Source of the DNA: a virus
Lineage: Duplodnaviria; Caudoviricetes
Direction: 5' to 3' (one strand)
IMG/VR virus record: IMGVR_UViG_2599185230_000001
Span: 44,395 to 108,394 of that record
DNA length: 64,000 nt
Shown here: in pieces, positions 1 to 64,000 of the stretch
Layout of the letters: each line of letters opens with the position of its first letter
How positions within the stretch are numbered: the first letter of the stretch is position 1
Notes under the pieces: model-generated
Told to the model about the DNA's origin: nothing
Database searches by the model: none
What the model saw: only the letters and a program-made list of their open reading frames with translations
Position numbers and translations under genes: made by a program

Positions 1-302
1 CACCATTGGTCTTGCAGAACCAGATAAAACCACCTCCCGTGAGTTAACGTTTCTTGTCTCTTTTTCTTCGGTTGCCCGAATCAGTAGTTTTCCTGGGTAA
101 ACCTTTATTGCCGCCAAAATGGCAAATCTCACAACTATCTACCCGCTTGGGACACTTAAATCTGCACTCGTTATTAATATCTAAAGTGCGAAACATACAT
201 CTGCATCCGGGGTATTGACCTAAAAACCCCACAAGCATCGCCATGGCCATACCCCCTCGTGTAATTTGATTAGTAACCAAATTTTCGGTGCAGTTTTTAC
301 TG

Positions 303-569
303 CTATATCGCCAAACCTCCAACAAAAAACCTAGCATCCATGCCGGCATAAGCCGGCCACCCATCAATTGTCTTAACCTCAATATCAGACTCGCTTAGAC
401 GCTGCCACTGGCCGTCATTACAAACTTCCAAAATTGCGCCTGGCGCGACCGGCATTAAATCGCCGCTATCCAGCTGAATAAAAACCCCGTCTTCAATTAC
501 CAAATTCCCAACCTGCCAACCGTCAAGAATATTAGCTGTTTTCCTGATGCTGTCTGCTAACAAAAACAC
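303..569 (-). CDS. Phage early hypothetical protein
   Basis: 88-aa ORF with upstream AAGGAAGG, divergent from the repressor. Confidence 0.55.
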   Translation of the reverse strand: MFLLADSIRKTANILDGWQVGNLVIEDGVFIQLDSGDLMPVAPGAILEVCNDGQWQRLSESDIEVKTIDGWPAYAGMDARFFVGGLAI

Positions 570-610
570 GTCATCGCCATCCTTCCTTTGGGAAATCCGA
601 TTTAGGAATC

Positions 611-815
611 ACCCACTTTTGTGGGTGCCTTGAAAATTTTTAATCACCTCCATAATTTTCTTTTTTTCGCACTGCCTACCTGATAGAATGTTGTTGTGGT
701 ATATGAATCTATCATTTCAATTATACCACACGCTTGTGGGGTGTCAATAAAAATCCCCACGATTATGGGGTTAAATACCCAACAACCAAGGGGTTTAATA
801 CCATACGTTTGTGGG
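611..815. promoter_or_regulatory. Four CCCAC-N4-GTGGG-like operators
   Basis: cccacttttgtggg (612-625), cacacgcttgtggg (727-740), cccacgattatggg (756-769), catacgtttgtggg (802-815), lying between divergent genes. Confidence 0.65.
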
Positions 816-1533
816 AAGGGGGAGAGCTGTGTCTGAAAAATTTGGGAAGCGACTTAAAAAGGCTCTTAAACAAGCCGGATACACCCAGGCTAAGGCCACA
901 GAAGAACTTGGACTTTCTAAAAATGCTATAACTAATTATGTATCTGGTAGAATTCCTGATACTTTAATACTTTACAAACTTGCTAATTTATGTAATGTAT
1001 CAATGGAATGGTTACTGTCCGGCAAAGAAACAAAAGCTGCTGGGAAAGCACATTTGGTTGAAGAAGCAGTTAGAAGATACGCGGTCGCCCAGCCTAAAAT
1101 AATCGAAGTACCGGCAGGTGTAACAGTCCGTTATGCCGGTGAAACAGTGATGATCACCGATAAAGCAATGATGCTGGAAGACATTCGTGAAGCACTGGAA
1201 AAGGGTGTTGATGGTACGGGTTACCCCGAACTTACTAAAGAGCTGACCCATCTGGAATACCGGGAAAAAGAACAACTGGTTATTGTAGTAATTAAAGGTA
1301 CTAAAAAGGGCCAGTTTATAACTAATAAGGAGGACGAAGAACTGCTGCCGTTATCGAGTGAAGAGCGGCAAATACTCTTAAAGTACCGATTGCTTGACGC
1401 CAGAGATCAGTGTGATATCAAAGAAATTATTGACATGAAATATGAAAGAATGGTTAAAAGGGGAAGATCATACGGCTCCGGGAGTGGAGGAATAGGAAGC
1501 GGGGAAGAGGCGGCTGCTAAAGAATACGCCTAA
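811..1533 (+). CDS. XRE/cI-type HTH repressor (true start probably GTG near 829)
   Basis: FGKRLKKALKQAGYTQAKATEELGLSKNAITNYVSGRIPD HTH_3 signature; C-terminal LSSEERQILLKYRLLD segment typical of Bacillota phage repressors. Confidence 0.85.
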   Translation: MGRGRAVSEKFGKRLKKALKQAGYTQAKATEELGLSKNAITNYVSGRIPDTLILYKLANLCNVSMEWLLSGKETKAAGKAHLVEEAVRRYAVAQPKIIEVPAGVTVRYAGETVMITDKAMMLEDIREALEKGVDGTGYPELTKELTHLEYREKEQLVIVVIKGTKKGQFITNKEDEELLPLSSEERQILLKYRLLDARDQCDIKEIIDMKYERMVKRGRSYGSGSGGIGSGEEAAAKEYA

Positions 1534-2152
1534 TTTTTTAACCCTAAATGATATATTTTTATATCTTTTTCAATTTTTCACATTAATATCGGAAGTAACT
1601 CGCTAAATGATGTCACTTTGCTACGGCCTTTTTTAAGCTGCTGAAGACTAGCCGAAACCAGCATGAATACTGCAATGTGACAGGTTTTTTTGAAAATCAC
1701 TAAAATGTCACTTTGCTTATAGCCTTTTGGGGCTATTTTTCTAGTGTTTTAATCACGTTTTATTCACGCCGTTAACGCGCATTCACGCGACGGCGTTTTT
1801 TTATAAACCCTGTAACCCCTGATTTTAAATGCTTTCAATTTCTCTTTAAGCTTTTCGCGTGATTCATTCACGGTCATTCACGCCAGCGTGATCACGCCCT
1901 GGCGGTTTTAATTGACCGGCACTCGTGGTAAACTAATGTAAGGGCAAACAAAAAAGCGCTTATCCCTAATGCAGCAAGGCTTCCAGCGCTTTTGCCTCTT
2001 TTTTTTAAAATTTACCTGACAATAAATGTATTCTCAAAATAATTGTTCGCCGTTTTTTAATAAATCCCACCTAATCCCTTGTCATCTCTGTGTTTCCCAC
2101 CCTTTCCCGGTTCATCTTTTCTAGTAAACCTATTGTCAGTTATTTTGTTAAT

Positions 2153-3010
2153 CTACACCCATGCCAACTTTTCCACCGCATGCTCCAAATCCTGAACCGA
2201 CGGCCTGGTATACCTGGCCGTTGTATTAAGATCAGCATGCCCCATTAACGCGGCCACCCTGTCCAGGCTTTCCCCGGTATCCACGAGCATTTTCCCAAAG
2301 GTGTGTCGCAGCATATGCGGAGTGACATCCACCCCTGCTAACCGTGCGTATTTTGTTAGTACATTCTCGGCAGACCTAGTTGTGATATGTGCACCCCGGC
2401 GACCGGGAAATAACCACCCCGATTTCGCTTCATTTACGTACACATCCAATATTCTGCGCACTGTTACGTTTAGCGGTACCTCCCGATATTTATCTCCTTT
2501 GCCCTGACGGATAATAACAAATCCGGAACGTTCACGAAGAGTTATGTCTTCAATTCGCAATGAAACAGCTTCAGATATTCGTAAACCGGTATGTAAAAGC
2601 AACATAATCAGTGCAGTATCCCTCTCCTTACCATATTTTTGAACTGCTCTGATTAAAGCTCCAAGTTCCCTCCGGTCAAGCCATCGTGGGGCATTTTTTT
2701 GCTCCTGTACCCTTTTGATACCCGTAGCCGGGTTGGTTTTAACTAAATCCACAATACATGCCCAGGTGAAAAAGCTATTAATTACATCCAGGGCATGATT
2801 GACCGTGGCCGGTTTTTTCTTCTGATTGATAAGGTTGTTGCGATAATTGGCTATATCCAGGGCAGTTACGGAACGGGGATCGAACCGGCCATAGGTTTGG
2901 GCCAACCACCCGGCAAACCGGTGTATCGTCTGCATATAAGAGCGCACGGTACGTTGGGATAGGCCCCGCCCCTGCAAGTTCGTTTTGAAATTACTTAAAA
3001 ATTTTTCCAC
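2153..3010 (-). CDS. Tyrosine recombinase, XerC/XerD-like
   Basis: HTGLRISE, GKGDKYR, PHMLRHTF, LMGHADLNTTARY catalytic motifs; N-terminal SAM-like domain. Confidence 0.92.
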   Translation of the reverse strand: MEKFLSNFKTNLQGRGLSQRTVRSYMQTIHRFAGWLAQTYGRFDPRSVTALDIANYRNNLINQKKKPATVNHALDVINSFFTWACIVDLVKTNPATGIKRVQEQKNAPRWLDRRELGALIRAVQKYGKERDTALIMLLLHTGLRISEAVSLRIEDITLRERSGFVIIRQGKGDKYREVPLNVTVRRILDVYVNEAKSGWLFPGRRGAHITTRSAENVLTKYARLAGVDVTPHMLRHTFGKMLVDTGESLDRVAALMGHADLNTTARYTRPSVQDLEHAVEKLAWV

Positions 3011-3089
3011 TTTTCACTCCTTTCCTTATTAACCGCATAAAGGTGATTGATCCTATAGGTGTTCCTCTTGAATTTGCATATCTGTTCTT

Positions 3090-5033
3090 TTAAACAGCCA
3101 TCTGTTCAAGTAATTGTGCCATAGTCGTTATATTAACGGCCGTTGTCATCTCGGGAATATTCGCCCTCACTAGCGCGGTAGCAACAGGGGGACATACGGC
3201 GTTACCACATCTAGCGACTTGGGCAGTCTTGCTGTACGCTTTGCCGAGATAGTCCCTGTCAATCATGTAATCCGGCGGAAAGCCTTGAGCGTTGTAAAGC
3301 TCGCGCGGAGTCAGCATCCGCATGCCGATATCCGCGATAAAATACGCAGTACCATTTATCCAGAGAAGGATTACTTCATCGTCGGCTAAAATATAGCTAC
3401 AGTATTTATTTAACAATGCACGTATCTTCGGCCAGTTTTTAAGATCTGCTCCTGGCATGGCTTTTACAAGAGTCGTATATACCGTCCCGAACTCACCGCC
3501 ACCAGCTGTTAATGTTTGCAATGGCTCATGCGGAATTTGCCCAATATTTGTTCCCTTGAATTTAATAATGTGTGAAGTAACAACAGCCGTATGACTGTTG
3601 CAGAGTTGGGTGTTTACCGGTTCTTCCACGCTTCGCGCAACACTCGCTTTGCCGTGGAATTCGGATAGCACTGCTGTTGTTAATGCCTCCCGATCTTTTG
3701 ACGTTATTGTGTGGCATGGGCTATCCATATCGTGACCATGCTTTTCAGTACCGAAATATTTAACTATCTGAGCAGCCGCCAACCCATAGCGGTTAGAACC
3801 ATCAATGGTCATAATAGGAATCGCAAGGTTTTGTCCTCTGACGTACTCCTGCTTTTTTTCGCTGTGATACTGGATCAGGGAGGGCATTATAAGCATTTGA
3901 CTTCCGGAACTGGTTACCGTGTTCATCGGCACCCTCATGTCTGTTCCACTCGCGTTCTCATGATTATGCATGTAGAAGGGGGTTATCACCGGCGCTGCTA
4001 CTCCGTATCCATGCTTTGCCGTAACAGTCTGCATAACGTCGTCAATGCTGCCGCCCCTAAATCCACCCGAATGATTTGTAATTACAATAAAAGGTTTACC
4101 ACTCCTGATCGTGAATTTATCCACACCACGCGCCACCCGCTTTAGTGTGTTATCCGCCAAGGGACGGACGGCATTGACACCGTACTGCTCCTTAATCTCT
4201 GCCTTGCTGGCGAAAATAGACGGGCAAGGGATTGACCAGTTAATGATCTCGGCGGCGCTGCGCCATTTTGGCAGGCTGTTTTTTCCGTCCCGCGAGTGTG
4301 TTGGTTTCGGCTTAACAATCGGTTGCCCGTCGCACCGAAACACACCGAAATATCGCTTGCGGATTGTAGGCGCTCCATAGTCCGCTGCTACAAGTTCCCA
4401 GCCGTCGTAATCGTAGCCAAGCCCCCTGATAAGGCGCTGTGCGTCTGGACTGAACGGCGCGATGTGCAGGAACTCGCAAGCTTCCATCAGCGCAGGGTGA
4501 TCAGGCTCAATACCGGTCGTCAACATACCAATGAATGCCTTGAAAGTCTCTCCAACGTGATCCGGATCGGGATACCACTTACCATCCGACCGCTGGATCA
4601 GCGGTCCCCAGGTCTGGATCTCCTCGACGTTCTCCATGAACATAACACGAGGCCGAACGGCAAGTGCCCACCGAAGGATAACCCATGACAGGCCGCGAAT
4701 TTTCTTTTCGACCGGTTTTCCACCCTTCGCCTTGGAAAAATGTCGGCAGTCCGGGGAGAACCAAGCAATGCCGACCGGCCGACCGGCGCACACCTTAACT
4801 GGATCGACGTCAAATACGTCCTCCTGCAGGTGCTGTGTATAGGGATGATTTGTACGGTGCATTCTAATCGCGTCTGGATCGTGGTTGACGGCGATCGTCA
4901 CCGGCGCGCCGGTCGCTATTGATATACCCGTGTCGGCTCCGCCTCCACCAGCAAAGTTTACGACGGTAATCTCATCAAAAAGGATCTCCTGTGCTTTCAA
5001 GCACGTATTTATCATCATCTCGTCCTCCAGCAT
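3090..5033 (-). CDS. C5-cytosine DNA methyltransferase, phage type
   Basis: NFAGGGG (motif I), SPDC (motif IV), ENV (motif VI), RMLTPRELYNAQGFP and GNAVCP motifs. Confidence 0.92.
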   Translation of the reverse strand: MLEDEMMINTCLKAQEILFDEITVVNFAGGGGADTGISIATGAPVTIAVNHDPDAIRMHRTNHPYTQHLQEDVFDVDPVKVCAGRPVGIAWFSPDCRHFSKAKGGKPVEKKIRGLSWVILRWALAVRPRVMFMENVEEIQTWGPLIQRSDGKWYPDPDHVGETFKAFIGMLTTGIEPDHPALMEACEFLHIAPFSPDAQRLIRGLGYDYDGWELVAADYGAPTIRKRYFGVFRCDGQPIVKPKPTHSRDGKNSLPKWRSAAEIINWSIPCPSIFASKAEIKEQYGVNAVRPLADNTLKRVARGVDKFTIRSGKPFIVITNHSGGFRGGSIDDVMQTVTAKHGYGVAAPVITPFYMHNHENASGTDMRVPMNTVTSSGSQMLIMPSLIQYHSEKKQEYVRGQNLAIPIMTIDGSNRYGLAAAQIVKYFGTEKHGHDMDSPCHTITSKDREALTTAVLSEFHGKASVARSVEEPVNTQLCNSHTAVVTSHIIKFKGTNIGQIPHEPLQTLTAGGGEFGTVYTTLVKAMPGADLKNWPKIRALLNKYCSYILADDEVILLWINGTAYFIADIGMRMLTPRELYNAQGFPPDYMIDRDYLGKAYSKTAQVARCGNAVCPPVATALVRANIPEMTTAVNITTMAQLLEQMAV

Positions 5034-5086
5034 ATTTTTTAAACGCGCATTAATTTCTATTAATTTCTTTGTGGTTTTCTTATGCG

Positions 5087-5120
5087 AAGTAAAAAACCCC
5101 CGTTAAACAGGGGGTTTTTA
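5087..5120. terminator. Intrinsic terminator-like hairpin
   Basis: aaaaaacccccg-ttaaa-cagggggtttt. Confidence 0.5.
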
Positions 5121-5374
5121 CAACTTATCCGAAGTTTTTAGCCTTATTTCTTCGTATAAGACCTCTTATTCAAATTTTTTGTTTTAGTGACTTTTTCCGA
5201 CAAACTTTAATACTAGATTTGTGATAAAATTAAGGAAAGTTTTTATCAATGCAATATTTATCCAATTTTTTATATTTGTTCTAGGAACTAATACTACCCT
5301 ATTATATAAGACATCTCTTTTTTAATTATTTATAATTAAATCTTTAGTAATTTATTAGAATTAGTGGGGTAAAT

Positions 5375-6052
5375 ATGACATACATATTCAAGGTAATTTC
5401 AAGGAAATACTATCCATTCATGATAATTACATGGCTTGTTGCTGGCTTCATAACAATGTCCATTTCACAACCTCTTATTGGCCACAACATAAACAATATT
5501 TTAGAACAATTTACTCCCTTCAATATTCGAGTTATTCCTTTTGCCTATTTTTTACTTACAATTATAATGTCGTTTATCTCCTTAAATTACGGTCAAGAAA
5601 TAAACGAGACTATTATTAAAAAACTAATACTATATCGTTTACAGATTAGAGAGAGTGATCACCTATCATCGGAATATTATGAAGATCTACTATCGTATTG
5701 GAAGCATTACACAAAACAATTTCAAATGCAGGTTATAAATAACAATGAATTATCTGCAGAGCTATTAGATTTTGAAATTAAAAATCATATTTTAAAAACT
5801 TCAACTCTATGGAATTTTGCTAGGGCGTTTTTCTCTATCATTAGTCACATTTCCGTTTATTTATTATCTTTTTTAATTTTAATAGACATAAACTGGATTT
5901 TGATTTGTTGCTTTTCACTAATAACACCACTGCTACTATATATACATTTTTACTTTTCCGGTTTCTTTTCTCGGCAAAAAGTCGAAACAAGTTCATTCAT
6001 AATTAAACTCATAAGTCCTTGGGAGTTTCATGATACCATTAATACTTACTAA
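5375..6052 (+). CDS. AT-rich multi-pass membrane protein (cargo)
   Basis: 225-aa ORF with about four hydrophobic segments, very low GC. Confidence 0.6.
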   Translation: MTYIFKVISRKYYPFMIITWLVAGFITMSISQPLIGHNINNILEQFTPFNIRVIPFAYFLLTIIMSFISLNYGQEINETIIKKLILYRLQIRESDHLSSEYYEDLLSYWKHYTKQFQMQVINNNELSAELLDFEIKNHILKTSTLWNFARAFFSIISHISVYLLSFLILIDINWILICCFSLITPLLLYIHFYFSGFFSRQKVETSSFIIKLISPWEFHDTINTY

Positions 6053-6470
6053 AACTGAATAAAAAGCAAAAATATATAGAAGAATTACCAAACTTATAAT
6101 AAATGCAAACATTTTATTTCCATCCACGAACTATACCTCCTAAATTTCTTGCCAGTTCATAATCACTCTATCGGCACACTTTGTACAGTCTCCTATTTGC
6201 CCACCGAGCAAAGCGTTCAAGATAGGAAGCAGCATCTTTATAAAGAATTACAAATTATTAAATCAGAGTCTGATGCCCTAACCTCTATAAACGGTAGCAC
6301 GAACCGTACCCGGTTTAAGTTTCTGGTTCCGAAGCACTGTTTTGCTGACCAGATTCTTCGGAACATCGCTCCAACTTCTATAGTGTGGAAGATTTGGCAC
6401 GTCGACCATCCCTTTTATAATATCTTTTTATATCCTTGACACCGCCGCACTATAATGAACATAGCGTTAT

Positions 6471-6659
6471 TTATTTACTGCTTGCCTTTCCTCCTGGTAC
6501 CAAGCGATTTGGGTACCAAGTGATTTGTTCCTTATAGAAAGCCACAATATGCTCATCGAGTTCCTGGCTAGCGCTCACGACTTCGGAGCTTACTAAAGAA
6601 CCTTTAGTAGCGTATAATTTTAGCCGTGCACTCTCAATTTTCTGGTCAATATTTTCCAA
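6471..6659 (-). CDS. Spo0E-family aspartyl-phosphate phosphatase
   Basis: KIESARLKL...EVVSASQELDEHIVAFYK with the SQELD signature; GGAGGTG RBS before TTG at 6659. Confidence 0.8.
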   Translation of the reverse strand: MENIDQKIESARLKLYATKGSLVSSEVVSASQELDEHIVAFYKEQITWYPNRLVPGGKASSK

Positions 6660-7169
6660 ATAAGACACCTCCCTATAACAAAAATAGCCACAAACCTTCG
6701 AAAAGGTTGGTGGCATCCAATTTTTAACAACCACTTTTATTACGCTGTATTACGCCGCCCCTTCCGGGGCCTGGCTAAAACATTCGCATGTACCTTCTTC
6801 TTCTTCTGCCGGCTTGAGTGCCCTGGGTCTTAGCCTGCGGATGAGAATTCATTCTTCAATTTCACTTTGCTGGTAACTACATGCTTCAGGTGCTATGATT
6901 TTTAATTAGGGACGTTAACAATTATACTTTATTTTTTTGAGCAACGTTGACCCAAATTTATTTTTTATCATTCGAAAGTTGAAACCGGTGTAGATTTATT
7001 TATACACGTTGTTTATGGAATAGTTTCTGCTTATTTTGGTAAAAAATAAACTAATTTCAGATAAGGTAAACAGTATAATTATTTAGATTAGATGTAGTTT
7101 TTTTATCATTTTTTTATTACTATTAAAGTTAATGCTACCATGCCTTAACAGCCGGGGGGATAACCAACT

Positions 7170-7622
7170 TTGGATAAAAAAAAGCTGGTCCATAAGCTTA
7201 AGGAGTTTTCAGCATTGGAAGCTTATCAGGTAAAACTTTACCAATCTCAAATACAAGCACTTGAAGATCCACATATCAAGCATGTATATGAAAGATTTGT
7301 TGTTCGGGAAAAAGAACACCGAGACTTTATAACACAACAGCTTGAAAACCTTGGCGTAGGTATCAATTTGGCGGGTCCGTCTTTTACGCTTGCCGGTATT
7401 GTTTCTGGAAAGACACTAGACCTCTTGAGCCTTAAAGATCGGTATAAGCTCGGTATAGCAGTCGAACATAAAGCCGTCCAGATGTATCATGAGTTTATTG
7501 AAATGACACGCCATGATCCCGAATTGTCAGAGTTAAATAAGAAACTGGCATATTTTATGGTTGATGAAGAGCAACACGAATTCTGGTTTAAGGAACATCT
7601 TACAAGATTGGAACATGTATAA
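7170..7622 (+). CDS. Ferritin-like/rubrerythrin-type diiron domain protein
   Basis: Paired E..Y and ExxH motifs (EAYQVKLY/EKEH; EHKAVQMY/EEQH). Confidence 0.75.
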   Translation: MDKKKLVHKLKEFSALEAYQVKLYQSQIQALEDPHIKHVYERFVVREKEHRDFITQQLENLGVGINLAGPSFTLAGIVSGKTLDLLSLKDRYKLGIAVEHKAVQMYHEFIEMTRHDPELSELNKKLAYFMVDEEQHEFWFKEHLTRLEHV

Positions 7623-7861
7623 ACTACTTGTTTAAGAAGATTATAAATTATTAACGACAAATCTTTTTAAAATCAAAAAAGCTAATAAATCTATTTTAAA
7701 GATAATATTCTCTGAATCTATTGAGCCATAACCGTCGCCTCCGTGCTTAACCCTTTTTTAAATGCTTCTTTGAGCACATCCCATAATGTAAACATAAAAA
7801 CACTCCAAAAGAACCAATAAGATATAACCCCTCATAAAAAAAAACCGGCGTTAACCGGTTC

Positions 7862-8026
7862 TCAAGTTTGTTTAGAAATTTTAACATCCAAATATACTCG
7901 TACATACTCAGAATTTCTATTTTGATACTGGGTCGATTCAGATAGAATGCGATAACCTTTCTCACGAAGGCTCAGGATCATTCTTTCCACTTCTGCAGGG
8001 AGACCCTGAAGACGGATTTTTACCAT
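7862..8026 (-). CDS. DUF3970-like small phage protein
   Basis: MVKIRLQGLPAEVE...ILSESTQYQNRNSEYVRVYLD; GAGGAG RBS. Confidence 0.7.
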   Translation of the reverse strand: MVKIRLQGLPAEVERMILSLREKGYRILSESTQYQNRNSEYVRVYLDVKISKQT

Positions 8027-8066
8027 TTCAAAAACTCCTCTATTTTCATTTAAAAAGTTAATAAAA

Positions 8067-8546
8067 CTATTGTCCATTAACAGCCTGCATAATTGCCCGG
8101 AGACCAGCATCCTGTAAGCCGCCGCCTTTGCCGCGCTTTCCTCCGCCAATCGAAACAGGTTCTTTTGCATATGTAACTTCCACGTTATATTCACGTAATT
8201 TGTTCTTCTGGCGGTTACGCCTTTGTCGGCGCTGGCATTTGCGCTTATTCAACCAACCTTCTATACCGCCAATTTCATATAACCTACTGTAACTCATGTC
8301 AAGTACGTGAGCTAAAGCCCTTACTCCATCATGCCCACAGTTTTTCATCATGAATCTAACCATAATGGTTCTCATTTCAGGCTCAAATTTCCATGCTGTT
8401 TGAATTTCAGATTTAGTACCTAATATCTCAGTCAATACCATCCCTCCCGTATAATGCCTTTTTACTACGCACTCTCCAAGGGGCCGGCATGACAATCCGA
8501 CCCCGTACGACAGCGCATAATAACGCTGTTTTTTATGAATAAACAT
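8067..8546 (-). CDS. Phage hypothetical protein (start probably the internal ATG after GGAGG near 8441)
   Basis: ORF track; basic C-terminal half. Confidence 0.45.
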   Translation of the reverse strand: MFIHKKQRYYALSYGVGLSCRPLGECVVKRHYTGGMVLTEILGTKSEIQTAWKFEPEMRTIMVRFMMKNCGHDGVRALAHVLDMSYSRLYEIGGIEGWLNKRKCQRRQRRNRQKNKLREYNVEVTYAKEPVSIGGGKRGKGGGLQDAGLRAIMQAVNGQ

Positions 8547-9121
8547 GATTGCGCTATAACAGCGGCGATATCCTTTGACCCTTTACGGGGAGCTCGTCAA
8601 GCCCCGTTGCCGATATACGGTGGGGGAGCTCTTAGCATCTATGCGCCTGGTTATTAATTCACGTGGTATTTGATAACACATAATTTAGATCCGCATAAAT
8701 TTATCTATTCTCAAACCTCCGCGAAAAATAAACCATTTGCTTCGCCGTTCATTCCCGGCTCTCTTTGCCGATATCTGCCAAAACTATTATTATCAATCAT
8801 CTTCCCGCCAGGCAACGGTTTTTCAACCAGTAACGTGACGGGGTTCTAATGCAATTGTCAGGGATCAAACCGGCTTGCGGCCACCGGTAAACTGCTCCCG
8901 GTTACCGGATGGGAGCTTCCTGTTTTTATTTATGTAAATTACACATGATGTTTACAGGCATAACATCGGACGGTTCACGCCCTACTGCCGATTTTGACGG
9001 CACGCCTTCGGGCAGTTTGTCGCTGCCCGGGGGCCTACTGTCAAGATAGGCTATTAATTTCCTCCCCCCTACCCCCCCCGCCAAGCATCAATAGACTATA
9101 CCGCATTTGATAAATTCAATA

Positions 9122-9666
9122 CTAATTCCCTGAGATCATGGAACGCTTTTTCCAACCTGCTACTGTAACCGGGTTCACTTCCAGTTCACTTGCTACTTGC
9201 CTTAGTGATTTCCCCTCCGCCCGCATTTCCAATGCCTTTTCCCTGATTTCTTCCCTGGCTTCTTCACGCTGTGCCTCCAGGTCTGATACCCAGTTTTGCA
9301 CCGTCTGCCGGGTCACTCCCATAACATTCGCTATCTCTCTGTCACCGGCCTGGTCCCGTACCACCGCCTGACCAGTTCTCTCATCTCACCCCTAGTTAGT
9401 GGTTTGCCGTGATGCAGGTTCAATTCTACTGCCCGGGCAGCTGGGTCATCCGGATTTTCAATTATAACTTCTACGTCATCCGTACCTATTTGTATGCATG
9501 CTTCAAAACGGTGCCGTCCATCCAGGAGTCGGTTATCCCGGGTTATCACTATTGGCGGAAATTTTGCGCCAGCAGCCATGGCCTCGCGGTAGCGCTCGAC
9601 TGTATCCGGATCGAAATTCGTTCTCGGGTATATGGTTTCGTCGATGGCGATATTATTTATTTTCAT
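9122..9666 (-). pseudogene. ParB/Srx-N domain plus two HTH domains, frameshifted
   Basis: FPPIVI..LLDGRHR ParB-N motif in 9331-9666; removing one extra GA from the GAGAGA run near 9334-9340 joins it to the HTH frame (VTEIANVMGVTRQTVQNW). Confidence 0.75.
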
Positions 9667-9706
9667 ATGTATTCACTTCGCAATATAGGAAAATTAATGG
9701 CATCTT

Positions 9707-9949
9707 TTAGATAGGTGCTTGCTCTACACGAGAGTTAACCTCATGATCTTTCTTATCCCTGGTATTATTTAAAAGGGAAATATCACGAATAACAGCCTCT
9801 GCAATTAGTCGCTTCATCATCTGGTAACCCTGGTTTATGGCCAACTGATCTCGATCCTTAGGGGGTACTTGATAAGTTTTGATTTTTATTGATTCGCAAC
9901 GCGATTTACGTGCCACAGGGCACCTCTCCTTATTGCGCATTTTAAACAA
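9707..9949 (-). CDS. Hypothetical early protein
   Basis: 80-aa ORF within the early operon. Confidence 0.45.
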   Translation of the reverse strand: MFKMRNKERCPVARKSRCESIKIKTYQVPPKDRDQLAINQGYQMMKRLIAEAVIRDISLLNNTRDKKDHEVNSRVEQAPI

Positions 9950-10059
9950 ACATTTACCCCGGGTCCGACACGCATTTACATTAATTTTTAGGTCGCCGTG
10001 GTAAGATATAATTACGCTTGTGATTCTTAAAAAGCTGGATATTTTACTTAGCTACTAAA

Positions 10060-10266
10060 CTAATCAATTGATTTGTTGATTTGCTTCATTATTATGGCCC
10101 TGGCTAATCGACCTGCCCAAGGTACCGCACAATCGTCTCCTATCCACCAGCGGCACCTGCTTTGTTTACATGGCTGGTCTATTGGCATTAACCCAGCAGT
10201 GTTATCTTTAAGGTAAGCAGTTAATACCGGACAAATTTTGGCATGGCGATCTTTTTTAGGTTCCAT
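10060..10266 (-). CDS. Small Cys-rich phage protein
   Basis: CP...C...C.WW...CAV pattern; AAGGAG RBS. Confidence 0.6.
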   Translation of the reverse strand: MEPKKDRHAKICPVLTAYLKDNTAGLMPIDQPCKQSRCRWWIGDDCAVPWAGRLARAIIMKQINKSID

Positions 10267-10283
10267 TGTTAAGCTCCTTTTAG

Positions 10284-10499
10284 TTAACTGGCTTGCTCTT
10301 CGAGAAGGTCGGTAAGCTTTACACCAAGAGTAGCTGCCAGTTTCACCGCTTCATTTATATCAGGCAATAGTTTACCAGTTTCCCAATCCGAAATAGTTGT
10401 TTGTGGCTTGTTAACTAACCGGCCTAATTCCAGTTGCGACAGCTTCTGTTTTTTACGAAAGTATCTGAGCTGAGCTCCAAACACTTCATCCACCTCCAT
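10284..10499 (-). CDS. Cro-like XRE HTH (switch 1)
   Basis: LSQLELGRLVNKPQTTISDWETGKLLP. Confidence 0.88.
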   Translation of the reverse strand: MEVDEVFGAQLRYFRKKQKLSQLELGRLVNKPQTTISDWETGKLLPDINEAVKLAATLGVKLTDLLEEQAS

Positions 10500-10510
10500 T
10501 TAACATGTTA

Positions 10511-10596
10511 AACGATATTTCGTTATAGTCAACGAAAAACCGTTAACTGCACCTAAAAAAACTAATGTAAAATAGTTTAAATAACGATATTCCGTT
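10511..10596. promoter_or_regulatory. Three AACG-N6-CGTT operators of switch 1
   Basis: 10511-10524, 10531-10544, 10583-10596, between divergent HTH genes. Confidence 0.75.
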
Positions 10597-10612
10597 AAAA
10601 GGAAAATTTGCC

Positions 10613-10954
10613 ATGGATATTAATGAACACATTATCAAGCTTCGGAAAGAAAAAGGTTATAGCACAACCAGACTTGCCAAACTGGCTGGCATCGCACAAT
10701 CAACATTACGTGAAATCGAACTTGGTAATACTTCACCAACGTTTGATACTATAAGAAAAATTAGTATTGCATTGGGGGTACCCCCGTTTGTTTTTGCTAT
10801 AGATCCCGATTTTCAACCACCTGAGTTATCAGAGTTTTTGCTTGCGGGAACCTCTCTTGAGTTTCGTCGCATAGTATTGAAGTTAAAACAATTGCCACCA
10901 GACAAGCTTAAAATTCTCGAATCAGTTTTAGATACATGGGTTGAATCTAACTAA
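10613..10954 (+). CDS. cI-like XRE repressor (switch 1)
   Basis: YSTTRLAKLAGIAQSTLREIELGNTSPT. Confidence 0.88.
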   Translation: MDINEHIIKLRKEKGYSTTRLAKLAGIAQSTLREIELGNTSPTFDTIRKISIALGVPPFVFAIDPDFQPPELSEFLLAGTSLEFRRIVLKLKQLPPDKLKILESVLDTWVESN

Positions 10955-10989
10955 ATCCTCACCGCCACTAAACCGAAAGGAGAGCAACC

Positions 10990-11277
10990 ATGACTAATGA
11001 AGAATTCCAAACATTAGTACTCCAACACTTTCAAAAGGTTTATGAGAAATTAGATTCCGTTGATAAACGCCAAATTAAATTAGAAAATGTAGTTACTCGC
11101 ATAGAAACCGACCACGGCGAAAAACTTAGTATCCTTTTAGACGGCCATGAGCAAAAAACTCAAATACTTGACCGCCACACCGAGCAACTTGACCGCATTG
11201 AAAGTAAAATCGAAAGCCACGACATCCAAATTTCCGTGCTGGATAAAACCAAAGCTAATAAGCGTAAAGCAAAGTAA
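10990..11277 (+). CDS. Coiled-coil hypothetical protein
   Basis: Heptad-rich 95 aa; GAAAGGAG RBS. Confidence 0.7.
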   Translation: MTNEEFQTLVLQHFQKVYEKLDSVDKRQIKLENVVTRIETDHGEKLSILLDGHEQKTQILDRHTEQLDRIESKIESHDIQISVLDKTKANKRKAK

Positions 11278-11370
11278 TCCTATTGGCATTAACCCGGCAG
11301 TGTTGTCTTTAAGATAAGCAGTTAATACCGGACAAATTTTGGCGTGGCGATCTTTTTTAGGTTCCATGGG

Positions 11371-11637
11371 TTAGCTTCCTTCAGTGCCTGTATGTCTTTT
11401 ACCACCACTACATACATGTAATGGTTTATCCAAAAAAATATATTCATTATAGTCAAGTCCATTTTTCTTGCAAAATTTCATAAACCTTCCTAGAAATTTA
11501 GGACCTGCTACACTTTTGGTATTCAATACCCTATGTAATTGAGCAACGTCAACTTCAAGCTGACGGGCAAACTCATGATAATTACCTTCAGCATGTATAG
11601 ACATCAATTTTTTCACTTTTTCTTTATTTAAAAACAT
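11371..11637 (-). CDS. Cro-like HTH (switch 2)
   Basis: NYHEFARQLEVDVAQLHRVLN; GGAGGTG RBS. Confidence 0.75.
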   Translation of the reverse strand: MFLNKEKVKKLMSIHAEGNYHEFARQLEVDVAQLHRVLNTKSVAGPKFLGRFMKFCKKNGLDYNEYIFLDKPLHVCSGGKRHTGTEGS

Positions 11638-11651
11638 TATTACACCTCCAG

Positions 11652-11711
11652 GTATTACATGTAATCAACATTGATTACATGTAATACTATAACACTGCCA
11701 TTACATGCAGT
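11652..11711. promoter_or_regulatory. ATTACATGTAAT operators of switch 2
   Basis: Perfect palindromes at 11654-11665 and 11674-11685 (together a 17-bp-arm inverted repeat), degenerate copy at 11700-11711. Confidence 0.75.
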
Positions 11712-11805
11712 CAATGGATTTTTTAAAAAAAGTTGGTCATTGATTGCAATCAATGATTTTGTTATATAATATGTACTATAGGTAAAAGGAGTAGGAGATA
11801 TCTAT

Positions 11806-12195
11806 ATGTTTGATAAACAAAAATTTGCTCAATTATTAAACAGGGCACGAGGAGACAGATCAATTAATCAGTATGCTTTACATACCGGTGTTACATCAGC
11901 TCACATATCTAGATTATCAAGGGCTATACTAGATTCGCCACCATCTCCTCAAACAATAAAAAAATTAGCTGATAATGCATACAATGATGTCACATATAAA
12001 GATTTGATGGCAGCTGCCGGGTACCTCGATCAAAAAGACCCTCCAAAACCAAAGGCACTTGAAGGGTTGGATATGTTTTTTTTACGAGCCGTTGGCAAAC
12101 TATCTCCGGAAGGAAAAAAGAAAGTTTATGATTACGTTGAAATGGTTGATGCCTTAGAAAAACAAAAAATAAAAGAACAAAATAAGAAAAAATAA
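11806..12195 (+). CDS. ImmR-like repressor (switch 2)
   Basis: RSINQYALHTGVTSAHISRL...YKDLMAAAGYL; upstream TATAAT; followed by ImmA. Confidence 0.8.
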   Translation: MFDKQKFAQLLNRARGDRSINQYALHTGVTSAHISRLSRAILDSPPSPQTIKKLADNAYNDVTYKDLMAAAGYLDQKDPPKPKALEGLDMFFLRAVGKLSPEGKKKVYDYVEMVDALEKQKIKEQNKKK

Positions 12196-12222
12196 ACCAC
12201 CGCAAAAATAGCGGTGGTTTTG
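12195..12222 (+). terminator. Intrinsic terminator
   Basis: aaccaccgc-aaaaata-gcggtggtttt. Confidence 0.6.
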
Positions 12223-12265
12223 TTGCTTTTTAAACATTCGACATTATTCAACAGGAGATGACATT

Positions 12266-13006
12266 TTGACTGAATCAAATGCTACAATAGAGGCGAGATT
12301 ATTAGTCAATGCGCTCAAACCTAAATATCCTTTAGAGGTTACCTGGTTAGCCAATCAAATACTTGATAAACCTGTTATACTTGATGAGCAAGATTTCCCC
12401 ATGAATATATGTGCCATGATTTTGGACAAGCCCATATATACCTCTGTACATATTTGTGTAAACCTTAATAGGCCTCACACAAGCCGGCGTTTTGGCGTGA
12501 TACATGAATTAGCGCACCTATACCTGGGCCACAAAGGGAATATTAGTTTTATTGAAGAAGAGGAAGACCCTGTCCTTCACACAGAAGCCGATGACTTTTC
12601 AACCGAAATGCTTACACCTAAACATAGTATACTTATGCTAGCCCATAGATACCATGAGCCAATGGTCCTAATTCATAAAATTTTACGCGGTTATGATGTT
12701 AGTCTGGAAATGACGTGCAGAAGAATTTTAGAACTTGAAATTTTTAATGGCACTTTTACTTGCTTTAATGAAAATGATACATTTTTTTCTTATAGCACTC
12801 ATGGATTTGAACTTAATACAGAAAATATTAATTACATACCCAAGATTAACAAAGGTTGCTTAATAACACGTAAAGAAACTATACACGGTGTTCCTGTCAA
12901 TTGTTATATCAAACGTTTCATTAGTGGAAATTTTTTAATAGCTTTGGTAGAAGAGAGTCCAAAACCGTTTATAGAAAAACGACCTATCTTCATCCTGCGT
13001 GCTTAG
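12266..13006 (+). CDS. ImmA/IrrE-family metallopeptidase (anti-repressor)
   Basis: RRFGVIHELAHLYLGH and EADDFSTEMLTP motifs. Confidence 0.88.
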   Translation: MTESNATIEARLLVNALKPKYPLEVTWLANQILDKPVILDEQDFPMNICAMILDKPIYTSVHICVNLNRPHTSRRFGVIHELAHLYLGHKGNISFIEEEEDPVLHTEADDFSTEMLTPKHSILMLAHRYHEPMVLIHKILRGYDVSLEMTCRRILELEIFNGTFTCFNENDTFFSYSTHGFELNTENINYIPKINKGCLITRKETIHGVPVNCYIKRFISGNFLIALVEESPKPFIEKRPIFILRA

Positions 13007-13028
13007 GTAATTAATTTTACCTTCGTAA

Positions 13029-13045
13029 ATGGCCATAATGGCCAT
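13029..13045. promoter_or_regulatory. Tandem ATGGCCAT palindromes, probable TA operator
   Basis: atggccat-a-atggccat just upstream of TATAAT and the antitoxin gene. Confidence 0.55.
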
Positions 13046-13090
13046 ATTGTATTATAATTAATGTAAGAATAACATAGAGGTGATTTACCC

Positions 13091-13546
13091 ATGCCAAGCA
13101 TTCCTATTCATGAGGCGAAAAATAAACTAAGTGCTTTAAGACGTGAAGCCATAGCTGGTAGAGAATTTCTATTAGCTGATACAAAAAGAAAAGACGACCA
13201 ACCAGCATCACTCATTTCAACAGCTTTACTAGATGAACTATGTGAGAGTAAAACTTTTTCTTTCGGATGGCCTGATGAACCGGGAAAAGAAAGTGATAAT
13301 TATTCGCTTTATAACCATGAAACCGGAGTATATGGTATCGGCCCCACAAAAAAGGAAGCTGTAGAAGATTTTATTGATAATATCGTGGATTATACTAATG
13401 TATATTTTAACGACCTTCCATTTTATTTAAGCATATCCGGTGGCCGTCGTGGACATTATTGGTATCTACGGCGTATTCTTCGCTGCGAAGGAAATAAAGA
13501 AAGAATTTATCAGTTAATGGAACTAGATAAGGTGATGGTTGATTAA
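13091..13546 (+). CDS. Antitoxin with Phd/YefM-like N-terminus and HicB-like C-terminus
   Basis: IPIHEAKNKLSAL and YGIGPTKKEAVEDF segments; stop overlaps the toxin start. Confidence 0.65.
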   Translation: MPSIPIHEAKNKLSALRREAIAGREFLLADTKRKDDQPASLISTALLDELCESKTFSFGWPDEPGKESDNYSLYNHETGVYGIGPTKKEAVEDFIDNIVDYTNVYFNDLPFYLSISGGRRGHYWYLRRILRCEGNKERIYQLMELDKVMVD

Positions 13547-13782
13547 TGGGGTATACCTTTACTTGGGATGACATCGAAAAAATTTGCCGCAAATTAGGGA
13601 TGAAAAAACAAGGCAAAACCGCTGTTTGGAAAGGTGTAGGGCCAGATGGAATTAAGCGTACCTGTGTTATCCATGCCAAACATAAAGGTAATATAGGAAG
13701 TGGTTTAGCACAGAAGATCGCCACAAGAGAACTAGGTTTTTCCTCGGTAGAAGAAATGTATAATTTTTTAAAAGCTATCTAG
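13546..13782 (+). CDS. HicA-like toxin
   Basis: 78 aa, basic; DIEKICRKLG...IHAKHKGNIGSGLAQKIA. Confidence 0.7.
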   Translation: MGYTFTWDDIEKICRKLGMKKQGKTAVWKGVGPDGIKRTCVIHAKHKGNIGSGLAQKIATRELGFSSVEEMYNFLKAI

Positions 13783-13865
13783 AAAAATTTACATTTAAAT
13801 CAAATGAGAACAAGTCCCGGTGATTAAAGATCATAAATTAAGCTAATTTTAACCGAGGTGTTAAT

Positions 13866-15657
13866 ATGACCCAGATATACAACTTCCGTAACACATACAA
13901 AGAAAAAAACAACTCTATCCGCTATGCCGTAGCCGTATTTCGAACATCAACCGAGGATCAATTCATAAGAGGTAATTCTATTACCGAGCAGAACAGCCGT
14001 ATAGATAAATGGGCTTTGAAAAACAACGTTATAATCATTGACAGGGAAGATATCGACCACTCTGCTTATCGAGGCCTGGATGAAGATCCCCGAATGTTAC
14101 ATTTACTTGAAAAAGCAAAATCAGATCCACGAGTCAGTTTCTTTTTGGTTGATGAAAAAAGCAGATTTGCCAGACGTAAAGTTCTTCGCGTAATGTGGGC
14201 ACATGAACTCCGTCAGCATGGCGTTGAAGTTATTGGTGTCAGTGAACCTCACTATGACCGTAATTCCATTATGGGTGTATGGTGGGAGGGTATGAGCGAA
14301 ACCAAGGACGAGGCTCGTTCCATGGAAACAGCTTACTGGACCATGCGTGGCATGTTACGCAATTTCCAGGAACGAGATCCCGAAACCGGTCATTGTTACC
14401 GTAACGGTGGACCGCCGGCATACGGCTATAAAAATGTCCATGTAACCAGAGGCAAAGACCCCAGAGGTAAAGATATCGTTAAACTTATCTGGGACATCAA
14501 TGACGAGCATGCACCAATTGTCCGTTACGTTGTGCTAACTTGTTGGTTAGAAAAAAACATGACATTCAAGGCGATAAGAAACCATTTACAGTCTAATGAA
14601 CCCAAATGGGACGGACGACGTGAACCGGTTCTAAACGCTAAAAACAAACCTTGGAGTCTAACCTCTATTCGCGAGATGTGTGTTAAGGCGATGGAGGGGT
14701 ATTACAACGGGGTAGGTTACTTTAATCGCACCAGTAAGGATCTAGTTGGTACCGGCCAAAAGTGGAAAGATACAGAGGAATGGCTTCGACTAGAAAATGC
14801 CCACCCTAAAATTATTACAGATGAAGAATTTGTAAAGTTAGTTAAAGTGAAAGGTTTAAAAATGGAGCAAAGAAAAAAATCCGGGTTCATACCTCCTCGG
14901 GCAGAAAACAGTCGATATTTATTTACAGGAAAAAATCTAATCGGTGAGAATATGTTTACCTGCCTTCGCTGCGGCGGTCCGATGAAAGGTTCACCGTCAG
15001 GAGGTTATTTGTACTATATATGTTCAAATAGGGATAATCAAGCTGTGATAATAATGCTCACTTAGCACAGGATGAAATCGAAAAAGTTGTTATTGATTAC
15101 ATTAAGGGAATGTTTTCGCCAGCAATGCTGGACGAAATAGTAAAAGAGGCAGAGAGAATTCTGGGACAGGAAAATAGCGACCAAGACGGGGCTATAAAAC
15201 ACTTGGAGAAATCTATTCAAGAAAAACAGCAGGCTATCAGTAACCTTCTTGAGCGTTAAAATTCGCCAAGGACCGTTCTATTATGCCTACACTAACAGCT
15301 GAACTTGACAAACTACAACAGGAAAAATCAGCTTTATTAAGCGATTTGGAAGAAATCAAATTGGACAAGCCAAAGTCTGTAATAATTGATTAGGCAGCTA
15401 TAATTAAAAAAATAAATTATCTTGAAACGGTTTTGCGAAGTGATAAAGTCAGTAATCGCGATAAAAAAATAGCTGTTAAGGGCTTTGTAAAACAGCTTCA
15501 ATATGACCCAGTAGAAAATATGCTTCATATATATTTCTGGCCTTCACCGGTGGACCAGGCCAGCCCGATGGTTACCGAGGCGCTAAAAAGCAGAAAAGCC
15601 GGAGATAACAGCTCTCCGACTTTCCCGGCTTTAGGTGGAGGCGACACCCGGATTTGA
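13866..15657 (+). pseudogene. Large serine recombinase, disrupted
   Basis: RTST catalytic motif, SRFAR, PAYGY, Zn-ribbon CLRC...YYIC; frameshifts near 15040 and 15255, in-frame TAG near 15391; the tail runs into the tRNA. Confidence 0.88.
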
Positions 15658-15710
15658 ACCGGGGGATGAAGGATTTGCAGTCCTCTGCCTTACCACTTGG
15701 CTATGTCGCC
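15636..15710 (-). tRNA. tRNA-Cys(GCA)
   Basis: Reverse complement GGCGACATAGCCAAGTGGTAAGGCAGAGGACTGCAAATCCTTCATCCCCCGGTTCAAATCCGGGTGTCGCCTCCA forms a cloverleaf with anticodon GCA and encoded CCA. Confidence 0.97.
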
Positions 15711-16222
15711 TTGGGAAAGACCTCCCCAAAAACGCAACCCCGCATCTGGTGCGGCCTAAACCTTCTATCCAGATATTAACAAACTAATAATTTTATTAAC
15801 TTTTGGCCTGAGTCCCCTGCCGCTATTTCGAAAATCCTCTGCCGCTGGCTAAAGTCCTCCGTCGTCATTATAACTCCATAATATTTCTAAAGCCACTCCT
15901 TATGGCAACTACTCCAAAAACTCCTTTGCCATGCAATGTTGGAAATGGTTCGAATATACGTTAATCTTTGGGAAACAGATTTGCAGGCAATGCATATGCA
16001 GTTTAACCCGGTGGACAGGCTTTTAAACAATTAATTAAAACGGGGGTATTAAGCTCCCTTTTATTCCCCTCAGCTATCTTATTTTAATAAACACAATATT
16101 GTTAAATACCCCGTTCCCTTTATACTTGTTATTTAAACATAACTAAACACAGAGAAGCGGTATACTTGTTCAGTACGCACCGCTTCTCCCTCCGAACTGA
16201 TTCCTTCTCTAATTTAATTTAA

Positions 16223-17500
16223 TTAACCCAATGGTAATCCAACTGCATCAAGCAAATCTTCCTTTTTTTGGTATTGTAGCCATAATATAAAGCCCCTATC
16301 TACGACATGAAGCCTTAGGTTAGATTCATCATAATCTAAAATTGTTGGCTTAACGCCCTTATTAATTTGTAACGATGCAGTAAATTTAAGTGCTTGCGTA
16401 ATATTACCAGAGTTCAATTCCTCACCACGGGGGTGCTTTTGCTCTAGCTTTTTTCTTATTTCAGAATATCTTAATCCTTTTTCTAATTCCTCCGTTGTTG
16501 CTGTCAGTATCGGATAAAGAAGCCACTTATACATTTGAAGAGTAGTATCTTGAAAACCATCCGCAAATTGAATTATAAATGAATTATACCTACCCGACTG
16601 TTGATTGACTATTTCTTTTATAATATCCTGGACTGATTTATCAACATTGACAACAATATTTTCTTCTTGAGTTTCTTCGATTCCTTTTAATTCACATGCT
16701 TTATAGCATGCCTCTTGAACTATATAAACACTTTCCTGGCAATTATTTATTAAATTATTCTTAAAATCATCCGTGAAGGTAATATATAGAAGTTGTTCCC
16801 CATTTTTTATAACCTCAAGAAGTTGAGGCTTAGTCCATTTATCGGCGTTAATAGCCATAACCCTACCAGTTAAATCGCCATTATAAACAATTAAGCGATT
16901 TTCCTCAAGCCATACTCCAACTATTACAAAACATAAGTTAGAATTTTCATGAAAAGCCTTGAGTTCAACTGCAAAATCCTTTTGTGTTTCAGGTTTAAGA
17001 TAATGAAAATCTTCAAGTATTATTAGTTTACTAAACTTCATCTGGGCAAGAGCATTAATTATGTCGTTTACATCATCAATATCTAATTCAAGTTGAACAC
17101 TTGTTATTGCCGTCTCCTTTTCTTGCTGTTTTTCCCCTTGTAAAGATGAACCTATACCTAAAACTTTTGCCGTAAGCGAAGCAACAATCTTGTTTTTTCC
17201 CCTCTCGGTCTTAACGACAGATTGCTTAATTTCAAAACCTGCCCGTTTAAGAATATTTGCATTAATGTCTCCGATGTCCCATTGATTAGAACAATGGATA
17301 GTTATGTAATCTTCCTGCTTTAAGTTTTTTTTTCGAAGACTTGTTTTTCCTTGTTTTGAACTTCCGAATATAACTATATGCTTATCTCTTTTAAGCTCTT
17401 TAAACTTATCATCAATACCTTCTCTTGCCACATAGTTCTCTGGTACATTTCTTGAAATTCCAAATACATCTTGTGTTTTATAAACGGTTATTGTTGCCAT
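16223..17500 (-). CDS. P-loop ATPase with probable C-terminal winged-helix region
   Basis: Walker A GSSKQGKTS, Walker B LIILEDFH; AAGGGAG RBS before ATG at 17500; low GC. Confidence 0.8.
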   Translation of the reverse strand: MATITVYKTQDVFGISRNVPENYVAREGIDDKFKELKRDKHIVIFGSSKQGKTSLRKKNLKQEDYITIHCSNQWDIGDINANILKRAGFEIKQSVVKTERGKNKIVASLTAKVLGIGSSLQGEKQQEKETAITSVQLELDIDDVNDIINALAQMKFSKLIILEDFHYLKPETQKDFAVELKAFHENSNLCFVIVGVWLEENRLIVYNGDLTGRVMAINADKWTKPQLLEVIKNGEQLLYITFTDDFKNNLINNCQESVYIVQEACYKACELKGIEETQEENIVVNVDKSVQDIIKEIVNQQSGRYNSFIIQFADGFQDTTLQMYKWLLYPILTATTEELEKGLRYSEIRKKLEQKHPRGEELNSGNITQALKFTASLQINKGVKPTILDYDESNLRLHVVDRGFILWLQYQKKEDLLDAVGLPLG

Positions 17501-17737
17501 ATGATTTCTCCCTTTATACATATTAGGAATGGGTATATTCGCCGCACCCGAATGACTTACATTATAACACATTTCACTTAATATATTAATATTTCCAGTA
17601 AAGGTTAAGGTTATTATATACACCATATTTACGCTACTTATTCATTATGATGGCTACAGTAAAATCGACATATATCTATTTAATTATACAAAGGTTTCTT
17701 AACAAATAAGCAGAATATAAAAAATAATATCAGCTGG

Positions 17738-18175
17738 GTGGTGTTAATATTGAACGAACAAACTAAAATAAAATTAATACAATTGGGCTTTACTGAAGAC
17801 GAGATCAACAAAATGGCAGATACATTTAAAAACACACTAAAACTTTCCCCCCAAAAAGTCGAATCGGCATTTAATGAACTTATTAATCAAGGGCTTGATG
17901 AACAATCCGCACATGATTTCTTTGTCCATACTCCATCTATCTTTGGAAAAGCAGTTGAAACAACTAGAAAACAATTCGACCTTTATCGGCAAATATTTGG
18001 GGATAGGTATATTGAAGTCATTAGTGATAGTCCAAGACGATTAATCCAAGGGCCTGAAACAATAATAAATAGATTAAACTATTTTAAAAGCGAAAATATA
18101 CCCTTAGCTGAGGTTCAAAAAAATATATTTATTGGAAAGAAACAATTCAAGAAGAAATATGGTGTTGAACTATAA
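17738..18175 (+). CDS. Helical-repeat protein, mTERF-like
   Basis: LIQLGFTEDEINKM, HTPSIFGKAVET, DSPRRLIQGPETIINRLNYFKS. Confidence 0.55.
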   Translation: MVLILNEQTKIKLIQLGFTEDEINKMADTFKNTLKLSPQKVESAFNELINQGLDEQSAHDFFVHTPSIFGKAVETTRKQFDLYRQIFGDRYIEVISDSPRRLIQGPETIINRLNYFKSENIPLAEVQKNIFIGKKQFKKKYGVEL

Positions 18176-18372
18176 ACTTACACATTACAAACATACCCTG
18201 TTCTCTAATTAAATCTTGCGTAAAAAGCCCCTGCGTCGCTTTTGGTACGACCAAGGGCGTTCGATTTTTAATGTAACAAGATAGCAAAAAAGAAGCCGCA
18301 GATACGGCCCCTGTAAACAGGGTGGTAATTAAGTTTTTAAATCCACGCCACAACGTAATTACCCCCAGGTAA

Positions 18373-19482
18373 TTACGCCACTCGGCTTTTTGCTATTTCA
18401 AAGTAATCAGGGTCTTTTTCAATCACAATAAAATTAAACCCTTCCCTTTTGGCTGCCACCGCCGTACTGCCACTCCCGCCGAAGGGATCTAACACGATAC
18501 CTCCTGGAGGTGTTATTAGTCGGCAAAGCCACGCCATCAAGTCCCTTGGCTTTACCGTGGGATGGTTATTCCGGTATTTCGGAATTTTACCGCCAGTTAA
18601 ACTTCCGTCAGCACTTCCGCACATACTACCGCCGCATTTTTCTTCAAGGCTGATCACGTTGCCCTGCCAGTCGGTGTTCCGGTCATTCTTGCTTGCCTTT
18701 TTGGACAGTTCCCGTGATGTTACATTAAAATATGGGGCATACCATTGGTCAGGGTCAATTGTGACACAATTTGCCGGGAAGCGGCCCATCTCCCCAATTT
18801 TACAGCCGTCAATATTCAGCCCTCCAGTTCCATATGTTTCAACGTTATTGCACACAGTTTTCTCCAGGGGCTTCCTCGCTAAAAGTATCGGTTCATGGGC
18901 TGGTTTCAGGGCCGTCCCCCACCCGTCCCACTGTTTTGCCAGATCGGTGGTAGGTAACTTAATTGGCACCTCCTTTACTGCCTGGGAGTTTTCGTCTTGG
19001 AAGGCATAAGTTTTACCGCTTCCAATACCGGCCTTTTGGGTGCCTATTACTTCCCGTTCGGCCCCAGCCTGCCTGTCAAATTGTTTGCTTACGTTCATGC
19101 TTTTGGGAAAGCCTTTCACGTACAGCCATTCTATTACGTCCCTAATCTCAAAGCCCGCCAGCCGAAGGGCCGTGGTCATAAGGTCTTGTGTCCGTGTCCC
19201 CGCAAAGCAAAGGATGTGTCCCCCAGGTTTTAGCACACGGTAAACTTCCCGCCAAAGGGAAGGGCTGGGCACAAAGCTGTCCCATTCCTTACCCATAAAG
19301 CCTTTACCGGGGTGCCTGTATTCCTGGTCGTTCATCCAGTGGGTCAAGACTTCCCTAATGTCCGGTTCTTTGGAAAGGCCATAAGGCGGGTCAGTTACCA
19401 CCGAGTCAATTGACAGTTCAGGCAGTTCCTTTAACACATCATAGCTGTCGCCCAGGGTAACTACGTTTATAAACTGCTGCAT
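18373..19482 (-). CDS. N4-C/N6-A DNA methyltransferase (beta class)
   Basis: TDPPY, HPTVKP, VLDPFGGSGST. Confidence 0.92.
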   Translation of the reverse strand: MQQFINVVTLGDSYDVLKELPELSIDSVVTDPPYGLSKEPDIREVLTHWMNDQEYRHPGKGFMGKEWDSFVPSPSLWREVYRVLKPGGHILCFAGTRTQDLMTTALRLAGFEIRDVIEWLYVKGFPKSMNVSKQFDRQAGAEREVIGTQKAGIGSGKTYAFQDENSQAVKEVPIKLPTTDLAKQWDGWGTALKPAHEPILLARKPLEKTVCNNVETYGTGGLNIDGCKIGEMGRFPANCVTIDPDQWYAPYFNVTSRELSKKASKNDRNTDWQGNVISLEEKCGGSMCGSADGSLTGGKIPKYRNNHPTVKPRDLMAWLCRLITPPGGIVLDPFGGSGSTAVAAKREGFNFIVIEKDPDYFEIAKSRVA

Positions 19483-19850
19483 TTGTTATGCCTCCTGCGT
19501 TTATCTTTTTTAGGGAAGGTCTTGCAGTAGCTGTAATAAGAAAGGTCTGGCCTGGGAGTTTCCCTTTTATTTCGTACCTTCACCTGTCCATCAGATAAGA
19601 ACGGATATTCTTGACGGGTCACTTTATCGGGGCACTTGTCGGCCAGATCATCTTTTAAAATGCAATTGGCCAGCCATTCCAGCGGTTTGGTGTCGGGTAA
19701 TTCACCCGTCTGATTAACATAGGCTTCGCAAAGGTCGTCCACGGCTTTTATACGCCACGGCATGGGCATTTCTTTTGCCGTTAGTTCCTTTACAGCTTCC
19801 GTAAAGGCCGTTTTGTAATCGCTGTCTTTACTGAATTTACCGTCATACAA
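19467..19850 (-). CDS. Phage hypothetical protein
   Basis: 127 aa, translationally coupled; PDKVTRQEYPFLS. Confidence 0.7.
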   Translation of the reverse strand: MYDGKFSKDSDYKTAFTEAVKELTAKEMPMPWRIKAVDDLCEAYVNQTGELPDTKPLEWLANCILKDDLADKCPDKVTRQEYPFLSDGQVKVRNKRETPRPDLSYYSYCKTFPKKDKRRRHNKCSSL

Positions 19851-20211
19851 TGTCTTGGGCCTCCTCCTTTGCCTTGTTGTTGGCGGCCACTTTCCGCACG
19901 ACGTTATTTACGTGGTCACTTACGGCTTGTTGTGAAATGGTAAGAATTCGGGCCACTTCGTATTGGGTCAAGTCCTTTATAAATACATGGTAAATAACTT
20001 CTTGTTGGCGTTCGGTTAACTTGGCCTCCTTTATGCTCTGATAAAAGTCCATCAACAAAATACAGGCGTCAAAGTCACCTTGAAGGTAGCGGACTTCCCT
20101 TATGCGGTGCATCTGTAACAGCAGGGCGTAAACACCTTTTACCTTATCCAGGGGGTAGGCGTCTTCCAGCCGCTTTTCTTTGGTAGCCAGGTCAATCTTT
20201 ACGCTACCCAG
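19843..20211 (-). CDS. Sigma-70 region 4-like HTH protein (probable CTG start at 20211)
   Basis: LTERQQEVIYHVFIKDLTQYEVARILTISQQAVS; GAGGGG upstream of CTG. Confidence 0.75.
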   Translation of the reverse strand: MGSVKIDLATKEKRLEDAYPLDKVKGVYALLLQMHRIREVRYLQGDFDACILLMDFYQSIKEAKLTERQQEVIYHVFIKDLTQYEVARILTISQQAVSDHVNNVVRKVAANNKAKEEAQDIV

Positions 20212-20747
20212 GGCGTTCCCCTCCTTTGTAAAAATTCCAACATCTGTTCCGCCTGGATCTCCAGTTCTTCCACGGAGCCTTCGTTCCACAACTCAAAGTC
20301 CGTTACGAAAGTGTTAATATGCCTTTCGGTTTCGTGGTCAAGGTCGGCGGGTTCGAATTCGTCACCGACGGCCCGCATGCGTTCCAGGCGGGTGGCGTGA
20401 GAGGCGTTTACCCGTACAATGGAAAAACCCTTATTACGTAAGGCTCTGTATTCGTTGGGCTGTCTCATGTCCGTAATAATGACACTTTTATTCCGGGCCG
20501 CTTCTATTTCATTGAAAGTGTATTTAATCCATACTTCAGGGTCATACTTGCGTAAGTCTTGGCCTAAGCCCTGGTAAAGCTTTCTGGGCTTACGGCCCTG
20601 GGTCAGCATGCCGGGAAAGGCTAGGGCACATACTTTGCGTATTCCGTCGGCAAAGGCAAAGCTTTGAAAGTTATGAATGTCGGCTAAATATTGGGCCACC
20701 GTGTCCTTGCCGCTTCTCATTCTTCCGGTCAGGGCAATTTTTAATAC
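20199..20747 (-). CDS. Deoxynucleoside monophosphate kinase-like P-loop protein
   Basis: KIALTGRMRSGKDT (frame open upstream of ATG 20720), FADGIR, DMRQPNE, HETE. Confidence 0.8.
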   Translation of the reverse strand, partial: VLKIALTGRMRSGKDTVAQYLADIHNFQSFAFADGIRKVCALAFPGMLTQGRKPRKLYQGLGQDLRKYDPEVWIKYTFNEIEAARNKSVIITDMRQPNEYRALRNKGFSIVRVNASHATRLERMRAVGDEFEPADLDHETERHINTFVTDFELWNEGSVEELEIQAEQMLEFLQRRGTPWVA

Positions 20748-20762
20748 GTCAATCCCTTCTAT

Positions 20763-20993
20763 TTAAACCTCCCGCCCTTCTTCGACAGCCAGCCACTGTT
20801 CAAGCTGTTTAATTCGTTTGATTAGGTGTTCATAATAAGCCCGTTCAATAATGTCCAGCCGTTCCAGAATGTTTTGCATGGAAAGGGGCTTTTCAGGGTC
20901 GGCCAGTTCAATAATATCCGCCTCGAATTCTTCCAACTCGGTTTTCAGGTCAGCCAGTAATTCTTTGTAGCTTATTACGTTGTCATTTCTCAA
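20763..20993 (-). CDS. Hypothetical protein
   Basis: Acidic helical ORF; GGAG RBS before TTG at 20993. Confidence 0.55.
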   Translation of the reverse strand: MRNDNVISYKELLADLKTELEEFEADIIELADPEKPLSMQNILERLDIIERAYYEHLIKRIKQLEQWLAVEEGREV

Positions 20994-21495
20994 CTGTCGT
21001 TCTCCCTTCAAATTTAAGCCACTTAAATTCTTGGGCCTGAATTTCATAACACATTTTCCCGCCCCACAGCAGAAAGGCTACGGGTTTTCTAGTTTTGCGT
21101 ATTCGTTCCAGGTCAACGGTCTTTAAGACGGTAAACACCGGGCTATCCGTTTCGTAGCCGTTCACCCAGATAACGGAGGCCCTTTGTTTTAAATAACTTT
21201 CTAACTGGTCAACTTTAAAATGAAATCTTAAAAGCCTTTTGTTATTAAATTTTACTTCCACGGGTTGCCCGTTTAGCTTAAAGTCCGCCAGGGTGTTCAC
21301 TTCGCCCCGCTCCAACAGCTTGCCGGAGTTATCGCAGCCGTTGTCTTCAACCTCTAAAGCTATCTTGTATTTCATTTCGTAATAACGGACGTACCAGCTA
21401 ATAATTTCCCGTTCAACTCTGGTTCCCTGGGCTATGTCTTCGGCAAACTGCTCCACGGTGCGGTTGTCCATTCGATAACGGTCAAAGGCGTACAT
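20983..21495 (-). CDS. PD-(D/E)XK-like hypothetical protein
   Basis: E...ADF...VEVK motif. Confidence 0.55.
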   Translation of the reverse strand: MYAFDRYRMDNRTVEQFAEDIAQGTRVEREIISWYVRYYEMKYKIALEVEDNGCDNSGKLLERGEVNTLADFKLNGQPVEVKFNNKRLLRFHFKVDQLESYLKQRASVIWVNGYETDSPVFTVLKTVDLERIRKTRKPVAFLLWGGKMCYEIQAQEFKWLKFEGRTTVEK

Positions 21496-21522
21496 GGTGT
21501 CACTGTTTCCCCCTTTTCGCTA

Positions 21523-21553
21523 GCTATCTACCGGAAAAGGAAGGATTTGTGAC
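21523..21553 (-). promoter_or_regulatory. Phage-specific promoter motif, copy 1 of 5
   Basis: gctatctaccggaaaa-N9-tgtgac on the plus strand. Confidence 0.75.
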
Positions 21554-21581
21554 ACTTTTAAATTCTCTTATCAATACCCCT

Positions 21582-21616
21582 TGTACTTGATTACGTACTT
21601 TGAAACGTGCTATAAT
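21582..21616 (+). promoter_or_regulatory. SigA-type promoter overlapped by an 18-bp operator
   Basis: TTGATT (21587) ... TGcTATAAT (21608-21616); operator tgtacttgattacgtact at 21582-21599. Confidence 0.65.
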
Positions 21617-21644
21617 ACTTACACTAGAAGGGAGGTCGCACACA

Positions 21645-21866
21645 TTGGCCTTAACGATACGTATTAAATTGAAGGAAGTTTTGGAAAAAAGGGGGTTAAC
21701 CCAGACGCAATTGGCTGAAATATCCGGTGTTCGCCGCCCCTCCATTTCCGAATTGGCCACAGGTGCCCGCACGACAATAAACAAACAACACTTGATTAAA
21801 ATAATGGAAGCTTTAAATATAACAGATATTACAGAAATAATAGAAGTCGTTGAAACGAAAGGCTAG
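21645..21866 (+). CDS. XRE/Cro HTH regulator on the opposite strand to the prophage
   Basis: LTQTQLAEISGVRRPSISELATG; GGGAGG RBS before TTG at 21645. Confidence 0.88.
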   Translation: MALTIRIKLKEVLEKRGLTQTQLAEISGVRRPSISELATGARTTINKQHLIKIMEALNITDITEIIEVVETKG

Positions 21867-22507
21867 GCGGCCTTTTGGGAGTGTTTGCCGCAACGCCCGT
21901 GGCTTTCCGGGCAGTACCCCCGCTCGTCGCCCCTGCAGCCCAACCCGCTAAATATAACGGGCATTTGGTCTTTTAGGATCTCAGCCATCTCATAGGCCAG
22001 CCCTCTTATTTCCCATTCCGCCCGTAAACAAAGGCGAAGCTGTAAAAACTCGTAAAGTCCCTGGAAATTACCGCTTATTATTAAATCAGTGGTGGCACCA
22101 AGGGGTAGCAGCATCTTTGAAATTTCCCTGCTGTGTTCGGTGCTGTAACCCCTTTTGTCTTTGTTCCAGCGTTCGTAGATGGCGGCCAGTGTGTTCAAGT
22201 CCTTGCTGTAATCCAGCCGGTCTTCAGGCTTTACATAAGGAGGCACGATGTATAAGGTGTCTTCGAAACTGCAATACCGGCTTGATTTCACGGTTAGATT
22301 AATATGTGGGTGTCTTGACAATTGCCTTAAAAGGCTTTGGCTTACCCCTTCCACCAGAAAGGACGCCATGCCGTGACGGGCGATACTGCGGTGGCCGCTG
22401 TCCCATACCCGCCCTATAAGTTCTTCACTTTCAGGGCTTTGGTAGGGCATGGCCGCCGCTTTTTTAATAACGTCAAGGGGTGTGCAGTCTATTAATGACA
22501 CTTTCAA
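21863..22507 (-). CDS. thyX: FAD-dependent thymidylate synthase
   Basis: GHRSIARH, RQLSRH, SSRY, LRLCLRAEWEIR. Confidence 0.9.
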   Translation of the reverse strand: MKVSLIDCTPLDVIKKAAAMPYQSPESEELIGRVWDSGHRSIARHGMASFLVEGVSQSLLRQLSRHPHINLTVKSSRYCSFEDTLYIVPPYVKPEDRLDYSKDLNTLAAIYERWNKDKRGYSTEHSREISKMLLPLGATTDLIISGNFQGLYEFLQLRLCLRAEWEIRGLAYEMAEILKDQMPVIFSGLGCRGDERGYCPESHGRCGKHSQKAA

Positions 22508-22512
22508 AGTCC

Positions 22513-22668
22513 TCAGCCTCCTATGAATGTATTTGTTAGAATTGTCAAAGCCACTACCGCTTCTTCACGGCGAACTTCAAAGCCAAAAGAAACTACAAAA
22601 CACAGGATTAGGGCTATAACGATAAGCAAGCTTATTATTACAAGATCTTTACCGGCTTTAAGGTTCAT
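22513..22668 (-). CDS. 51-aa membrane protein (not in the ORF track)
   Basis: MNLKAGKDLVIISLLIVIALILCFVVSFG...; fills the dut-thyX gap exactly. Confidence 0.55.
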   Translation of the reverse strand: MNLKAGKDLVIISLLIVIALILCFVVSFGFEVRREEAVVALTILTNTFIGG

Positions 22669-23154
22669 TTACGCCACCCCCTTTCCCGTACTCCCAAAGC
22701 CGCCACCACCACGTTCGCTTTCATCTATAAATGACACTTCCATTAATTCGGTTTCATGGTGGACAGGGGCGAATACAAGCTGGGCTATTCTGTCTCCCGC
22801 TCTAATGCTATATTGCTTTTGGCCGTGGTTAATTAGAATTACACCCACGTCCCCAGTGTAATCAGCGTCAACGGTGCCGGGGCTGTTCAAAACGGTTATG
22901 CCGTGTTTAAGAGCCAGTCCGCTTCTCGGCCTTACCTGGGCTTCCATACCTTTGGTCACCTGAACGGCCAACCCCGTTCTAACAAGGGCTATTTGACCAG
23001 GCCACATAATAAATAACGGTGCTTCAACGTCATAGGGCTTCTTTTCCCCAGGCCGTATAACGTCCAGTGCGTGCAGGTCGAAGCCGCTTGCCAGGGCTGT
23101 TTGCCGCCGGGGAATAATCGCGTTTTCATGCAACTTCTTAACGATTACATTCAC
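22669..23154 (-). CDS. dut: Trimeric dUTPase
   Basis: SGFDL, RPRSGLA, GTVDADYTG, RIAQLV, RGGGGFGSTG. Confidence 0.95.
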   Translation of the reverse strand: MNVIVKKLHENAIIPRRQTALASGFDLHALDVIRPGEKKPYDVEAPLFIMWPGQIALVRTGLAVQVTKGMEAQVRPRSGLALKHGITVLNSPGTVDADYTGDVGVILINHGQKQYSIRAGDRIAQLVFAPVHHETELMEVSFIDESERGGGGFGSTGKGVA

Positions 23155-23231
23155 GGCGTATCCCCTCCCCCTGGTAATGACACTTTAATTATGAGTTTTA
23201 GCATTTACCTTGCCTCCTTTCTTCTTCGTAA

Positions 23232-23262
23232 GCTATCTACCGGAAAACTGCAAAGATGTGAC
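23232..23262 (-). promoter_or_regulatory. Phage-specific promoter motif, copy 2
   Basis: gctatctaccggaaaa-N9-tgtgac. Confidence 0.75.
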
Positions 23263-23296
23263 AAGGCAAAAAAAGGAGGCCCGAAGGCCCCCGGAT

Positions 23297-25204
23297 TTAA
23301 GCCGCATTTTTAAATTTTCTTTTTGGGTATTCGTAATTCTTACGGGTGTCGCCCCAACTGGAAACCTTGGTAAAATATCCGATTACACGGGTCATGTAGT
23401 CCGTTATGGGTTCACCGCAGATAGGGCAGGACGCACCTGTGCCCACAACGGTTGTGTGCCCCTGGGTGCATACCCCAAAGCCGTAGTTTATCGCGAAGTG
23501 TTCCACGCCTTCTTTTAAAGACAGTCTTAACAGCCTTTCCATTGTGGCGGCGTTTTCTATGCAGTTTTGGATATTTAAGTGCAAGATACCGCCGCCGGAA
23601 ACGTGCTTCATAAAGCGGCCCGTCAGTTTGACACGTTCCACGGCGTCAATTTCGGCAATAAGCGGAATGTACTGGTTTGAATATAATTCAAAGGGTTGTT
23701 TCTCAAGGCCGTAAATTACCCGATCTTTGCGGGCCAGCGTAATGGACGTGCTTTCAGCCGGGATTTCTTCCGTATTGAAGCTGTGCCCCGTTGCTTTTGA
23801 GAAGTCCAGGGCGTAGCCGTCCGTCATTTTCAATACATTTTCCGTAAAGTCCTGGCCTGCGGCGGTTTCCATAGGTAGGCTCATAAAATGGGTCATTTCA
23901 TAAAGGCCGTGAATTCCGATGGTGCTGAAAAACATATCCAAAGTAAACCACTTCAAAGGCTCAAAGAATTTCAAGAAACCCCGTTCCACACGGCGGCGGA
24001 GTATTTCTTCACGGTGTACCAGTAATAGATCACGGGCCATTTTTAGCCGCTTGTCTAACAGCTTGTAAAAGGTTCCTATGTCCCCGTTGGCGTCTAAAGC
24101 CAGCCGGGGGAAGTTTAAAGTAACAACACGGTGGGCACCGATATTTAAGCCCCCGTTGCCAAAGGAGTCCGCCCTGTATCCCATGCGTTCGGTGTCGTTA
24201 ACAAAGCGGCAGCACATGGCGATTTTGCTTCCCTCATTGGCGTAAATATTAAACACGCCTTTGGAACTATTTGTGCGGGCCACGAATTCCGTAAAGTCTT
24301 TGTCCTGGGGTTCCCTGTTTTCGTCTACCGATAAGTTAGCGGTCATTACGGGAAAGCGGTAAGGCAGTCCCGTCGTTGGATCACCTTGAGCGTGAAATTC
24401 AGCTATAATTTTTTGAACGTGCATGATATAGTCCACGTCTATAGCCGTACCGTCTGGGTAACGGTATTCAGCAAACAGTTCTTCTAAGTTCACACGGTCA
24501 AAAATGGAAATATTACTGAAAGGGCTTTGGCCCGACACCCTAAATTTATTGTTCATTACATGGGTAAATTTTTGCCACTGGTTACGAATGTATTTACGGT
24601 CGGCCATTTGTTTGGGGTTTATACCTTCCCGTTTCAAATACCAGCAAAGGTTCACGATAAAGTCCCCAGGGGCTACAGCCCCGACGAATTCCTGTGACAA
24701 GTCCATTGTGGTTTCGATTACCTGGGCCACAAAACTATCCGAACGGTTAGGAGGCGTGCTGTGTAGTTGCCCGTAGGGCCGTCCTTCTATCATCAATAGG
24801 GCCGTGCTATAGGCGAAGCAATAGGGCACTTGTATTCCGTAGCCGCTTGCGTCGTGAAAGTATAATTCGCCCCGCCATATAGCCGTCAGTAATTCATTGG
24901 CCCTGCGGGTATTAAAGCGTTTCTTGGCATACCGCCACAATAAATAATAGCCTTCCAGCTTTAAAATGCCTTTCGTTACCTCGGCTTGGTAGTTGTTGGC
25001 GGAGAGTTCCTCATTGGCGTTGGCGTTCATGTCCACACTACTATCCGCCAGCCTCATGGTGAAATAGTCGTGGGACATCTGGCCCGCATCAACTTTACGG
25101 GGGCTAATACCTTCCAGCCTTAACAGCCTGCGGCCTACCGGGTCATTTACGAATTTACGGTATAAACGGTCAAAGCCGTCCTCAAATGTTACATTAATAA
25201 TCAA
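23297..25204 (-). CDS. nrdD: Class III anaerobic ribonucleotide reductase without ATP cone
   Basis: YFHD, PYC, MCCR, IPAES, SGG, CPICG Zn site, TRVIGYF glycyl-radical loop. Confidence 0.92.
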   Translation of the reverse strand: MIINVTFEDGFDRLYRKFVNDPVGRRLLRLEGISPRKVDAGQMSHDYFTMRLADSSVDMNANANEELSANNYQAEVTKGILKLEGYYLLWRYAKKRFNTRRANELLTAIWRGELYFHDASGYGIQVPYCFAYSTALLMIEGRPYGQLHSTPPNRSDSFVAQVIETTMDLSQEFVGAVAPGDFIVNLCWYLKREGINPKQMADRKYIRNQWQKFTHVMNNKFRVSGQSPFSNISIFDRVNLEELFAEYRYPDGTAIDVDYIMHVQKIIAEFHAQGDPTTGLPYRFPVMTANLSVDENREPQDKDFTEFVARTNSSKGVFNIYANEGSKIAMCCRFVNDTERMGYRADSFGNGGLNIGAHRVVTLNFPRLALDANGDIGTFYKLLDKRLKMARDLLLVHREEILRRRVERGFLKFFEPLKWFTLDMFFSTIGIHGLYEMTHFMSLPMETAAGQDFTENVLKMTDGYALDFSKATGHSFNTEEIPAESTSITLARKDRVIYGLEKQPFELYSNQYIPLIAEIDAVERVKLTGRFMKHVSGGGILHLNIQNCIENAATMERLLRLSLKEGVEHFAINYGFGVCTQGHTTVVGTGASCPICGEPITDYMTRVIGYFTKVSSWGDTRKNYEYPKRKFKNAA

Positions 25205-25656
25205 TCCTCATGCCTCCTTACAACTCTTTGATTACTGCTCGCCGGGAAGCCCTCTGCGTGAAGGTCCTGTCTGTACGGCCCCGCCACTATAACGTCCGCC
25301 AGTTCTTTAATTGTGGCCGGTATTTCGTCCGGTTCGTACCCCGTATAAAGCCAGCTTTCAATATTTGTTCCCCGTAGGAATTCCAAAAGGTCTTCCAAAG
25401 CTTCAGGCTGTTCCAGCGGCTCTCCGCCCGCCAGCACGACGGCTTCGTACCAGTCGCGGTTCCGCCATATGCGGTCTTTAATTTGCCGGATGTCCAGTTC
25501 CATGCCGCCGTCAAAAGGCTGTAGCTCTGGGTTATGACAGCCGGGACAGCGTTTTTTACATCCCTGGAAGAAGACCGTAAAGGCCAGTAAGTTACCCGCA
25601 TCAATGGTAGATATGTCGGTAAAGCCGCCTACGGTAATTCTCATTTTTATAACCAC
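25201..25656 (-). CDS. nrdG: NrdD-activating radical SAM protein
   Basis: FQGCKKRCPGCHNP, GGEP, LYTGY, SSNQ. Confidence 0.9.
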   Translation of the reverse strand: MVIKMRITVGGFTDISTIDAGNLLAFTVFFQGCKKRCPGCHNPELQPFDGGMELDIRQIKDRIWRNRDWYEAVVLAGGEPLEQPEALEDLLEFLRGTNIESWLYTGYEPDEIPATIKELADVIVAGPYRQDLHAEGFPASSNQRVVRRHED

Positions 25657-26015
25657 CCCCGCAAAACAACTTCTGTGCTAAGGGTTTCCAATAAGGTTAA
25701 AATCTCGGTTAGTTTTACTTCCAAATCTAGTGATTTGGTTGTTAAATTATTGATTAACAAGTAATTCATTGATCCGTAGCTAATTTGAGTCTGGGCCATT
25801 ACTTGATTAACTCGTATTAGTTCTACCCGAACCCGTTCCCCCTGAAGGGTTAACGTATTCATCAGGCCAACAGCGGCGTACCTCAACAAGTCATGGTAGG
25901 ATACAAAAACATTTATTTCAGGAAAGTACATGCCTTCCTCAGAAAGGGTCATTTCTTCGCCGCCGTCGTTGCCGTCTTCGCCATCCCAGTTGAAACCTAT
26001 ATCCTTATATGCCAT
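25647..26015 (-). CDS. Hypothetical protein
   Basis: 122 aa, coupled to its neighbours. Confidence 0.6.
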   Translation of the reverse strand: MAYKDIGFNWDGEDGNDGGEEMTLSEEGMYFPEINVFVSYHDLLRYAAVGLMNTLTLQGERVRVELIRVNQVMAQTQISYGSMNYLLINNLTTKSLDLEVKLTEILTLLETLSTEVVLRGWL

Positions 26016-26016
26016 A

Positions 26017-26352
26017 TTAAGAAGCCCCCTTTTCTTTTATGTCCTGGCCCGTTATGGCCCATTTTTTAAATCCTTGCCTGTCTACCCATACCCATAATTC
26101 GAAGTCTACATTGTCCAGACCGTATTCAAAAATGACACTTTGAATGGCGGTCACTTCCTTTTTATAGCCGGAGAAAGAAAGTTTTTTGGTGCGTTTGCTT
26201 TGTACCGCAATAATGCGGTCACGGCGTAGGCCCAGCACGTCAATTTTGCTGTGGCTGCCAGCGGAACGAAGGACTAAAAAGCCTTGTTCCGCCAGTTGCT
26301 CCATAATCTTTCTTTCTACCTCGTAACCCCTCTGGTAATTAGTTCGGGCCAT
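26017..26352 (-). CDS. Hjc-type Holliday junction resolvase
   Basis: GYEVER...GFLVLRSAGS..IDV...AVQSK. Confidence 0.8.
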   Translation of the reverse strand: MARTNYQRGYEVERKIMEQLAEQGFLVLRSAGSHSKIDVLGLRRDRIIAVQSKRTKKLSFSGYKKEVTAIQSVIFEYGLDNVDFELWVWVDRQGFKKWAITGQDIKEKGAS

Positions 26353-27257
26353 TACGAGGCCATCTCTTCGCACTGGGTTTTATAAGTGCAAAAAATACAC
26401 TTGTCAAATTCAGCGGGGAGGATTTCGCCGTTATATCGAGCTTCCGCCACTTCTGCATATTTGTCCAACAGGGCTTCCCGTTGGTTGTCCGACACCTCTA
26501 CGCAAAAGGCCCGGAGGTCGGGTTTGGCGTTTTCGTTTTTTGTCCAGCTGTCTTTGGCCAGGCTTTCGTAGACGATTAAAAACTCACGCAGGTTAAAAAT
26601 CAGGGAATAAGCTATGCACTGTTGTTTATGGCTTTCTTGGGCGTCCCTCATTTTGTAATCACCTATGCTTGATATGGTGGTGGATTTCGTTTTGAATTCC
26701 AAGCCCAGCTTTGTGGCGTCGGGAGTGTATTTAAGCACGCCGTCCATCATGCCGTATATTTGGAAACGGACGCCCCGGTGTTCAAACTGTTTTACCTGCC
26801 TGATGTTCTTTTCCCAGGCCGGGCGGCCAGCCTTTGTTCTTACCACTTCAAAATTTGGTTTTTCTAAGTATTTTTCTGCATAAAGCAAGTCTTTTTGGGT
26901 TGCGGCATGTACAGCACTTCCGTTTCGCATTTGCCGCCGTTGGAACGGGTAAAAGGTTTTCGGGTCGCCTTGCAGCTGGCACGCCTTGTAAAACAGTTCC
27001 CGTTTACATTTAGAGGCCCCTGATGGGGAGAAGGTCACAAGGCCGTTTGTGAATTTTAAGTGGGAAGTGTCATTTTCCAGGGCCAATCTTTCATCCTCCA
27101 ACAATAGCCGTTCAATTTCCATATCAACGGGCGGGTTGATACTGTGAATGTCGTTTAAATGCCTGACTATATCCCTGGCCAAAACATCGCACCGTTCAGC
27201 GTTTTGTATCTGTTCACGAAGAAGGGCGGCCCCTTCTCGGTTGGTTAAGCGGCCCAT
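26352..27257 (-). CDS. Cas4/RecB-like PD-(D/E)XK exonuclease
   Basis: FSPSGASKCKR, GMMDG, LEFKT, QCIAY, C-terminal CIFCTYKTQC. Confidence 0.8.
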   Translation of the reverse strand: MGRLTNREGAALLREQIQNAERCDVLARDIVRHLNDIHSINPPVDMEIERLLLEDERLALENDTSHLKFTNGLVTFSPSGASKCKRELFYKACQLQGDPKTFYPFQRRQMRNGSAVHAATQKDLLYAEKYLEKPNFEVVRTKAGRPAWEKNIRQVKQFEHRGVRFQIYGMMDGVLKYTPDATKLGLEFKTKSTTISSIGDYKMRDAQESHKQQCIAYSLIFNLREFLIVYESLAKDSWTKNENAKPDLRAFCVEVSDNQREALLDKYAEVAEARYNGEILPAEFDKCIFCTYKTQCEEMAS

Positions 27258-29512
27258 TTGTATTCCTCCTTTTTAATGCCGTCGCCCCAGCGGGTCATTA
27301 CTTCGGTGTCCACTTTGACGGGCACGGTTAATTTCGTGGCCTGGATCATGCAGGCTTCCAGCTCGTTCACTTCGGCCAGTGTTACGGTGTTATCCACTAA
27401 CAGCAGGGCTTCGTCGTGAACAGTGCCGTTGATGGCCCAGCCTTTGGCTTTACAATAGGTGTACAGGTTCAGCAAGGCTCGCTTCATAATGTCGGCGGCG
27501 GTTCCTTGAATTCGTGCGTTTACAGCCATGCGGCGAACACGTTCCACATCGCCTTTAACGGCTATAAAGCTGTGTTTTAAATCCCTGGGAATGTCTTTTC
27601 TTGTCCAATAGTCCAGTGGTACAGTTGCAGTCCCGGTAATGGCACATATTTGGGCGACCAGCTTATCGTAAATAACGGCCTGCTCACGGTGGCCGGGGAA
27701 GCGGCGTTTTCGCCCGTAAAGTGTCGTAACGTATTCCCGTTCTTTTACTTCCTGCCAGGTCGCTTTAATGAATTCGTACACCTGCGGGTATTCACGGTAA
27801 AAATCTTCAATGAATTGGTGGGCTTCTTCCACGGTAATGCCCAGTTGTTCGGCCAGTGTCCACATGGAAGTCCCGTACATTACCGCCAAAAGGCCCACTT
27901 TCATAGCCTTTCTGTATTTTGTGCCGTCACCACATTCGGCCAGCGGCACTTTAAACACACGGGCCGCCAGGGTGCTGTAAAGGTCTTCCCCGTTTAAATA
28001 AGGTTCCATGAAGTGAGGGTCGCCGCTCATGTGTGCCAGTACACGCGGTTCGATTTGGGAAAAGTCAATGCCCAGAATTAACTTGCCGTCGGGGGCTATG
28101 ATTAGCCGTCTTGCCCTGGGCGGAAGGTTTTGGAGGTTGGGTTCACGGCTTGCGAAACGTCCTGTAACGGTCGCTACTTGATTAAAGGTGCCGTGCAGTA
28201 AGCCGTCCGCCTGTACGATATTGGGCAGAGCCTCAACGTAGGTGCCCAGTAATTTGGTGTATTCACGGTATTTCAGTAGGACTTCAATACCTGGATGCTC
28301 GTTTTTAAGAGCTTTAAGTGTCTTTACATCGGTGCTTCTATCTTTGCCCCGCTTCTTGCTGGGGGGCAGGCCCAGTTTGTCGTATAACACTTCGGCCAGC
28401 TGCACGGGAGAATTGAAGTTAATTTCCCCGAAGTGTCGTTTTAACTGATAGCCCAGGTCTTCAATTTCTGCCTTTAGTTCCGGGCCGTATTCTTGGGCAA
28501 AGTCCTGGTCAATTAGAAAGCCCGTTTGTTCCATATCAACGCAGACTTCTACCAGGGGGTTTTCTATTTCGTCATAAAGCTTTTCAAGGTCAGAAAGTTT
28601 GGCAAGGTGTTTTTTCTGCCAATTGTAAAGTTCCCAGGTTAAATGCGTGTCTTTGGCCGCGTATACCAGGGCCACGTCCAGAGGCACTTCATCAAAGGTT
28701 TGGCCTTTGAACAAGTCTTCGAAAGTGTCACTATCACCGTCGAAGCCAAAATATTTTCCGTATTTGGTGGCCAGTTTTTTCAATGCGTTGCTGGGTTCGT
28801 TTTCGTTTAAAATGGCCATGGCCACCATTGTGTCATGGGCCAGACCCTGTAGGCGTACCCCGTAGCGTATCAGCATATGAATGTCAAATTTGGCGTTATG
28901 CAGCACTTTGCCCAGGGCTGGGTTCGTGAGGTGCCTCTTAAGACGGTTTAGCACGTAATTTGTGCGAAGCTGGGGGCCAGCCTCCATATGCTTTACGGGA
29001 ATATACACGTGGTAATCAGCCTGGGGCAGGGTCAACGACAGGCCCACCAGTTCGTCTTTGTAGACATTAACGCCCGTGGTTTCAGTATCCAGGGCTACAA
29101 TAGTTTCAAGGTCAAGGTCGTTGATTAATTGGTCAAGCTGTTCTTCCGTCCTGATTAAGTGATAATTGTCAGGCTTGGCGGTCAATAGCCTTTTTATTTT
29201 GTCGTCCCGCTGCAGCCGTTCCAGTTCCCTGTATTTAGCTTCAATTAAAACGCCGCTTATTTTTTCCGGTGGGGTTTCCATGCTAATGGTGCCAGCCTCA
29301 CAGGCCGCCTTTACCTGTATAGCCCGTTCCCTTTTGGCTGCGTTGTTTTTAAACTGGGCTTGGCCGAATAACTGTGCCCAGCGGCCATCCCAGTCGGTGG
29401 CTTTTTGCCGGGCTTTCTTTTTGGTCTTGGCATCTTGCACACGGGCGGCGGCCTCCTTTTCCTTGAAAGCCGCCTTTTCCAATGCTTGGGTCATGTCCAG
29501 ATTTAATACCAT
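27245..29512 (-). CDS. Family A DNA polymerase with 3'-5' exonuclease
   Basis: DTETTG, HNAKFD, YAAKD; DFSQIEPR, KVGLLAVMYG, TVHDE. Confidence 0.95.
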   Translation of the reverse strand: MVLNLDMTQALEKAAFKEKEAAARVQDAKTKKKARQKATDWDGRWAQLFGQAQFKNNAAKRERAIQVKAACEAGTISMETPPEKISGVLIEAKYRELERLQRDDKIKRLLTAKPDNYHLIRTEEQLDQLINDLDLETIVALDTETTGVNVYKDELVGLSLTLPQADYHVYIPVKHMEAGPQLRTNYVLNRLKRHLTNPALGKVLHNAKFDIHMLIRYGVRLQGLAHDTMVAMAILNENEPSNALKKLATKYGKYFGFDGDSDTFEDLFKGQTFDEVPLDVALVYAAKDTHLTWELYNWQKKHLAKLSDLEKLYDEIENPLVEVCVDMEQTGFLIDQDFAQEYGPELKAEIEDLGYQLKRHFGEINFNSPVQLAEVLYDKLGLPPSKKRGKDRSTDVKTLKALKNEHPGIEVLLKYREYTKLLGTYVEALPNIVQADGLLHGTFNQVATVTGRFASREPNLQNLPPRARRLIIAPDGKLILGIDFSQIEPRVLAHMSGDPHFMEPYLNGEDLYSTLAARVFKVPLAECGDGTKYRKAMKVGLLAVMYGTSMWTLAEQLGITVEEAHQFIEDFYREYPQVYEFIKATWQEVKEREYVTTLYGRKRRFPGHREQAVIYDKLVAQICAITGTATVPLDYWTRKDIPRDLKHSFIAVKGDVERVRRMAVNARIQGTAADIMKRALLNLYTYCKAKGWAINGTVHDEALLLVDNTVTLAEVNELEACMIQATKLTVPVKVDTEVMTRWGDGIKKEEYKWAA

Positions 29513-29523
29513 GCGTTCGCCCC

Positions 29524-29913
29524 CTATGCTATTTTCTTATATTCCCAGCTAGGCAGGGCTTTAGGATCTTTCACGTCGTTCACATAGTCGTCCAGCCGAA
29601 GCCGAATCACATTTCCATTCAGGTCTTCAACGGGAATGAAATAGAAAGTGTCATTTTGGGGGTCGGAAATGGCCACCACATCAATTTCTTCTTTGCTGTA
29701 GGGCCGGTTTGATTTGGCCACAATGGAACGGTTTTGATTTTCCACACTTCCGGTCTTTACTTGCACCCGTAGGACATGGGGCCATTTTACGGCAATAAAG
29801 TCGCAGCGTTCCACCGTTGTGGGATAGTACGTTGACCAGCCTTCTTTTAAAAATTCCAGTTCCGCTGCACGTTCGGTAATTACGCCAATGTGGTAAGTGT
29901 CACGCACAGCCAT
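29524..29913 (-). CDS. Group I intron-associated type PD-(D/E)XK endonuclease, free-standing
   Basis: G.ITE, CDFIA, RVQVKT, YSKEEIDV, FYFIPV. Confidence 0.75.
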   Translation of the reverse strand: MAVRDTYHIGVITERAAELEFLKEGWSTYYPTTVERCDFIAVKWPHVLRVQVKTGSVENQNRSIVAKSNRPYSKEEIDVVAISDPQNDTFYFIPVEDLNGNVIRLRLDDYVNDVKDPKALPSWEYKKIA

Positions 29914-30664
29914 TTAAAATTCCCCCTTCCAACTTCTGTACGGTTTGTATAACGTCGTCGGCATGGTTTGAAAGCCATCCACGGTAATTAGTTTCAAGGC
30001 TATGGAAGGCAACCATAGGCATGTTTTTGAAGTGTTCCATATAAATTTCAAACGGGGTAAGGCCAGCCACCCGCCTTAATTTCCGGTTATCATTTTGGCG
30101 AAGGCTTCCCAGTGTTACCACTTTGCAGTCGTCATCACAGCGGGTGTAAGCGGTTTGCAGTTCTTCCAAGTCAAAGCTTTGGGCTTCGTCTAATATCACG
30201 TAAGCCCGCTTCCAGTTGAGGCCCCGAATAAAGGCGGTGCTTATGGCCTCCACCTTTGGGGGTTCCCTGCGTGTAAAGTCGGCTCGTGTCCACTTCTCAA
30301 ACAGTCCAGGCTGTACTTGTTCCAAAGCCCCGATTAACGGGGTCATGTAAGGCAGTTCCTTGTCCCCAACCGTACCGGGCAGAAAGCCCATTTCACGCAA
30401 GGGGATTGTGTTTCGAACATAAACTAGCTTGTCATAATGGCCCACTTCTACTTCATACGCCCCGCATAGTACGGCCAGAGTTGTTTTTCCGGTGCCTGCC
30501 CTTGCTTCGCAGAAGACGGCTTGTACTTCTTCAACAGACGCCCACAGGCTTTGCACAAAATTAAATTGGCTTTCGTTAGCTAGAACATTTACACCCCGTT
30601 CTTCAAGCCACTTGTATTTAATGTCGCCGCCTTTTCTTTTTGCCACTTTTCGCCCTCCCGTCAA
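29900..30664 (-). CDS. PhoH-family ATPase
   Basis: ARAGTGKT, GFLPG, FIRG, ILDEAQ, LGSLRQND. Confidence 0.88.
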   Translation of the reverse strand: MTGGRKVAKRKGGDIKYKWLEERGVNVLANESQFNFVQSLWASVEEVQAVFCEARAGTGKTTLAVLCGAYEVEVGHYDKLVYVRNTIPLREMGFLPGTVGDKELPYMTPLIGALEQVQPGLFEKWTRADFTRREPPKVEAISTAFIRGLNWKRAYVILDEAQSFDLEELQTAYTRCDDDCKVVTLGSLRQNDNRKLRRVAGLTPFEIYMEHFKNMPMVAFHSLETNYRGWLSNHADDVIQTVQKLEGGILNGCA

Positions 30665-30710
30665 TTAGAGAAAAAGAAAGGGGAAGTAGTCGGCCTTCCC
30701 CAGCGGTGCA

Positions 30711-31400
30711 TTAATTTTTAAAATACATTGTCAGGGTCATCATTAGTATTGGTTTTGCTTCTTCGGTCTCAAACGAAGGCACATCTTCCAGTTGATTGAT
30801 TGGAAAGCCCGCCTTGGCTAGGTCTTCCAGTTGTTGTTCGCGGCTGCGAGGATTTAGCACTGTATCAAAAAATTCGTCATCCACTACTTGGCCGTCAAAG
30901 TTGGCCCATTTTTCTTTATCTTGAGCCTTTAGTTTTAAAATGGGATTCAGGCTATACACGGTGTCCATTTTGTTTCCGGTGCGTTTAAAGGTAAACGCCA
31001 CTTCGCCCAGGTCGTCCTTATAGCTTTCAATAGTATCAATAAGGTTTGCAGCTTGGCCTTTGGTGGCGTCAAATATCCTAATTGTGCCATCGTCAATATC
31101 GGCCATAGCAAACAGGTAGCGTTTGCGGGCGTATAGCTTTTCGAATTCTTCCAGGCCAGAGTTTGCAGCTTCGCACAGGGCACATTTTTTGCTAGCTGGG
31201 TCGGTACAGGGCTGGGTGTAAATGCCCAGACCATAATCACCATGGGCTTTATATTCAACGTAATCAATGGGGCTTAATAATCTTACCCGTACACTGTCCC
31301 CGTCTTTCAAACGAATGTATACCTTTTTAAAGTCAACGCTTTGGGCTTTCTTTTTGGCACTTTCACCAGCGGCTTGGCCTCTTGCAGTAATTACTGACAT
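30711..31400 (-). CDS. Phage ssDNA-binding protein (gp32-like); C-terminus apparently frameshifted
   Basis: RLKDGDSVRVRLL, H/C/C/C Zn ligands; the alternative frame ends in an acidic NDDPDNVF tail. Confidence 0.7.
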   Translation of the reverse strand: MSVITARGQAAGESAKKKAQSVDFKKVYIRLKDGDSVRVRLLSPIDYVEYKAHGDYGLGIYTQPCTDPASKKCALCEAANSGLEEFEKLYARKRYLFAMADIDDGTIRIFDATKGQAANLIDTIESYKDDLGEVAFTFKRTGNKMDTVYSLNPILKLKAQDKEKWANFDGQVVDDEFFDTVLNPRSREQQLEDLAKAGFPINQLEDVPSFETEEAKPILMMTLTMYFKN

Positions 31401-31466
31401 GATTAAATCCCCTTTCCTTATTTGAAAAATATTTTGTGATGGTGTACTATAAAAGGGACAGGATAC

Positions 31467-32096
31467 CTAACTTGCTTTTAATAATTCCGCTTCACAATGC
31501 AGCCTATATGTTTTTTTGGCCCGTGAAACGGTTTTTCTAATCTTGGGGCTGTAACGGTTGCTACCCAATACAGCCGCTATTTCTTCGTTAGTGTATCCGT
31601 CAATTAATAACAGAATTATTTTGCTGTATTGCTTGTGGGCTTTCGCTACAAAGTCCGCAAGCAATTTTTTTGCGTCTAAACGGTCTATTATTTCATCTTC
31701 CAGGCTTTTTCTTATGAATTTACCACTTAGTCGAAGGTTTTCTAATCGGTCAAGCCCAGAGGTGTATATGGGCGGTAGTCCTTCTTTATATCTACGTTGG
31801 GCCTTTTTTCTGTTTATTTCTTTTATCAGTTCTCTATTGCATTTGGCTCTATAGTTTCTTATAAACAGCCCGCCTCCTTTGTGGATCAATGCTTCTTCAT
31901 ATAAACATTGTAAAAAAATGCTCTCTAGATCTTCGTACGCTATTCCGTAAATTCTTGTGTTAATATAATGTCTTTTGGCATCCCTCCTTACGATTGAATA
32001 CATAACATGGTAAAGTTCATCAAAGGTATCGGTGTCACGGGTTGCGGCGTACCGGGTGGCCAGTTTATCCGCCAGATCAGCTTCAGCAAGTCCCAA
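31467..32096 (-). CDS. Phage-encoded RNA polymerase sigma factor (ECF/SigH-like)
   Basis: Region 2 FDELY...YEDLESIF; region 4 GYTNEEIAAVLG...RKTVSRAKK. Confidence 0.75.
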   Translation of the reverse strand: MGLAEADLADKLATRYAATRDTDTFDELYHVMYSIVRRDAKRHYINTRIYGIAYEDLESIFLQCLYEEALIHKGGGLFIRNYRAKCNRELIKEINRKKAQRRYKEGLPPIYTSGLDRLENLRLSGKFIRKSLEDEIIDRLDAKKLLADFVAKAHKQYSKIILLLIDGYTNEEIAAVLGSNRYSPKIRKTVSRAKKTYRLHCEAELLKAS

Positions 32097-32142
32097 GTTT
32101 TGTGCCTCCTTATTTGTGTTTTGGCTTGTTGCCCTTTCGGAA

Positions 32143-32173
32143 GCTATCTACCGGAAAATTTTTAAATTGTGAC
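32143..32173 (-). promoter_or_regulatory. Phage-specific promoter motif, copy 3 (upstream of the sigma gene)
   Basis: gctatctaccggaaaa-N9-tgtgac. Confidence 0.75.
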
Positions 32174-32450
32174 ACCTCATTTTAAAAAAATAAAAATACC
32201 TCCAGTTTAGTTGCTACACCTACGCAATCAGCTCATATATGAGCCGTACTCTGTACGCTGTTAGCGTATGTATTGTAATTATTAATGTGCAGGATGTCAT
32301 TATGGAGTGTTTGGCTGCCGCACCAATAAGCCACATATTGGGGGTTTGTAATCTATTGCGTAAGTCTGTGCTTTGTTTGGGAATAATATATAGTTGACAT
32401 AATTAAAAGAGAGTTTTCATGTTACGATTTTCTTGGGGTGGGTTTTTTAT

Positions 32451-32879
32451 ATGGCTATTTCCGCTAGAGATAAAGCCGAGCAATTATTACGACAAGCCGA
32501 AGCCGGTGAATTATTGCAGGAAAAGAGGGCTGAAAAAGGCTGTTCATTAGCACAGGTGGGGGAAATAGTTGGCTGTAGTCCCACCTATTTATCAGAAATT
32601 GAACGGGGCCTTAAATTACCGTCTGATATTTTAATTTCCAAGCTTGCTAGGTTTTATGAAATGGACGAAACGGAATTATTTCATAAATACCGAAAAATAC
32701 CACTGCCCGCTATTGAAGAATTAGAGAAAAATACGGCTTTACAAAAGACACTATTGGAAATAAATAAAAATAAAAATTTGACAGAAGAACAGAAGCACAA
32801 GCTGTACGACAAGCTATATGACATTTATAAGGATTTTGTCAATAAAGGGGGAGGAGGACAAGAAGAAGGAGGGAGTTAA
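32451..32879 (+). CDS. XRE HTH repressor, divergent from the sigma gene
   Basis: SLAQVGEIVGCSPTYLSEIERGLKLPS. Confidence 0.88.
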   Translation: MAISARDKAEQLLRQAEAGELLQEKRAEKGCSLAQVGEIVGCSPTYLSEIERGLKLPSDILISKLARFYEMDETELFHKYRKIPLPAIEELEKNTALQKTLLEINKNKNLTEEQKHKLYDKLYDIYKDFVNKGGGGQEEGGS

Positions 32880-33368
32880 ATGCAAAGTATTTGGCAAGAA
32901 TCTTTAGCGGTGGAAAAATGGCTGGTTGCAAAATTTGGGTGGCCTTTTGTTTTACGACTGGAAGACACCTTATTATTCATTGGTGGCGTGATAATTGGTG
33001 CTTCAATAATGGCCTGGTCATTTGCCTATCTAATACTTCGGGTACGGGATAACTGGATTAAGTACCACGACAAGTTACAGGACTCAGATTTTGCAGCCCT
33101 CCGGGTTGTAGGAGAAAGTGAACACGCCCCCGTTAAGGGGCGGCCATCTATTTATATTGACGGGGGAACGGTAACTGATGTTTTGGACTCCTTTACCTCC
33201 TATTGGTTGTTGCTGTTGTTTCCTAAAAGATACACCGTCTTTAAAAGTCGCAGGCGTGCAAAATACCTTATTTGGCTGCTGTGGGGCCTGTCAATCATCT
33301 TTGCAATTCTTTCCTTCGTTCTGGCCATGCACATATCGGTAATCGGGTATACAGCAACAGCAAAATAA
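32880..33368 (+). CDS. Membrane protein co-transcribed with the repressor (possible exclusion protein)
   Basis: Two hydrophobic segments; function inferred from position only. Confidence 0.6.
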   Translation: MQSIWQESLAVEKWLVAKFGWPFVLRLEDTLLFIGGVIIGASIMAWSFAYLILRVRDNWIKYHDKLQDSDFAALRVVGESEHAPVKGRPSIYIDGGTVTDVLDSFTSYWLLLLFPKRYTVFKSRRRAKYLIWLLWGLSIIFAILSFVLAMHISVIGYTATAK

Positions 33369-33384
33369 AAGCCCCCCGCCTTTA

Positions 33385-34329
33385 TCAATTAAAGTGGGGG
33401 ATCACTGGTTGGATGGCGGCGGCCACGGTTAGAAGTTCATTGCTAGTCAGGTCGTTTACGTCTTTAACAGAGGTAGGTAACGCAACGGCCAGGACTGTTT
33501 TAAAGCCTACTAATTCGGTAGCTATGGTCTGGGCAATACGACGGCCCGCTTTGTCGTTGTCTGTGGCCAATATGAAAGTTTCTATAGGGCTTTGCAATAA
33601 TAATTCCCGCTTTCTGGGAGTCAGGTTCGCCCCGCCCAGGGCCACAGCGGGGAAGCCTGCTTGCCAAAGTGTAATGGCATCAATTTCGCTTTCTACTATA
33701 TAAGCCAGGTTCTTGCCCGCTTTGTAGATGAAGTTAAGGGCGTAAACATGGTTTTTAATTGGTTGGCCGTCGGCATAATACCAGAAGCGTTTATCCGTGA
33801 CACTTCGGAATTTGATGTTTATTAGTTGGCCCATTCGGTCATACCAGGGAAAGGTTACGGCCTTATGTTTCCGGTCGTACCCGACGCGAAAGGCCCTTTG
33901 CCACTTTTCTTCAATGCCTCGCTGCTTATCAAGGTAGGGGTGGCGGTAATTGAATTCATCTAAAACGGCCATGTCCAGGGGCTTGTTTGCTTCTTCAGCC
34001 AGGGTCAGGTCGTAAGTTAATTTTAGCCTGTCCAGGTTGCCCAAGGTCGGGCAGTAAGTTTCCAGTAAATAGTCCTGGGTTTCTTCGTAAGTTTCGTTTC
34101 GAAGGTAGGCCAACAGCTTGACGAAGTTACCCTGCCGCCACTCGTCGCTGATGCTTCCGCTGTCTATAAAAACACCCGTTTCCAGATGAACGGCGAAAGA
34201 AGGGTGCCATTCGTCCCTAAAAGGGGAACAGGCTTGAAATTTCCTTTCCGTCCACCTGGGCCGCCGCCAATCGTATTTGTTGAGTTCGGCGGCTACGTCC
34301 ACGGGGGTTGTATAGCCTTTAATCCGCAT
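33385..34329 (-). CDS. DNA primase (TOPRIM)
   Basis: CSPFR, IVESEIDA, ATDNDKAG. Confidence 0.9.
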   Translation of the reverse strand: MRIKGYTTPVDVAAELNKYDWRRPRWTERKFQACSPFRDEWHPSFAVHLETGVFIDSGSISDEWRQGNFVKLLAYLRNETYEETQDYLLETYCPTLGNLDRLKLTYDLTLAEEANKPLDMAVLDEFNYRHPYLDKQRGIEEKWQRAFRVGYDRKHKAVTFPWYDRMGQLINIKFRSVTDKRFWYYADGQPIKNHVYALNFIYKAGKNLAYIVESEIDAITLWQAGFPAVALGGANLTPRKRELLLQSPIETFILATDNDKAGRRIAQTIATELVGFKTVLAVALPTSVKDVNDLTSNELLTVAAAIQPVIPHFN

Positions 34330-34948
34330 TAGAAATTACCTTTTTATACTCTCTTGCCACTTTATCGCCTTCTATTTCCAGCCATTTTATATACTTGTTA
34401 CCGTCTGCATCTTTGACGGTGTAAACTTTTTTACCGGGGATTACGCCCCGCACGCCACCCCTTGGGTTCTCAACGTCGCCTTTGTAACGGGGTATCAAAT
34501 GGACGTGACAATGGGGTACTGTTTGGCCAGCGTCCCTTAAAACATTAATTCCAATGTTGTACCCGTCGGGCCTGTAAATGTAGTTCAATAAGGACTTGAC
34601 CACTTCAACCATGGCCCAAACGTCTTTCTTCTCGCCGAATTTTAGCTCAAAATAATCTTCAACATGCCGCCTAGGTATTATTAAGGCATGGCCTTCACTA
34701 ACTGGGTAGTTATCATATATTGCAAATACACGTTCCGACGTGGCAATAATACTTCCGGTTTCTTCGGGGCTGCAGAATGGGCAAGTGTCATTTTTTTGGC
34801 CTTCCCAAAAGTCACAGGTTTTTTGCCCGTCCATGCCATAGATGCAATAAGTGTGACAGGTGATTTTGTTAACGGTGCCAGGAAGGGGAATGGGTTTCCA
34901 GTTACCACCTTTTTTTGCTATCCAGCATTTATCCTGCGGTTTTGCCAT
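34319..34948 (-). CDS. HIT-family hydrolase with Cys-rich N-terminus
   Basis: CPFC, YPVSEGHALIIPRRH, AGQTVPHCHVHLIPR. Confidence 0.9.
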   Translation of the reverse strand: MAKPQDKCWIAKKGGNWKPIPLPGTVNKITCHTYCIYGMDGQKTCDFWEGQKNDTCPFCSPEETGSIIATSERVFAIYDNYPVSEGHALIIPRRHVEDYFELKFGEKKDVWAMVEVVKSLLNYIYRPDGYNIGINVLRDAGQTVPHCHVHLIPRYKGDVENPRGGVRGVIPGKKVYTVKDADGNKYIKWLEIEGDKVAREYKKVISNAD

Positions 34949-34962
34949 CAGGCCCCCACCTT

Positions 34963-35124
34963 TCAATTTTCTTCAGTAAATAACGGGCACACGGTTTCGT
35001 CGTCTTCAATAAACATTGAACACTCGGTTATCATTTCGTCGTCACAATATGCACAGCAAGCGTCCGTATATACGCACACTTTGCAAATACAATTTTTACA
35101 AACGCATATTTCACGTACAGACAT
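34963..35124 (-). CDS. 53-aa protein with 10 Cys (not in the ORF track)
   Basis: MSVREICVCKNCICKVCVYTDACCAYCDDEMITECSMFIEDDETVCPLFTEEN; AGGTAGG RBS. Confidence 0.6.
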   Translation of the reverse strand: MSVREICVCKNCICKVCVYTDACCAYCDDEMITECSMFIEDDETVCPLFTEEN

Positions 35125-35152
35125 AAACAGTCCTACCTTTCAAAGTGTTATT

Positions 35153-36406
35153 TTAAAATATGTCGGTCAGTTGGGTTTCCTTGATATAGCCCAGGTTAAA
35201 ATCACAACGGAGTTCAACCACAAGGCCCACACTTGGTTCCCTTGCTTTCTCTATAGCCAGCCGTCCCACGCCTTCAGCCTGATCGAACGTAAGGGCCGTA
35301 GCGGCGTCCTGTATTACGGCTATGGTTTCGCTGTAGTCCGTCAGCTTCGGTGGCTTTACAATTCGAGTGCCGTCTTCATCTTTGTTCTTTTCCTTTTCTG
35401 CGGCTCCAGGGGTTTGGTGTACCACCAGGCCCGCCACGTTATAACGGCCAAAGATTTGGCGGAGGCGGCGGCTTGTGTAAGTCATACCGTCCCGCATTTT
35501 TCCCCTGCCGTGTGCCATAAGGTTAAAGCCGTCTATTATCACCAGTTTTGTTTCCTTATGGGTCTGCAGGTCGCTTTCAACTGCTTCCAGAGTTAGCCCG
35601 TTCGGTAGGTCTTCCATTGTTTTAATAATGTAGCGTGCTTCGTGTTCGCCGTTAAATTGGCTTAAAAAGTCCATGTACTGGCGTTCGTTGTCCAGGTTGC
35701 CCCGCCTTAACTTCACATTGTCAAAATGGCCCGCCAAGGTGTCTAGGCGTAAAGCTTGCTGTCGTTTCGACAACTCTGGGCTGTAGTGCAAAACGTCGAA
35801 GCCATTATTCCAAGCTGCCAGGCCGATGTGTGAAGCCAACCAGCTTTTACCTCTGTTCGTAAAGGCCATCAACAGCACGTAGTCCGAAAGTTCTAGACCG
35901 CCTCCCAGGGCGTCAGTCAAACTAGGATAAGGAGTCGGTATAAATTGCCGTGTCCTGTTTTGTTGGGCCTCTTTGTACCAGTCAGCCCGTTCCAGACCGT
36001 TAGCAGCGTAATCAGTGCCGTCCTGATCGCCCAAGGCCGCTGCCTGTTCAATCTTTTGGGCTTCTTCTCGCAACCATTCCACGAATTTGTCCCCCGGTAA
36101 TTCTGAAAACTTCTTTGTGGCATGGTGCTGTAACAGTTCAAAGGCTTGCCGCTTGGCATACTGGGCTTTGATTTTGTGGCAAAGGTATTTAAAGTCGTCG
36201 GCTACTTCGGGTATATATTCAAAGTTCTCAAATTCGGCCACTACGGTTCTGTAGTCGGGCGTTATATGGTGTTCTCGCACGTAGTCCCGAATAAAGCCAT
36301 ATACAGGCCCCAGGGTGGGGAATTCATTTGCCGTTACGTTGTAGCGGCGTAATATGTTGAGGTCTTTTTCGTCCAGCACCTTACTTAAAAGCTGGGCTTC
36401 TATCAT
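35153..36406 (-). CDS. DnaB-like replicative helicase
   Basis: AFTNRGKSW, YSPE, VIIDG, VHQ. Confidence 0.88.
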   Translation of the reverse strand: MIEAQLLSKVLDEKDLNILRRYNVTANEFPTLGPVYGFIRDYVREHHITPDYRTVVAEFENFEYIPEVADDFKYLCHKIKAQYAKRQAFELLQHHATKKFSELPGDKFVEWLREEAQKIEQAAALGDQDGTDYAANGLERADWYKEAQQNRTRQFIPTPYPSLTDALGGGLELSDYVLLMAFTNRGKSWLASHIGLAAWNNGFDVLHYSPELSKRQQALRLDTLAGHFDNVKLRRGNLDNERQYMDFLSQFNGEHEARYIIKTMEDLPNGLTLEAVESDLQTHKETKLVIIDGFNLMAHGRGKMRDGMTYTSRRLRQIFGRYNVAGLVVHQTPGAAEKEKNKDEDGTRIVKPPKLTDYSETIAVIQDAATALTFDQAEGVGRLAIEKAREPSVGLVVELRCDFNLGYIKETQLTDIF

Positions 36407-37182
36407 TCAGTCCACCCCGCTTTCCGGTAGTCCTTACCGAAGAATTTTACGGGAACGGTAAAGCCCTCAATGCGGGAGGCCGTGCGTTCGTCATATATAT
36501 TTGCAATGGTGGCCAGGGGTTCGTTACTGGTCAGAATTGTGGCCCGTGCTTCTACAGCCCGTTCGTCAATAACCTCGTAAAACTCCCCGTTAAAAGCCGC
36601 CGTGCTTTCCCTAATTCCGGCGTCGTCCAGTACCAATAATTCAGCTTCCATCATTAATTCTTTCAGTTTGTAATACTTGAGGCTGGCTTCTTCATGTAGA
36701 TCCCTGGGGCCACGGAATTGCTTATTAAACACATTCTGAAAACGAGGGACACTTATGAAAAGGGCAGGTACTTTTTTGATGAGCTTTTCCCTTTTGACAT
36801 GTTGTATTACGCGGGCCACCAGGAATTCATTTACCACAGCCACCGCTGCCGTTGTCTTTCCGGTTCCGCTGCCTTTTGGGTTATCTTTATTAGGTACTGA
36901 ATACAGGTAAAGGCCCATATGCTGTTCCTGTACGAAATCCAGAACGTGTTTGCAATAACGGCATATAACTTCCCAGGCCGCTGGATTAGCTTTTCTGAAT
37001 GGGAGTTGGTCAGCTATAATAAAACGGTACGTTTTCGGTATGTCCGCCAGCCCCCATAGCCCACCCGTGCCTGTTTCGCCCTGTAGTTTGGTGTAAGGAA
37101 AGCAAAGGCGGTTGCACTGTCCAGGTTCGCCCGCCTTTTTACATCGCTGGGCCAGCAAACATTTGTCATTTATTACGTCCAT
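36403..37182 (-). CDS. DnaC/IstB-like helicase loader ATPase
   Basis: GSGTGKT, LLVLDD, TILTSN, RTASRI. Confidence 0.88.
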   Translation of the reverse strand: MDVINDKCLLAQRCKKAGEPGQCNRLCFPYTKLQGETGTGGLWGLADIPKTYRFIIADQLPFRKANPAAWEVICRYCKHVLDFVQEQHMGLYLYSVPNKDNPKGSGTGKTTAAVAVVNEFLVARVIQHVKREKLIKKVPALFISVPRFQNVFNKQFRGPRDLHEEASLKYYKLKELMMEAELLVLDDAGIRESTAAFNGEFYEVIDERAVEARATILTSNEPLATIANIYDERTASRIEGFTVPVKFFGKDYRKAGWTE

Positions 37183-37184
37183 CC

Positions 37185-37997
37185 TTACACCTTCTTTCTG
37201 TTAAGGCGTGCCATGATTGCTTCAACGTCTTGGGGTTGTTCCTGTTCTGCCGCTTCCAGGCGTGCCTCCCGTTCTTTTACCTGTTCAACCAAAGCCATAG
37301 CTTCGTTACCCAGCCAGGATGCAATTTGGCCCAGGGTGGGCCGTGGGTATTTGCTATTTTTCCAGCGTTCTTCATATTCGCTAAGAACAACGTCAATAAT
37401 GTCTTTTAATTGATCCGGGGTAAATATCCTTAAAAGCTTTTTGCCGTTCGCCCCGTCGCGGCCCCAGTTAATTGAATAATTGACATTGTAGGTTTCACGG
37501 TATTTATGGGCAAAGTATGTGGCTACAGCCCTTCCGTCTTTTAGTAGTTCTTTATCATTACTTACCGTAGTATTAGATATAAGCTGTATATTGTTAGTGT
37601 TAGTTTCTTGCGACGTTTTACCGTTTAGATAGTTATATGGCTGTAACATTCCAGGGTTAGAAGTGTCATTATTAACTTGACCGTTGAATATTGCTATTAG
37701 GGCGTTGGGTAATATGGAATAAACATTGTTATTATTAAAACCGTTGCCGTGTTTTTCTACGGTTATAATGGGCTTACCGTTAAAGGTGAAGTCTTTTAAT
37801 AATGCTATTAGCCGTATTACCGTATAACGGCTTACCCCCATATCCTGGGCCAGTTGTTCCTGGGTAGGGTAGCATTTACCGCTTTCGTCCATATATGAGG
37901 CCAGAACGGTTAGTAATAGCCAGCGTTCCTTCCCCAGTGCCCGCACGAGGCCGCTTCTAAACGCTTGGGTATAGACACGGAAATAAACTTCACTCAT
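37185..37997 (-). CDS. Replication initiator with N-terminal HTH
   Basis: LASYMDESGKCYPTQEQLAQDMGVSRYTV; AT-rich linker. Confidence 0.8.
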   Translation of the reverse strand: MSEVYFRVYTQAFRSGLVRALGKERWLLLTVLASYMDESGKCYPTQEQLAQDMGVSRYTVIRLIALLKDFTFNGKPIITVEKHGNGFNNNNVYSILPNALIAIFNGQVNNDTSNPGMLQPYNYLNGKTSQETNTNNIQLISNTTVSNDKELLKDGRAVATYFAHKYRETYNVNYSINWGRDGANGKKLLRIFTPDQLKDIIDVVLSEYEERWKNSKYPRPTLGQIASWLGNEAMALVEQVKEREARLEAAEQEQPQDVEAIMARLNRKKV

Positions 37998-38230
37998 TCA
38001 CCCCCGCCCCTTCCCCTGGGTTTTACGCCAAAGCCCCAGGTTTTGTTAGCCGTCCTTACCCAGAAGTCATTGTCACACATGGTACATTCGGGGCATGATT
38101 TCGTCCCGTAAATATTCCTTTTAAATACCCGCCACTCGCCGCAATAGGGGCACCACATCGCGTTTTTGCGATGTCTTCTTTCGTAGTCCGGTTTCTTAAA
38201 AGGTGCCGTTGTAAATTTTTTGTGTGTCAT
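37994..38230 (-). CDS. Small Zn-ribbon protein
   Basis: WCPYC...CPEC. Confidence 0.7.
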   Translation of the reverse strand: MTHKKFTTAPFKKPDYERRHRKNAMWCPYCGEWRVFKRNIYGTKSCPECTMCDNDFWVRTANKTWGFGVKPRGRGGGE

Positions 38231-38250
38231 GTTTTTAACCCCTTTCGTAA

Positions 38251-38281
38251 TGCTTCTACCGGGAAAGGCTTAAAACGTGAC
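38251..38281 (-). promoter_or_regulatory. Phage-specific promoter motif, copy 4 (replication operon)
   Basis: tgcttctaccgggaaa-N9-cgtgac, same spacing as the other copies. Confidence 0.7.
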
Positions 38282-38345
38282 GGAGTAAATTATGGTAACA
38301 AAAAAAATCCCGCCAGCCCAAAGGCCAGCGGGTAGAGTGTAAATT

Positions 38346-38908
38346 CTATTGTTCAACTTTATTAATCCAAGTAATAACAACTTGATAAGCAGCGTCTTCC
38401 GGGTTGTCTTGATACCCAAAAGTGATCTCATCACCTTCTTTTAGTTGATCAGGGTTGGCGTCCAGTTCGGCTTTCAGTTTATCCGACAGGGCATAGGTGG
38501 AAGGATATTTGTTAACTTGAATTTCCACGGTGTTATCATCTGCACGGCCCATGTAGACACCCTGCCCCTGGTGCGTATCTTCATCAGTTGTCCCACTGGG
38601 TGGGACCGGTGTGTCTTCGGGTGGGGTCGGCTGTTTAGGTTGTTGCTGTTCCGGTACTGGTTGCCGTTCCTGCTGAGTTGTTGAGGTTCCGGTGTAGCTT
38701 GCTGTTTTTCCGTCTTGGGTGCTTCTTGTTTTTGCTCTTGCTGCTGTAGTTGTTCCGCTTTCGGCTTTGACACTTCTTCCTGCGTCACCTTTGGCTTTTC
38801 GGTTTGAACCTGTTTCGCCGGTGCATTAAAATGGGTATGAGCCACGGCAAAAAGCAGGGCTATCGCCAAAGCAACAACTACCAGTAAAATGCCGTTCTTC
38901 TCTTGCAA
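38346..38908 (-). pseudogene. Membrane-anchored exported protein, frameshifted
   Basis: N-terminal TM and Q/P/K linker (38474-38908); C-terminal YMGRADDNTVEI domain in another frame (to 38346). Confidence 0.6.
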
Positions 38909-38934
38909 TTAATCTCCCCCTAAAGTGTCATTTT

Positions 38935-39615
38935 TTAGTTTTTTATTTGGGCAAAGTGCTGGGTGAACATTTTACCGTATGGGCCGCCGTCCACAATGCC
39001 TATCCCGATATGAGTAAAGTTAGGGTTTAATATATTGGCCCTATGACCTTGTGAATTCATAAGGGAGGTGTGTGCCCTATCTACACTTGCTGCCCCCGCC
39101 AAGTTTTCGCCAGCACGAGAATAGCTCACGCCCTGGGCGTGTATTAAATCCCACGGAGTTGTTCCTTTTGGTGAAGTATGTGCAAAATAATTACTATTAA
39201 CGAGATCAGAGGATTTTACACGGGCTGATTTAACGAGCCTCATGTCAACAGTTAGCTGTTTTAGACCAGCTTCGGCCCGTTCCTGATTGACCAGGCTTAC
39301 CATTTGCTGCTCGTCAGCAGTCAACCCGCTTGCCGGTGCTGGTTGAGGTTTGGGCTTTGGTTGGGGCTTCGGCTGAGGTGCGGGTTGCGGTTGTTTCGAT
39401 GCAGGGGTTTCTTCGTTGTTCTTATAGATTACGCGGAAGCCGCGTTCTTTAAGATACTGGTAAACAGTGAAATTAGTAGTGTAAAAAGCTACTTTATAAG
39501 CGTAATACTTTTGAACAGATTCGCCTGTGGCAGCTTCGGCTTTGGTCATATACATAAAAAGTCCAGCTAACAAAACGGCTAGAGCCAGTATTACCGCCAT
39601 TGTTTTCTTATTCAT
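38935..39615 (-). CDS. Secreted CAP/SCP-domain protein (YkwD-like)
   Basis: Signal peptide; LVNQERAEAGL, YFAHTSP, GENLA, MNSQGHRANIL. Confidence 0.9.
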   Translation of the reverse strand: MNKKTMAVILALAVLLAGLFMYMTKAEAATGESVQKYYAYKVAFYTTNFTVYQYLKERGFRVIYKNNEETPASKQPQPAPQPKPQPKPKPQPAPASGLTADEQQMVSLVNQERAEAGLKQLTVDMRLVKSARVKSSDLVNSNYFAHTSPKGTTPWDLIHAQGVSYSRAGENLAGAASVDRAHTSLMNSQGHRANILNPNFTHIGIGIVDGGPYGKMFTQHFAQIKN

Positions 39616-39691
39616 TAAAGGTCTTCCCCTTTCGCAAGTAAAAATTAGCCCGCCAGCGTTGGGCCAGCGGGCTTGTTATAACAGGTAATTA

Positions 39692-39925
39692 TTAAAGAGT
39701 CGTTTTGTGGAGCATCTTGGTAACGTCAAACATACCGTTGGCAGACAGAGCAATGATAACGCCATTCATAATGCCTTCCTGAATGTTCGCGGCGGGAAGG
39801 TAGACAATACCAGCAACAATACCGAGTACCAGAGTTACAAGCGGGGCATATTTACCGGGAATGTAACCTTTGACAAATTGGGTCAGTGCCATGATAACTG
39901 CTACAACAAAAGCGGCTTCGTACAT
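39692..39925 (-). CDS. Holin
   Basis: MYEAAFVVAVIMALTQFVK...KYAPLVTLVLGIVAG...LSANGMFD. Confidence 0.8.
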   Translation of the reverse strand: MYEAAFVVAVIMALTQFVKGYIPGKYAPLVTLVLGIVAGIVYLPAANIQEGIMNGVIIALSANGMFDVTKMLHKTTL

Positions 39926-39955
39926 TGTTTCACCCCCTTTCAACGAGCTTCGAAA

Positions 39956-39986
39956 GCTATCTACCGTAAAAGTTCCGGCTTGTGAC
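39956..39986 (-). promoter_or_regulatory. Phage-specific promoter motif, copy 5 (holin)
   Basis: gctatctaccgtaaaa-N9-tgtgac. Confidence 0.75.
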
Positions 39987-40000
39987 ACTAACTTTTTAAA

Positions 40001-40777
40001 TTATTTCAGGACTTCCAGCCTGTCCAGCAGAACGAGCAGGCGGTAAAAGGTAACGTCCCCCTGGGGTTCCGTGATATATCCCTTTTGATAAGCCTTTAAA
40101 ACGGCACCTCGTGCCCAGTCGGGCACGCCAACCAGCGGATCGGTGGCTGGGATCTGGGTAGAGGTCATGGGCATTAATACATTTAACCTAGTACCGACAG
40201 CTACAATATCGGGATTTGAGACTTTGTTAAGTTTGATAAAGTCAGCCAGCCCAATATTAAAACGGCTTGCAATTTGGCCCAGGGTGTCCCCAGGCTTAAC
40301 GGTGTAAATGCCTGCCACCGTGTCTATAAATTCGTCCCAGCGGGGTAGAATTTTTTCCGGGCAATACTTCCCGCTCCAGCGTCTGTGCGGTACGACGTTT
40401 TCCAGTGGAATGTTATACTGTTCCATCAGTTGGCGAATTAAAAAAACGGCGTTGGAAATAGCTTTTTCCAGGTCGCCGTCTTTGTTTTGGCAGATTTCTA
40501 TTCCTATGGAAGTAGTGTTACCGGGGCCGTCTTTGCCGTCGCCAGCATGGTAGACCACTTCGTTAGCCGGTATGTGTTGAATTATTTCTTTGTCGTCTAT
40601 AGTAAAATGCCAGCCCGTCGAGCCGCTGTTTCCACCTTGTAAATACCTGGAATGTCCTGCGGCGTTGGCCCCTGGATTGCTGTTTCCGGTGTTGTGGATG
40701 GTAATGTATTTCGGTTCCATTGGGCAGCCCGTGCGGGCTTTAAGTCCTTCGGGCAAAATTTCCTTCTTTATAATCAT
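40001..40777 (-). CDS. Endolysin: Amidase_2 plus LysM
   Basis: ITIHNT, WHFTID, YHAGDG, SIGIEIC, VVPH, CP; YTVKPGDTL. Confidence 0.92.
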   Translation of the reverse strand: MIIKKEILPEGLKARTGCPMEPKYITIHNTGNSNPGANAAGHSRYLQGGNSGSTGWHFTIDDKEIIQHIPANEVVYHAGDGKDGPGNTTSIGIEICQNKDGDLEKAISNAVFLIRQLMEQYNIPLENVVPHRRWSGKYCPEKILPRWDEFIDTVAGIYTVKPGDTLGQIASRFNIGLADFIKLNKVSNPDIVAVGTRLNVLMPMTSTQIPATDPLVGVPDWARGAVLKAYQKGYITEPQGDVTFYRLLVLLDRLEVLK

Positions 40778-40779
40778 TG

Positions 40780-41034
40780 CTATGGGTTGCCCCCTTTTTT
40801 ACTGCTGATTGATACCTTTATGTCGTTTACGTCGTCGGCAATTTTCCGGTATTGTTCGGTCAGTAATTCAAACTGCTTGGTAATGTCGTGGATAAATGCA
40901 GTAAGCTTGTCTTCCCGTTGTTTGGCTTCATCCTGCAGTCGGCGGCTTTCTCTCAGCTGGTAATAGTAAAGAGACACGAACAGAACAGCCCAAAGCCCTT
41001 CTTTAAAGGCGTAGTTGAAAATGGTTTCTTCTAC
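40780..41034 (-). CDS. BhlA/UviB-family holin-like protein; the expected start codon reads GTA
   Basis: EETIFNYAFKEGLWAVLFVSL...KQREDKL; GGGGGTG RBS upstream of GTA at 41034. Confidence 0.7.
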   Translation of the reverse strand, partial: VEETIFNYAFKEGLWAVLFVSLYYYQLRESRRLQDEAKQREDKLTAFIHDITKQFELLTEQYRKIADDVNDIKVSISSKKGGNP

Positions 41035-41089
41035 TCAAGCCACCCCCTTTCCCAGTAAAGAAGGAAGGCCAAGCCCGAAGGCTAGGCTA

Positions 41090-41836
41090 CTAACGTGCAA
41101 AAATATGGTTGCCTATTTGGGTTGTTATTTCCCTTGTCCATACCCAGTTGTAAGCTCCCACCAGGGAGGGGTTCCAGAAATACAAGGCCCCGTAAGTCGG
41201 GTCGTAGCCGCTCACGGCGTCCTGGGCAGCCTGCCTTGCGGTATCATTCGGGGTATTGTAAAAACTACCGTCATAAACAGGGGAGAAAGCCCACGGTTGG
41301 TAAAGCACATCGGCAATGGTGTTGGGAAAGCGGCTGTCTTTAACGCGGTTTAAAATAACAGCCCCGACACCAACTTGTCCTTTATACGGTTCGCCTTTTG
41401 ATTCGGCGTAGATCATACGGGCAAATAGATCCATTTCTTTAGGGGTGAATTCCGAGGCGGGTACTAATACAGGGGCAGGAATATATAGAATTTGGCCCAC
41501 GTATAAGTAGTCGCTATTCAACCCGTTAGCTAGTTTAATAGCCTGAATGGGTATGCCCCCATAGTTCCGTGAGATTTTCCAAAGGCTGTCCCCTGCACGT
41601 ACTCTGTAAGTGTCCGGTATCAATAGTTTTTGACCAGAGTAAATGATATTGCCTCCAGCCATACCGTTTACGGTTTGTAATGTATTAACAGGCACGCCGT
41701 TGACATTGCTTATTCTCCAGAGGGTGTCCCCTGGTTTGACTTGGTGCAGGGTCGAGGCATCGGCGTTGACCACAAAAATAAAAGCCGCCATTATAACGGC
41801 AGCTAGCACCAGAACACGAATCCAGGTTTTAAACAC
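41090..41836 (-). CDS. Cell wall hydrolase: signal peptide, two LysM and a SleB/Hydrolase_2 domain
   Basis: ARMIYAESKGEPYKGQVGVGAVILNRV, FPNTI, GALYFWNP, IGNHIF. Confidence 0.9.
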   Translation of the reverse strand: MFKTWIRVLVLAAVIMAAFIFVVNADASTLHQVKPGDTLWRISNVNGVPVNTLQTVNGMAGGNIIYSGQKLLIPDTYRVRAGDSLWKISRNYGGIPIQAIKLANGLNSDYLYVGQILYIPAPVLVPASEFTPKEMDLFARMIYAESKGEPYKGQVGVGAVILNRVKDSRFPNTIADVLYQPWAFSPVYDGSFYNTPNDTARQAAQDAVSGYDPTYGALYFWNPSLVGAYNWVWTREITTQIGNHIFAR

Positions 41837-41854
41837 TAAATTTTGCTCCTTTCA

Positions 41855-42211
41855 TTAAGTATTAGGCCCCCCTTCCAACTTGGCCAGCTTGTCTTCCAGG
41901 GCTTGCAAGCGGTCTTCAAGGGCCTTCATGCGGTTAGCCTCTTTTTGGGCTTTGGGGATTTTCCGGGGTTTTTCGTCGTTTTTCATCCATTCGGGCTTCA
42001 TAGCGTCGCCCTTTTTTATCTTGTCGGCCACGTAGCGGTCGTCAATAACAACAAAAGGATGTTTAATGTCCCTGATTTCCCCGAATTTGTGACGCACATT
42101 ATTTCCATCCACTTCCACTTCCCAAAGCCCATTTGTGGCCTGCAATACTTTTGGGCCGTCTTTATCATTTGAATAAATAATCAAATGGTATTGATTCCCC
42201 AGGTTAGGCAA
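41855..42211 (-). CDS. Tail-associated hypothetical protein
   Basis: Follows Tal; C-terminal coiled coil. Confidence 0.6.
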   Translation of the reverse strand: MPNLGNQYHLIIYSNDKDGPKVLQATNGLWEVEVDGNNVRHKFGEIRDIKHPFVVIDDRYVADKIKKGDAMKPEWMKNDEKPRKIPKAQKEANRMKALEDRLQALEDKLAKLEGGPNT

Positions 42212-42228
42212 TTATAATTACCTCCTAT

Positions 42229-45200
42229 TTAAAGTCCAAGGACTGCCTTATATGTAAGGTATTCCTTGTATTTGGCATAATGGTCGCCGTTCGGTGAATA
42301 TAACGCAAAGCCTTTAGCGTTGCCGTTAATAATCTGGGTCAGCGTCCAGGTCGGCACTTCCACCCACCTTTCTTCTCCCCAAGCTAGCCCAGGCATTATT
42401 CCTATTGGGAATATTAACTGGGGTTCTCCTTGGTAAGGTATGTCGGTGTAGTTGTGCATATATAAGTAAAGGGGTTCTTCTTTCGGGTAGCCCCCTTCGG
42501 CATACCTTGTTAGCCGTAGAAAGCATTTAAGCACACTTTTAGGGTTAATTTCGTACCAGTTCTCTTTAATAAAGTCTACTGGTAGAAAATACAATGATTT
42601 GTGGTTTCCTGAATTATCCCAGGCCCCCTGTATAGCCCCTTTATAGTCCCCGTTCCAATTTTCGTATTCATTCCATACGGCCAGTTTTGTGGAATAATGT
42701 CCCATAATACAGGTGTTACTTTCAAATTTAGTGTTTTCGTTGCCAGCTTCAGCGGTAAATACGCCTGTAATTTGGCCCCCATTTATAGTTTCCGTGTTGG
42801 CTGTGTCGCCCTGGGGTGCAGTTCCTCCTCCGGCTATGATAGAAGGCCCGTCTGCCCGTAAGCCCGTCGGTGCTGTGCCCGTACAATCGGTTATGTTTAC
42901 GGTGCTTCCTTCACCGGCTTCGACAGCCACGTCTGCAGCCCCGTAAAATGAACATCGGTCTAAACTAATGTAACTAGAAGCCGCCAAAAGGCCCCATTGA
43001 CAAAGGCTATTTGTGTTTACGTCTATACGAAGGGCTTGCAGTCGGCTGTCTGTAACATATACCGTGGCCGCTTGACCGTTTAGTTCCCCGGCCAGGGGCA
43101 CATCATTTATGATGCCGTCTTCTAAAAAAACATCCATACCATTTGAATGAATGGCTATATTACCGTTTAATACACTGCCCTGTAATTCTATTGCTAATTG
43201 ACCACTTCCGTAATAGCCCTGAATGGCTATAGTTTCGTAAAAGGTTTGGCCAGCGGCACACTGAATGGTCACTACTCCAAAGTTGAAGCGAGGCACTTTG
43301 TCGATGGCCTTTTGAATAGTCCGTAAAGGCTGCGAGGGATCAAGGCCCGTGTTGTCGTCCCGCCCGTTTACGGCGTCTATATAGTAAATGTCGTTGTCAT
43401 AATTAACCTGTATTGTGTTACTGGTTAGCTTGCCAACATAAAGTTCACGGAAACCGCCTACCCGTGCGTCCAGGTCGGCTATAACGTCTCCGCCTTCGTT
43501 ATAAACTTGCAAGCGGCCATACCCGTTCCCTGGGCCGCCTAGTACTAAAGTTCCGCCACGGGCACGGTCAAAGGACATAGTTCCCGCTGTTATTAGGTCA
43601 GCGGTAAAACCGTCGGCGGTGCCAAAGGTCGTCCAGTTCCACTCCCCCGTCACGAGGTCTTTACTGTTCGCTATGGCTAAAACGCCGCCTAAAAGCCGCA
43701 TGGCCTTTGTCGGGCTGTAGTCGTTGTCTGTAATTAAAATTCCGTTATGATGCGACAGCTTAACGGTTCCCTGTCCCGCCCGAACTTCGGCCCGCAAAGT
43801 GTCAATATAGCCGTTAGGCGTCCCCACTTTGCTATCCCATACTCCTTCTTTGTCATTGATCTTCTTTTCCACCCGTTCCAGGCGGGCCAGGGTGTCCGAC
43901 ACTTTCGGCAAAAAATTGCCCAGCTTAACTTCGGCCTTTTCAGGCTCATCCAGGTGACGGGCCAGTTCAATGACACGGGCCTCCACCGATAGGGGCGGGT
44001 TGAATTCATTATCAATACATACAACATTGTCCCCCAGGCGGACTTTTTCGGAGGCGTAGCCCGTTACTTTTTCCAGGTCAACAACGTCCATAACGTATTC
44101 CATCAGGGGCGTTTTGTTTTGTTGCAGGGCTTCCCAGGTTTCCCGCAAAAGGGCTTCAGGATCGGTTTGTTCTTCGTTTTCGTAGATACCGAAACGGTGG
44201 CGTAAGGTGCCGTCATAGTTAATGCGGCCAAAGGTCGCCAGGGCGTCGGGGTCGCCTACCCACTCCTGGCCCATTGGTTTGTCCACGGGGTATCCGTCGG
44301 CTTTTTCCCATATCACGTCGGCAAAGTTAATACGGCGTCCATAGCCGTCCCCGCTTTCTTCGCCCTTGCCCCGGCCATAAAGGGCCGTTTTTACCACTGT
44401 GCTATCCGCTGTGCGTGTTACCTTCTTCATGTCCCTGGTGTACTGAAAGCGGCGGCCTGTATTGGTGCCCCTGCTTTGCAACAGGTCAACGTAGCGGCCC
44501 GTGATTTTACCGCCCGCCAGTTTCACCCGGTAACGCACTTCACAATTAAAAGTGTCAATAATTTTGTGGATACCGGAAAGGACACTTTCGTAATAAAAAT
44601 TTAGCTGGGACACGGTGCCCATTTCGCTTACAATACCCACTTCCCAGCGGGTGCCCGAAAGCATGATCGCCAGAAGGTTGCGAGCCGTTTCGTTTTCGGG
44701 CCGCCTGTCTTCCACGATTTCATCCACCAGTTCCAGGGCGGCGTGTTCGCAAAAAACCCTCTTATATACTGTGCTTTCGTGTGTTTCCTCCACTTCTTTG
44801 ACTACGAATAACTGGTAAAATTCTTCGTCCAGGTCTTTAATAGCCACGAGGCTTTCTGTAGCGACATATTGGGTGTCTTCGTGCTGTGCGGGCATATAAA
44901 ATTCCAGGGTATTTTCGCCGTTTATTTGTTCCTTATGCACGGCGTCGTAATAAGGGCATGCCGTAGGGCTTCCGTTAGTTAGAACCGCCCGTATGATTTC
45001 GCTTTTATCAAATATGAATAAATGGCGGTCAGGGTTTATAACGGTGTCCCGCTGTTCCAGGTTCCTTACGAATTCGTCCCAGCGAGGCAGCAAAAGTTTG
45101 GGACAGTCGGCCCCCTGGTCAAAGTAACGGTGGGGCACCACATTCTTTGTGGGTATGGAATAAAGGGCCTGTAAATACCGGATTAACCACAGGGCGTTTT

Positions 45201-45525
45201 GCTCGGCTTGCCCACGGTTGCCTCCAGCGTTTCGGCAAATTGTGATACTTATAGAAGTGTCATTCCCTGGGTCGTCGGTGGCCGTCGAGGTATTAAGCGT
45301 CATTTCGTCGGTTGGCACGTGTTCAACTATACCCAGGGCATCTACGGTAAAATGCCAGGAATTTAAGGCAGTGTCGTCGGTGTTCAAAAGGTTGGCGTAA
45401 AAATTGGCGTCTGCGTAAGCCGCCAGGTTGTCGGCGTCATGTATAACAATGCAAGAAGGGTTGATATATAGTTTGGGTCTGTTTGGCCGCCCGCCAGGAA
45501 TATGGTTTTTTGTTATGGACGCCAT
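42229..45525 (-). CDS. Tail-associated lysin/spike (Tal) with N-terminal amidase-like domain and beta-helix
   Basis: Amidase_2-like residues 1-157; prophage tail core (TALYGRGKG, VRLGDNV); YYIDAVNGRDDNTG..PLRTIQKAID beta-helix start. Confidence 0.85.
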   Translation of the reverse strand: MASITKNHIPGGRPNRPKLYINPSCIVIHDADNLAAYADANFYANLLNTDDTALNSWHFTVDALGIVEHVPTDEMTLNTSTATDDPGNDTSISITICRNAGGNRGQAEQNALWLIRYLQALYSIPTKNVVPHRYFDQGADCPKLLLPRWDEFVRNLEQRDTVINPDRHLFIFDKSEIIRAVLTNGSPTACPYYDAVHKEQINGENTLEFYMPAQHEDTQYVATESLVAIKDLDEEFYQLFVVKEVEETHESTVYKRVFCEHAALELVDEIVEDRRPENETARNLLAIMLSGTRWEVGIVSEMGTVSQLNFYYESVLSGIHKIIDTFNCEVRYRVKLAGGKITGRYVDLLQSRGTNTGRRFQYTRDMKKVTRTADSTVVKTALYGRGKGEESGDGYGRRINFADVIWEKADGYPVDKPMGQEWVGDPDALATFGRINYDGTLRHRFGIYENEEQTDPEALLRETWEALQQNKTPLMEYVMDVVDLEKVTGYASEKVRLGDNVVCIDNEFNPPLSVEARVIELARHLDEPEKAEVKLGNFLPKVSDTLARLERVEKKINDKEGVWDSKVGTPNGYIDTLRAEVRAGQGTVKLSHHNGILITDNDYSPTKAMRLLGGVLAIANSKDLVTGEWNWTTFGTADGFTADLITAGTMSFDRARGGTLVLGGPGNGYGRLQVYNEGGDVIADLDARVGGFRELYVGKLTSNTIQVNYDNDIYYIDAVNGRDDNTGLDPSQPLRTIQKAIDKVPRFNFGVVTIQCAAGQTFYETIAIQGYYGSGQLAIELQGSVLNGNIAIHSNGMDVFLEDGIINDVPLAGELNGQAATVYVTDSRLQALRIDVNTNSLCQWGLLAASSYISLDRCSFYGAADVAVEAGEGSTVNITDCTGTAPTGLRADGPSIIAGGGTAPQGDTANTETINGGQITGVFTAEAGNENTKFESNTCIMGHYSTKLAVWNEYENWNGDYKGAIQGAWDNSGNHKSLYFLPVDFIKENWYEINPKSVLKCFLRLTRYAEGGYPKEEPLYLYMHNYTDIPYQGEPQLIFPIGIMPGLAWGEERWVEVPTWTLTQIINGNAKGFALYSPNGDHYAKYKEYLTYKAVLGL

Positions 45526-45576
45526 TTATCCACCCCCTTAAATTAAAAGGAAACGGCATCCCAAAGGACGCCGTTG

Positions 45577-48500
45577 TTACAGCCATTTTTCTTGATATTG
45601 TATGGTTACGTCACACTTTGCAGCTGGTTCCAAAGTAAATTCATTCAAGCCACGGTCTAACATAAAGAAGTCAGAAGACACGTCCAGGCAGTTCATGGCC
45701 CGCAGTCCGTTCACCTCTATAGTCGCCCTGTCATTGTCAATTACAAGTATGTCCCCGTGTTGGAAGTCATAAGTCACTAATACGTGCTTGCTTCCCTTCT
45801 GTAACTTGACGTAAGGGATCGGGGCTTTTACTTTCATGGTAAATAACGGGTAAGTCCTTGCGGTTCCGTTATACGTCAAGCAAGGGGATTCTACGGCCCC
45901 CACGCCCAGGTTGCCGTCAAAAGCCATTAGACAGGAGGTGTTTTCGTCCAGCGGCAGCGGGCCGCCTGTATCATTGGCCGCCAGTTCTGCGGTTGTGCGG
46001 ACTATTTTAGAAGCCCTTACTTCATCAATGGTGTTGTTCCATTGTTCGGAAGTGTCAAAACTGCTTCCCAGGAATATGGTTCCCTTTTCGTCTATGTTGG
46101 CGGGGGTCGCCAGGGTCGCGGTGCCCCACTCCACGCCGTCAATCAAAAGCCACACCTGGCTCCCGTTCCAGCGGGCCGCAAAGACGTGGCTGCCCACCAT
46201 GGCAATGCCCGAAGTTTTAATGACCAGAGTATTGTTAAAATGCAATTCATAGGTTCCGTCAGTCAGCTTTTTAAATAGGAAGCGGCTTCCTTCGGCCCCG
46301 TGGCTGTCCCATAAAAAGGCGTTGCGGTCAGTCCGCCCGTCCTCAAAAGCCCTGACTTCGAAGGTGCCCTGGTCGCTTTCCAGGCCGCCGCCCATGTCCA
46401 GGGTCAGGGTTTCCGGTTCACGGGTGCCCACTGTCCAGGTCGTTTGATAGGGCTTTTCTTCAAGCTGCCATTTGGTCACGCCGCTGGGGGTTAGCTTTAA
46501 TTCCGCCGTGGCCGGGGTCACGGTAATCAGGTTTCCGGTTTTGTGGTTTGACACTTTAAAGATCAGGCTGTGTAAGGTCGGTGGTTCAGGTGACGTTACT
46601 GTTTTAAGGGTAGCTCTAGTCATAACGGTTATACCTGAAAGACTTTGACCGGGGATTAGCCCGGAAATTGCCCCTCCGTTGGTCGCCGCCTGCCACGAAG
46701 TCCCGGCGTCCACGCTGGTTTCTACGGTAAGGGAAGCACCGGCGGGCACGGTGGCCGTCCATGAAATGACACTTGAAAAATAGGCTTCCACGTTGGAAAT
46801 ATCGTAGGCCGCAGAACTCCTTGTGCCGGTGTTGGCCTTGCTTATATTTATAGCTAGGTCTGTTAACTGAGGCGTTTGCTTTTGGTCGGCGGTCGGGGTT
46901 AGTGTCGCTCGGTATTGCAGCTTCGCTCCGCTTGCAATCACGGAACCGCTAGGCAAGCCGGGGACGGCCCCGCCTTTGGCTACAGTTTGCCAGCCCGCCC
47001 AGGTCGTCCCGTCTGGGGCGTAGTTGGTTTGCACGGTCAGGCCCGCCCCGGTGGGCACAACGCTGCCCCAGGTTATGGTTGAAGTCATAACGATGGACGG
47101 CGAAAGTGTCATAATGGGGGAGGTATAGGTGCCTGTTAATCTGTAAACGTCTTTAGCCGCGATTTCCACGGTAATATCAGACACTTTCGGGGTCTGCGTC
47201 GGATCGGACGTGGCTAGCGTTACCCTCCATTTAAGGCTTTTGCCCGCCACGTCAGTGTCGGGGGCTAGGCCAGGAATTTCCCCACCGTTGGTGCATTGTG
47301 CCCAGGTAGTCCCGCCGTCAAGCGTCACTTCTACCTTTACGGTTGTGCTGGCGGAAGGCGTTATTTCCGTCCATGCGATACGGCTTGTCGCCACGGTGCC
47401 CACGGTTGAAATGTTGTAAGCGGGGGACACGCGGCTGCCCGTGGATTTATACTGGTCTGTGGTCGTGGTTTCGTCCCACTGTACGGTAAAGTCGTCCACA
47501 TAACAGCGGTAGCCGTGGCCGCCGTCTTCCCAGCTGACGTTATAGCTCCGCCCAGGGGTTAAGTTATAGCTTGTAAATGTCCAGTAATTGGCCGCCGATA
47601 ATTTTCTGATCAGGGTGCCGTTCACGTAAATTTCCGTTATTCCGCTACTGGGATACGTGGGGAAATTCATTTTTGCGTTCTCAGCCCCCGCCGGAATGAC
47701 AAAAATAGTGTACCCGTAATAATTTGTAGTGTAAGAATAATCGCCACTCCAATGCTGATTTGAAGAATTGTCGAAGTAATACCATTGAAAGAAATTACCC
47801 ACTGTTGTGCTTTCGTCATCTTCAAAGGTGGCCTTTTTAATTATGTGTTGCGTGCTTGTTACTTGCTCGGTGGCCAGCTTCAGTTCACCGTTTGCGTTGG
47901 CCGTAACGTCTGTAAGCGTGCCCCCTAGAAAGTCGGCCTGAGTCGTTTCGGTTTTAGCGTAGTCGGTGCCCGAAGGTATTTTGGTTAATTCCACAAGGCC
48001 GCCCGCCGTGGCCTGGGTGTTGCTGTGGGTTCCGTTAAAGTCGCCCTGGATCGTGTCGGCGTTGCTGAAAGCTGGTTCAAGTGTCAATTTTAAATCTGTA
48101 TCATCGGTATGAACTCCGCTTTGGGTGCCTGTGGCCAGGTCGTCCATAAAGACGTGTTCGAGTGTCACGGCCTGGTCTGTCCCTTCGGTTGAAAGGGTAT
48201 AAATTGCCCCAGGTGTCAACGCGGTTAAGGTTTCTTCCGCCGGGGCTTCTGCAGTTTGCATATGGTTTGTGGTTCCTTCTTCAATAAAGACGGCCTCCCC
48301 GTACTGGCCCGCCTTATAGCGTGGCTGGTTTACAGAGTAGGATGTGCCGTCTTCCAGAAAGGCTGCCGAGGCCCTGGCAAACACCGGGTTAGGTTTGGCC
48401 ACGGCCACGGTTTGGTTAATCAATTGCCCGGCGGCAAAGGGTTCAGGGCATAAAAAAAGCAGGTTTCCCTGTCCGTTGTAAACGATTTCGTCAATATCCG

Positions 48501-48807
48501 TTTCACCAGTTACCCGTGCCATGTATATTTTGTCGGGTTCGTCGCTAAAAACAAGCGGCTTCAAGTCGTCCTGGTATAACCAGTCGGCCAGTTGACGGGC
48601 CTTTACGCGTAACTCTTCCCATGACGCCGCCTTTATGGTCACGGCCACCTCAATTTGTCTTACGCCCAGTTCCGTGCCAAAGTCTAAGGCCCCCGCCCGC
48701 TTTGGTATGCTCACTGTTTTAGAGGCCACAGGAGGTAAAATGCTTTGCCTAACCACGTTTACTGTCACGTAGGTTTTACTATCTATTCCATTAAAAGAAA
48801 ATGACAC
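45577..48807 (-). CDS. Evolved distal tail protein (Dit) with inserted repeats and LamG-like domain
   Basis: SFSFNG...LVFSDEPDKIYMARV...FLCPEPF N-part; SDFFMLDRGLNEF...YQEKWL C-part; HVFAARWNG..LLIDG LamG segment; start GTG near 48807 inferred. Confidence 0.85.
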   Translation of the reverse strand: MSFSFNGIDSKTYVTVNVVRQSILPPVASKTVSIPKRAGALDFGTELGVRQIEVAVTIKAASWEELRVKARQLADWLYQDDLKPLVFSDEPDKIYMARVTGETDIDEIVYNGQGNLLFLCPEPFAAGQLINQTVAVAKPNPVFARASAAFLEDGTSYSVNQPRYKAGQYGEAVFIEEGTTNHMQTAEAPAEETLTALTPGAIYTLSTEGTDQAVTLEHVFMDDLATGTQSGVHTDDTDLKLTLEPAFSNADTIQGDFNGTHSNTQATAGGLVELTKIPSGTDYAKTETTQADFLGGTLTDVTANANGELKLATEQVTSTQHIIKKATFEDDESTTVGNFFQWYYFDNSSNQHWSGDYSYTTNYYGYTIFVIPAGAENAKMNFPTYPSSGITEIYVNGTLIRKLSAANYWTFTSYNLTPGRSYNVSWEDGGHGYRCYVDDFTVQWDETTTTDQYKSTGSRVSPAYNISTVGTVATSRIAWTEITPSASTTVKVEVTLDGGTTWAQCTNGGEIPGLAPDTDVAGKSLKWRVTLATSDPTQTPKVSDITVEIAAKDVYRLTGTYTSPIMTLSPSIVMTSTITWGSVVPTGAGLTVQTNYAPDGTTWAGWQTVAKGGAVPGLPSGSVIASGAKLQYRATLTPTADQKQTPQLTDLAINISKANTGTRSSAAYDISNVEAYFSSVISWTATVPAGASLTVETSVDAGTSWQAATNGGAISGLIPGQSLSGITVMTRATLKTVTSPEPPTLHSLIFKVSNHKTGNLITVTPATAELKLTPSGVTKWQLEEKPYQTTWTVGTREPETLTLDMGGGLESDQGTFEVRAFEDGRTDRNAFLWDSHGAEGSRFLFKKLTDGTYELHFNNTLVIKTSGIAMVGSHVFAARWNGSQVWLLIDGVEWGTATLATPANIDEKGTIFLGSSFDTSEQWNNTIDEVRASKIVRTTAELAANDTGGPLPLDENTSCLMAFDGNLGVGAVESPCLTYNGTARTYPLFTMKVKAPIPYVKLQKGSKHVLVTYDFQHGDILVIDNDRATIEVNGLRAMNCLDVSSDFFMLDRGLNEFTLEPAAKCDVTIQYQEKWL

Positions 48808-48808
48808 T

Positions 48809-51343
48809 TTATAGTACCCCCTTCGCACGTTGGCTCCGCTTGGTCAGTCTGTAAAGTTCTGCGGCTATGCGTTCTATGTCGGCTTCTTCACGTACTACCA
48901 TTTGCTGCACGTTAATGTTGACGCCGCCACCTCCGCCAGCTTGTTGCATTTGGTTGGCGATTTCCGCAGCAAAAGGCCGCATACGGTTTCCCTGTAATGG
49001 TATGGCAGCTTCCGGGCCAGCCTCACCTATGATAATGTTTGAAGCACCTGTGAAAATACCGCCATTTGCGTACCCTGGGGGGTTGCCGTTATTTTTGCTA
49101 CTTCCGCCGCTTACAGTACCTTTGGCGGCACTTGCCGAACTTCGGGCGGCGTCTGCGGCTTTGGATGCTGCCTTGCTTGCCAGGCTTTTAGCTTTGTCGT
49201 AGGCATCCTGGGCTTTCTGTAACACATTTTTAATAGTATCCAGAACACTATTTAAGGCCGATTTCATACTATCAACGGCATTGGTAACGGTAGACTTGGC
49301 ACTATTTATGGCATCGGAAATGGTGGTTTTAATGCTGTTCCACGCGTTTGAAACGTCTGTTTTAATAGCCGTCCAGGTGCTTGAAAGAAAAGACTTAACG
49401 CTATTCCACACACTGGTTGTATTGGACTGGATATTACTCCACGCCGTTTGTATAAGCTGTTTAATAGCGTCTATGGTCGTTTGGATGAGCTGTTTAATGC
49501 TGTTCCATGTTGTTTGCAGGAAAGATTTAATAGTGTTGTAAACTTGTTCTGTATTGGACTTAATAGCGTTCCAGGCATTTTGGATCAATGCTTTTAGGTT
49601 GTTCAGGGTTGTGTCCGTTAACTGTTTAATGCTATTCCAGGTTGATTGCAAGAAGGACTTGATAGCGTTCCACACGGTTTCCGTTGTGGACTTAATCGCG
49701 TTCCAGGCTGTTTCCACCGTGCTTTTAGTCCAGTTCAGATCGTTTTGGAACATTTGTTTTATAAAGTCCCATATTGATTGCAACATGGTCTTAATACCGT
49801 TCCACACGGTGTCCGTGACACTTTTGACAGCGTCCCAGCCGTTTTGCACTACATTTTTGACACTTTCAGCAGAAGTGTTGGTAACGTCCGATATCGCTTT
49901 CCATGCTGTTTGTATGGAGCTTTTTATAGCTTCCCAGCCGGTTTCAGTAAAAGCCTTCGTATCATCCCAGGCTTTTGAAACAGTATCCTTTATGGCGTCC
50001 CAGGTTTCGCCTGCTTTATTTTCAAGTTCAGCCCAGGATTTCTTTAAAAACGCGGCTATTTCGTCGGACTTTGCGTATAAGGTGCCCAGTACCATAATTA
50101 AGGCCGTTACCCCTGCAGCGATTCCCGCCATGGGCAAGGTCACGGCGGTAAAGGCCGTCACCAGAAGTCCCATAACTACCAAAACAGGGCCGATTGCGAC
50201 GGCGAGTGCGGCCACTATAGCAATGACGGTTTTTACTTCCGGTGAAAAGCCGCTAAAAGTGCGGGTTAGTTTTAATACAAGTTCTGTAACGGTTTCTATA
50301 GCGGGCCTCATTACGTCGTAGAAGGAAAGCATTAACCCTTCCACGGCGGAGGATAGTTCAATAAAGCCGCCTTTGGTGTTGTTGGTTATGGTGTCGGCCA
50401 TTTTCTTGGCCGCCCCGTCGGAGTTTTCCAGTTCCTTTGTAAATTGTTCCAGGCCGTCTCCACCTTGCTGAAGAAGTGCCAAAAGTCCAGGGCCAGCCTC
50501 AATACCCACCAGTTCCATAGCGGTGGCAGTATCTATGCCCGCCCCTTTCAGCGTGGTTAATATTTCGGCCAGGGAATGGGTCTGCGGGTTCACGTCGTCA
50601 AAGGTCAGGCCCATTTTAGCTAAGGCGTCAGTTGTCCTTGTGGTTGGGTTCAATAGCTGGGAGATGATACCCCGAAGGGCCGTGCCAGCTTTTTCACCCT
50701 TAATGCCCGCATTACTTAAAAGCCCGATTGCAGCGGACATTTCCTCCACAGACATTCCAGCAGCGGAAGCAATAGGTGCTATATATGAAAAGGCCAGCCC
50801 CAGCCCTTGAATGTCGGTGTTAGATGCGGCGGCGGACTTGGCCAGCACGTCGGCAACGTGGGCCGTTTTGTCGGCGGACATTCCAAAACCTGAAAGGATA
50901 TTGGAAGCAATGTCAGCGGCGGTTCCCAGGTCAACGGCCCCTGCCGCCGCCATGCTTAAAAGTCCAGGCATAGCCTTCATAATGTCGTTTGTGGTGTAAC
51001 CGGCTTGTCCTAAAAAGGTCATGGCTTCGGCGGCTTGCGTGGCACTAAATTGGGTTGTTGAGCCGAGGTCTTTTGCTTGGGCGGTTAGTTTATCCATTTC
51101 CCCGCCCGTGGCCCCCGTAACGGCTTGCACTTTTGACATGGTGGCGTCAAAGTTACTGCCTACGGCCACAACAGCCGTGCCCAGGGCTGTAAGGGGGGTC
51201 GTTACGGCCAGCGACAAGGTTTTACCTATACTTGTTAATTTGGTGCCCACGTCAGATACGCTTTGCTGAGCCGAGTTCAGTTGTCGCTGTAAGTCGCTGA
51301 TGTCTGCGGTAAAACGTACTAATACACTGCTTAACGCACTCAA
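48809..51343 (-). CDS. Tape measure protein (TP901 family)
   Basis: FDATMSKVQAVTGA, TQFSATQAAEA, W-spaced 11-aa repeats; TTG start at 51343. Confidence 0.93.
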   Translation of the reverse strand: MSALSSVLVRFTADISDLQRQLNSAQQSVSDVGTKLTSIGKTLSLAVTTPLTALGTAVVAVGSNFDATMSKVQAVTGATGGEMDKLTAQAKDLGSTTQFSATQAAEAMTFLGQAGYTTNDIMKAMPGLLSMAAAGAVDLGTAADIASNILSGFGMSADKTAHVADVLAKSAAASNTDIQGLGLAFSYIAPIASAAGMSVEEMSAAIGLLSNAGIKGEKAGTALRGIISQLLNPTTRTTDALAKMGLTFDDVNPQTHSLAEILTTLKGAGIDTATAMELVGIEAGPGLLALLQQGGDGLEQFTKELENSDGAAKKMADTITNNTKGGFIELSSAVEGLMLSFYDVMRPAIETVTELVLKLTRTFSGFSPEVKTVIAIVAALAVAIGPVLVVMGLLVTAFTAVTLPMAGIAAGVTALIMVLGTLYAKSDEIAAFLKKSWAELENKAGETWDAIKDTVSKAWDDTKAFTETGWEAIKSSIQTAWKAISDVTNTSAESVKNVVQNGWDAVKSVTDTVWNGIKTMLQSIWDFIKQMFQNDLNWTKSTVETAWNAIKSTTETVWNAIKSFLQSTWNSIKQLTDTTLNNLKALIQNAWNAIKSNTEQVYNTIKSFLQTTWNSIKQLIQTTIDAIKQLIQTAWSNIQSNTTSVWNSVKSFLSSTWTAIKTDVSNAWNSIKTTISDAINSAKSTVTNAVDSMKSALNSVLDTIKNVLQKAQDAYDKAKSLASKAASKAADAARSSASAAKGTVSGGSSKNNGNPPGYANGGIFTGASNIIIGEAGPEAAIPLQGNRMRPFAAEIANQMQQAGGGGGVNINVQQMVVREEADIERIAAELYRLTKRSQRAKGVL

Positions 51344-51430
51344 AAAACACCCACCTTTCTTGGGGCAATAAAAAAAGGGCCGCCATTCGCTACCCACCAT
51401 CGGAATAGCAAATAGCGGCCCCTTTTGCCT

Positions 51431-52043
51431 CTATGCTTTGTTGAATTTCTTCAACAGTTCTTGGAATTGTATGTCCCGTTCTTCACTGGTAATAGGTTTT
51501 GCGGCGGCGGTCTGTGTTTTGCCTAAAAGTTTTTCAGGCGTAATTAATGTTCTATAATTTCCGGTAGCGTTCATAAGGTTGGCCGCCAGCCATGCAGTTC
51601 GGTGATATGTTGCTTCTTCGGTTTGGTGTTTGAATTCGGTGTAAGCCTCTAACATTTCGGCAAATTCGGTTATGGTTAATTCCCAAAATTCTGCGGGTTT
51701 TAACTGTAACGGGCCGAAGGCCAGCATTTTAAGTTCGCCCCAGCCCGCTTCCATTAGTTTTTTCTTGTTGCCATTTGGAAGGCTTCGGCCAGTTTTGCCT
51801 GGACATATTCAAAGTTACCGAAGTCCACCAATTCGCCCACTTCTTCTTCCGTTAAGCCCTCATGGATAAGGCCCGCCCAGAGCATTACCCGAACGGCTTT
51901 CATAGACATTTGAATGTTCCCCAGTTCGGCCAGGGGCACGCCCAGGCGGTCTTCGATTTCAGCTAGAGAATTTAAAGTGTAACGCATGGTGTAGGTCATG
52001 TCGCCCAGTTCCAGTTCAATCATATGTCTTTGTGTGTTTGCCA
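51431..52043 (-). CDS. Tail assembly chaperones G (51754-52043) and G-T via -1 frameshift
   Basis: Slippery A-AAA-AAC at 51757-51763 just before the stop; the -1 frame continues LMEAGWGELK..FWELT. Confidence 0.8.
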
Positions 52044-52124
52044 TTTTAATAAGTACCCCCAAAAGGTTTTTTAGAAGTGTCATTTTTTCCGGTCAGTTGT
52101 CTATCTAATTAAAAGTGTCATTTT

Positions 52125-52544
52125 TTAAGCGGCAGGTACTACGGTTAAAGCCCCGGTGCCGGTAAATGAAAGCTTGTAGGTTGCGGCGTCTTCTTGCGGA
52201 AATTCAGCAGGGAAGTCGGAAATGATACACTCACCGGTGTATTTCTTGCCGCTGGGCATACGAATTTCAGCTAAAACGGTTTGACGGCTTGCCCAGATAG
52301 TTTCCATTTGGTCAAGGGCAGCGTCAGAAGCCATAAGGTAGCCTTCACATTCCAAGCCCCAGCTGTTGATACCCGCCAGGTTTGCGGCCCAGCCGCCGTC
52401 GTCCTTGGAAGTGGCGTTTACAATGTTGGTGCTTCTGTTTAAGGTGGCGTTGCTTTGTCCGCCTAATACGGTCAGGTCGGTATCGGTCGGGCCGGTTTTA
52501 ACGTAAATAAGCACGTCAACGCCAGCAATTTTTGTTCCTGCCAT
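52125..52544 (-). CDS. Major tail protein (TP901-1 type)
   Basis: IAGVDVLIYV, GGQSNATLNRS, TSKD..GW, SFTGTGAL. Confidence 0.88.
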   Translation of the reverse strand: MAGTKIAGVDVLIYVKTGPTDTDLTVLGGQSNATLNRSTNIVNATSKDDGGWAANLAGINSWGLECEGYLMASDAALDQMETIWASRQTVLAEIRMPSGKKYTGECIISDFPAEFPQEDAATYKLSFTGTGALTVVPAA

Positions 52545-52583
52545 TTGTTGTTTTCCTCCTTATCAAAATAAAAAAGAGGCCGT

Positions 52584-52946
52584 TTAAGCCTCACATAGGG
52601 TTCTAAAGTTGATTGAATAAAGGTGCCGCCCGTTTTCGTCCGTACCGATATACAGCGGCGTACTTTGGGCGGCGGTACAAAAAATAACGTGGGTTGTGCC
52701 CACGTCAAAGTCTCGCTTTTGGTGCATAAAGTTATATATTTCCCACGCCTTAGCTTCCCCTTCCCCTGGGTGCGTGGCCCTTAGAAGTACCTGGAAAGCG
52801 GGGCGGGTAATTTGGCTGTTACTTGCGGCCCCGCCTGTCAGGGATACCGTTGCACAGTCAGGGGCGGCGGTTGCAGGGATGGTGTTGGGGTAAAATGTAA
52901 AATTCAGCCCTTGCTTAATGACACTTATAAGGTCTAATACCCGCAC
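52584..52946 (-). CDS. Tail terminator/minor capsid-type protein
   Basis: PAFQVLLR, IGTDENGRHLYSINF. Confidence 0.75.
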   Translation of the reverse strand: MRVLDLISVIKQGLNFTFYPNTIPATAAPDCATVSLTGGAASNSQITRPAFQVLLRATHPGEGEAKAWEIYNFMHQKRDFDVGTTHVIFCTAAQSTPLYIGTDENGRHLYSINFRTLCEA

Positions 52947-52959
52947 GGTTCACCCCCCT

Positions 52960-53403
52960 TTATCCTGCCACAAGTCTTTGCAGTTCGGTTTCAATATGTT
53001 CTTTGTAGGCATCCTGTTCGCCTGTTAGCGGTCTTTCCAGGAATTTCGGCCCGACGTTGTAATGGTTTCCACTCATACCCGTTCCCCCAGGCTTGGCCTG
53101 TGAGCCAGGGCCTAAGTTGTAGGTGCCCTCATGCATTTTCATAGCGTAGTTATAATTGCCGCCGCTATAGCTTTCCCTTACAGCAAATTCCACGGTGCCT
53201 TCGGCCTTTGTTCCGCTTGCGTTGACTTGCTTTTCGTAGGACTGTTCAAGTATTCCCTTGTCATGCGGGGCACTTTCGGAAGCGGTGCGGGCCAGGTCGT
53301 CAATACAGTCCTGCACGGCCTGTTTTAATGCGTTTTCAAGCTCTCTTTCCAGGCCCGTTAGTCTGCCAAGATCAATCCTTACTTCTACGCTAATATTAGC
53401 CAT
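52960..53403 (-). CDS. HK97 gp10-like neck protein
   Basis: APHDKGIL, YAMKMHE, PKFLERP. Confidence 0.75.
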   Translation of the reverse strand: MANISVEVRIDLGRLTGLERELENALKQAVQDCIDDLARTASESAPHDKGILEQSYEKQVNASGTKAEGTVEFAVRESYSGGNYNYAMKMHEGTYNLGPGSQAKPGGTGMSGNHYNVGPKFLERPLTGEQDAYKEHIETELQRLVAG

Positions 53404-53721
53404 TTATACCGCCACCTTTGTAAATAGTGGCTTTCCGGTAAAGTCCCGAACGATAGCCACGGTTAATGGGTGAAGGCTGTATTGGTTGCCCGTTTCGTCT
53501 TTCCACTCTAATAGGTCGCTGTAGTTCACCGTTACAAGCCCGTTTAATAAAATGGTTGCACTTGTGACGGCTTCTTTGCCGTCTTGGGTTTTCACTAGTT
53601 GGCTGTGTTGGTCTATCCGACATTTAAGTGTCATTCCACGGCCTGGGCGGGGTTGGCCCCACTCATCCAGATCACCGCCTTTGGTGATTTTGACACTTTG
53701 ATTTAGAGGTATGAGGGCCAT
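53404..53721 (-). CDS. Head closure protein
   Basis: DEWGQP, CRID, position in the neck module. Confidence 0.7.
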   Translation of the reverse strand: MALIPLNQSVKITKGGDLDEWGQPRPGRGMTLKCRIDQHSQLVKTQDGKEAVTSATILLNGLVTVNYSDLLEWKDETGNQYSLHPLTVAIVRDFTGKPLFTKVAV

Positions 53722-54071
53722 TAAACAGCCCTCCCCACCCGGCGTCCTATGATTAGGACGGCCTGGGGTGCCACGGTCTGGGCTGCTTTATCTACCGCAA
53801 TTTGCACACCAGCCACGGAAATGATTTTCACACCCATTTCTGCTTTCCGTAGTGTATCGTCAATTCGTAAAAGCCATAAGGATTGTTCAAAAACGGCCTC
53901 ATCTGGTAGAGGCTTTTCAGCGTCGTTGAAGTTTCTATATATCCGGTAAAGTTGGGCTTTGGCGTTGGCAAGTGCCCGCTGTTTCTGGGTCGGGTCAGCC
54001 GCCACCCATTCGTCGTTGTGTAAAACTTGAGTGGCAAAATACGCCTCAGCATTGGCCACGGTTGCCGCCAT
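53721..54071 (-). CDS. Head-tail adaptor
   Basis: TVANAEAYF...KQRAL...AVFEQ. Confidence 0.7.
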   Translation of the reverse strand: MAATVANAEAYFATQVLHNDEWVAADPTQKQRALANAKAQLYRIYRNFNDAEKPLPDEAVFEQSLWLLRIDDTLRKAEMGVKIISVAGVQIAVDKAAQTVAPQAVLIIGRRVGRAV

Positions 54072-54313
54072 TTAAGCCACCTCACTTTTTTGTCGCTGTT
54101 AGGTTGTTATATGCAACGGATCAATTCAGTTGTTTAATATCAAAAGTTATACGTTTTTAAATTAAAGAAATTTATGCTTAAAAATTATGATTTAAAATTT
54201 GTGAACTTATAGAGGGAAAATTATTCTTCTGCAGTAATATGTTGTTAGAAGTTTTTAAGTTAATAATTTAGCTTTCTTTGGTAATAGCTAATACCAATTA
54301 TAAATAATGGAGT

Positions 54314-55327
54314 GTGCCAATGAGAATTTATTTACCTAATAACCTTGATCTCTCTAACGCATTAAGGTTCTGCAAAGAATTAAATACGCTTGTTAGTGAG
54401 TATACTGATTACCTATATGATTACAGTTTATTAAGTCTTGTAGAACCTTTTGGGATGTTATTAGTTGGTTCAGCAATGAGGAAGTTCATTAACAGTCACA
54501 CAAATTCAAATCACCAAGGCTGTAACTTTTCAGGCAAAAACTATGCAGCTCATATGGGGTTTTTTCAGAGTATATACTTGGATTATGGTAATAGACCTGG
54601 AGAGGCTAATGGAAATACAAGATATATACCAATAACAGAAATTAATACAAATGCCTTAAAAAAAGAAGCTATTGAAAATTTTGAACATGTAGGAGAAACT
54701 ATTGAAAAAAAATCTCAAGATCTGGCATTAGTGTTAGCAAGACAGGACTTTAATTTGACTGAATATCTAACATATTCAATAAGAGAACTTCTAAGGAATA
54801 TTGTTGAGCATAGTGAATCTAATAGCATATGGATTGCAGGACAATACTGGCCGTCAAGGGATTTAGTAGAAATTGCCATACTTGATGAAGGAGTTGGAAT
54901 TAGAAACAGCCTACGCAATAACCCGCACCTTGAAATCGATAGTGATGAATCCGCATTAATACTAGCTTTAGAACCAGGGATATCTGGTGTAGCTTTTGGA
55001 AAAAGAAAAAGACCAAACGACGTCTGGAGTAACACGGGATATGGCTTATATATGACAAGTCAGATTTGTCAACAAGGTGGTAGTTTTGTTATTTGTAGCG
55101 GCAGTAAAACACTGCTAATGAATAAGTTTACAAAAAAAATATTTGATACTAGCTTTAATGGTACAGCAATTAGGATGAGATTGATTGCATCTAGGATAGG
55201 CAATTTAAACACAGTATTGCAACATTTAGTTAATGAAGGAGAAAAGAAAGCTAGAGAAAATAAAACACATTCAGTTTTATCTGCTTCAAAGGCTTCTAAA
55301 TCTTTATTATCTAAAATAAAGCCTTAA
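54314..55327 (+). CDS. Low-GC moron: STAS-like region plus histidine-kinase-like (GHKL) ATPase
   Basis: ELLRNIVEHS (N box), ILDEGVGI (G1), NTGYGL (G2), GTAI; opposite strand to the prophage. Confidence 0.8.
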   Translation: MPMRIYLPNNLDLSNALRFCKELNTLVSEYTDYLYDYSLLSLVEPFGMLLVGSAMRKFINSHTNSNHQGCNFSGKNYAAHMGFFQSIYLDYGNRPGEANGNTRYIPITEINTNALKKEAIENFEHVGETIEKKSQDLALVLARQDFNLTEYLTYSIRELLRNIVEHSESNSIWIAGQYWPSRDLVEIAILDEGVGIRNSLRNNPHLEIDSDESALILALEPGISGVAFGKRKRPNDVWSNTGYGLYMTSQICQQGGSFVICSGSKTLLMNKFTKKIFDTSFNGTAIRMRLIASRIGNLNTVLQHLVNEGEKKARENKTHSVLSASKASKSLLSKIKP

Positions 55328-55400
55328 CTAAGTAGTGAAAAATAATAGTTTTTATATTTAGAAGCTGCGGACAAAACTAGCGTAACTTTGCTCCTGCTTT

Positions 55401-55427
55401 GGCGTGACGGAAATTTACCGTCACGCC
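55401..55427. terminator. Perfect 10-bp hairpin between the convergent capsid and moron genes
   Basis: ggcgtgacgg-aaattta-ccgtcacgcc. Confidence 0.65.
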
Positions 55428-55452
55428 TGTGTATTAATGTATCTTTTTTAAA

Positions 55453-56352
55453 TTAAATGGATTTAGTTACGCCCATTAACCGTGCAGCAGCCCTGGGATG
55501 AAAAACCGCCATGCCGCAATAAAATTCAATACGGGTTCTAAATACAGGCTTGGCATCAATTTCACCCAGGTCACGGACGTTAATCATGCCGTTGCGGAGG
55601 CCGGATACGTATTCTTCAGCCCCGAATTTTACGGCGTAAATGGAAGCGGTGTTGCTGGAAGCCCCTTCGGTGAAGCCAAGAATCTCATTACCGGAGGCGT
55701 CAGTTTCAACAATGCGAATGGGGATACCACCATAAGTGGAAACGGGGCGGCCAAAAGCATCAGAGCCATTTTCAATGTAGTGCTGGGAGCCTTGTAGGAC
55801 TTTCTTAACTTCCCGACGCATAGCTTTGGACATCAGCAGTACGTCCGGTTCGCCTTCAACGGCGTCAATCAGTTCGTCAATCATGGCCAGGGTCAGGTTA
55901 GCGTCACTTGCATCAATTATTTGCTTACCAGTTAACCGTTTTTCCAGTCCGTTGAATTCTTTGGTATTTGTGGAATTATCACCTTTGAAAAAAGACTTGG
56001 TGTAAGCCAGGGAAAGGGCTTTGGCTTTCATTCCGGTATGAATGGCCCTAATGTCCTGAAGGTTGCCACGAGTTGCTACAATAAATTTGTCCACATCAAC
56101 GTCGCCACCCAGGATGTATAAGCCCTCGGAAGCCTGGTTGATTACACCAACACTTTCGGTGTAGCCTTCGTTTTCGCCACGGAAAGCGATACCGGGCAGG
56201 GTTCCTTCCTGATTATATTTGTAAGCGTTACCGGCGATTTCTTGGAAGGGAAGCAGTTCGAAAATAACGGAATTGCGTGCAAAGGTTTCAATTACGCCTC
56301 TTTGCAGAACGTCATTGGATAGTTTAGAGGCTTCAAGTATAGTCAGGGCCAT
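55453..56352 (-). CDS. Major capsid protein
   Basis: MALTILEASKL, LPFQEIAGNAYKYNQE, ILGGDVDVD, EFNGLEKRL. Confidence 0.9.
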   Translation of the reverse strand: MALTILEASKLSNDVLQRGVIETFARNSVIFELLPFQEIAGNAYKYNQEGTLPGIAFRGENEGYTESVGVINQASEGLYILGGDVDVDKFIVATRGNLQDIRAIHTGMKAKALSLAYTKSFFKGDNSTNTKEFNGLEKRLTGKQIIDASDANLTLAMIDELIDAVEGEPDVLLMSKAMRREVKKVLQGSQHYIENGSDAFGRPVSTYGGIPIRIVETDASGNEILGFTEGASSNTASIYAVKFGAEEYVSGLRNGMINVRDLGEIDAKPVFRTRIEFYCGMAVFHPRAAARLMGVTKSI

Positions 56353-56434
56353 TATTTATTTCCTCCTCAAATTTCGTAATTACGTACATTGTGGGCAATA
56401 AAAAAAGCGTGGGGTTTCCACGCCTGTGAAGGTG

Positions 56435-57052
56435 TTACTTTTGGCCGTAAGCGGCTCTTAACAATTCCATTGGGGAGAGTTTATTTAGGTCAGCATTTTG
56501 GCTGCCCTGGGGGTTCGTCCTTTCACCCAGTGGGGTGTCCTTTTTAGTTGTTTTAAACAATCCTTTCTTTTCGGCATTGGCCAGCCATTCCAGCTTTTGT
56601 TCGGGGTTCATGTGCTGGGGCAGTAAGTCTTTGAATTCTTCGGGCACGTTTTCCAGCCGTGCTTCCAGAAGACTGTTTATTACCCCCTCAAGCTGAACCA
56701 CCCGTTCGGTAGCTTTGGAATAGGTTTCTTTGGTCTGGTTCAATTCATCCGAAGTGGTCTTATACAGTTCCTCGAATTTGCCTTGCTGTTCTTTGGCTTT
56801 CTTTTCCTGTTCAACCGCTTTTTTGTCCCTTTCGGTTTTTTCGGCTTTCAAGGTTTCAAGGTCTTTCATCAATTCTTTGTATTTACTGTTCACTTCATCA
56901 AAGCGGTGCTTGGGTATCATGTGTTCTTTATCCTGGTGGCCGCCTGAATTATCCCCGTCCTGGTTTTCCGTGTTTTTCGCCCCGTCAGGCGTAGGGTTTT
57001 GGGTGTTCAGGTTTTCGTTTGGGTTGGTGTTGTTAGTGTTCTGTTCAGACAT
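56435..57052 (-). CDS. Scaffold protein
   Basis: MIPKHRFDEVN, coiled coil, QGKFEELY. Confidence 0.85.
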   Translation of the reverse strand: MSEQNTNNTNPNENLNTQNPTPDGAKNTENQDGDNSGGHQDKEHMIPKHRFDEVNSKYKELMKDLETLKAEKTERDKKAVEQEKKAKEQQGKFEELYKTTSDELNQTKETYSKATERVVQLEGVINSLLEARLENVPEEFKDLLPQHMNPEQKLEWLANAEKKGLFKTTKKDTPLGERTNPQGSQNADLNKLSPMELLRAAYGQK

Positions 57053-57144
57053 TACTTAAATCCCCTTTCGAATTTCGCTTGTTTTCGTGGTTGCGTCCAC
57101 GGTGTTAGGGAGAATAAAAAAAGGCCCTTTTGGGGGCCAAAGTC

Positions 57145-58038
57145 TTACTGATCTAATTCAGTCATTTTTCTGTTGTGTTTATCTTTAAGGGCGGTGGGCA
57201 ACAGGTCAAAGTCCCTTAATGCGTGCACGGTGTGTTGACAATTCGGGTGAAATATTTTGCCGCTGTCCCTTAACTCGTTATAGGTTAAATAACTTGGGGT
57301 CAGGCCGTTCATGGAAATTACCATACCTTCATAACTCCGGCAAGCGTCTTTGGCCCCGTGGGATGATACCACAGCTAGGTCGAGGCCCCTTTCGGTAAGT
57401 TCCTCCCGTCGGCCTTCTACGTGGGCTTGCTGTAGCTTTGTTCTTACCACCATTTCCGCGTAAGTCGAAAGGTTCCAGCGGCGGCCCGCCTTGTCAACTA
57501 TACCTACCCAGGCTTCGCTTTCCAGCTTCTTGGAAAGGCCCGCTTTGGTCAGTTTGTCTATAATTTCGTTGCGGGTGGTACGGCGGCCCAGCTGCTCAAT
57601 TGCTTTCACCCTTAAAGTGTCCCCGACGACACTTCTTACAAGCTGTTTAACTTTTCTTTCTGTATTTTGGGTAGCCATTAAAAGGTCGTTGTAAGTGTCA
57701 TTGACGAGTGCCTCTACTTGTTGGCGGGCCAACAGGGAGAAAGACACCCCTGCTACCGCTTCCGCCAGTGTGCGGGCTTCCCCCAGTTCAACCAGGGCCG
57801 TCGCTTGGCCGTCACGGTAAGCATGGGCCACCACATCATCAGCCCATTGCCGGGTGTTGCCGTCCAGTTCTCGTAGTATAAATGCTATTTGATTAAGCAA
57901 AGAAACGGCTTGTGCCGCCTCAATGCCGTTGGTTATGCTTCCTAGCTGGTAAACTATTTTTTTAAAAGCGTCTTTGTAATACTTCACCAGTCGCCTTTCG
58001 TCCCGTTCGTAACTGGGCTGAGGAATAAAGCGTGGCAT
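57145..58038 (-). CDS. Minor capsid (head morphogenesis) protein
   Basis: DKAGRRWNLSTYAEMVVRT, SSHGA..C, FHPNCQH. Confidence 0.85.
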   Translation of the reverse strand: MPRFIPQPSYERDERRLVKYYKDAFKKIVYQLGSITNGIEAAQAVSLLNQIAFILRELDGNTRQWADDVVAHAYRDGQATALVELGEARTLAEAVAGVSFSLLARQQVEALVNDTYNDLLMATQNTERKVKQLVRSVVGDTLRVKAIEQLGRRTTRNEIIDKLTKAGLSKKLESEAWVGIVDKAGRRWNLSTYAEMVVRTKLQQAHVEGRREELTERGLDLAVVSSHGAKDACRSYEGMVISMNGLTPSYLTYNELRDSGKIFHPNCQHTVHALRDFDLLPTALKDKHNRKMTELDQ

Positions 58039-59567
58039 TATTCACCACCCGCCTGTTTAAAAGTGTCATTATTAAATATTGACGGGTCGGCCACGGCTTC
58101 CTCGGCCCTTATGCGTTCCAGTTCCTTTTCTGCTTGTTCTTCGGTTAGGCTGTCCAGCCACATAACGGCGGACTTCTGGGAAATGGTAGCTTTACCGCCT
58201 GTTCTAATTGCCATAATGTTGGCCATTTCGGTTTCGTCATCCGGCAAGCCGTCCCTAAACTTAATCAGCGGGGTAAAAAGCTGGTAATTCTGTTTACCGC
58301 CCCGTGCGTGTTCCAGCATTTGAGCAATGGTTAAGACGCGTTTCAATCCCTTATTGTAATATTGCCGCTTCCGGTTGATTTTGGCCAGAATACTGTTCAT
58401 TCGCCATTTAATTGACAGGCCGCTGCTGCCGCTTGTGCCGCTGTCCCCTTTGCCCAGGGCCACGGCGGGAATTTCAGCGTTGATAAGTAAAATGTCTATA
58501 AGTTTTTCCAATTCCTGAAAAGCCGCCTGTAATTGGCCGTCCCATGTTATATACTGGGGCACGACGTCTTCTTTGCCCATGATTTCAAAGATTTTATTTA
58601 AGCCCACACGGAAAACGGGGTTTCCTTCTTCGTCCTCACTTAATAACCCAGCGGGAACGGCCATTGCTGGGTCTGCGTGCTTGTCCAATATGGCCGCAAT
58701 TTGCGAGAGCCTGTTATTAATTTCATCAAACAGCGGCTTGTTGTCGGAAAGGTCGTCAATGCCCTCCCAGATTTCGTCTGTGGCAAAGTTGGGAACGTGC
58801 ACCACCAAGGGAAAGGGCACGTCAGTCTCCACCAGTTTATAGGCGTCTTTGATTTCCGAATAAATACGCCATTCCGTTATCTCGTTATCATAGGTTATAG
58901 TCACAGGGTTCAAGTTGAATTTGCGGTAAATAATCCGGCCAGGGAAGTGGCTTTCCACGTTTAATATCCAATAGTCACCCTTTTTGTTGTCGCGGATCAG
59001 AAAAGGGACGGCGATATGGTAGGCCATGATTTTGTTCGCGTCCCCTGGAAAAGTTTCAGGGAATACGTATTCCGGGTTTTGGGCTTCGATTATGGCCCTG
59101 AAGGGGTCATACCTGGCGTCTACCATGCCGTCATATTCCTGGCCCCAGCGTATCTTGTAAAAGCTGTCCCCACGGTAAGCGTTACCCAGGGCACTTTCGT
59201 AATTAATAATGTCCAGGTTATTGTCCCCGTTTATTCGGTCGAGGGCTTTTTGCTCGTTGGAATTGTCGTCCTTGCCCGCTGAATAAGCCGTGGGTTCGCC
59301 GAAAAGAAAGTCCGCCGATTTTTTGCAAATAATGGCGGGCAAGTTTACTGATATATAAATAACGTCATTTTGGCGGCTAGTCAGCCGGTTCTGTACTCGT
59401 TTGAACACATCGTAATGTTGGCCCATGAATAACTTGCGGTTGTCCCTATAACGGGCAATACGTTCCTTGTGCGATGGTGGCGGGAAATACTCATTTATAG
59501 CAAACAGCGGGGTAGGCGGAAGGTAATACTGTTCCAGTTCTTCTGCATAGCCGATTACGCCCAGCAA
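58038..59567 (-). CDS. Portal protein (SPP1/A118-like)
   Basis: NLPAIICKKSADFLFGE, HVPN, GIDD, SGLSIK. Confidence 0.88.
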   Translation of the reverse strand: MLGVIGYAEELEQYYLPPTPLFAINEYFPPPSHKERIARYRDNRKLFMGQHYDVFKRVQNRLTSRQNDVIYISVNLPAIICKKSADFLFGEPTAYSAGKDDNSNEQKALDRINGDNNLDIINYESALGNAYRGDSFYKIRWGQEYDGMVDARYDPFRAIIEAQNPEYVFPETFPGDANKIMAYHIAVPFLIRDNKKGDYWILNVESHFPGRIIYRKFNLNPVTITYDNEITEWRIYSEIKDAYKLVETDVPFPLVVHVPNFATDEIWEGIDDLSDNKPLFDEINNRLSQIAAILDKHADPAMAVPAGLLSEDEEGNPVFRVGLNKIFEIMGKEDVVPQYITWDGQLQAAFQELEKLIDILLINAEIPAVALGKGDSGTSGSSGLSIKWRMNSILAKINRKRQYYNKGLKRVLTIAQMLEHARGGKQNYQLFTPLIKFRDGLPDDETEMANIMAIRTGGKATISQKSAVMWLDSLTEEQAEKELERIRAEEAVADPSIFNNDTFKQAGGE

Positions 59568-59623
59568 AGAAAGCCCTCCTTTGTAAGATTAGATTCACCT
59601 AATACGGTAGCCCGGCCCGGTAT

Positions 59624-61336
59624 TTACAAGCCGGAGGGCTTTTTGTGGAATGTCCTCCTTTTCCCGCTTCCGCACAATTCCACAGCCATTTGCAGGGCAT
59701 CCGGCAGGTCGTCATGGTCATGGGTGGGAAATTGTTCAAGCATTTCAATCAAGAGCCGCTGGTGCCTCATCAGCCGCAGCACGCCATTTTCAAACAGTGG
59801 TTCCAGGCTTTCAATACGTTCTTCCTTTTTGGTCTTACTAGTTACGCCTTTTAGCCTGGTAGTGTATAGGGCTTCTTTTGCCAGCCGTTCACGCAGCTGG
59901 CGGAAGAAGTCAATCTGGGCCTGTACTGTTTCCACAGCAAAAACGCGGGGCCGGTACTGTGCGATTTTGTCTACTGCCGTTTCAAGGGCTATGTGTGCCG
60001 GGCATTTTTTGGCCCAGACGTCAACACAATAAATAAGGCCCGTCCTTTTATCACGGGCCACTATTACTATAGCGTTATAATCTGAACGTGAATTTTTACC
60101 GAAGGCCAAGTCCCAGGCCCCGAAGTATTCCAGGGGCAGGGGTCTTCCTTTGTCATTTTTCAGGTCGCCGTAGTCAAAATAAGTGAATGTGTCGGGCCTA
60201 AAAATTTGGTCTTCCTCGCTGATAGGGTTGTTCATAAATTCAGAGCCGAAAGCACGGCTTCCGATGTTTACTTTTTCTAAAATCAGCTTTGCGTAATCAA
60301 AACGGGCGGGCCACAGCACTTCCACGCCCTTGTCCATTTCTTCTTTGTTGGCATAATAAAAGGCCAGGGCGTCTTCCATGCGGTTCTCATTCCCCTGGTC
60401 ACGGTAAATGTTTTCAAATTCTTCCCATAGGTCTTCCCGTTCCGGCGGGTTTACTATAGCCGCATAGACTTTGCTTTGAAAGTCGGCCCGCTGCAGGATA
60501 TGGGGCAATAAACCGGACCTATGCACAATGGTTCCCATGTAAATAAAGGCCGTCCGGTCTGGGTCGCCGATGGGTATTACCACGGAATTAAACCAGTGCA
60601 GGTTTTTGTCCCGAAGTTCGGCGGTGTTGGTGTTCTTTTGGCTTTCCAGGTCGTCGCAGATTACAAGGTCAGGACGGTAAGAGCCGTTCCTTTTGCCTCG
60701 AAGCTGTTTGCCCATTGAAGCGGCTTCCACCACTACGCCGTTTTTAGTCAGAAAGGCTTCTTGGTTGTCCTTGTCGTTAAGGGACTTTTTCGGGCTTAGC
60801 AGGTCGCCGTAGTCATCCCGTAGTTTCTTGTTATATTTTAGCTGCAGGCTGACCCATTCAATAAACTTCTTAGCGGAAGTGTCAGTTTCAGAGATCACTA
60901 AAATATATTTTCTTTTACCGAAGACAATTTGGTGAATGGGGAAGGCGTTTGACAAATAAGCTGACTTGGCGTGGCCCCTGGGGGCCGCCCAACCAATACG
61001 TGCCGTTATATTAACGTTAGAAACCTCATCCAAAATGCCGCATAATTCTCCGTGAAAGGTTGGGGCCATTTCCACGTTTATTCCTGCGGGAATTAAGTTC
61101 TGTTCGTTTTCCGGGTTGCGGTTATCGCTAAAATATTCGTACATGAAATAAAGCACGGATTCTTCCGCGTGGTCAATTCTTTTTAGTTTAAGCAGTTCGG
61201 CCATGTCTGCTTTTTGTTGGGTCATTTGGTCGGGTGTTGGCCGCTTGCCCAGCTCAAGTTTTCGGTTAATAAGACGAACTTGCTGCTCCAATAACTTGAT
61301 ACGGTCACGCCGTTGGCCGGTGTTCGTGATGTCCAA
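59624..61336 (-). CDS. Terminase large subunit
   Basis: APRGHAKS, RPDLVICDDLE, WDLAFG, HDDLPDAL. Confidence 0.93.
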   Translation of the reverse strand: MDITNTGQRRDRIKLLEQQVRLINRKLELGKRPTPDQMTQQKADMAELLKLKRIDHAEESVLYFMYEYFSDNRNPENEQNLIPAGINVEMAPTFHGELCGILDEVSNVNITARIGWAAPRGHAKSAYLSNAFPIHQIVFGKRKYILVISETDTSAKKFIEWVSLQLKYNKKLRDDYGDLLSPKKSLNDKDNQEAFLTKNGVVVEAASMGKQLRGKRNGSYRPDLVICDDLESQKNTNTAELRDKNLHWFNSVVIPIGDPDRTAFIYMGTIVHRSGLLPHILQRADFQSKVYAAIVNPPEREDLWEEFENIYRDQGNENRMEDALAFYYANKEEMDKGVEVLWPARFDYAKLILEKVNIGSRAFGSEFMNNPISEEDQIFRPDTFTYFDYGDLKNDKGRPLPLEYFGAWDLAFGKNSRSDYNAIVIVARDKRTGLIYCVDVWAKKCPAHIALETAVDKIAQYRPRVFAVETVQAQIDFFRQLRERLAKEALYTTRLKGVTSKTKKEERIESLEPLFENGVLRLMRHQRLLIEMLEQFPTHDHDDLPDALQMAVELCGSGKRRTFHKKPSGL

Positions 61337-61470
61337 TTGCTCTCACCCCCTCACACAACGCACACAATTACCCTTATTACGTACATTAGTACAAGGGTGG
61401 GGCGTTTATATTAGGCATTAAAAAAAGGCCCCGTAAAGGGCCTCCTAAGCGTTTTTACAGTTATTAAGTT

Positions 61471-62130
61471 TTAGTCTTCCAGCGGGATTTTGCTGCCCCC
61501 TGGATGGGTGCAACAATCTGTCCCGTCGTTATAGATGCAACAGCCGTGGCCGTTCACGCACCACCATTCGCTGTCTACCCGTTCCCGTTCACACGCACCT
61601 TCCGTGCTTGCGTCGTCGTCTTCCCAGGTTACTGGCCAAAAGTAGGGGTCTGCCGCCATCCGTGCCGCTTGTAGCGGGGCTACGTCCAGGCCCCAGTTTT
61701 GGAAGCCTGATAGTATGGTTTCATAGTATTCCTCCCAAGGCGGGGCTTCAACGTACTGCGGCCCCATCCGGTAAACGAAGGCTGCCTTCTTTTCGCCGTA
61801 AGCGTTCACCACCTCAACTATGTAACGGTTATACAGTCGAGGGTAGCCTTCGTACCTGTCCAGGGCTTCCAGGTCTTTAATGGTTATTCTGTACAAGGCA
61901 CCAGCCACCGCCTCGCCCTGGGCGGGTTCTATGTCAGCCACCCCGTTTCCCCGCTTGTTTCCTTTGAATGTTAGGCGGTAATCATGACACTTTACAGCCT
62001 CAAGGGGCTTGGCTGACGGGCAACGCCGCTTCATTTGACTCAGGTGTAAGTTTGATCCGTAGGCGAAGTACGGAATTAAAAGGTAGCCTTTCTTGTCTAT
62101 ATGAATTTTTTTGAATGTGTTTATTTTCAT
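61471..62130 (-). CDS. Gamma-glutamylcyclotransferase (GGCT/AIG2-like) with Cys-rich tail
   Basis: YFAYGSNL...QMKRRCP, LDRYEGYP. Confidence 0.9.
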   Translation of the reverse strand: MKINTFKKIHIDKKGYLLIPYFAYGSNLHLSQMKRRCPSAKPLEAVKCHDYRLTFKGNKRGNGVADIEPAQGEAVAGALYRITIKDLEALDRYEGYPRLYNRYIVEVVNAYGEKKAAFVYRMGPQYVEAPPWEEYYETILSGFQNWGLDVAPLQAARMAADPYFWPVTWEDDDASTEGACERERVDSEWWCVNGHGCCIYNDGTDCCTHPGGSKIPLED

Positions 62131-62161
62131 GCTGCCGCCTCCCGTGATGTTTTATACTTGT

Positions 62162-62190
62162 ATTATATTACGGAATGGCGTACACATCAA
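62162..62190 (-). promoter_or_regulatory. SigA-type promoter with operator in the spacer
   Basis: TTGATG-17-TATAAT on the minus strand. Confidence 0.7.
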
Positions 62191-62231
62191 CTATAAAAAA
62201 AGCGGTAGCTTGTACTACCGCCTTTTACCGT

Positions 62232-62513
62232 TTAGTGTTGAATAATCTGTGTTATAATGCCCGCACGTTTTAATTCCTTGACGAATTCCTCGCTGTCCTG
62301 CCAATCAATTTTAACCCCTGTTTGAATTTCGGTGCGGCGGGCCAGTTCCTTCATGTACTGTTCCACGCTGTCCTCCGGTTTCCATGACGAATCACGAAGT
62401 CTATTTATAATTTCGTCCCAGTCTTCTCCCGTCAAGGTGAGCCCATCTATAAAGTGTACTGTTAGCAATGGTAACAAGCCGCCTTTCACGTCGCCCAAGT
62501 ATTCCGGCATCAT
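62232..62513 (-). CDS. Hypothetical protein
   Basis: 93 aa; AAGGGG RBS; flanked by hairpins. Confidence 0.6.
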   Translation of the reverse strand: MMPEYLGDVKGGLLPLLTVHFIDGLTLTGEDWDEIINRLRDSSWKPEDSVEQYMKELARRTEIQTGVKIDWQDSEEFVKELKRAGIITQIIQH

Positions 62514-62585
62514 ATATATTATTCCCCTTTCGTTTTATTCTAGCCGAACGGCCAGGGGTTTTCAATCCCCCTGGCCCCCGTGGTC

Positions 62586-63452
62586 TTAGGCGGCTACGCT
62601 TGCAAAGTGTTCTCTGCGTTTCATTTGGTATTTGAAGGCTTGTCCGTATTCGGTTTTTAGGCTGTCCCTTGTTACGTCTCCGAATAGGATACGGCGAAGG
62701 CGGCGTTCGTGGTCGATGGAAGTATGGGCGTCCCTGTCCCAGTCGCCTTTTGCTATTCTCATTTTGCCGCCTTTGGCCCTTTCAACCAGGGCCTGGGTGA
62801 ATACTACCCAATTAACGGCTTTCTCGGCTTCGTGAGTGCCGCCATGTTGCCTGAACTCAATGGTGTTGTGGCGGTAATAAGCCTGGAAATTTAGTTTTTT
62901 GTAACGGTTGAACATAACTCGGTTAATGTCGTTTAAGGTTTTAGCCGCCAGCAATGCTTTTAATTCCTCGGCGTTGAAACCCCTGCAATATCTGTTACCG
63001 TTTCCCCTACGGCTGGGTGGTAATATGGCGTCCATGTAATTCTCAAATTTGTAGTAGATTGCGTACAGGTTAACAAAGTTTTCTACTTGGTAGTCTGTTA
63101 CATCGTGATGGACGTGAAGGCCGCAAGTCCGGTCAACTTTGGCCCCCGCCTTGCCCAGAGCGTTCATTACGGCTTTCAATTCTTTCAGGCCCTCCCTGCC
63201 CTTCAGGATGGGGCTTACTAATTCGTGGCCACCCCGTGTTAGGCCGGTGCCCTTGTTGTTTACGGAAACGTCGTAAATTAATTTCCAATGGCGACGGGTT
63301 GTGTGGTTGTAAGTTTCGTGGTGTACGTTAATCCCCGCCTCGTTTAAGGCTGCCAGGGCTTTTGGGGCTGTGATGCCGAAAAATTCGATTTCTACGCCAA
63401 AGGTTCTTGATTCGTTGAAGGTTACTCGGTATTCCTGTTCTCTCATTGGCAT
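62586..63452 (-). CDS. Amidoligase_2 family (COOH-NH2 ligase)
   Basis: RTFGVEIEF, WKLIYDVSV, ELVSPIL, TCGLHVH, RYKKLN, TIEFRQH. Confidence 0.9.
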   Translation of the reverse strand: MPMREQEYRVTFNESRTFGVEIEFFGITAPKALAALNEAGINVHHETYNHTTRRHWKLIYDVSVNNKGTGLTRGGHELVSPILKGREGLKELKAVMNALGKAGAKVDRTCGLHVHHDVTDYQVENFVNLYAIYYKFENYMDAILPPSRRGNGNRYCRGFNAEELKALLAAKTLNDINRVMFNRYKKLNFQAYYRHNTIEFRQHGGTHEAEKAVNWVVFTQALVERAKGGKMRIAKGDWDRDAHTSIDHERRLRRILFGDVTRDSLKTEYGQAFKYQMKRREHFASVAA

Positions 63453-63509
63453 TTTGTCGTGTCCTCCTTGATGTCGCTTGATGTTGGGTTATTGCTGTCT
63501 CGCATGTGT

Positions 63510-63538
63510 AGCTTATTACGTAATCTAGTACAAGTCAA
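63510..63538 (-). promoter_or_regulatory. SigA-type promoter with operator in the spacer
   Basis: TTGACT-17-TAAGCT on the minus strand. Confidence 0.6.
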
Positions 63539-63842
63539 GGAGATTTTGACACTTTATTTTTTGCAGAATGACACTTTATCTAAAAAACAAAAAGCCCTTA
63601 AATAAGGAGCTTTATAATACAATAACCTTCATAATTCTTTGACAGACCAAGGTTGAATAATTCTTATAATACGTAACTCAACTTTCCCACTTGCAAAATA
63701 ACCTTAATCCCAACATTTAAGCGGCCTTGCTGGAAAATAAAATAGCCCTTGACAATCATTGAGAAAAAATAGAAAAGACACCAATCCTTTTGGTAAAATG
63801 GAATTGCCAAAAACCAAAATTACCAGACCAAGGAAGGTGTCC

Positions 63843-64000
63843 ATGATCATGATAATAAAAAACGCAGGGGTTAAGCAACTGCCAAAAAGTCTCCAATCTA
63901 CGTTTTTAGAATTAAAAATATCAAATTACTTACGTAAAGCTGGCATAGTTAAAGGATTGGGATTCTCTTGTCTAACAGTTTTTTGTTTGGTTTTCTCGAT
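63843..64000 (+). CDS. Probable IS4-family transposase, N-terminus only (cut by window edge)
   Basis: MIMIIKNAGVKQLPKSLQSTFLELKISNYLRKAGIVKGLGFSCLTVFCLVF resembles Bacillota IS4 transposase starts; AGGAAGGTG RBS. Confidence 0.6.
   Translation, partial: MIMIIKNAGVKQLPKSLQSTFLELKISNYLRKAGIVKGLGFSCLTVFCLVFS

What the first reader, a model, noticed from the sequence alone, without database searches (positions are those of the whole stretch)
20478..63576. Prophage-wide asymmetric 10-mer AAGTGTCATT, 20 exact copies embedded in and between genes
Seen: AATGACACTT on the plus strand at 20478, 22494, 22730, 23176, 26131, 46765, 48800, 52917 and 63567; AAGTGTCATT at 27065, 29646, 34783, 37661, 38923, 45255, 52075, 52113, 53626, 57693 and 58061. 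A further 17 copies have the 8-9 nt core (21550, 28723, 29895, 33798, 38768, 43797, 44550, 46050, 46549, 47104, 48079, 49816, 49858, 53691, 60877, 61984, 63547). Uniform expectation for a 10-mer over 45 kb on both strands is about 0.1. I saw none in 1-18300 or in the low-GC moron. Orientation is mixed (9 vs 11). Sites fall in unrelated genes, so this is not a protein repeat; some overlap gene starts (thyX, dit) and some are paired in intergenic gaps (52075/52113, 63547/63567). Known: dispersed phage sites include mycobacteriophage L5 stoperators (oriented with transcription) and the SPbeta repeated element. Inference: this is a genome-wide mark for a DNA-binding protein, used for silencing, partitioning/spore entrapment, packaging or self-recognition. 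Candidate binders are the XRE at 32451, the sigma-r4 protein at 19843 and the sigma factor itself, since the promoter -35 box GTGTCACA shares GTGTCA.
Basis: partly seen in the sequence, partly recalled or inferred. Interest (0 to 1): 0.85.

Follow-up and report, generated by a model that had tools for sequence, protein, structure and literature searches.

The report
Phage-private eight-letter DNA recognition word
A prophage carries the word AAGTGTCA about once per kilobase, on both strands and mostly inside its genes, and keeps it under selection, so it is probably a recognition signal for a still unidentified phage protein.

Summary

The real unit is the 8-mer AAGTGTCA. It occurs 47 times in about 50 kb of phage DNA (window 18.3-64 kb plus contig C22), against 86 in 5.17 Mb of host. 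That is 0.94 versus 0.017 per kb.

- It survives codon-preserving shuffles (37 observed, mean 8.4, maximum 13).
- It uses every frame without a stop, on both strands.
- It was made partly through amino-acid changes.
- In a syntenic phage of a sister genome (G017, 77% nucleotide identity), 24 of 37 sites sit at the same positions, against a 16.6% baseline (P=8e-11).
- A more distant syntenic phage (G004) lacks it.
- One-mismatch variants are not enriched. Orientation and spacing look random.

I read it as the docking or recognition word of a phage-encoded protein that acts on the whole chromosome. It is not a promoter, a stoperator or a host signal. The reader protein and the function are not identified. 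Nick-associated words of tf/T5-like phages are the closest statistical match, but those sit on one strand.

The scan has noted other phage-wide words on other DNA (e1-5346960, e1-5981436), but not this one.

The parts
20478..20487 (-). exact 10-mer, inside dNMP-kinase ORF 20199-20720, sense
   Evidence: 8-mer kept at the same place in G017
21550..21557 (-). 8-mer, intergenic, overlaps the -35 box of the phage-sigma promoter 21512-21555
   Evidence: kept in G017
22494..22503 (-). exact 10-mer over codons 2-4 of thyX (21863-22507)
   Evidence: kept in G017
22730..22739 (-). exact 10-mer inside dUTPase ORF 22669-23154, sense
   Evidence: kept in G017
23176..23185 (-). exact 10-mer, intergenic, 22 nt before the dUTPase start, next to its Shine-Dalgarno
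   Evidence: kept in G017
26131..26140 (-). exact 10-mer inside Hjc-like ORF 26017-26373, sense
   Evidence: kept in G017
27065..27074 (+). exact 10-mer inside PDDEXK_1 ORF 26352-27257, antisense
   Evidence: 8-mer kept in G017
28723..28730 (+). 8-mer inside DNA polymerase A ORF, antisense
   Evidence: G017 has one mismatch
29646..29655 (+). exact 10-mer inside PDDEXK_5 ORF 29524-29913, antisense
   Evidence: kept in G017
29895..29902 (+). 8-mer at the PDDEXK_5 start / PhoH end, antisense
   Evidence: absent in G017
33798..33805 (-). 8-mer inside Toprim primase ORF 33385-34329, sense
   Evidence: kept in G017, there as the full 10-mer
34783..34792 (+). exact 10-mer inside HIT ORF 34319-34966, antisense
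   Evidence: kept in G017
37661..37670 (+). exact 10-mer inside replication-initiator ORF 37185-37997, antisense
   Evidence: kept in G017
38768..38775 (-). 8-mer inside ORF 38474-38908, sense
   Evidence: absent in G017
38923..38932 (+). exact 10-mer, intergenic, 15 nt before the start of 38474-38908, next to its Shine-Dalgarno
   Evidence: stretch missing in G017
43797..43804 (+). 8-mer inside 1098-aa tail gene 42229-45525, antisense
   Evidence: absent in G017
44550..44557 (+). 8-mer inside 42229-45525, antisense
   Evidence: absent in G017
45255..45264 (+). exact 10-mer inside 42229-45525, antisense
   Evidence: kept in G017
46050..46057 (+). 8-mer inside Dit-headed gene 45577-48828, antisense
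   Evidence: absent in G017
46549..46556 (-). 8-mer inside 45577-48828, sense
   Evidence: absent in G017
46765..46774 (-). exact 10-mer inside 45577-48828, sense
   Evidence: kept in G017
47104..47111 (+). 8-mer inside 45577-48828, antisense
   Evidence: kept in G017
48079..48086 (+). 8-mer inside 45577-48828, antisense
   Evidence: absent in G017
48800..48809 (-). exact 10-mer at the start of the Dit-headed gene (its GTG may be the start codon)
   Evidence: absent in G017
49816..49823 (-). 8-mer inside 863-aa gene 48809-51400, sense
   Evidence: kept in G017
49858..49865 (-). 8-mer inside 48809-51400, sense
   Evidence: kept in G017
52075..52084 (+). exact 10-mer whose complement supplies the ATG of ORF 51754-52083
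   Evidence: 8-mer kept in G017
52113..52122 (+). exact 10-mer, intergenic, 38 nt from the previous copy, same orientation
   Evidence: stretch missing in G017
52917..52926 (-). exact 10-mer near the start of tail-terminator ORF 52584-52946, sense
   Evidence: absent in G017
53626..53635 (+). exact 10-mer inside ORF 53404-53721, antisense
   Evidence: 8-mer kept in G017
53691..53698 (-). 8-mer inside ORF 53404-53721, sense, 65 nt from the previous copy on the other strand
   Evidence: kept in G017
57693..57702 (+). exact 10-mer inside ORF 57145-58038, antisense
   Evidence: kept in G017
58061..58070 (+). exact 10-mer in the 3' end of the portal gene, 23 nt before the next gene's start
   Evidence: kept in G017
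60877..60884 (+). 8-mer inside large-terminase ORF, antisense
   Evidence: kept in G017
61985..61992 (-). 8-mer inside GGACT ORF 61471-62130, sense
   Evidence: kept in G017
63547..63554 (-). 8-mer, intergenic, 8 nt upstream of the -35 (TTGACT) of the SigA-like promoter before the amidoligase gene
   Evidence: kept in G017
63567..63576 (-). exact 10-mer, intergenic, 20 nt upstream of the previous copy, same orientation
   Evidence: absent in G017

Best explanation
AAGTGTCA, in its preferred form AAGTGTCATT, is a private recognition word of this phage lineage. Selection on the DNA itself keeps it at about one copy per kilobase.

I read each copy as an independent docking or recognition site. 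It would act on the phage chromosome as a whole: the density of copies matters, and their position and orientation do not. I do not read the word as a promoter element, a promoter-bound operator, an RNA signal or a host signal.

Shown here:
- the enrichment;
- the sharpness of the 8-mer;
- purifying selection at single sites, with turnover of sites;
- independence from reading frame, transcription direction and host.

Inferred, not shown:
- that a protein reads the word;
- what reading the word achieves.

My first candidate reader is the small sigma-region-4-type HTH protein (19843-20289), at odds of about 0.25. That fold reads asymmetric words as a monomer. One conserved copy of the word sits 8 nt upstream of the -35 of the promoter before the packaging and structural genes, which could be an ancestral activator site.

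For the many intragenic copies, I think the most likely role is tagging phage DNA for bulk handling. That could mean concentrating a regulator, polymerase, replication factor or packaging factor on phage DNA, or blocking stray transcription.
For: Enrichment:
- 20 10-mers against 0.17 expected.
- AAGTGTCA 47 times in 50.0 kb (0.94 per kb), against 86 in 5.17 Mb of host (0.017 per kb; observed/expected 0.85).
- Of the 17 other genomes of the family, 16 hold 1-10 copies of the 10-mer. G017 holds 23, of which 18 are on four phage contigs.

Not a coding effect:
- In 200 codon-preserving shuffles the 8-mer count has mean 8.4 and maximum 13, against 37 observed.
- Among the 31 copies lying wholly within one of my called genes, both orientations and every frame without a stop are used.
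- 48 of 92 codons under 25 sites differ in amino acid from G004, against 38% gene-wide.

Selection:
- 24 of 37 sites are identical at orthologous positions in G017, against 16.6% of all 8-mer windows and 14% of composition-matched ones (P=7.6e-11).
- The flanks fall to the 76-77% baseline at once.
- 13 sites are ours only and 8 are G017 only, which shows turnover.
- Density is 0.38 per kb in well-conserved genes and 1.04 per kb in the others.
- There are no copies in the low-GC gene 54314-55327 or in C22 beyond 3.8 kb.

Independence from direction:
- 28 copies on + and 19 on -. The runs test gives P=0.05 for ours and 0.65 for G017. The spacing CV is 1.08 and 0.76.
- There are no hairpins.

Possible regulatory root:
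- 9 of 37 copies lie within -70..+15 of a gene start, against 3.9 expected (P=0.01).
- A conserved copy lies upstream of the -35.
Against: - No reader is identified.
- The recognition helix of the r4 protein (ISQQAVSD) is the same in G004, which does not have the dispersed word (3 8-mers in 69 kb).
- No DNA-binding gene is gained together with the word.
- The 24 one-mismatch words together number 44 in our phage, against 39 in G004, so they show no enrichment. Such all-or-none specificity is more usual for an enzyme than for a regulator.
- 31 of 37 copies lie inside genes.
- No copy lies in the immunity region 32096-32433.
- Only two word-bearing phages could be compared.
Confidence: 0.4

Rival explanations
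1. Nick-associated word. A phage-encoded site-specific nickase cuts one strand at each AAGTGTCA, here on both strands. This would resemble the single-strand interruptions of T5, phiKMV-like and tf-like phages.
For: - The statistics match the published cases. tf has 14 copies of TACTRTGMC, and only 3 single-substitution variants were found elsewhere (PMC3517423, passages read).
- Rembedalsseter and 60 relatives carry WACTRTGAC against 0.7 expected. 88% of copies lie in coding sequence, often at gene starts (PMC11780129, passages read).
- Here the 8-mer is equally sharp (47 exact copies against 44 for all 24 neighbour words).
- 84% of copies lie in genes, with an excess near starts.
- The small PDDEXK_5 nuclease 29524-29913 is present in both word-bearing phages (81% identity) and absent from G004.
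- A second PD-(D/E)XK-like protein, 20983-21495, shows a D...EVK motif. This is my reading of its sequence.
Against: - In all published cases the word lies on one strand only. Here the split is 28:19, with opposite-strand copies 65 nt apart.
- There are no physical data.
- As I recall, PF11645 is the family of a homing endonuclease. The gene sits like a free-standing insertion between polA and phoH, so its co-occurrence with the word (n=3 phages) may be chance.
- The phage is integrated.
Confidence: 0.22
2. Stoperator-like silencing network. The prophage repressor binds the copies and blocks transcription throughout the prophage, as L5 gp71 does.
For: - The word is asymmetric, with tens of copies at a density like that of stoperators.
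- Several copies sit between a stop codon and the next Shine-Dalgarno (23176, 38923, 52075/52113, 58061).
- The element is an integrated prophage.
Against: - Stoperators are oriented with transcription (PMC4351075 discussion). Here 18 copies are sense and 19 antisense in the window.
- Only 6 of 37 copies are intergenic.
- No copy lies at the immunity promoters.
- XRE has another operator candidate.
Confidence: 0.1
3. Priming word. The phage DnaG-type primase (33385-34329, with a degenerate zinc-finger motif) starts Okazaki primers at this word. Both strands would then need a copy every 1-2 kb.
For: - The per-strand density is 0.4-0.55 per kb.
- Both strands are used and copies are tolerated inside genes.
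- The word contains GTGTC, a T7 primase template site. That is recalled, not taken from a call.
- The left arm (6 of 6 copies on -) and the next 4 copies (all +) switch at about 26.5 kb.
Against: - The spacing is Poisson-like, with close pairs.
- Beyond 33 kb the orientation is mixed, and G017 shows no arm bias on the right.
- The switch is not at the initiator gene.
- I know of no primase that needs 8 nt (recalled).
- G004 has a 73% identical primase and no word.
Confidence: 0.08
4. Target of a base-modifying enzyme. The phage N6/N4 methyltransferase (18373-19482) or another enzyme modifies the word, and the modified word serves as the mark.
For: - The specificity is sharp and enzyme-like.
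- The methyltransferase is among the best-conserved proteins between the two word-bearing phages (91%), against 70% to G004.
Against: - Being a methylase target gives no reason for a 56-fold enrichment.
- 8-bp asymmetric methylase sites are rare (recalled).
- No methylome data are available.
Confidence: 0.07
5. Landing pads or decoys for the phage sigma factor, because the word shares TGTCA with its -35 box.
For: - The five sigma promoters read GTGTCACA-N12-CGGTAGATAGCT.
- The -35 box is kept in G017 while the -10 changes together with the sigma N-terminal half.
Against: - G004 has the same -35 box (TGTCACA at 4 promoters) but no dispersed word.
- The word needs AAG and mostly has T or A after TGTCA, whereas the -35 always has CA and has a variable 5' side.
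Confidence: 0.05
6. A host-read signal: Chi, an uptake sequence, translocase polarity, or Spo0A/ParB sites for spore entrapment.
For: The word is asymmetric and selected for density, as Chi and uptake sequences are.
Against: - The host has 86 copies in 5.17 Mb, observed/expected 0.85.
- Host copies are not preferentially non-coding (73% in open stretches, against 76% for random positions).
- The sister host G017 is likewise at background outside its phage contigs.
Confidence: 0.03

Closest known systems
Nick-associated words of tf-like (Bruynoghevirus), phiKMV-like and T5-like phages (PMC3517423, PMC11780129, PMC10644984; passages read)
   Same: - A sharp asymmetric 8-9-mer.
- More than 10-fold enrichment in the phage only.
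- Mostly inside genes, in proportion to coding density, with many copies near gene starts.
- Kept across related phages.
- Function unknown.
   Different: - The published words lie on one strand only, at 4-14 copies per genome. Here both strands are used (28:19), at 47 copies.
- No physical evidence of nicks here.
- This phage is integrated.
17-bp repeat of Cluster O mycobacteriophages (PMC4351075; passages read)
   Same: - More than 30 nearly invariant copies spread over the genome.
- Absent from the host.
- Many copies away from promoters. The authors conclude that the role is something other than control of transcription initiation.
- Reader unknown.
   Different: - The Cluster O repeat has dyad symmetry, which predicts a dimeric binder.
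- About two-thirds of its copies are intergenic or at gene 5' ends.
- Here the word is asymmetric and 84% intragenic.
Stoperators of Cluster A mycobacteriophages (L5 gp71). Described in the PMC4351075 discussion; details recalled.
   Same: - An asymmetric word.
- Tens of copies per roughly 50 kb in a temperate phage.
- The idea of one operator word that has multiplied.
   Different: - Stoperators are oriented with transcription and lie in short intergenic gaps.
- Their reader is the immunity repressor, with sites at its promoters.
- None of these three features holds here.
Chi and DNA uptake sequences (recalled)
   Same: - Short, sharp, asymmetric words.
- Kept at about one per kb by selection on density.
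- Written through genes in all frames.
   Different: - Chi and uptake sequences are properties of the host chromosome, read by host machinery.
- This word is at background in the host and is confined to the phage.

Membership tests
Cluster A stoperator network | Asymmetric site present in tens of copies over the phage genome | tested here: met
   47 copies of an asymmetric 8-mer in about 50 kb
Cluster A stoperator network | Sites oriented with the direction of transcription | tested here: not met
   Almost all genes are on the - strand, while the window holds 19 + and 18 - copies
Cluster A stoperator network | Sites lie in short intergenic gaps | tested here: not met
   6 of 37 copies are not fully inside a gene
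Cluster A stoperator network | The same word serves as operator at the immunity promoters and is bound by the repressor | tested here: not met
   No exact copy in 32096-32433, and only the sigma -35 box as a one-mismatch hit. Binding is not testable with these tools.
Nick-associated phage words (T5, phiKMV, tf) | Sharp asymmetric word strongly enriched in the phage | tested here: met
   47 exact copies against 44 for all 24 one-mismatch words together, and 56-fold over the host
Nick-associated phage words (T5, phiKMV, tf) | All copies on one strand | tested here: not met
   28 on + and 19 on - in our phage, 14 on + and 23 on - in G017
Nick-associated phage words (T5, phiKMV, tf) | Physical single-strand breaks at the word in virion DNA | not testable with these tools
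   The only run holding the stretch is kept as contigs
Chi / uptake sequence / translocase polarity words | Over-represented in the host chromosome | tested here: not met
   Host observed/expected is 0.85 for the 8-mer, and 12 against 9.0 for the 10-mer
Cluster O type phage repeat | Dyad symmetry | tested here: not met
   The word is not a palindrome, and there is no excess of local inverted repeats
Cluster O type phage repeat | Tens of invariant copies, absent from the host, mostly not at promoters | tested here: met
-35 box of the phage sigma regulon | The word is followed at fixed spacing by the -10 element | tested here: not met
   Only 5 promoters carry GTGTCACA-like plus N12 plus CGGTAGATAGCT-like. 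Of the 37 copies, one (21550) overlaps such a box.
Protein-coding repeat or codon bias | Enrichment disappears when synonymous codons are shuffled | tested here: not met
   37 observed against mean 8.4 and maximum 13 in 200 shuffles

The most novel reading that the evidence does not exclude
The word is a phage-private 'self' tag, a viral counterpart of Chi or uptake sequences. In this reading, the lineage gained a sequence-specific enzyme after it split from G004-like ancestors. The enzyme could be a nickase acting on both strands, or a loader for replication, recombination or packaging. The lineage has since been writing the enzyme's 8-bp site into its own genes, at the cost of amino-acid changes. 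As a result, bulk DNA transactions are aimed at phage DNA and not at the hundred-fold larger host chromosome.
Probability: 0.25. Interest if true: 0.85.

Novelty: new variant of a known kind. Interest (0 to 1): 0.62.

Why it matters
Phage-wide short words are known, for example stoperators, the Cluster O repeats and nick-associated words. The tf and Rembedalsseter papers state that the function of phage nicks remains unexplained after 50 years.

This case is unusually clean in four ways:
- The word is a sharp 8-mer, 56 times denser than in the host.
- It shows measurable purifying selection at single sites.
- Sites have been gained recently, at the cost of protein changes.
- A syntenic outgroup lacks it.

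That combination makes the question directly testable: what reads such a word, and why does its density matter? The tests are binding assays with a handful of phage proteins, native sequencing of virion DNA, and recoding.

If a phage uses a private sequence tag to tell its own DNA from the host's, that would be a new principle in phage biology.

Tried and rejected
**Closer relatives.**
- I scanned with the polymerase A protein: viral contigs (40 loci, best 71%), genome contigs (12 loci, best 85%), metagenome contigs (39 loci, best 52%) and the phage collection (best PK2, 51.6%).
- Only G017 carries the word.
- PK2 has 5 copies against 5.0 expected.

**Pair pattern.** The pair pattern on viral contigs gave 27 loci. 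The ones I checked (5 records) hold local clusters, not a dispersed word.

**A variant word in G004.** AGTGGCA occurs 29 times. Against codon shuffles it reaches only z=7, among several GC-rich words of equal score. Most sites are not orthologous. I dropped this idea.

**Lineage-specific words in other relatives.** TTAACGAAA and similar words are nearly all on the coding strand, so I read them as codon effects.

**Other tests with negative or uninformative results.**
- Hairpins at sites: none.
- Asymmetric divergence around sites: none.
- The r4 protein against sigma region 4: no sequence similarity.
- Structure of the PDDEXK_5 protein: mean pLDDT 51, too poor to search with, so no fold search was made.
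- PDB sequence searches for the nuclease, the HIT protein and the methylase gave no specificity clue.
- Homologues of the nuclease: 4 proteins in all. One, at 79% identity, lies on a 59-kb contig that I could not fetch.
- Sequencing runs: one holder, kept as contigs and possibly the source assembly. No RNA holder listed.

**Literature.**
- The word itself gives 67 papers. The 15 listed are unrelated by title.
- General searches gave the Cluster O, tf, Rembedalsseter and BF23 papers. I read only passages of these.
- Supplementary files were not opened.

Full report
**Observation.**
The expectation is 0.17 and no shuffle exceeds 2.
- K-mer counting shows that the 8-mer is the real unit. It occurs 37 times in window 18.3-64 kb. 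The next unrelated 8-mer has 18 copies.
- Taking all GTGTCA hexamers, A is found at -1 and -2 in 49 and 50 of 59. Position -3 is A or G. The two following bases are mostly T or A and rarely G.

**Extent.**
- The window is G000:C5:44395-108394 and ends at a contig end.
- Contig C22 carries 10 more 8-mers, all within 572-3821.
- Synteny with G017 and G004 places these C22 genes just beyond the window's right end.
- The left limit of the conserved phage is about 18,370, at the end of the methylase gene.
- The phage therefore holds 47 copies in about 50 kb.

**Specific to the phage.**
- The rest of the genome (5.17 Mb) has 86 8-mers, observed/expected 0.85, and 12 10-mers against 9.0 expected.
- Densities are 0.94 and 0.017 per kb.
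- Host copies are not preferentially non-coding.
- Of the 17 other genomes of the family, 16 have 1-10 copies of the 10-mer. G017 has 23, of which 18 are on four contigs.

**Not a coding effect.**
- Shuffling synonymous codons within each gene leaves intergenic copies in place. It gives a mean of 8.4 and a maximum of 13 8-mers in 200 shuffles, against 37 observed.
- With 40 shuffles the word is the lone outlier, at z=20.
- Inside genes, sense copies use all three frames (1, 5, 8). Antisense copies use the two frames without a TGA stop (4, 13).
- At 25 sites in genes with a G004 orthologue, 48 of 92 codons differ in amino acid from G004, against 38% gene-wide. Only 4 sites are fully synonymous.
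- The word was therefore written in partly at the expense of the proteins.

**Selection.**
- G017 carries a syntenic phage on contigs fetched as L086, L089, L088 and L087. It is 76.7% identical in nucleotides.
- It has 37 8-mers. 24 of our 37 sites are identical at the aligned positions. Of all 8-mer windows 16.6% are identical, and of composition-matched ones 14% (binomial P=7.6e-11).
- Identity falls to the 76-77% baseline immediately outside the word, with no 5'/3' asymmetry.
- 13 of our sites are missing in G017 and 8 of its sites are missing here.
- G004 is an IMG/VR provirus, syntenic from the methylase to the amidoligase, with polymerase identity of 71-72%. It has only 3 8-mers in 69 kb. 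Our sites align to unrelated letters there.
- So the word multiplied after the split from G004-like phages, and sites are still being gained or lost.
- Copies are 2.7 times denser in genes below 70% identity to G004 than in better-conserved genes.
- Copies are absent from the low-GC gene 54314-55327.

**Anatomy.**
- The 24 one-mismatch words together number 44 in our phage, 42 in G017 and 39 in G004. They are at background, so recognition is all-or-none.
- Orientation is 28 on + and 19 on -. The runs test gives P=0.05 for ours and 0.65 for G017. The only pattern is that the left 8 kb is all -.
- Spacing is Poisson-like, with CV 1.08 and 0.76.
- There is no local secondary structure.
- 6 of 37 copies are intergenic, where 5.9% of the sequence is intergenic. 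9 of 37 lie within -70..+15 of a gene start, against 3.9 expected (P=0.01).
- Some copies abut a Shine-Dalgarno sequence or supply a start codon.
- Two copies sit in tandem upstream of a SigA-like promoter (TTGACT-17-TAAGCT) before the amidoligase gene. The proximal copy is kept in G017.

**Candidate readers.**
- *Sigma factor.* It drives five promoters, GTGTCACA-N12-CGGTAGATAGCT.
  - In G017 the -35 is the same and the -10 is CGTAATGAGTTA, matching a diverged sigma N-terminal half.
  - In G004 the -35 is again TGTCACA.
  - Since G004 keeps this -35 box but lacks the dispersed word, sigma is not the driver.
- *r4 HTH protein.*
  - Its Pfam hits are Sigma70_r4 and GerE, and its PHROGs name is 'sigma factor'.
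  - It has the same recognition helix in all three phages.
  - Its gene is frameshifted in the G017 contig.
- *XRE helix.* It differs in G004, but a separate operator candidate accounts for XRE.
- *Initiator helix.* It differs between the two word-bearing phages.
- *Genes found only in the two word-bearing phages*:
  - a 51-aa membrane peptide;
  - an acidic 122-aa protein;
  - a HIT protein;
  - a 129-aa PDDEXK_5 nuclease.

**Comparison with known systems.**
- Stoperators are oriented with transcription and are intergenic (PMC4351075, passages). This word is neither.
- The Cluster O 17-bp repeat is equally invariant and equally unexplained, but it is palindromic.
- Nick-associated words of tf and Rembedalsseter share several features with this word. 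They are sharp, enriched (13-14 copies against 0.7 expected), 88% coding, and biased to gene starts. However, they all lie on one strand.
- Chi and uptake sequences share the density-selected statistics but belong to host chromosomes.

**Mechanism and odds.**
- I put 0.40 on docking sites of a phage-encoded monomeric binder that acts chromosome-wide. The r4 protein is the first candidate.
- The rivals are 0.22 for a nickase word on both strands, 0.10 for a stoperator-like network and 0.08 for a priming word.
- The remaining rivals are 0.07 for a modification target, 0.05 for sigma landing pads and 0.03 for a host signal.
- The sharpness of the word and the lack of any co-gained DNA-binding protein keep the enzyme readings alive.

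**Limits.**
- Only two word-bearing phages exist in the collections that I could scan.
- There are no physical or expression data.
- My gene calls are greedy ORF calls, not a curated annotation.
- Statements about L5, P1, T7 primase, Chi and uptake sequences that are not tied to a call are recalled.

Noticed in passing
window 21512-21555, 23221-23264, 32132-32175, 38240-38283, 39945-39988 (minus strand): There are five promoters of a private phage sigma factor: GTGTCACA-like, then N12, then CGGTAGATAGCT-like. In G017 the -35 is kept and the -10 becomes CGTAATGAGTTA, while the sigma N-terminal half diverges (50% identity overall). In G004 the -35 is TGTCACA and the -10 is ACGGAG-like. This looks like co-variation of the sigma region 2 with its -10 element.
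   Followed up: partly
window 63515-63532, 61376-61393, 21582-21599, 62159-62176, 56371-56388, 63050-63067, 32346-32363: A pseudo-palindromic operator candidate, of the form TGTAC..N..TACGTA/GTACA, lies between or near the -35 and -10 of SigA-like promoters and near the XRE gene. It is probably the XRE operator. I found it only by a search allowing up to 4 mismatches to one copy.
   Followed up: partly
window 29524-29913: A free-standing 129-aa PDDEXK_5 nuclease lies between polA and phoH. It is present in G017 (81%) and absent from G004. Only 3 other homologues turned up among 5.8 billion proteins.
   Followed up: partly
window 18300-64000, G017 contigs, G004: GCCCAGG, GCCCTGG and CCCAGGGC are 2-4 times denser in all three related phages than in the host, and exceed codon shuffles at z of about 7-8.
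   Followed up: partly
L070 3000-3009 and L069 1113-1122 (G004 23000 and 1113): G004 has only three 8-mers, and two of them are perfect 10-mers beside SigA-like promoters. One lies 36 nt upstream of the -35 before its XRE gene. The other supplies an ATG just downstream of an operator-bearing promoter. This may be a trace of an ancestral regulatory use, but the statistics are weak.
   Followed up: partly
L073 (contig C22) 484-4149, 5343-8491: The right end of the phage holds a 925-aa gene of unknown family with 8 of the word's copies in 2.8 kb, followed by two small genes. Beyond these lie a C5 cytosine methylase, a Vsr endonuclease and a tyrosine recombinase, all without copies of the word.
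   Followed up: partly
window 61471-63452: Amidoligase_2 and GGACT (gamma-glutamyl cyclotransferase-like) genes lie ahead of the terminase. The nicked phage tf is also reported to carry amidoligase and glutamine amidotransferase genes (PMC3517423 passage). This may be a coincidence.
   Followed up: no
window 49491-49948: Four tandem 132-nt repeats (61-77% identity to the reference copy) lie inside the 863-aa gene 48809-51400, at the position usually held by a tape-measure gene.
   Followed up: no
L086 3360-3738: In the G017 contig the r4 HTH gene is split between two frames near 3592-3596. This is either a real frameshift or an assembly error of the MAG.
   Followed up: no
window 33385-34329: The Toprim primase starts with a DnaG-like zinc-finger motif (CSPFRDEWHPSF) but lacks the later cysteine pair. 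I read this as a degenerate zinc-binding domain. The motif comparison is recalled.
   Followed up: no
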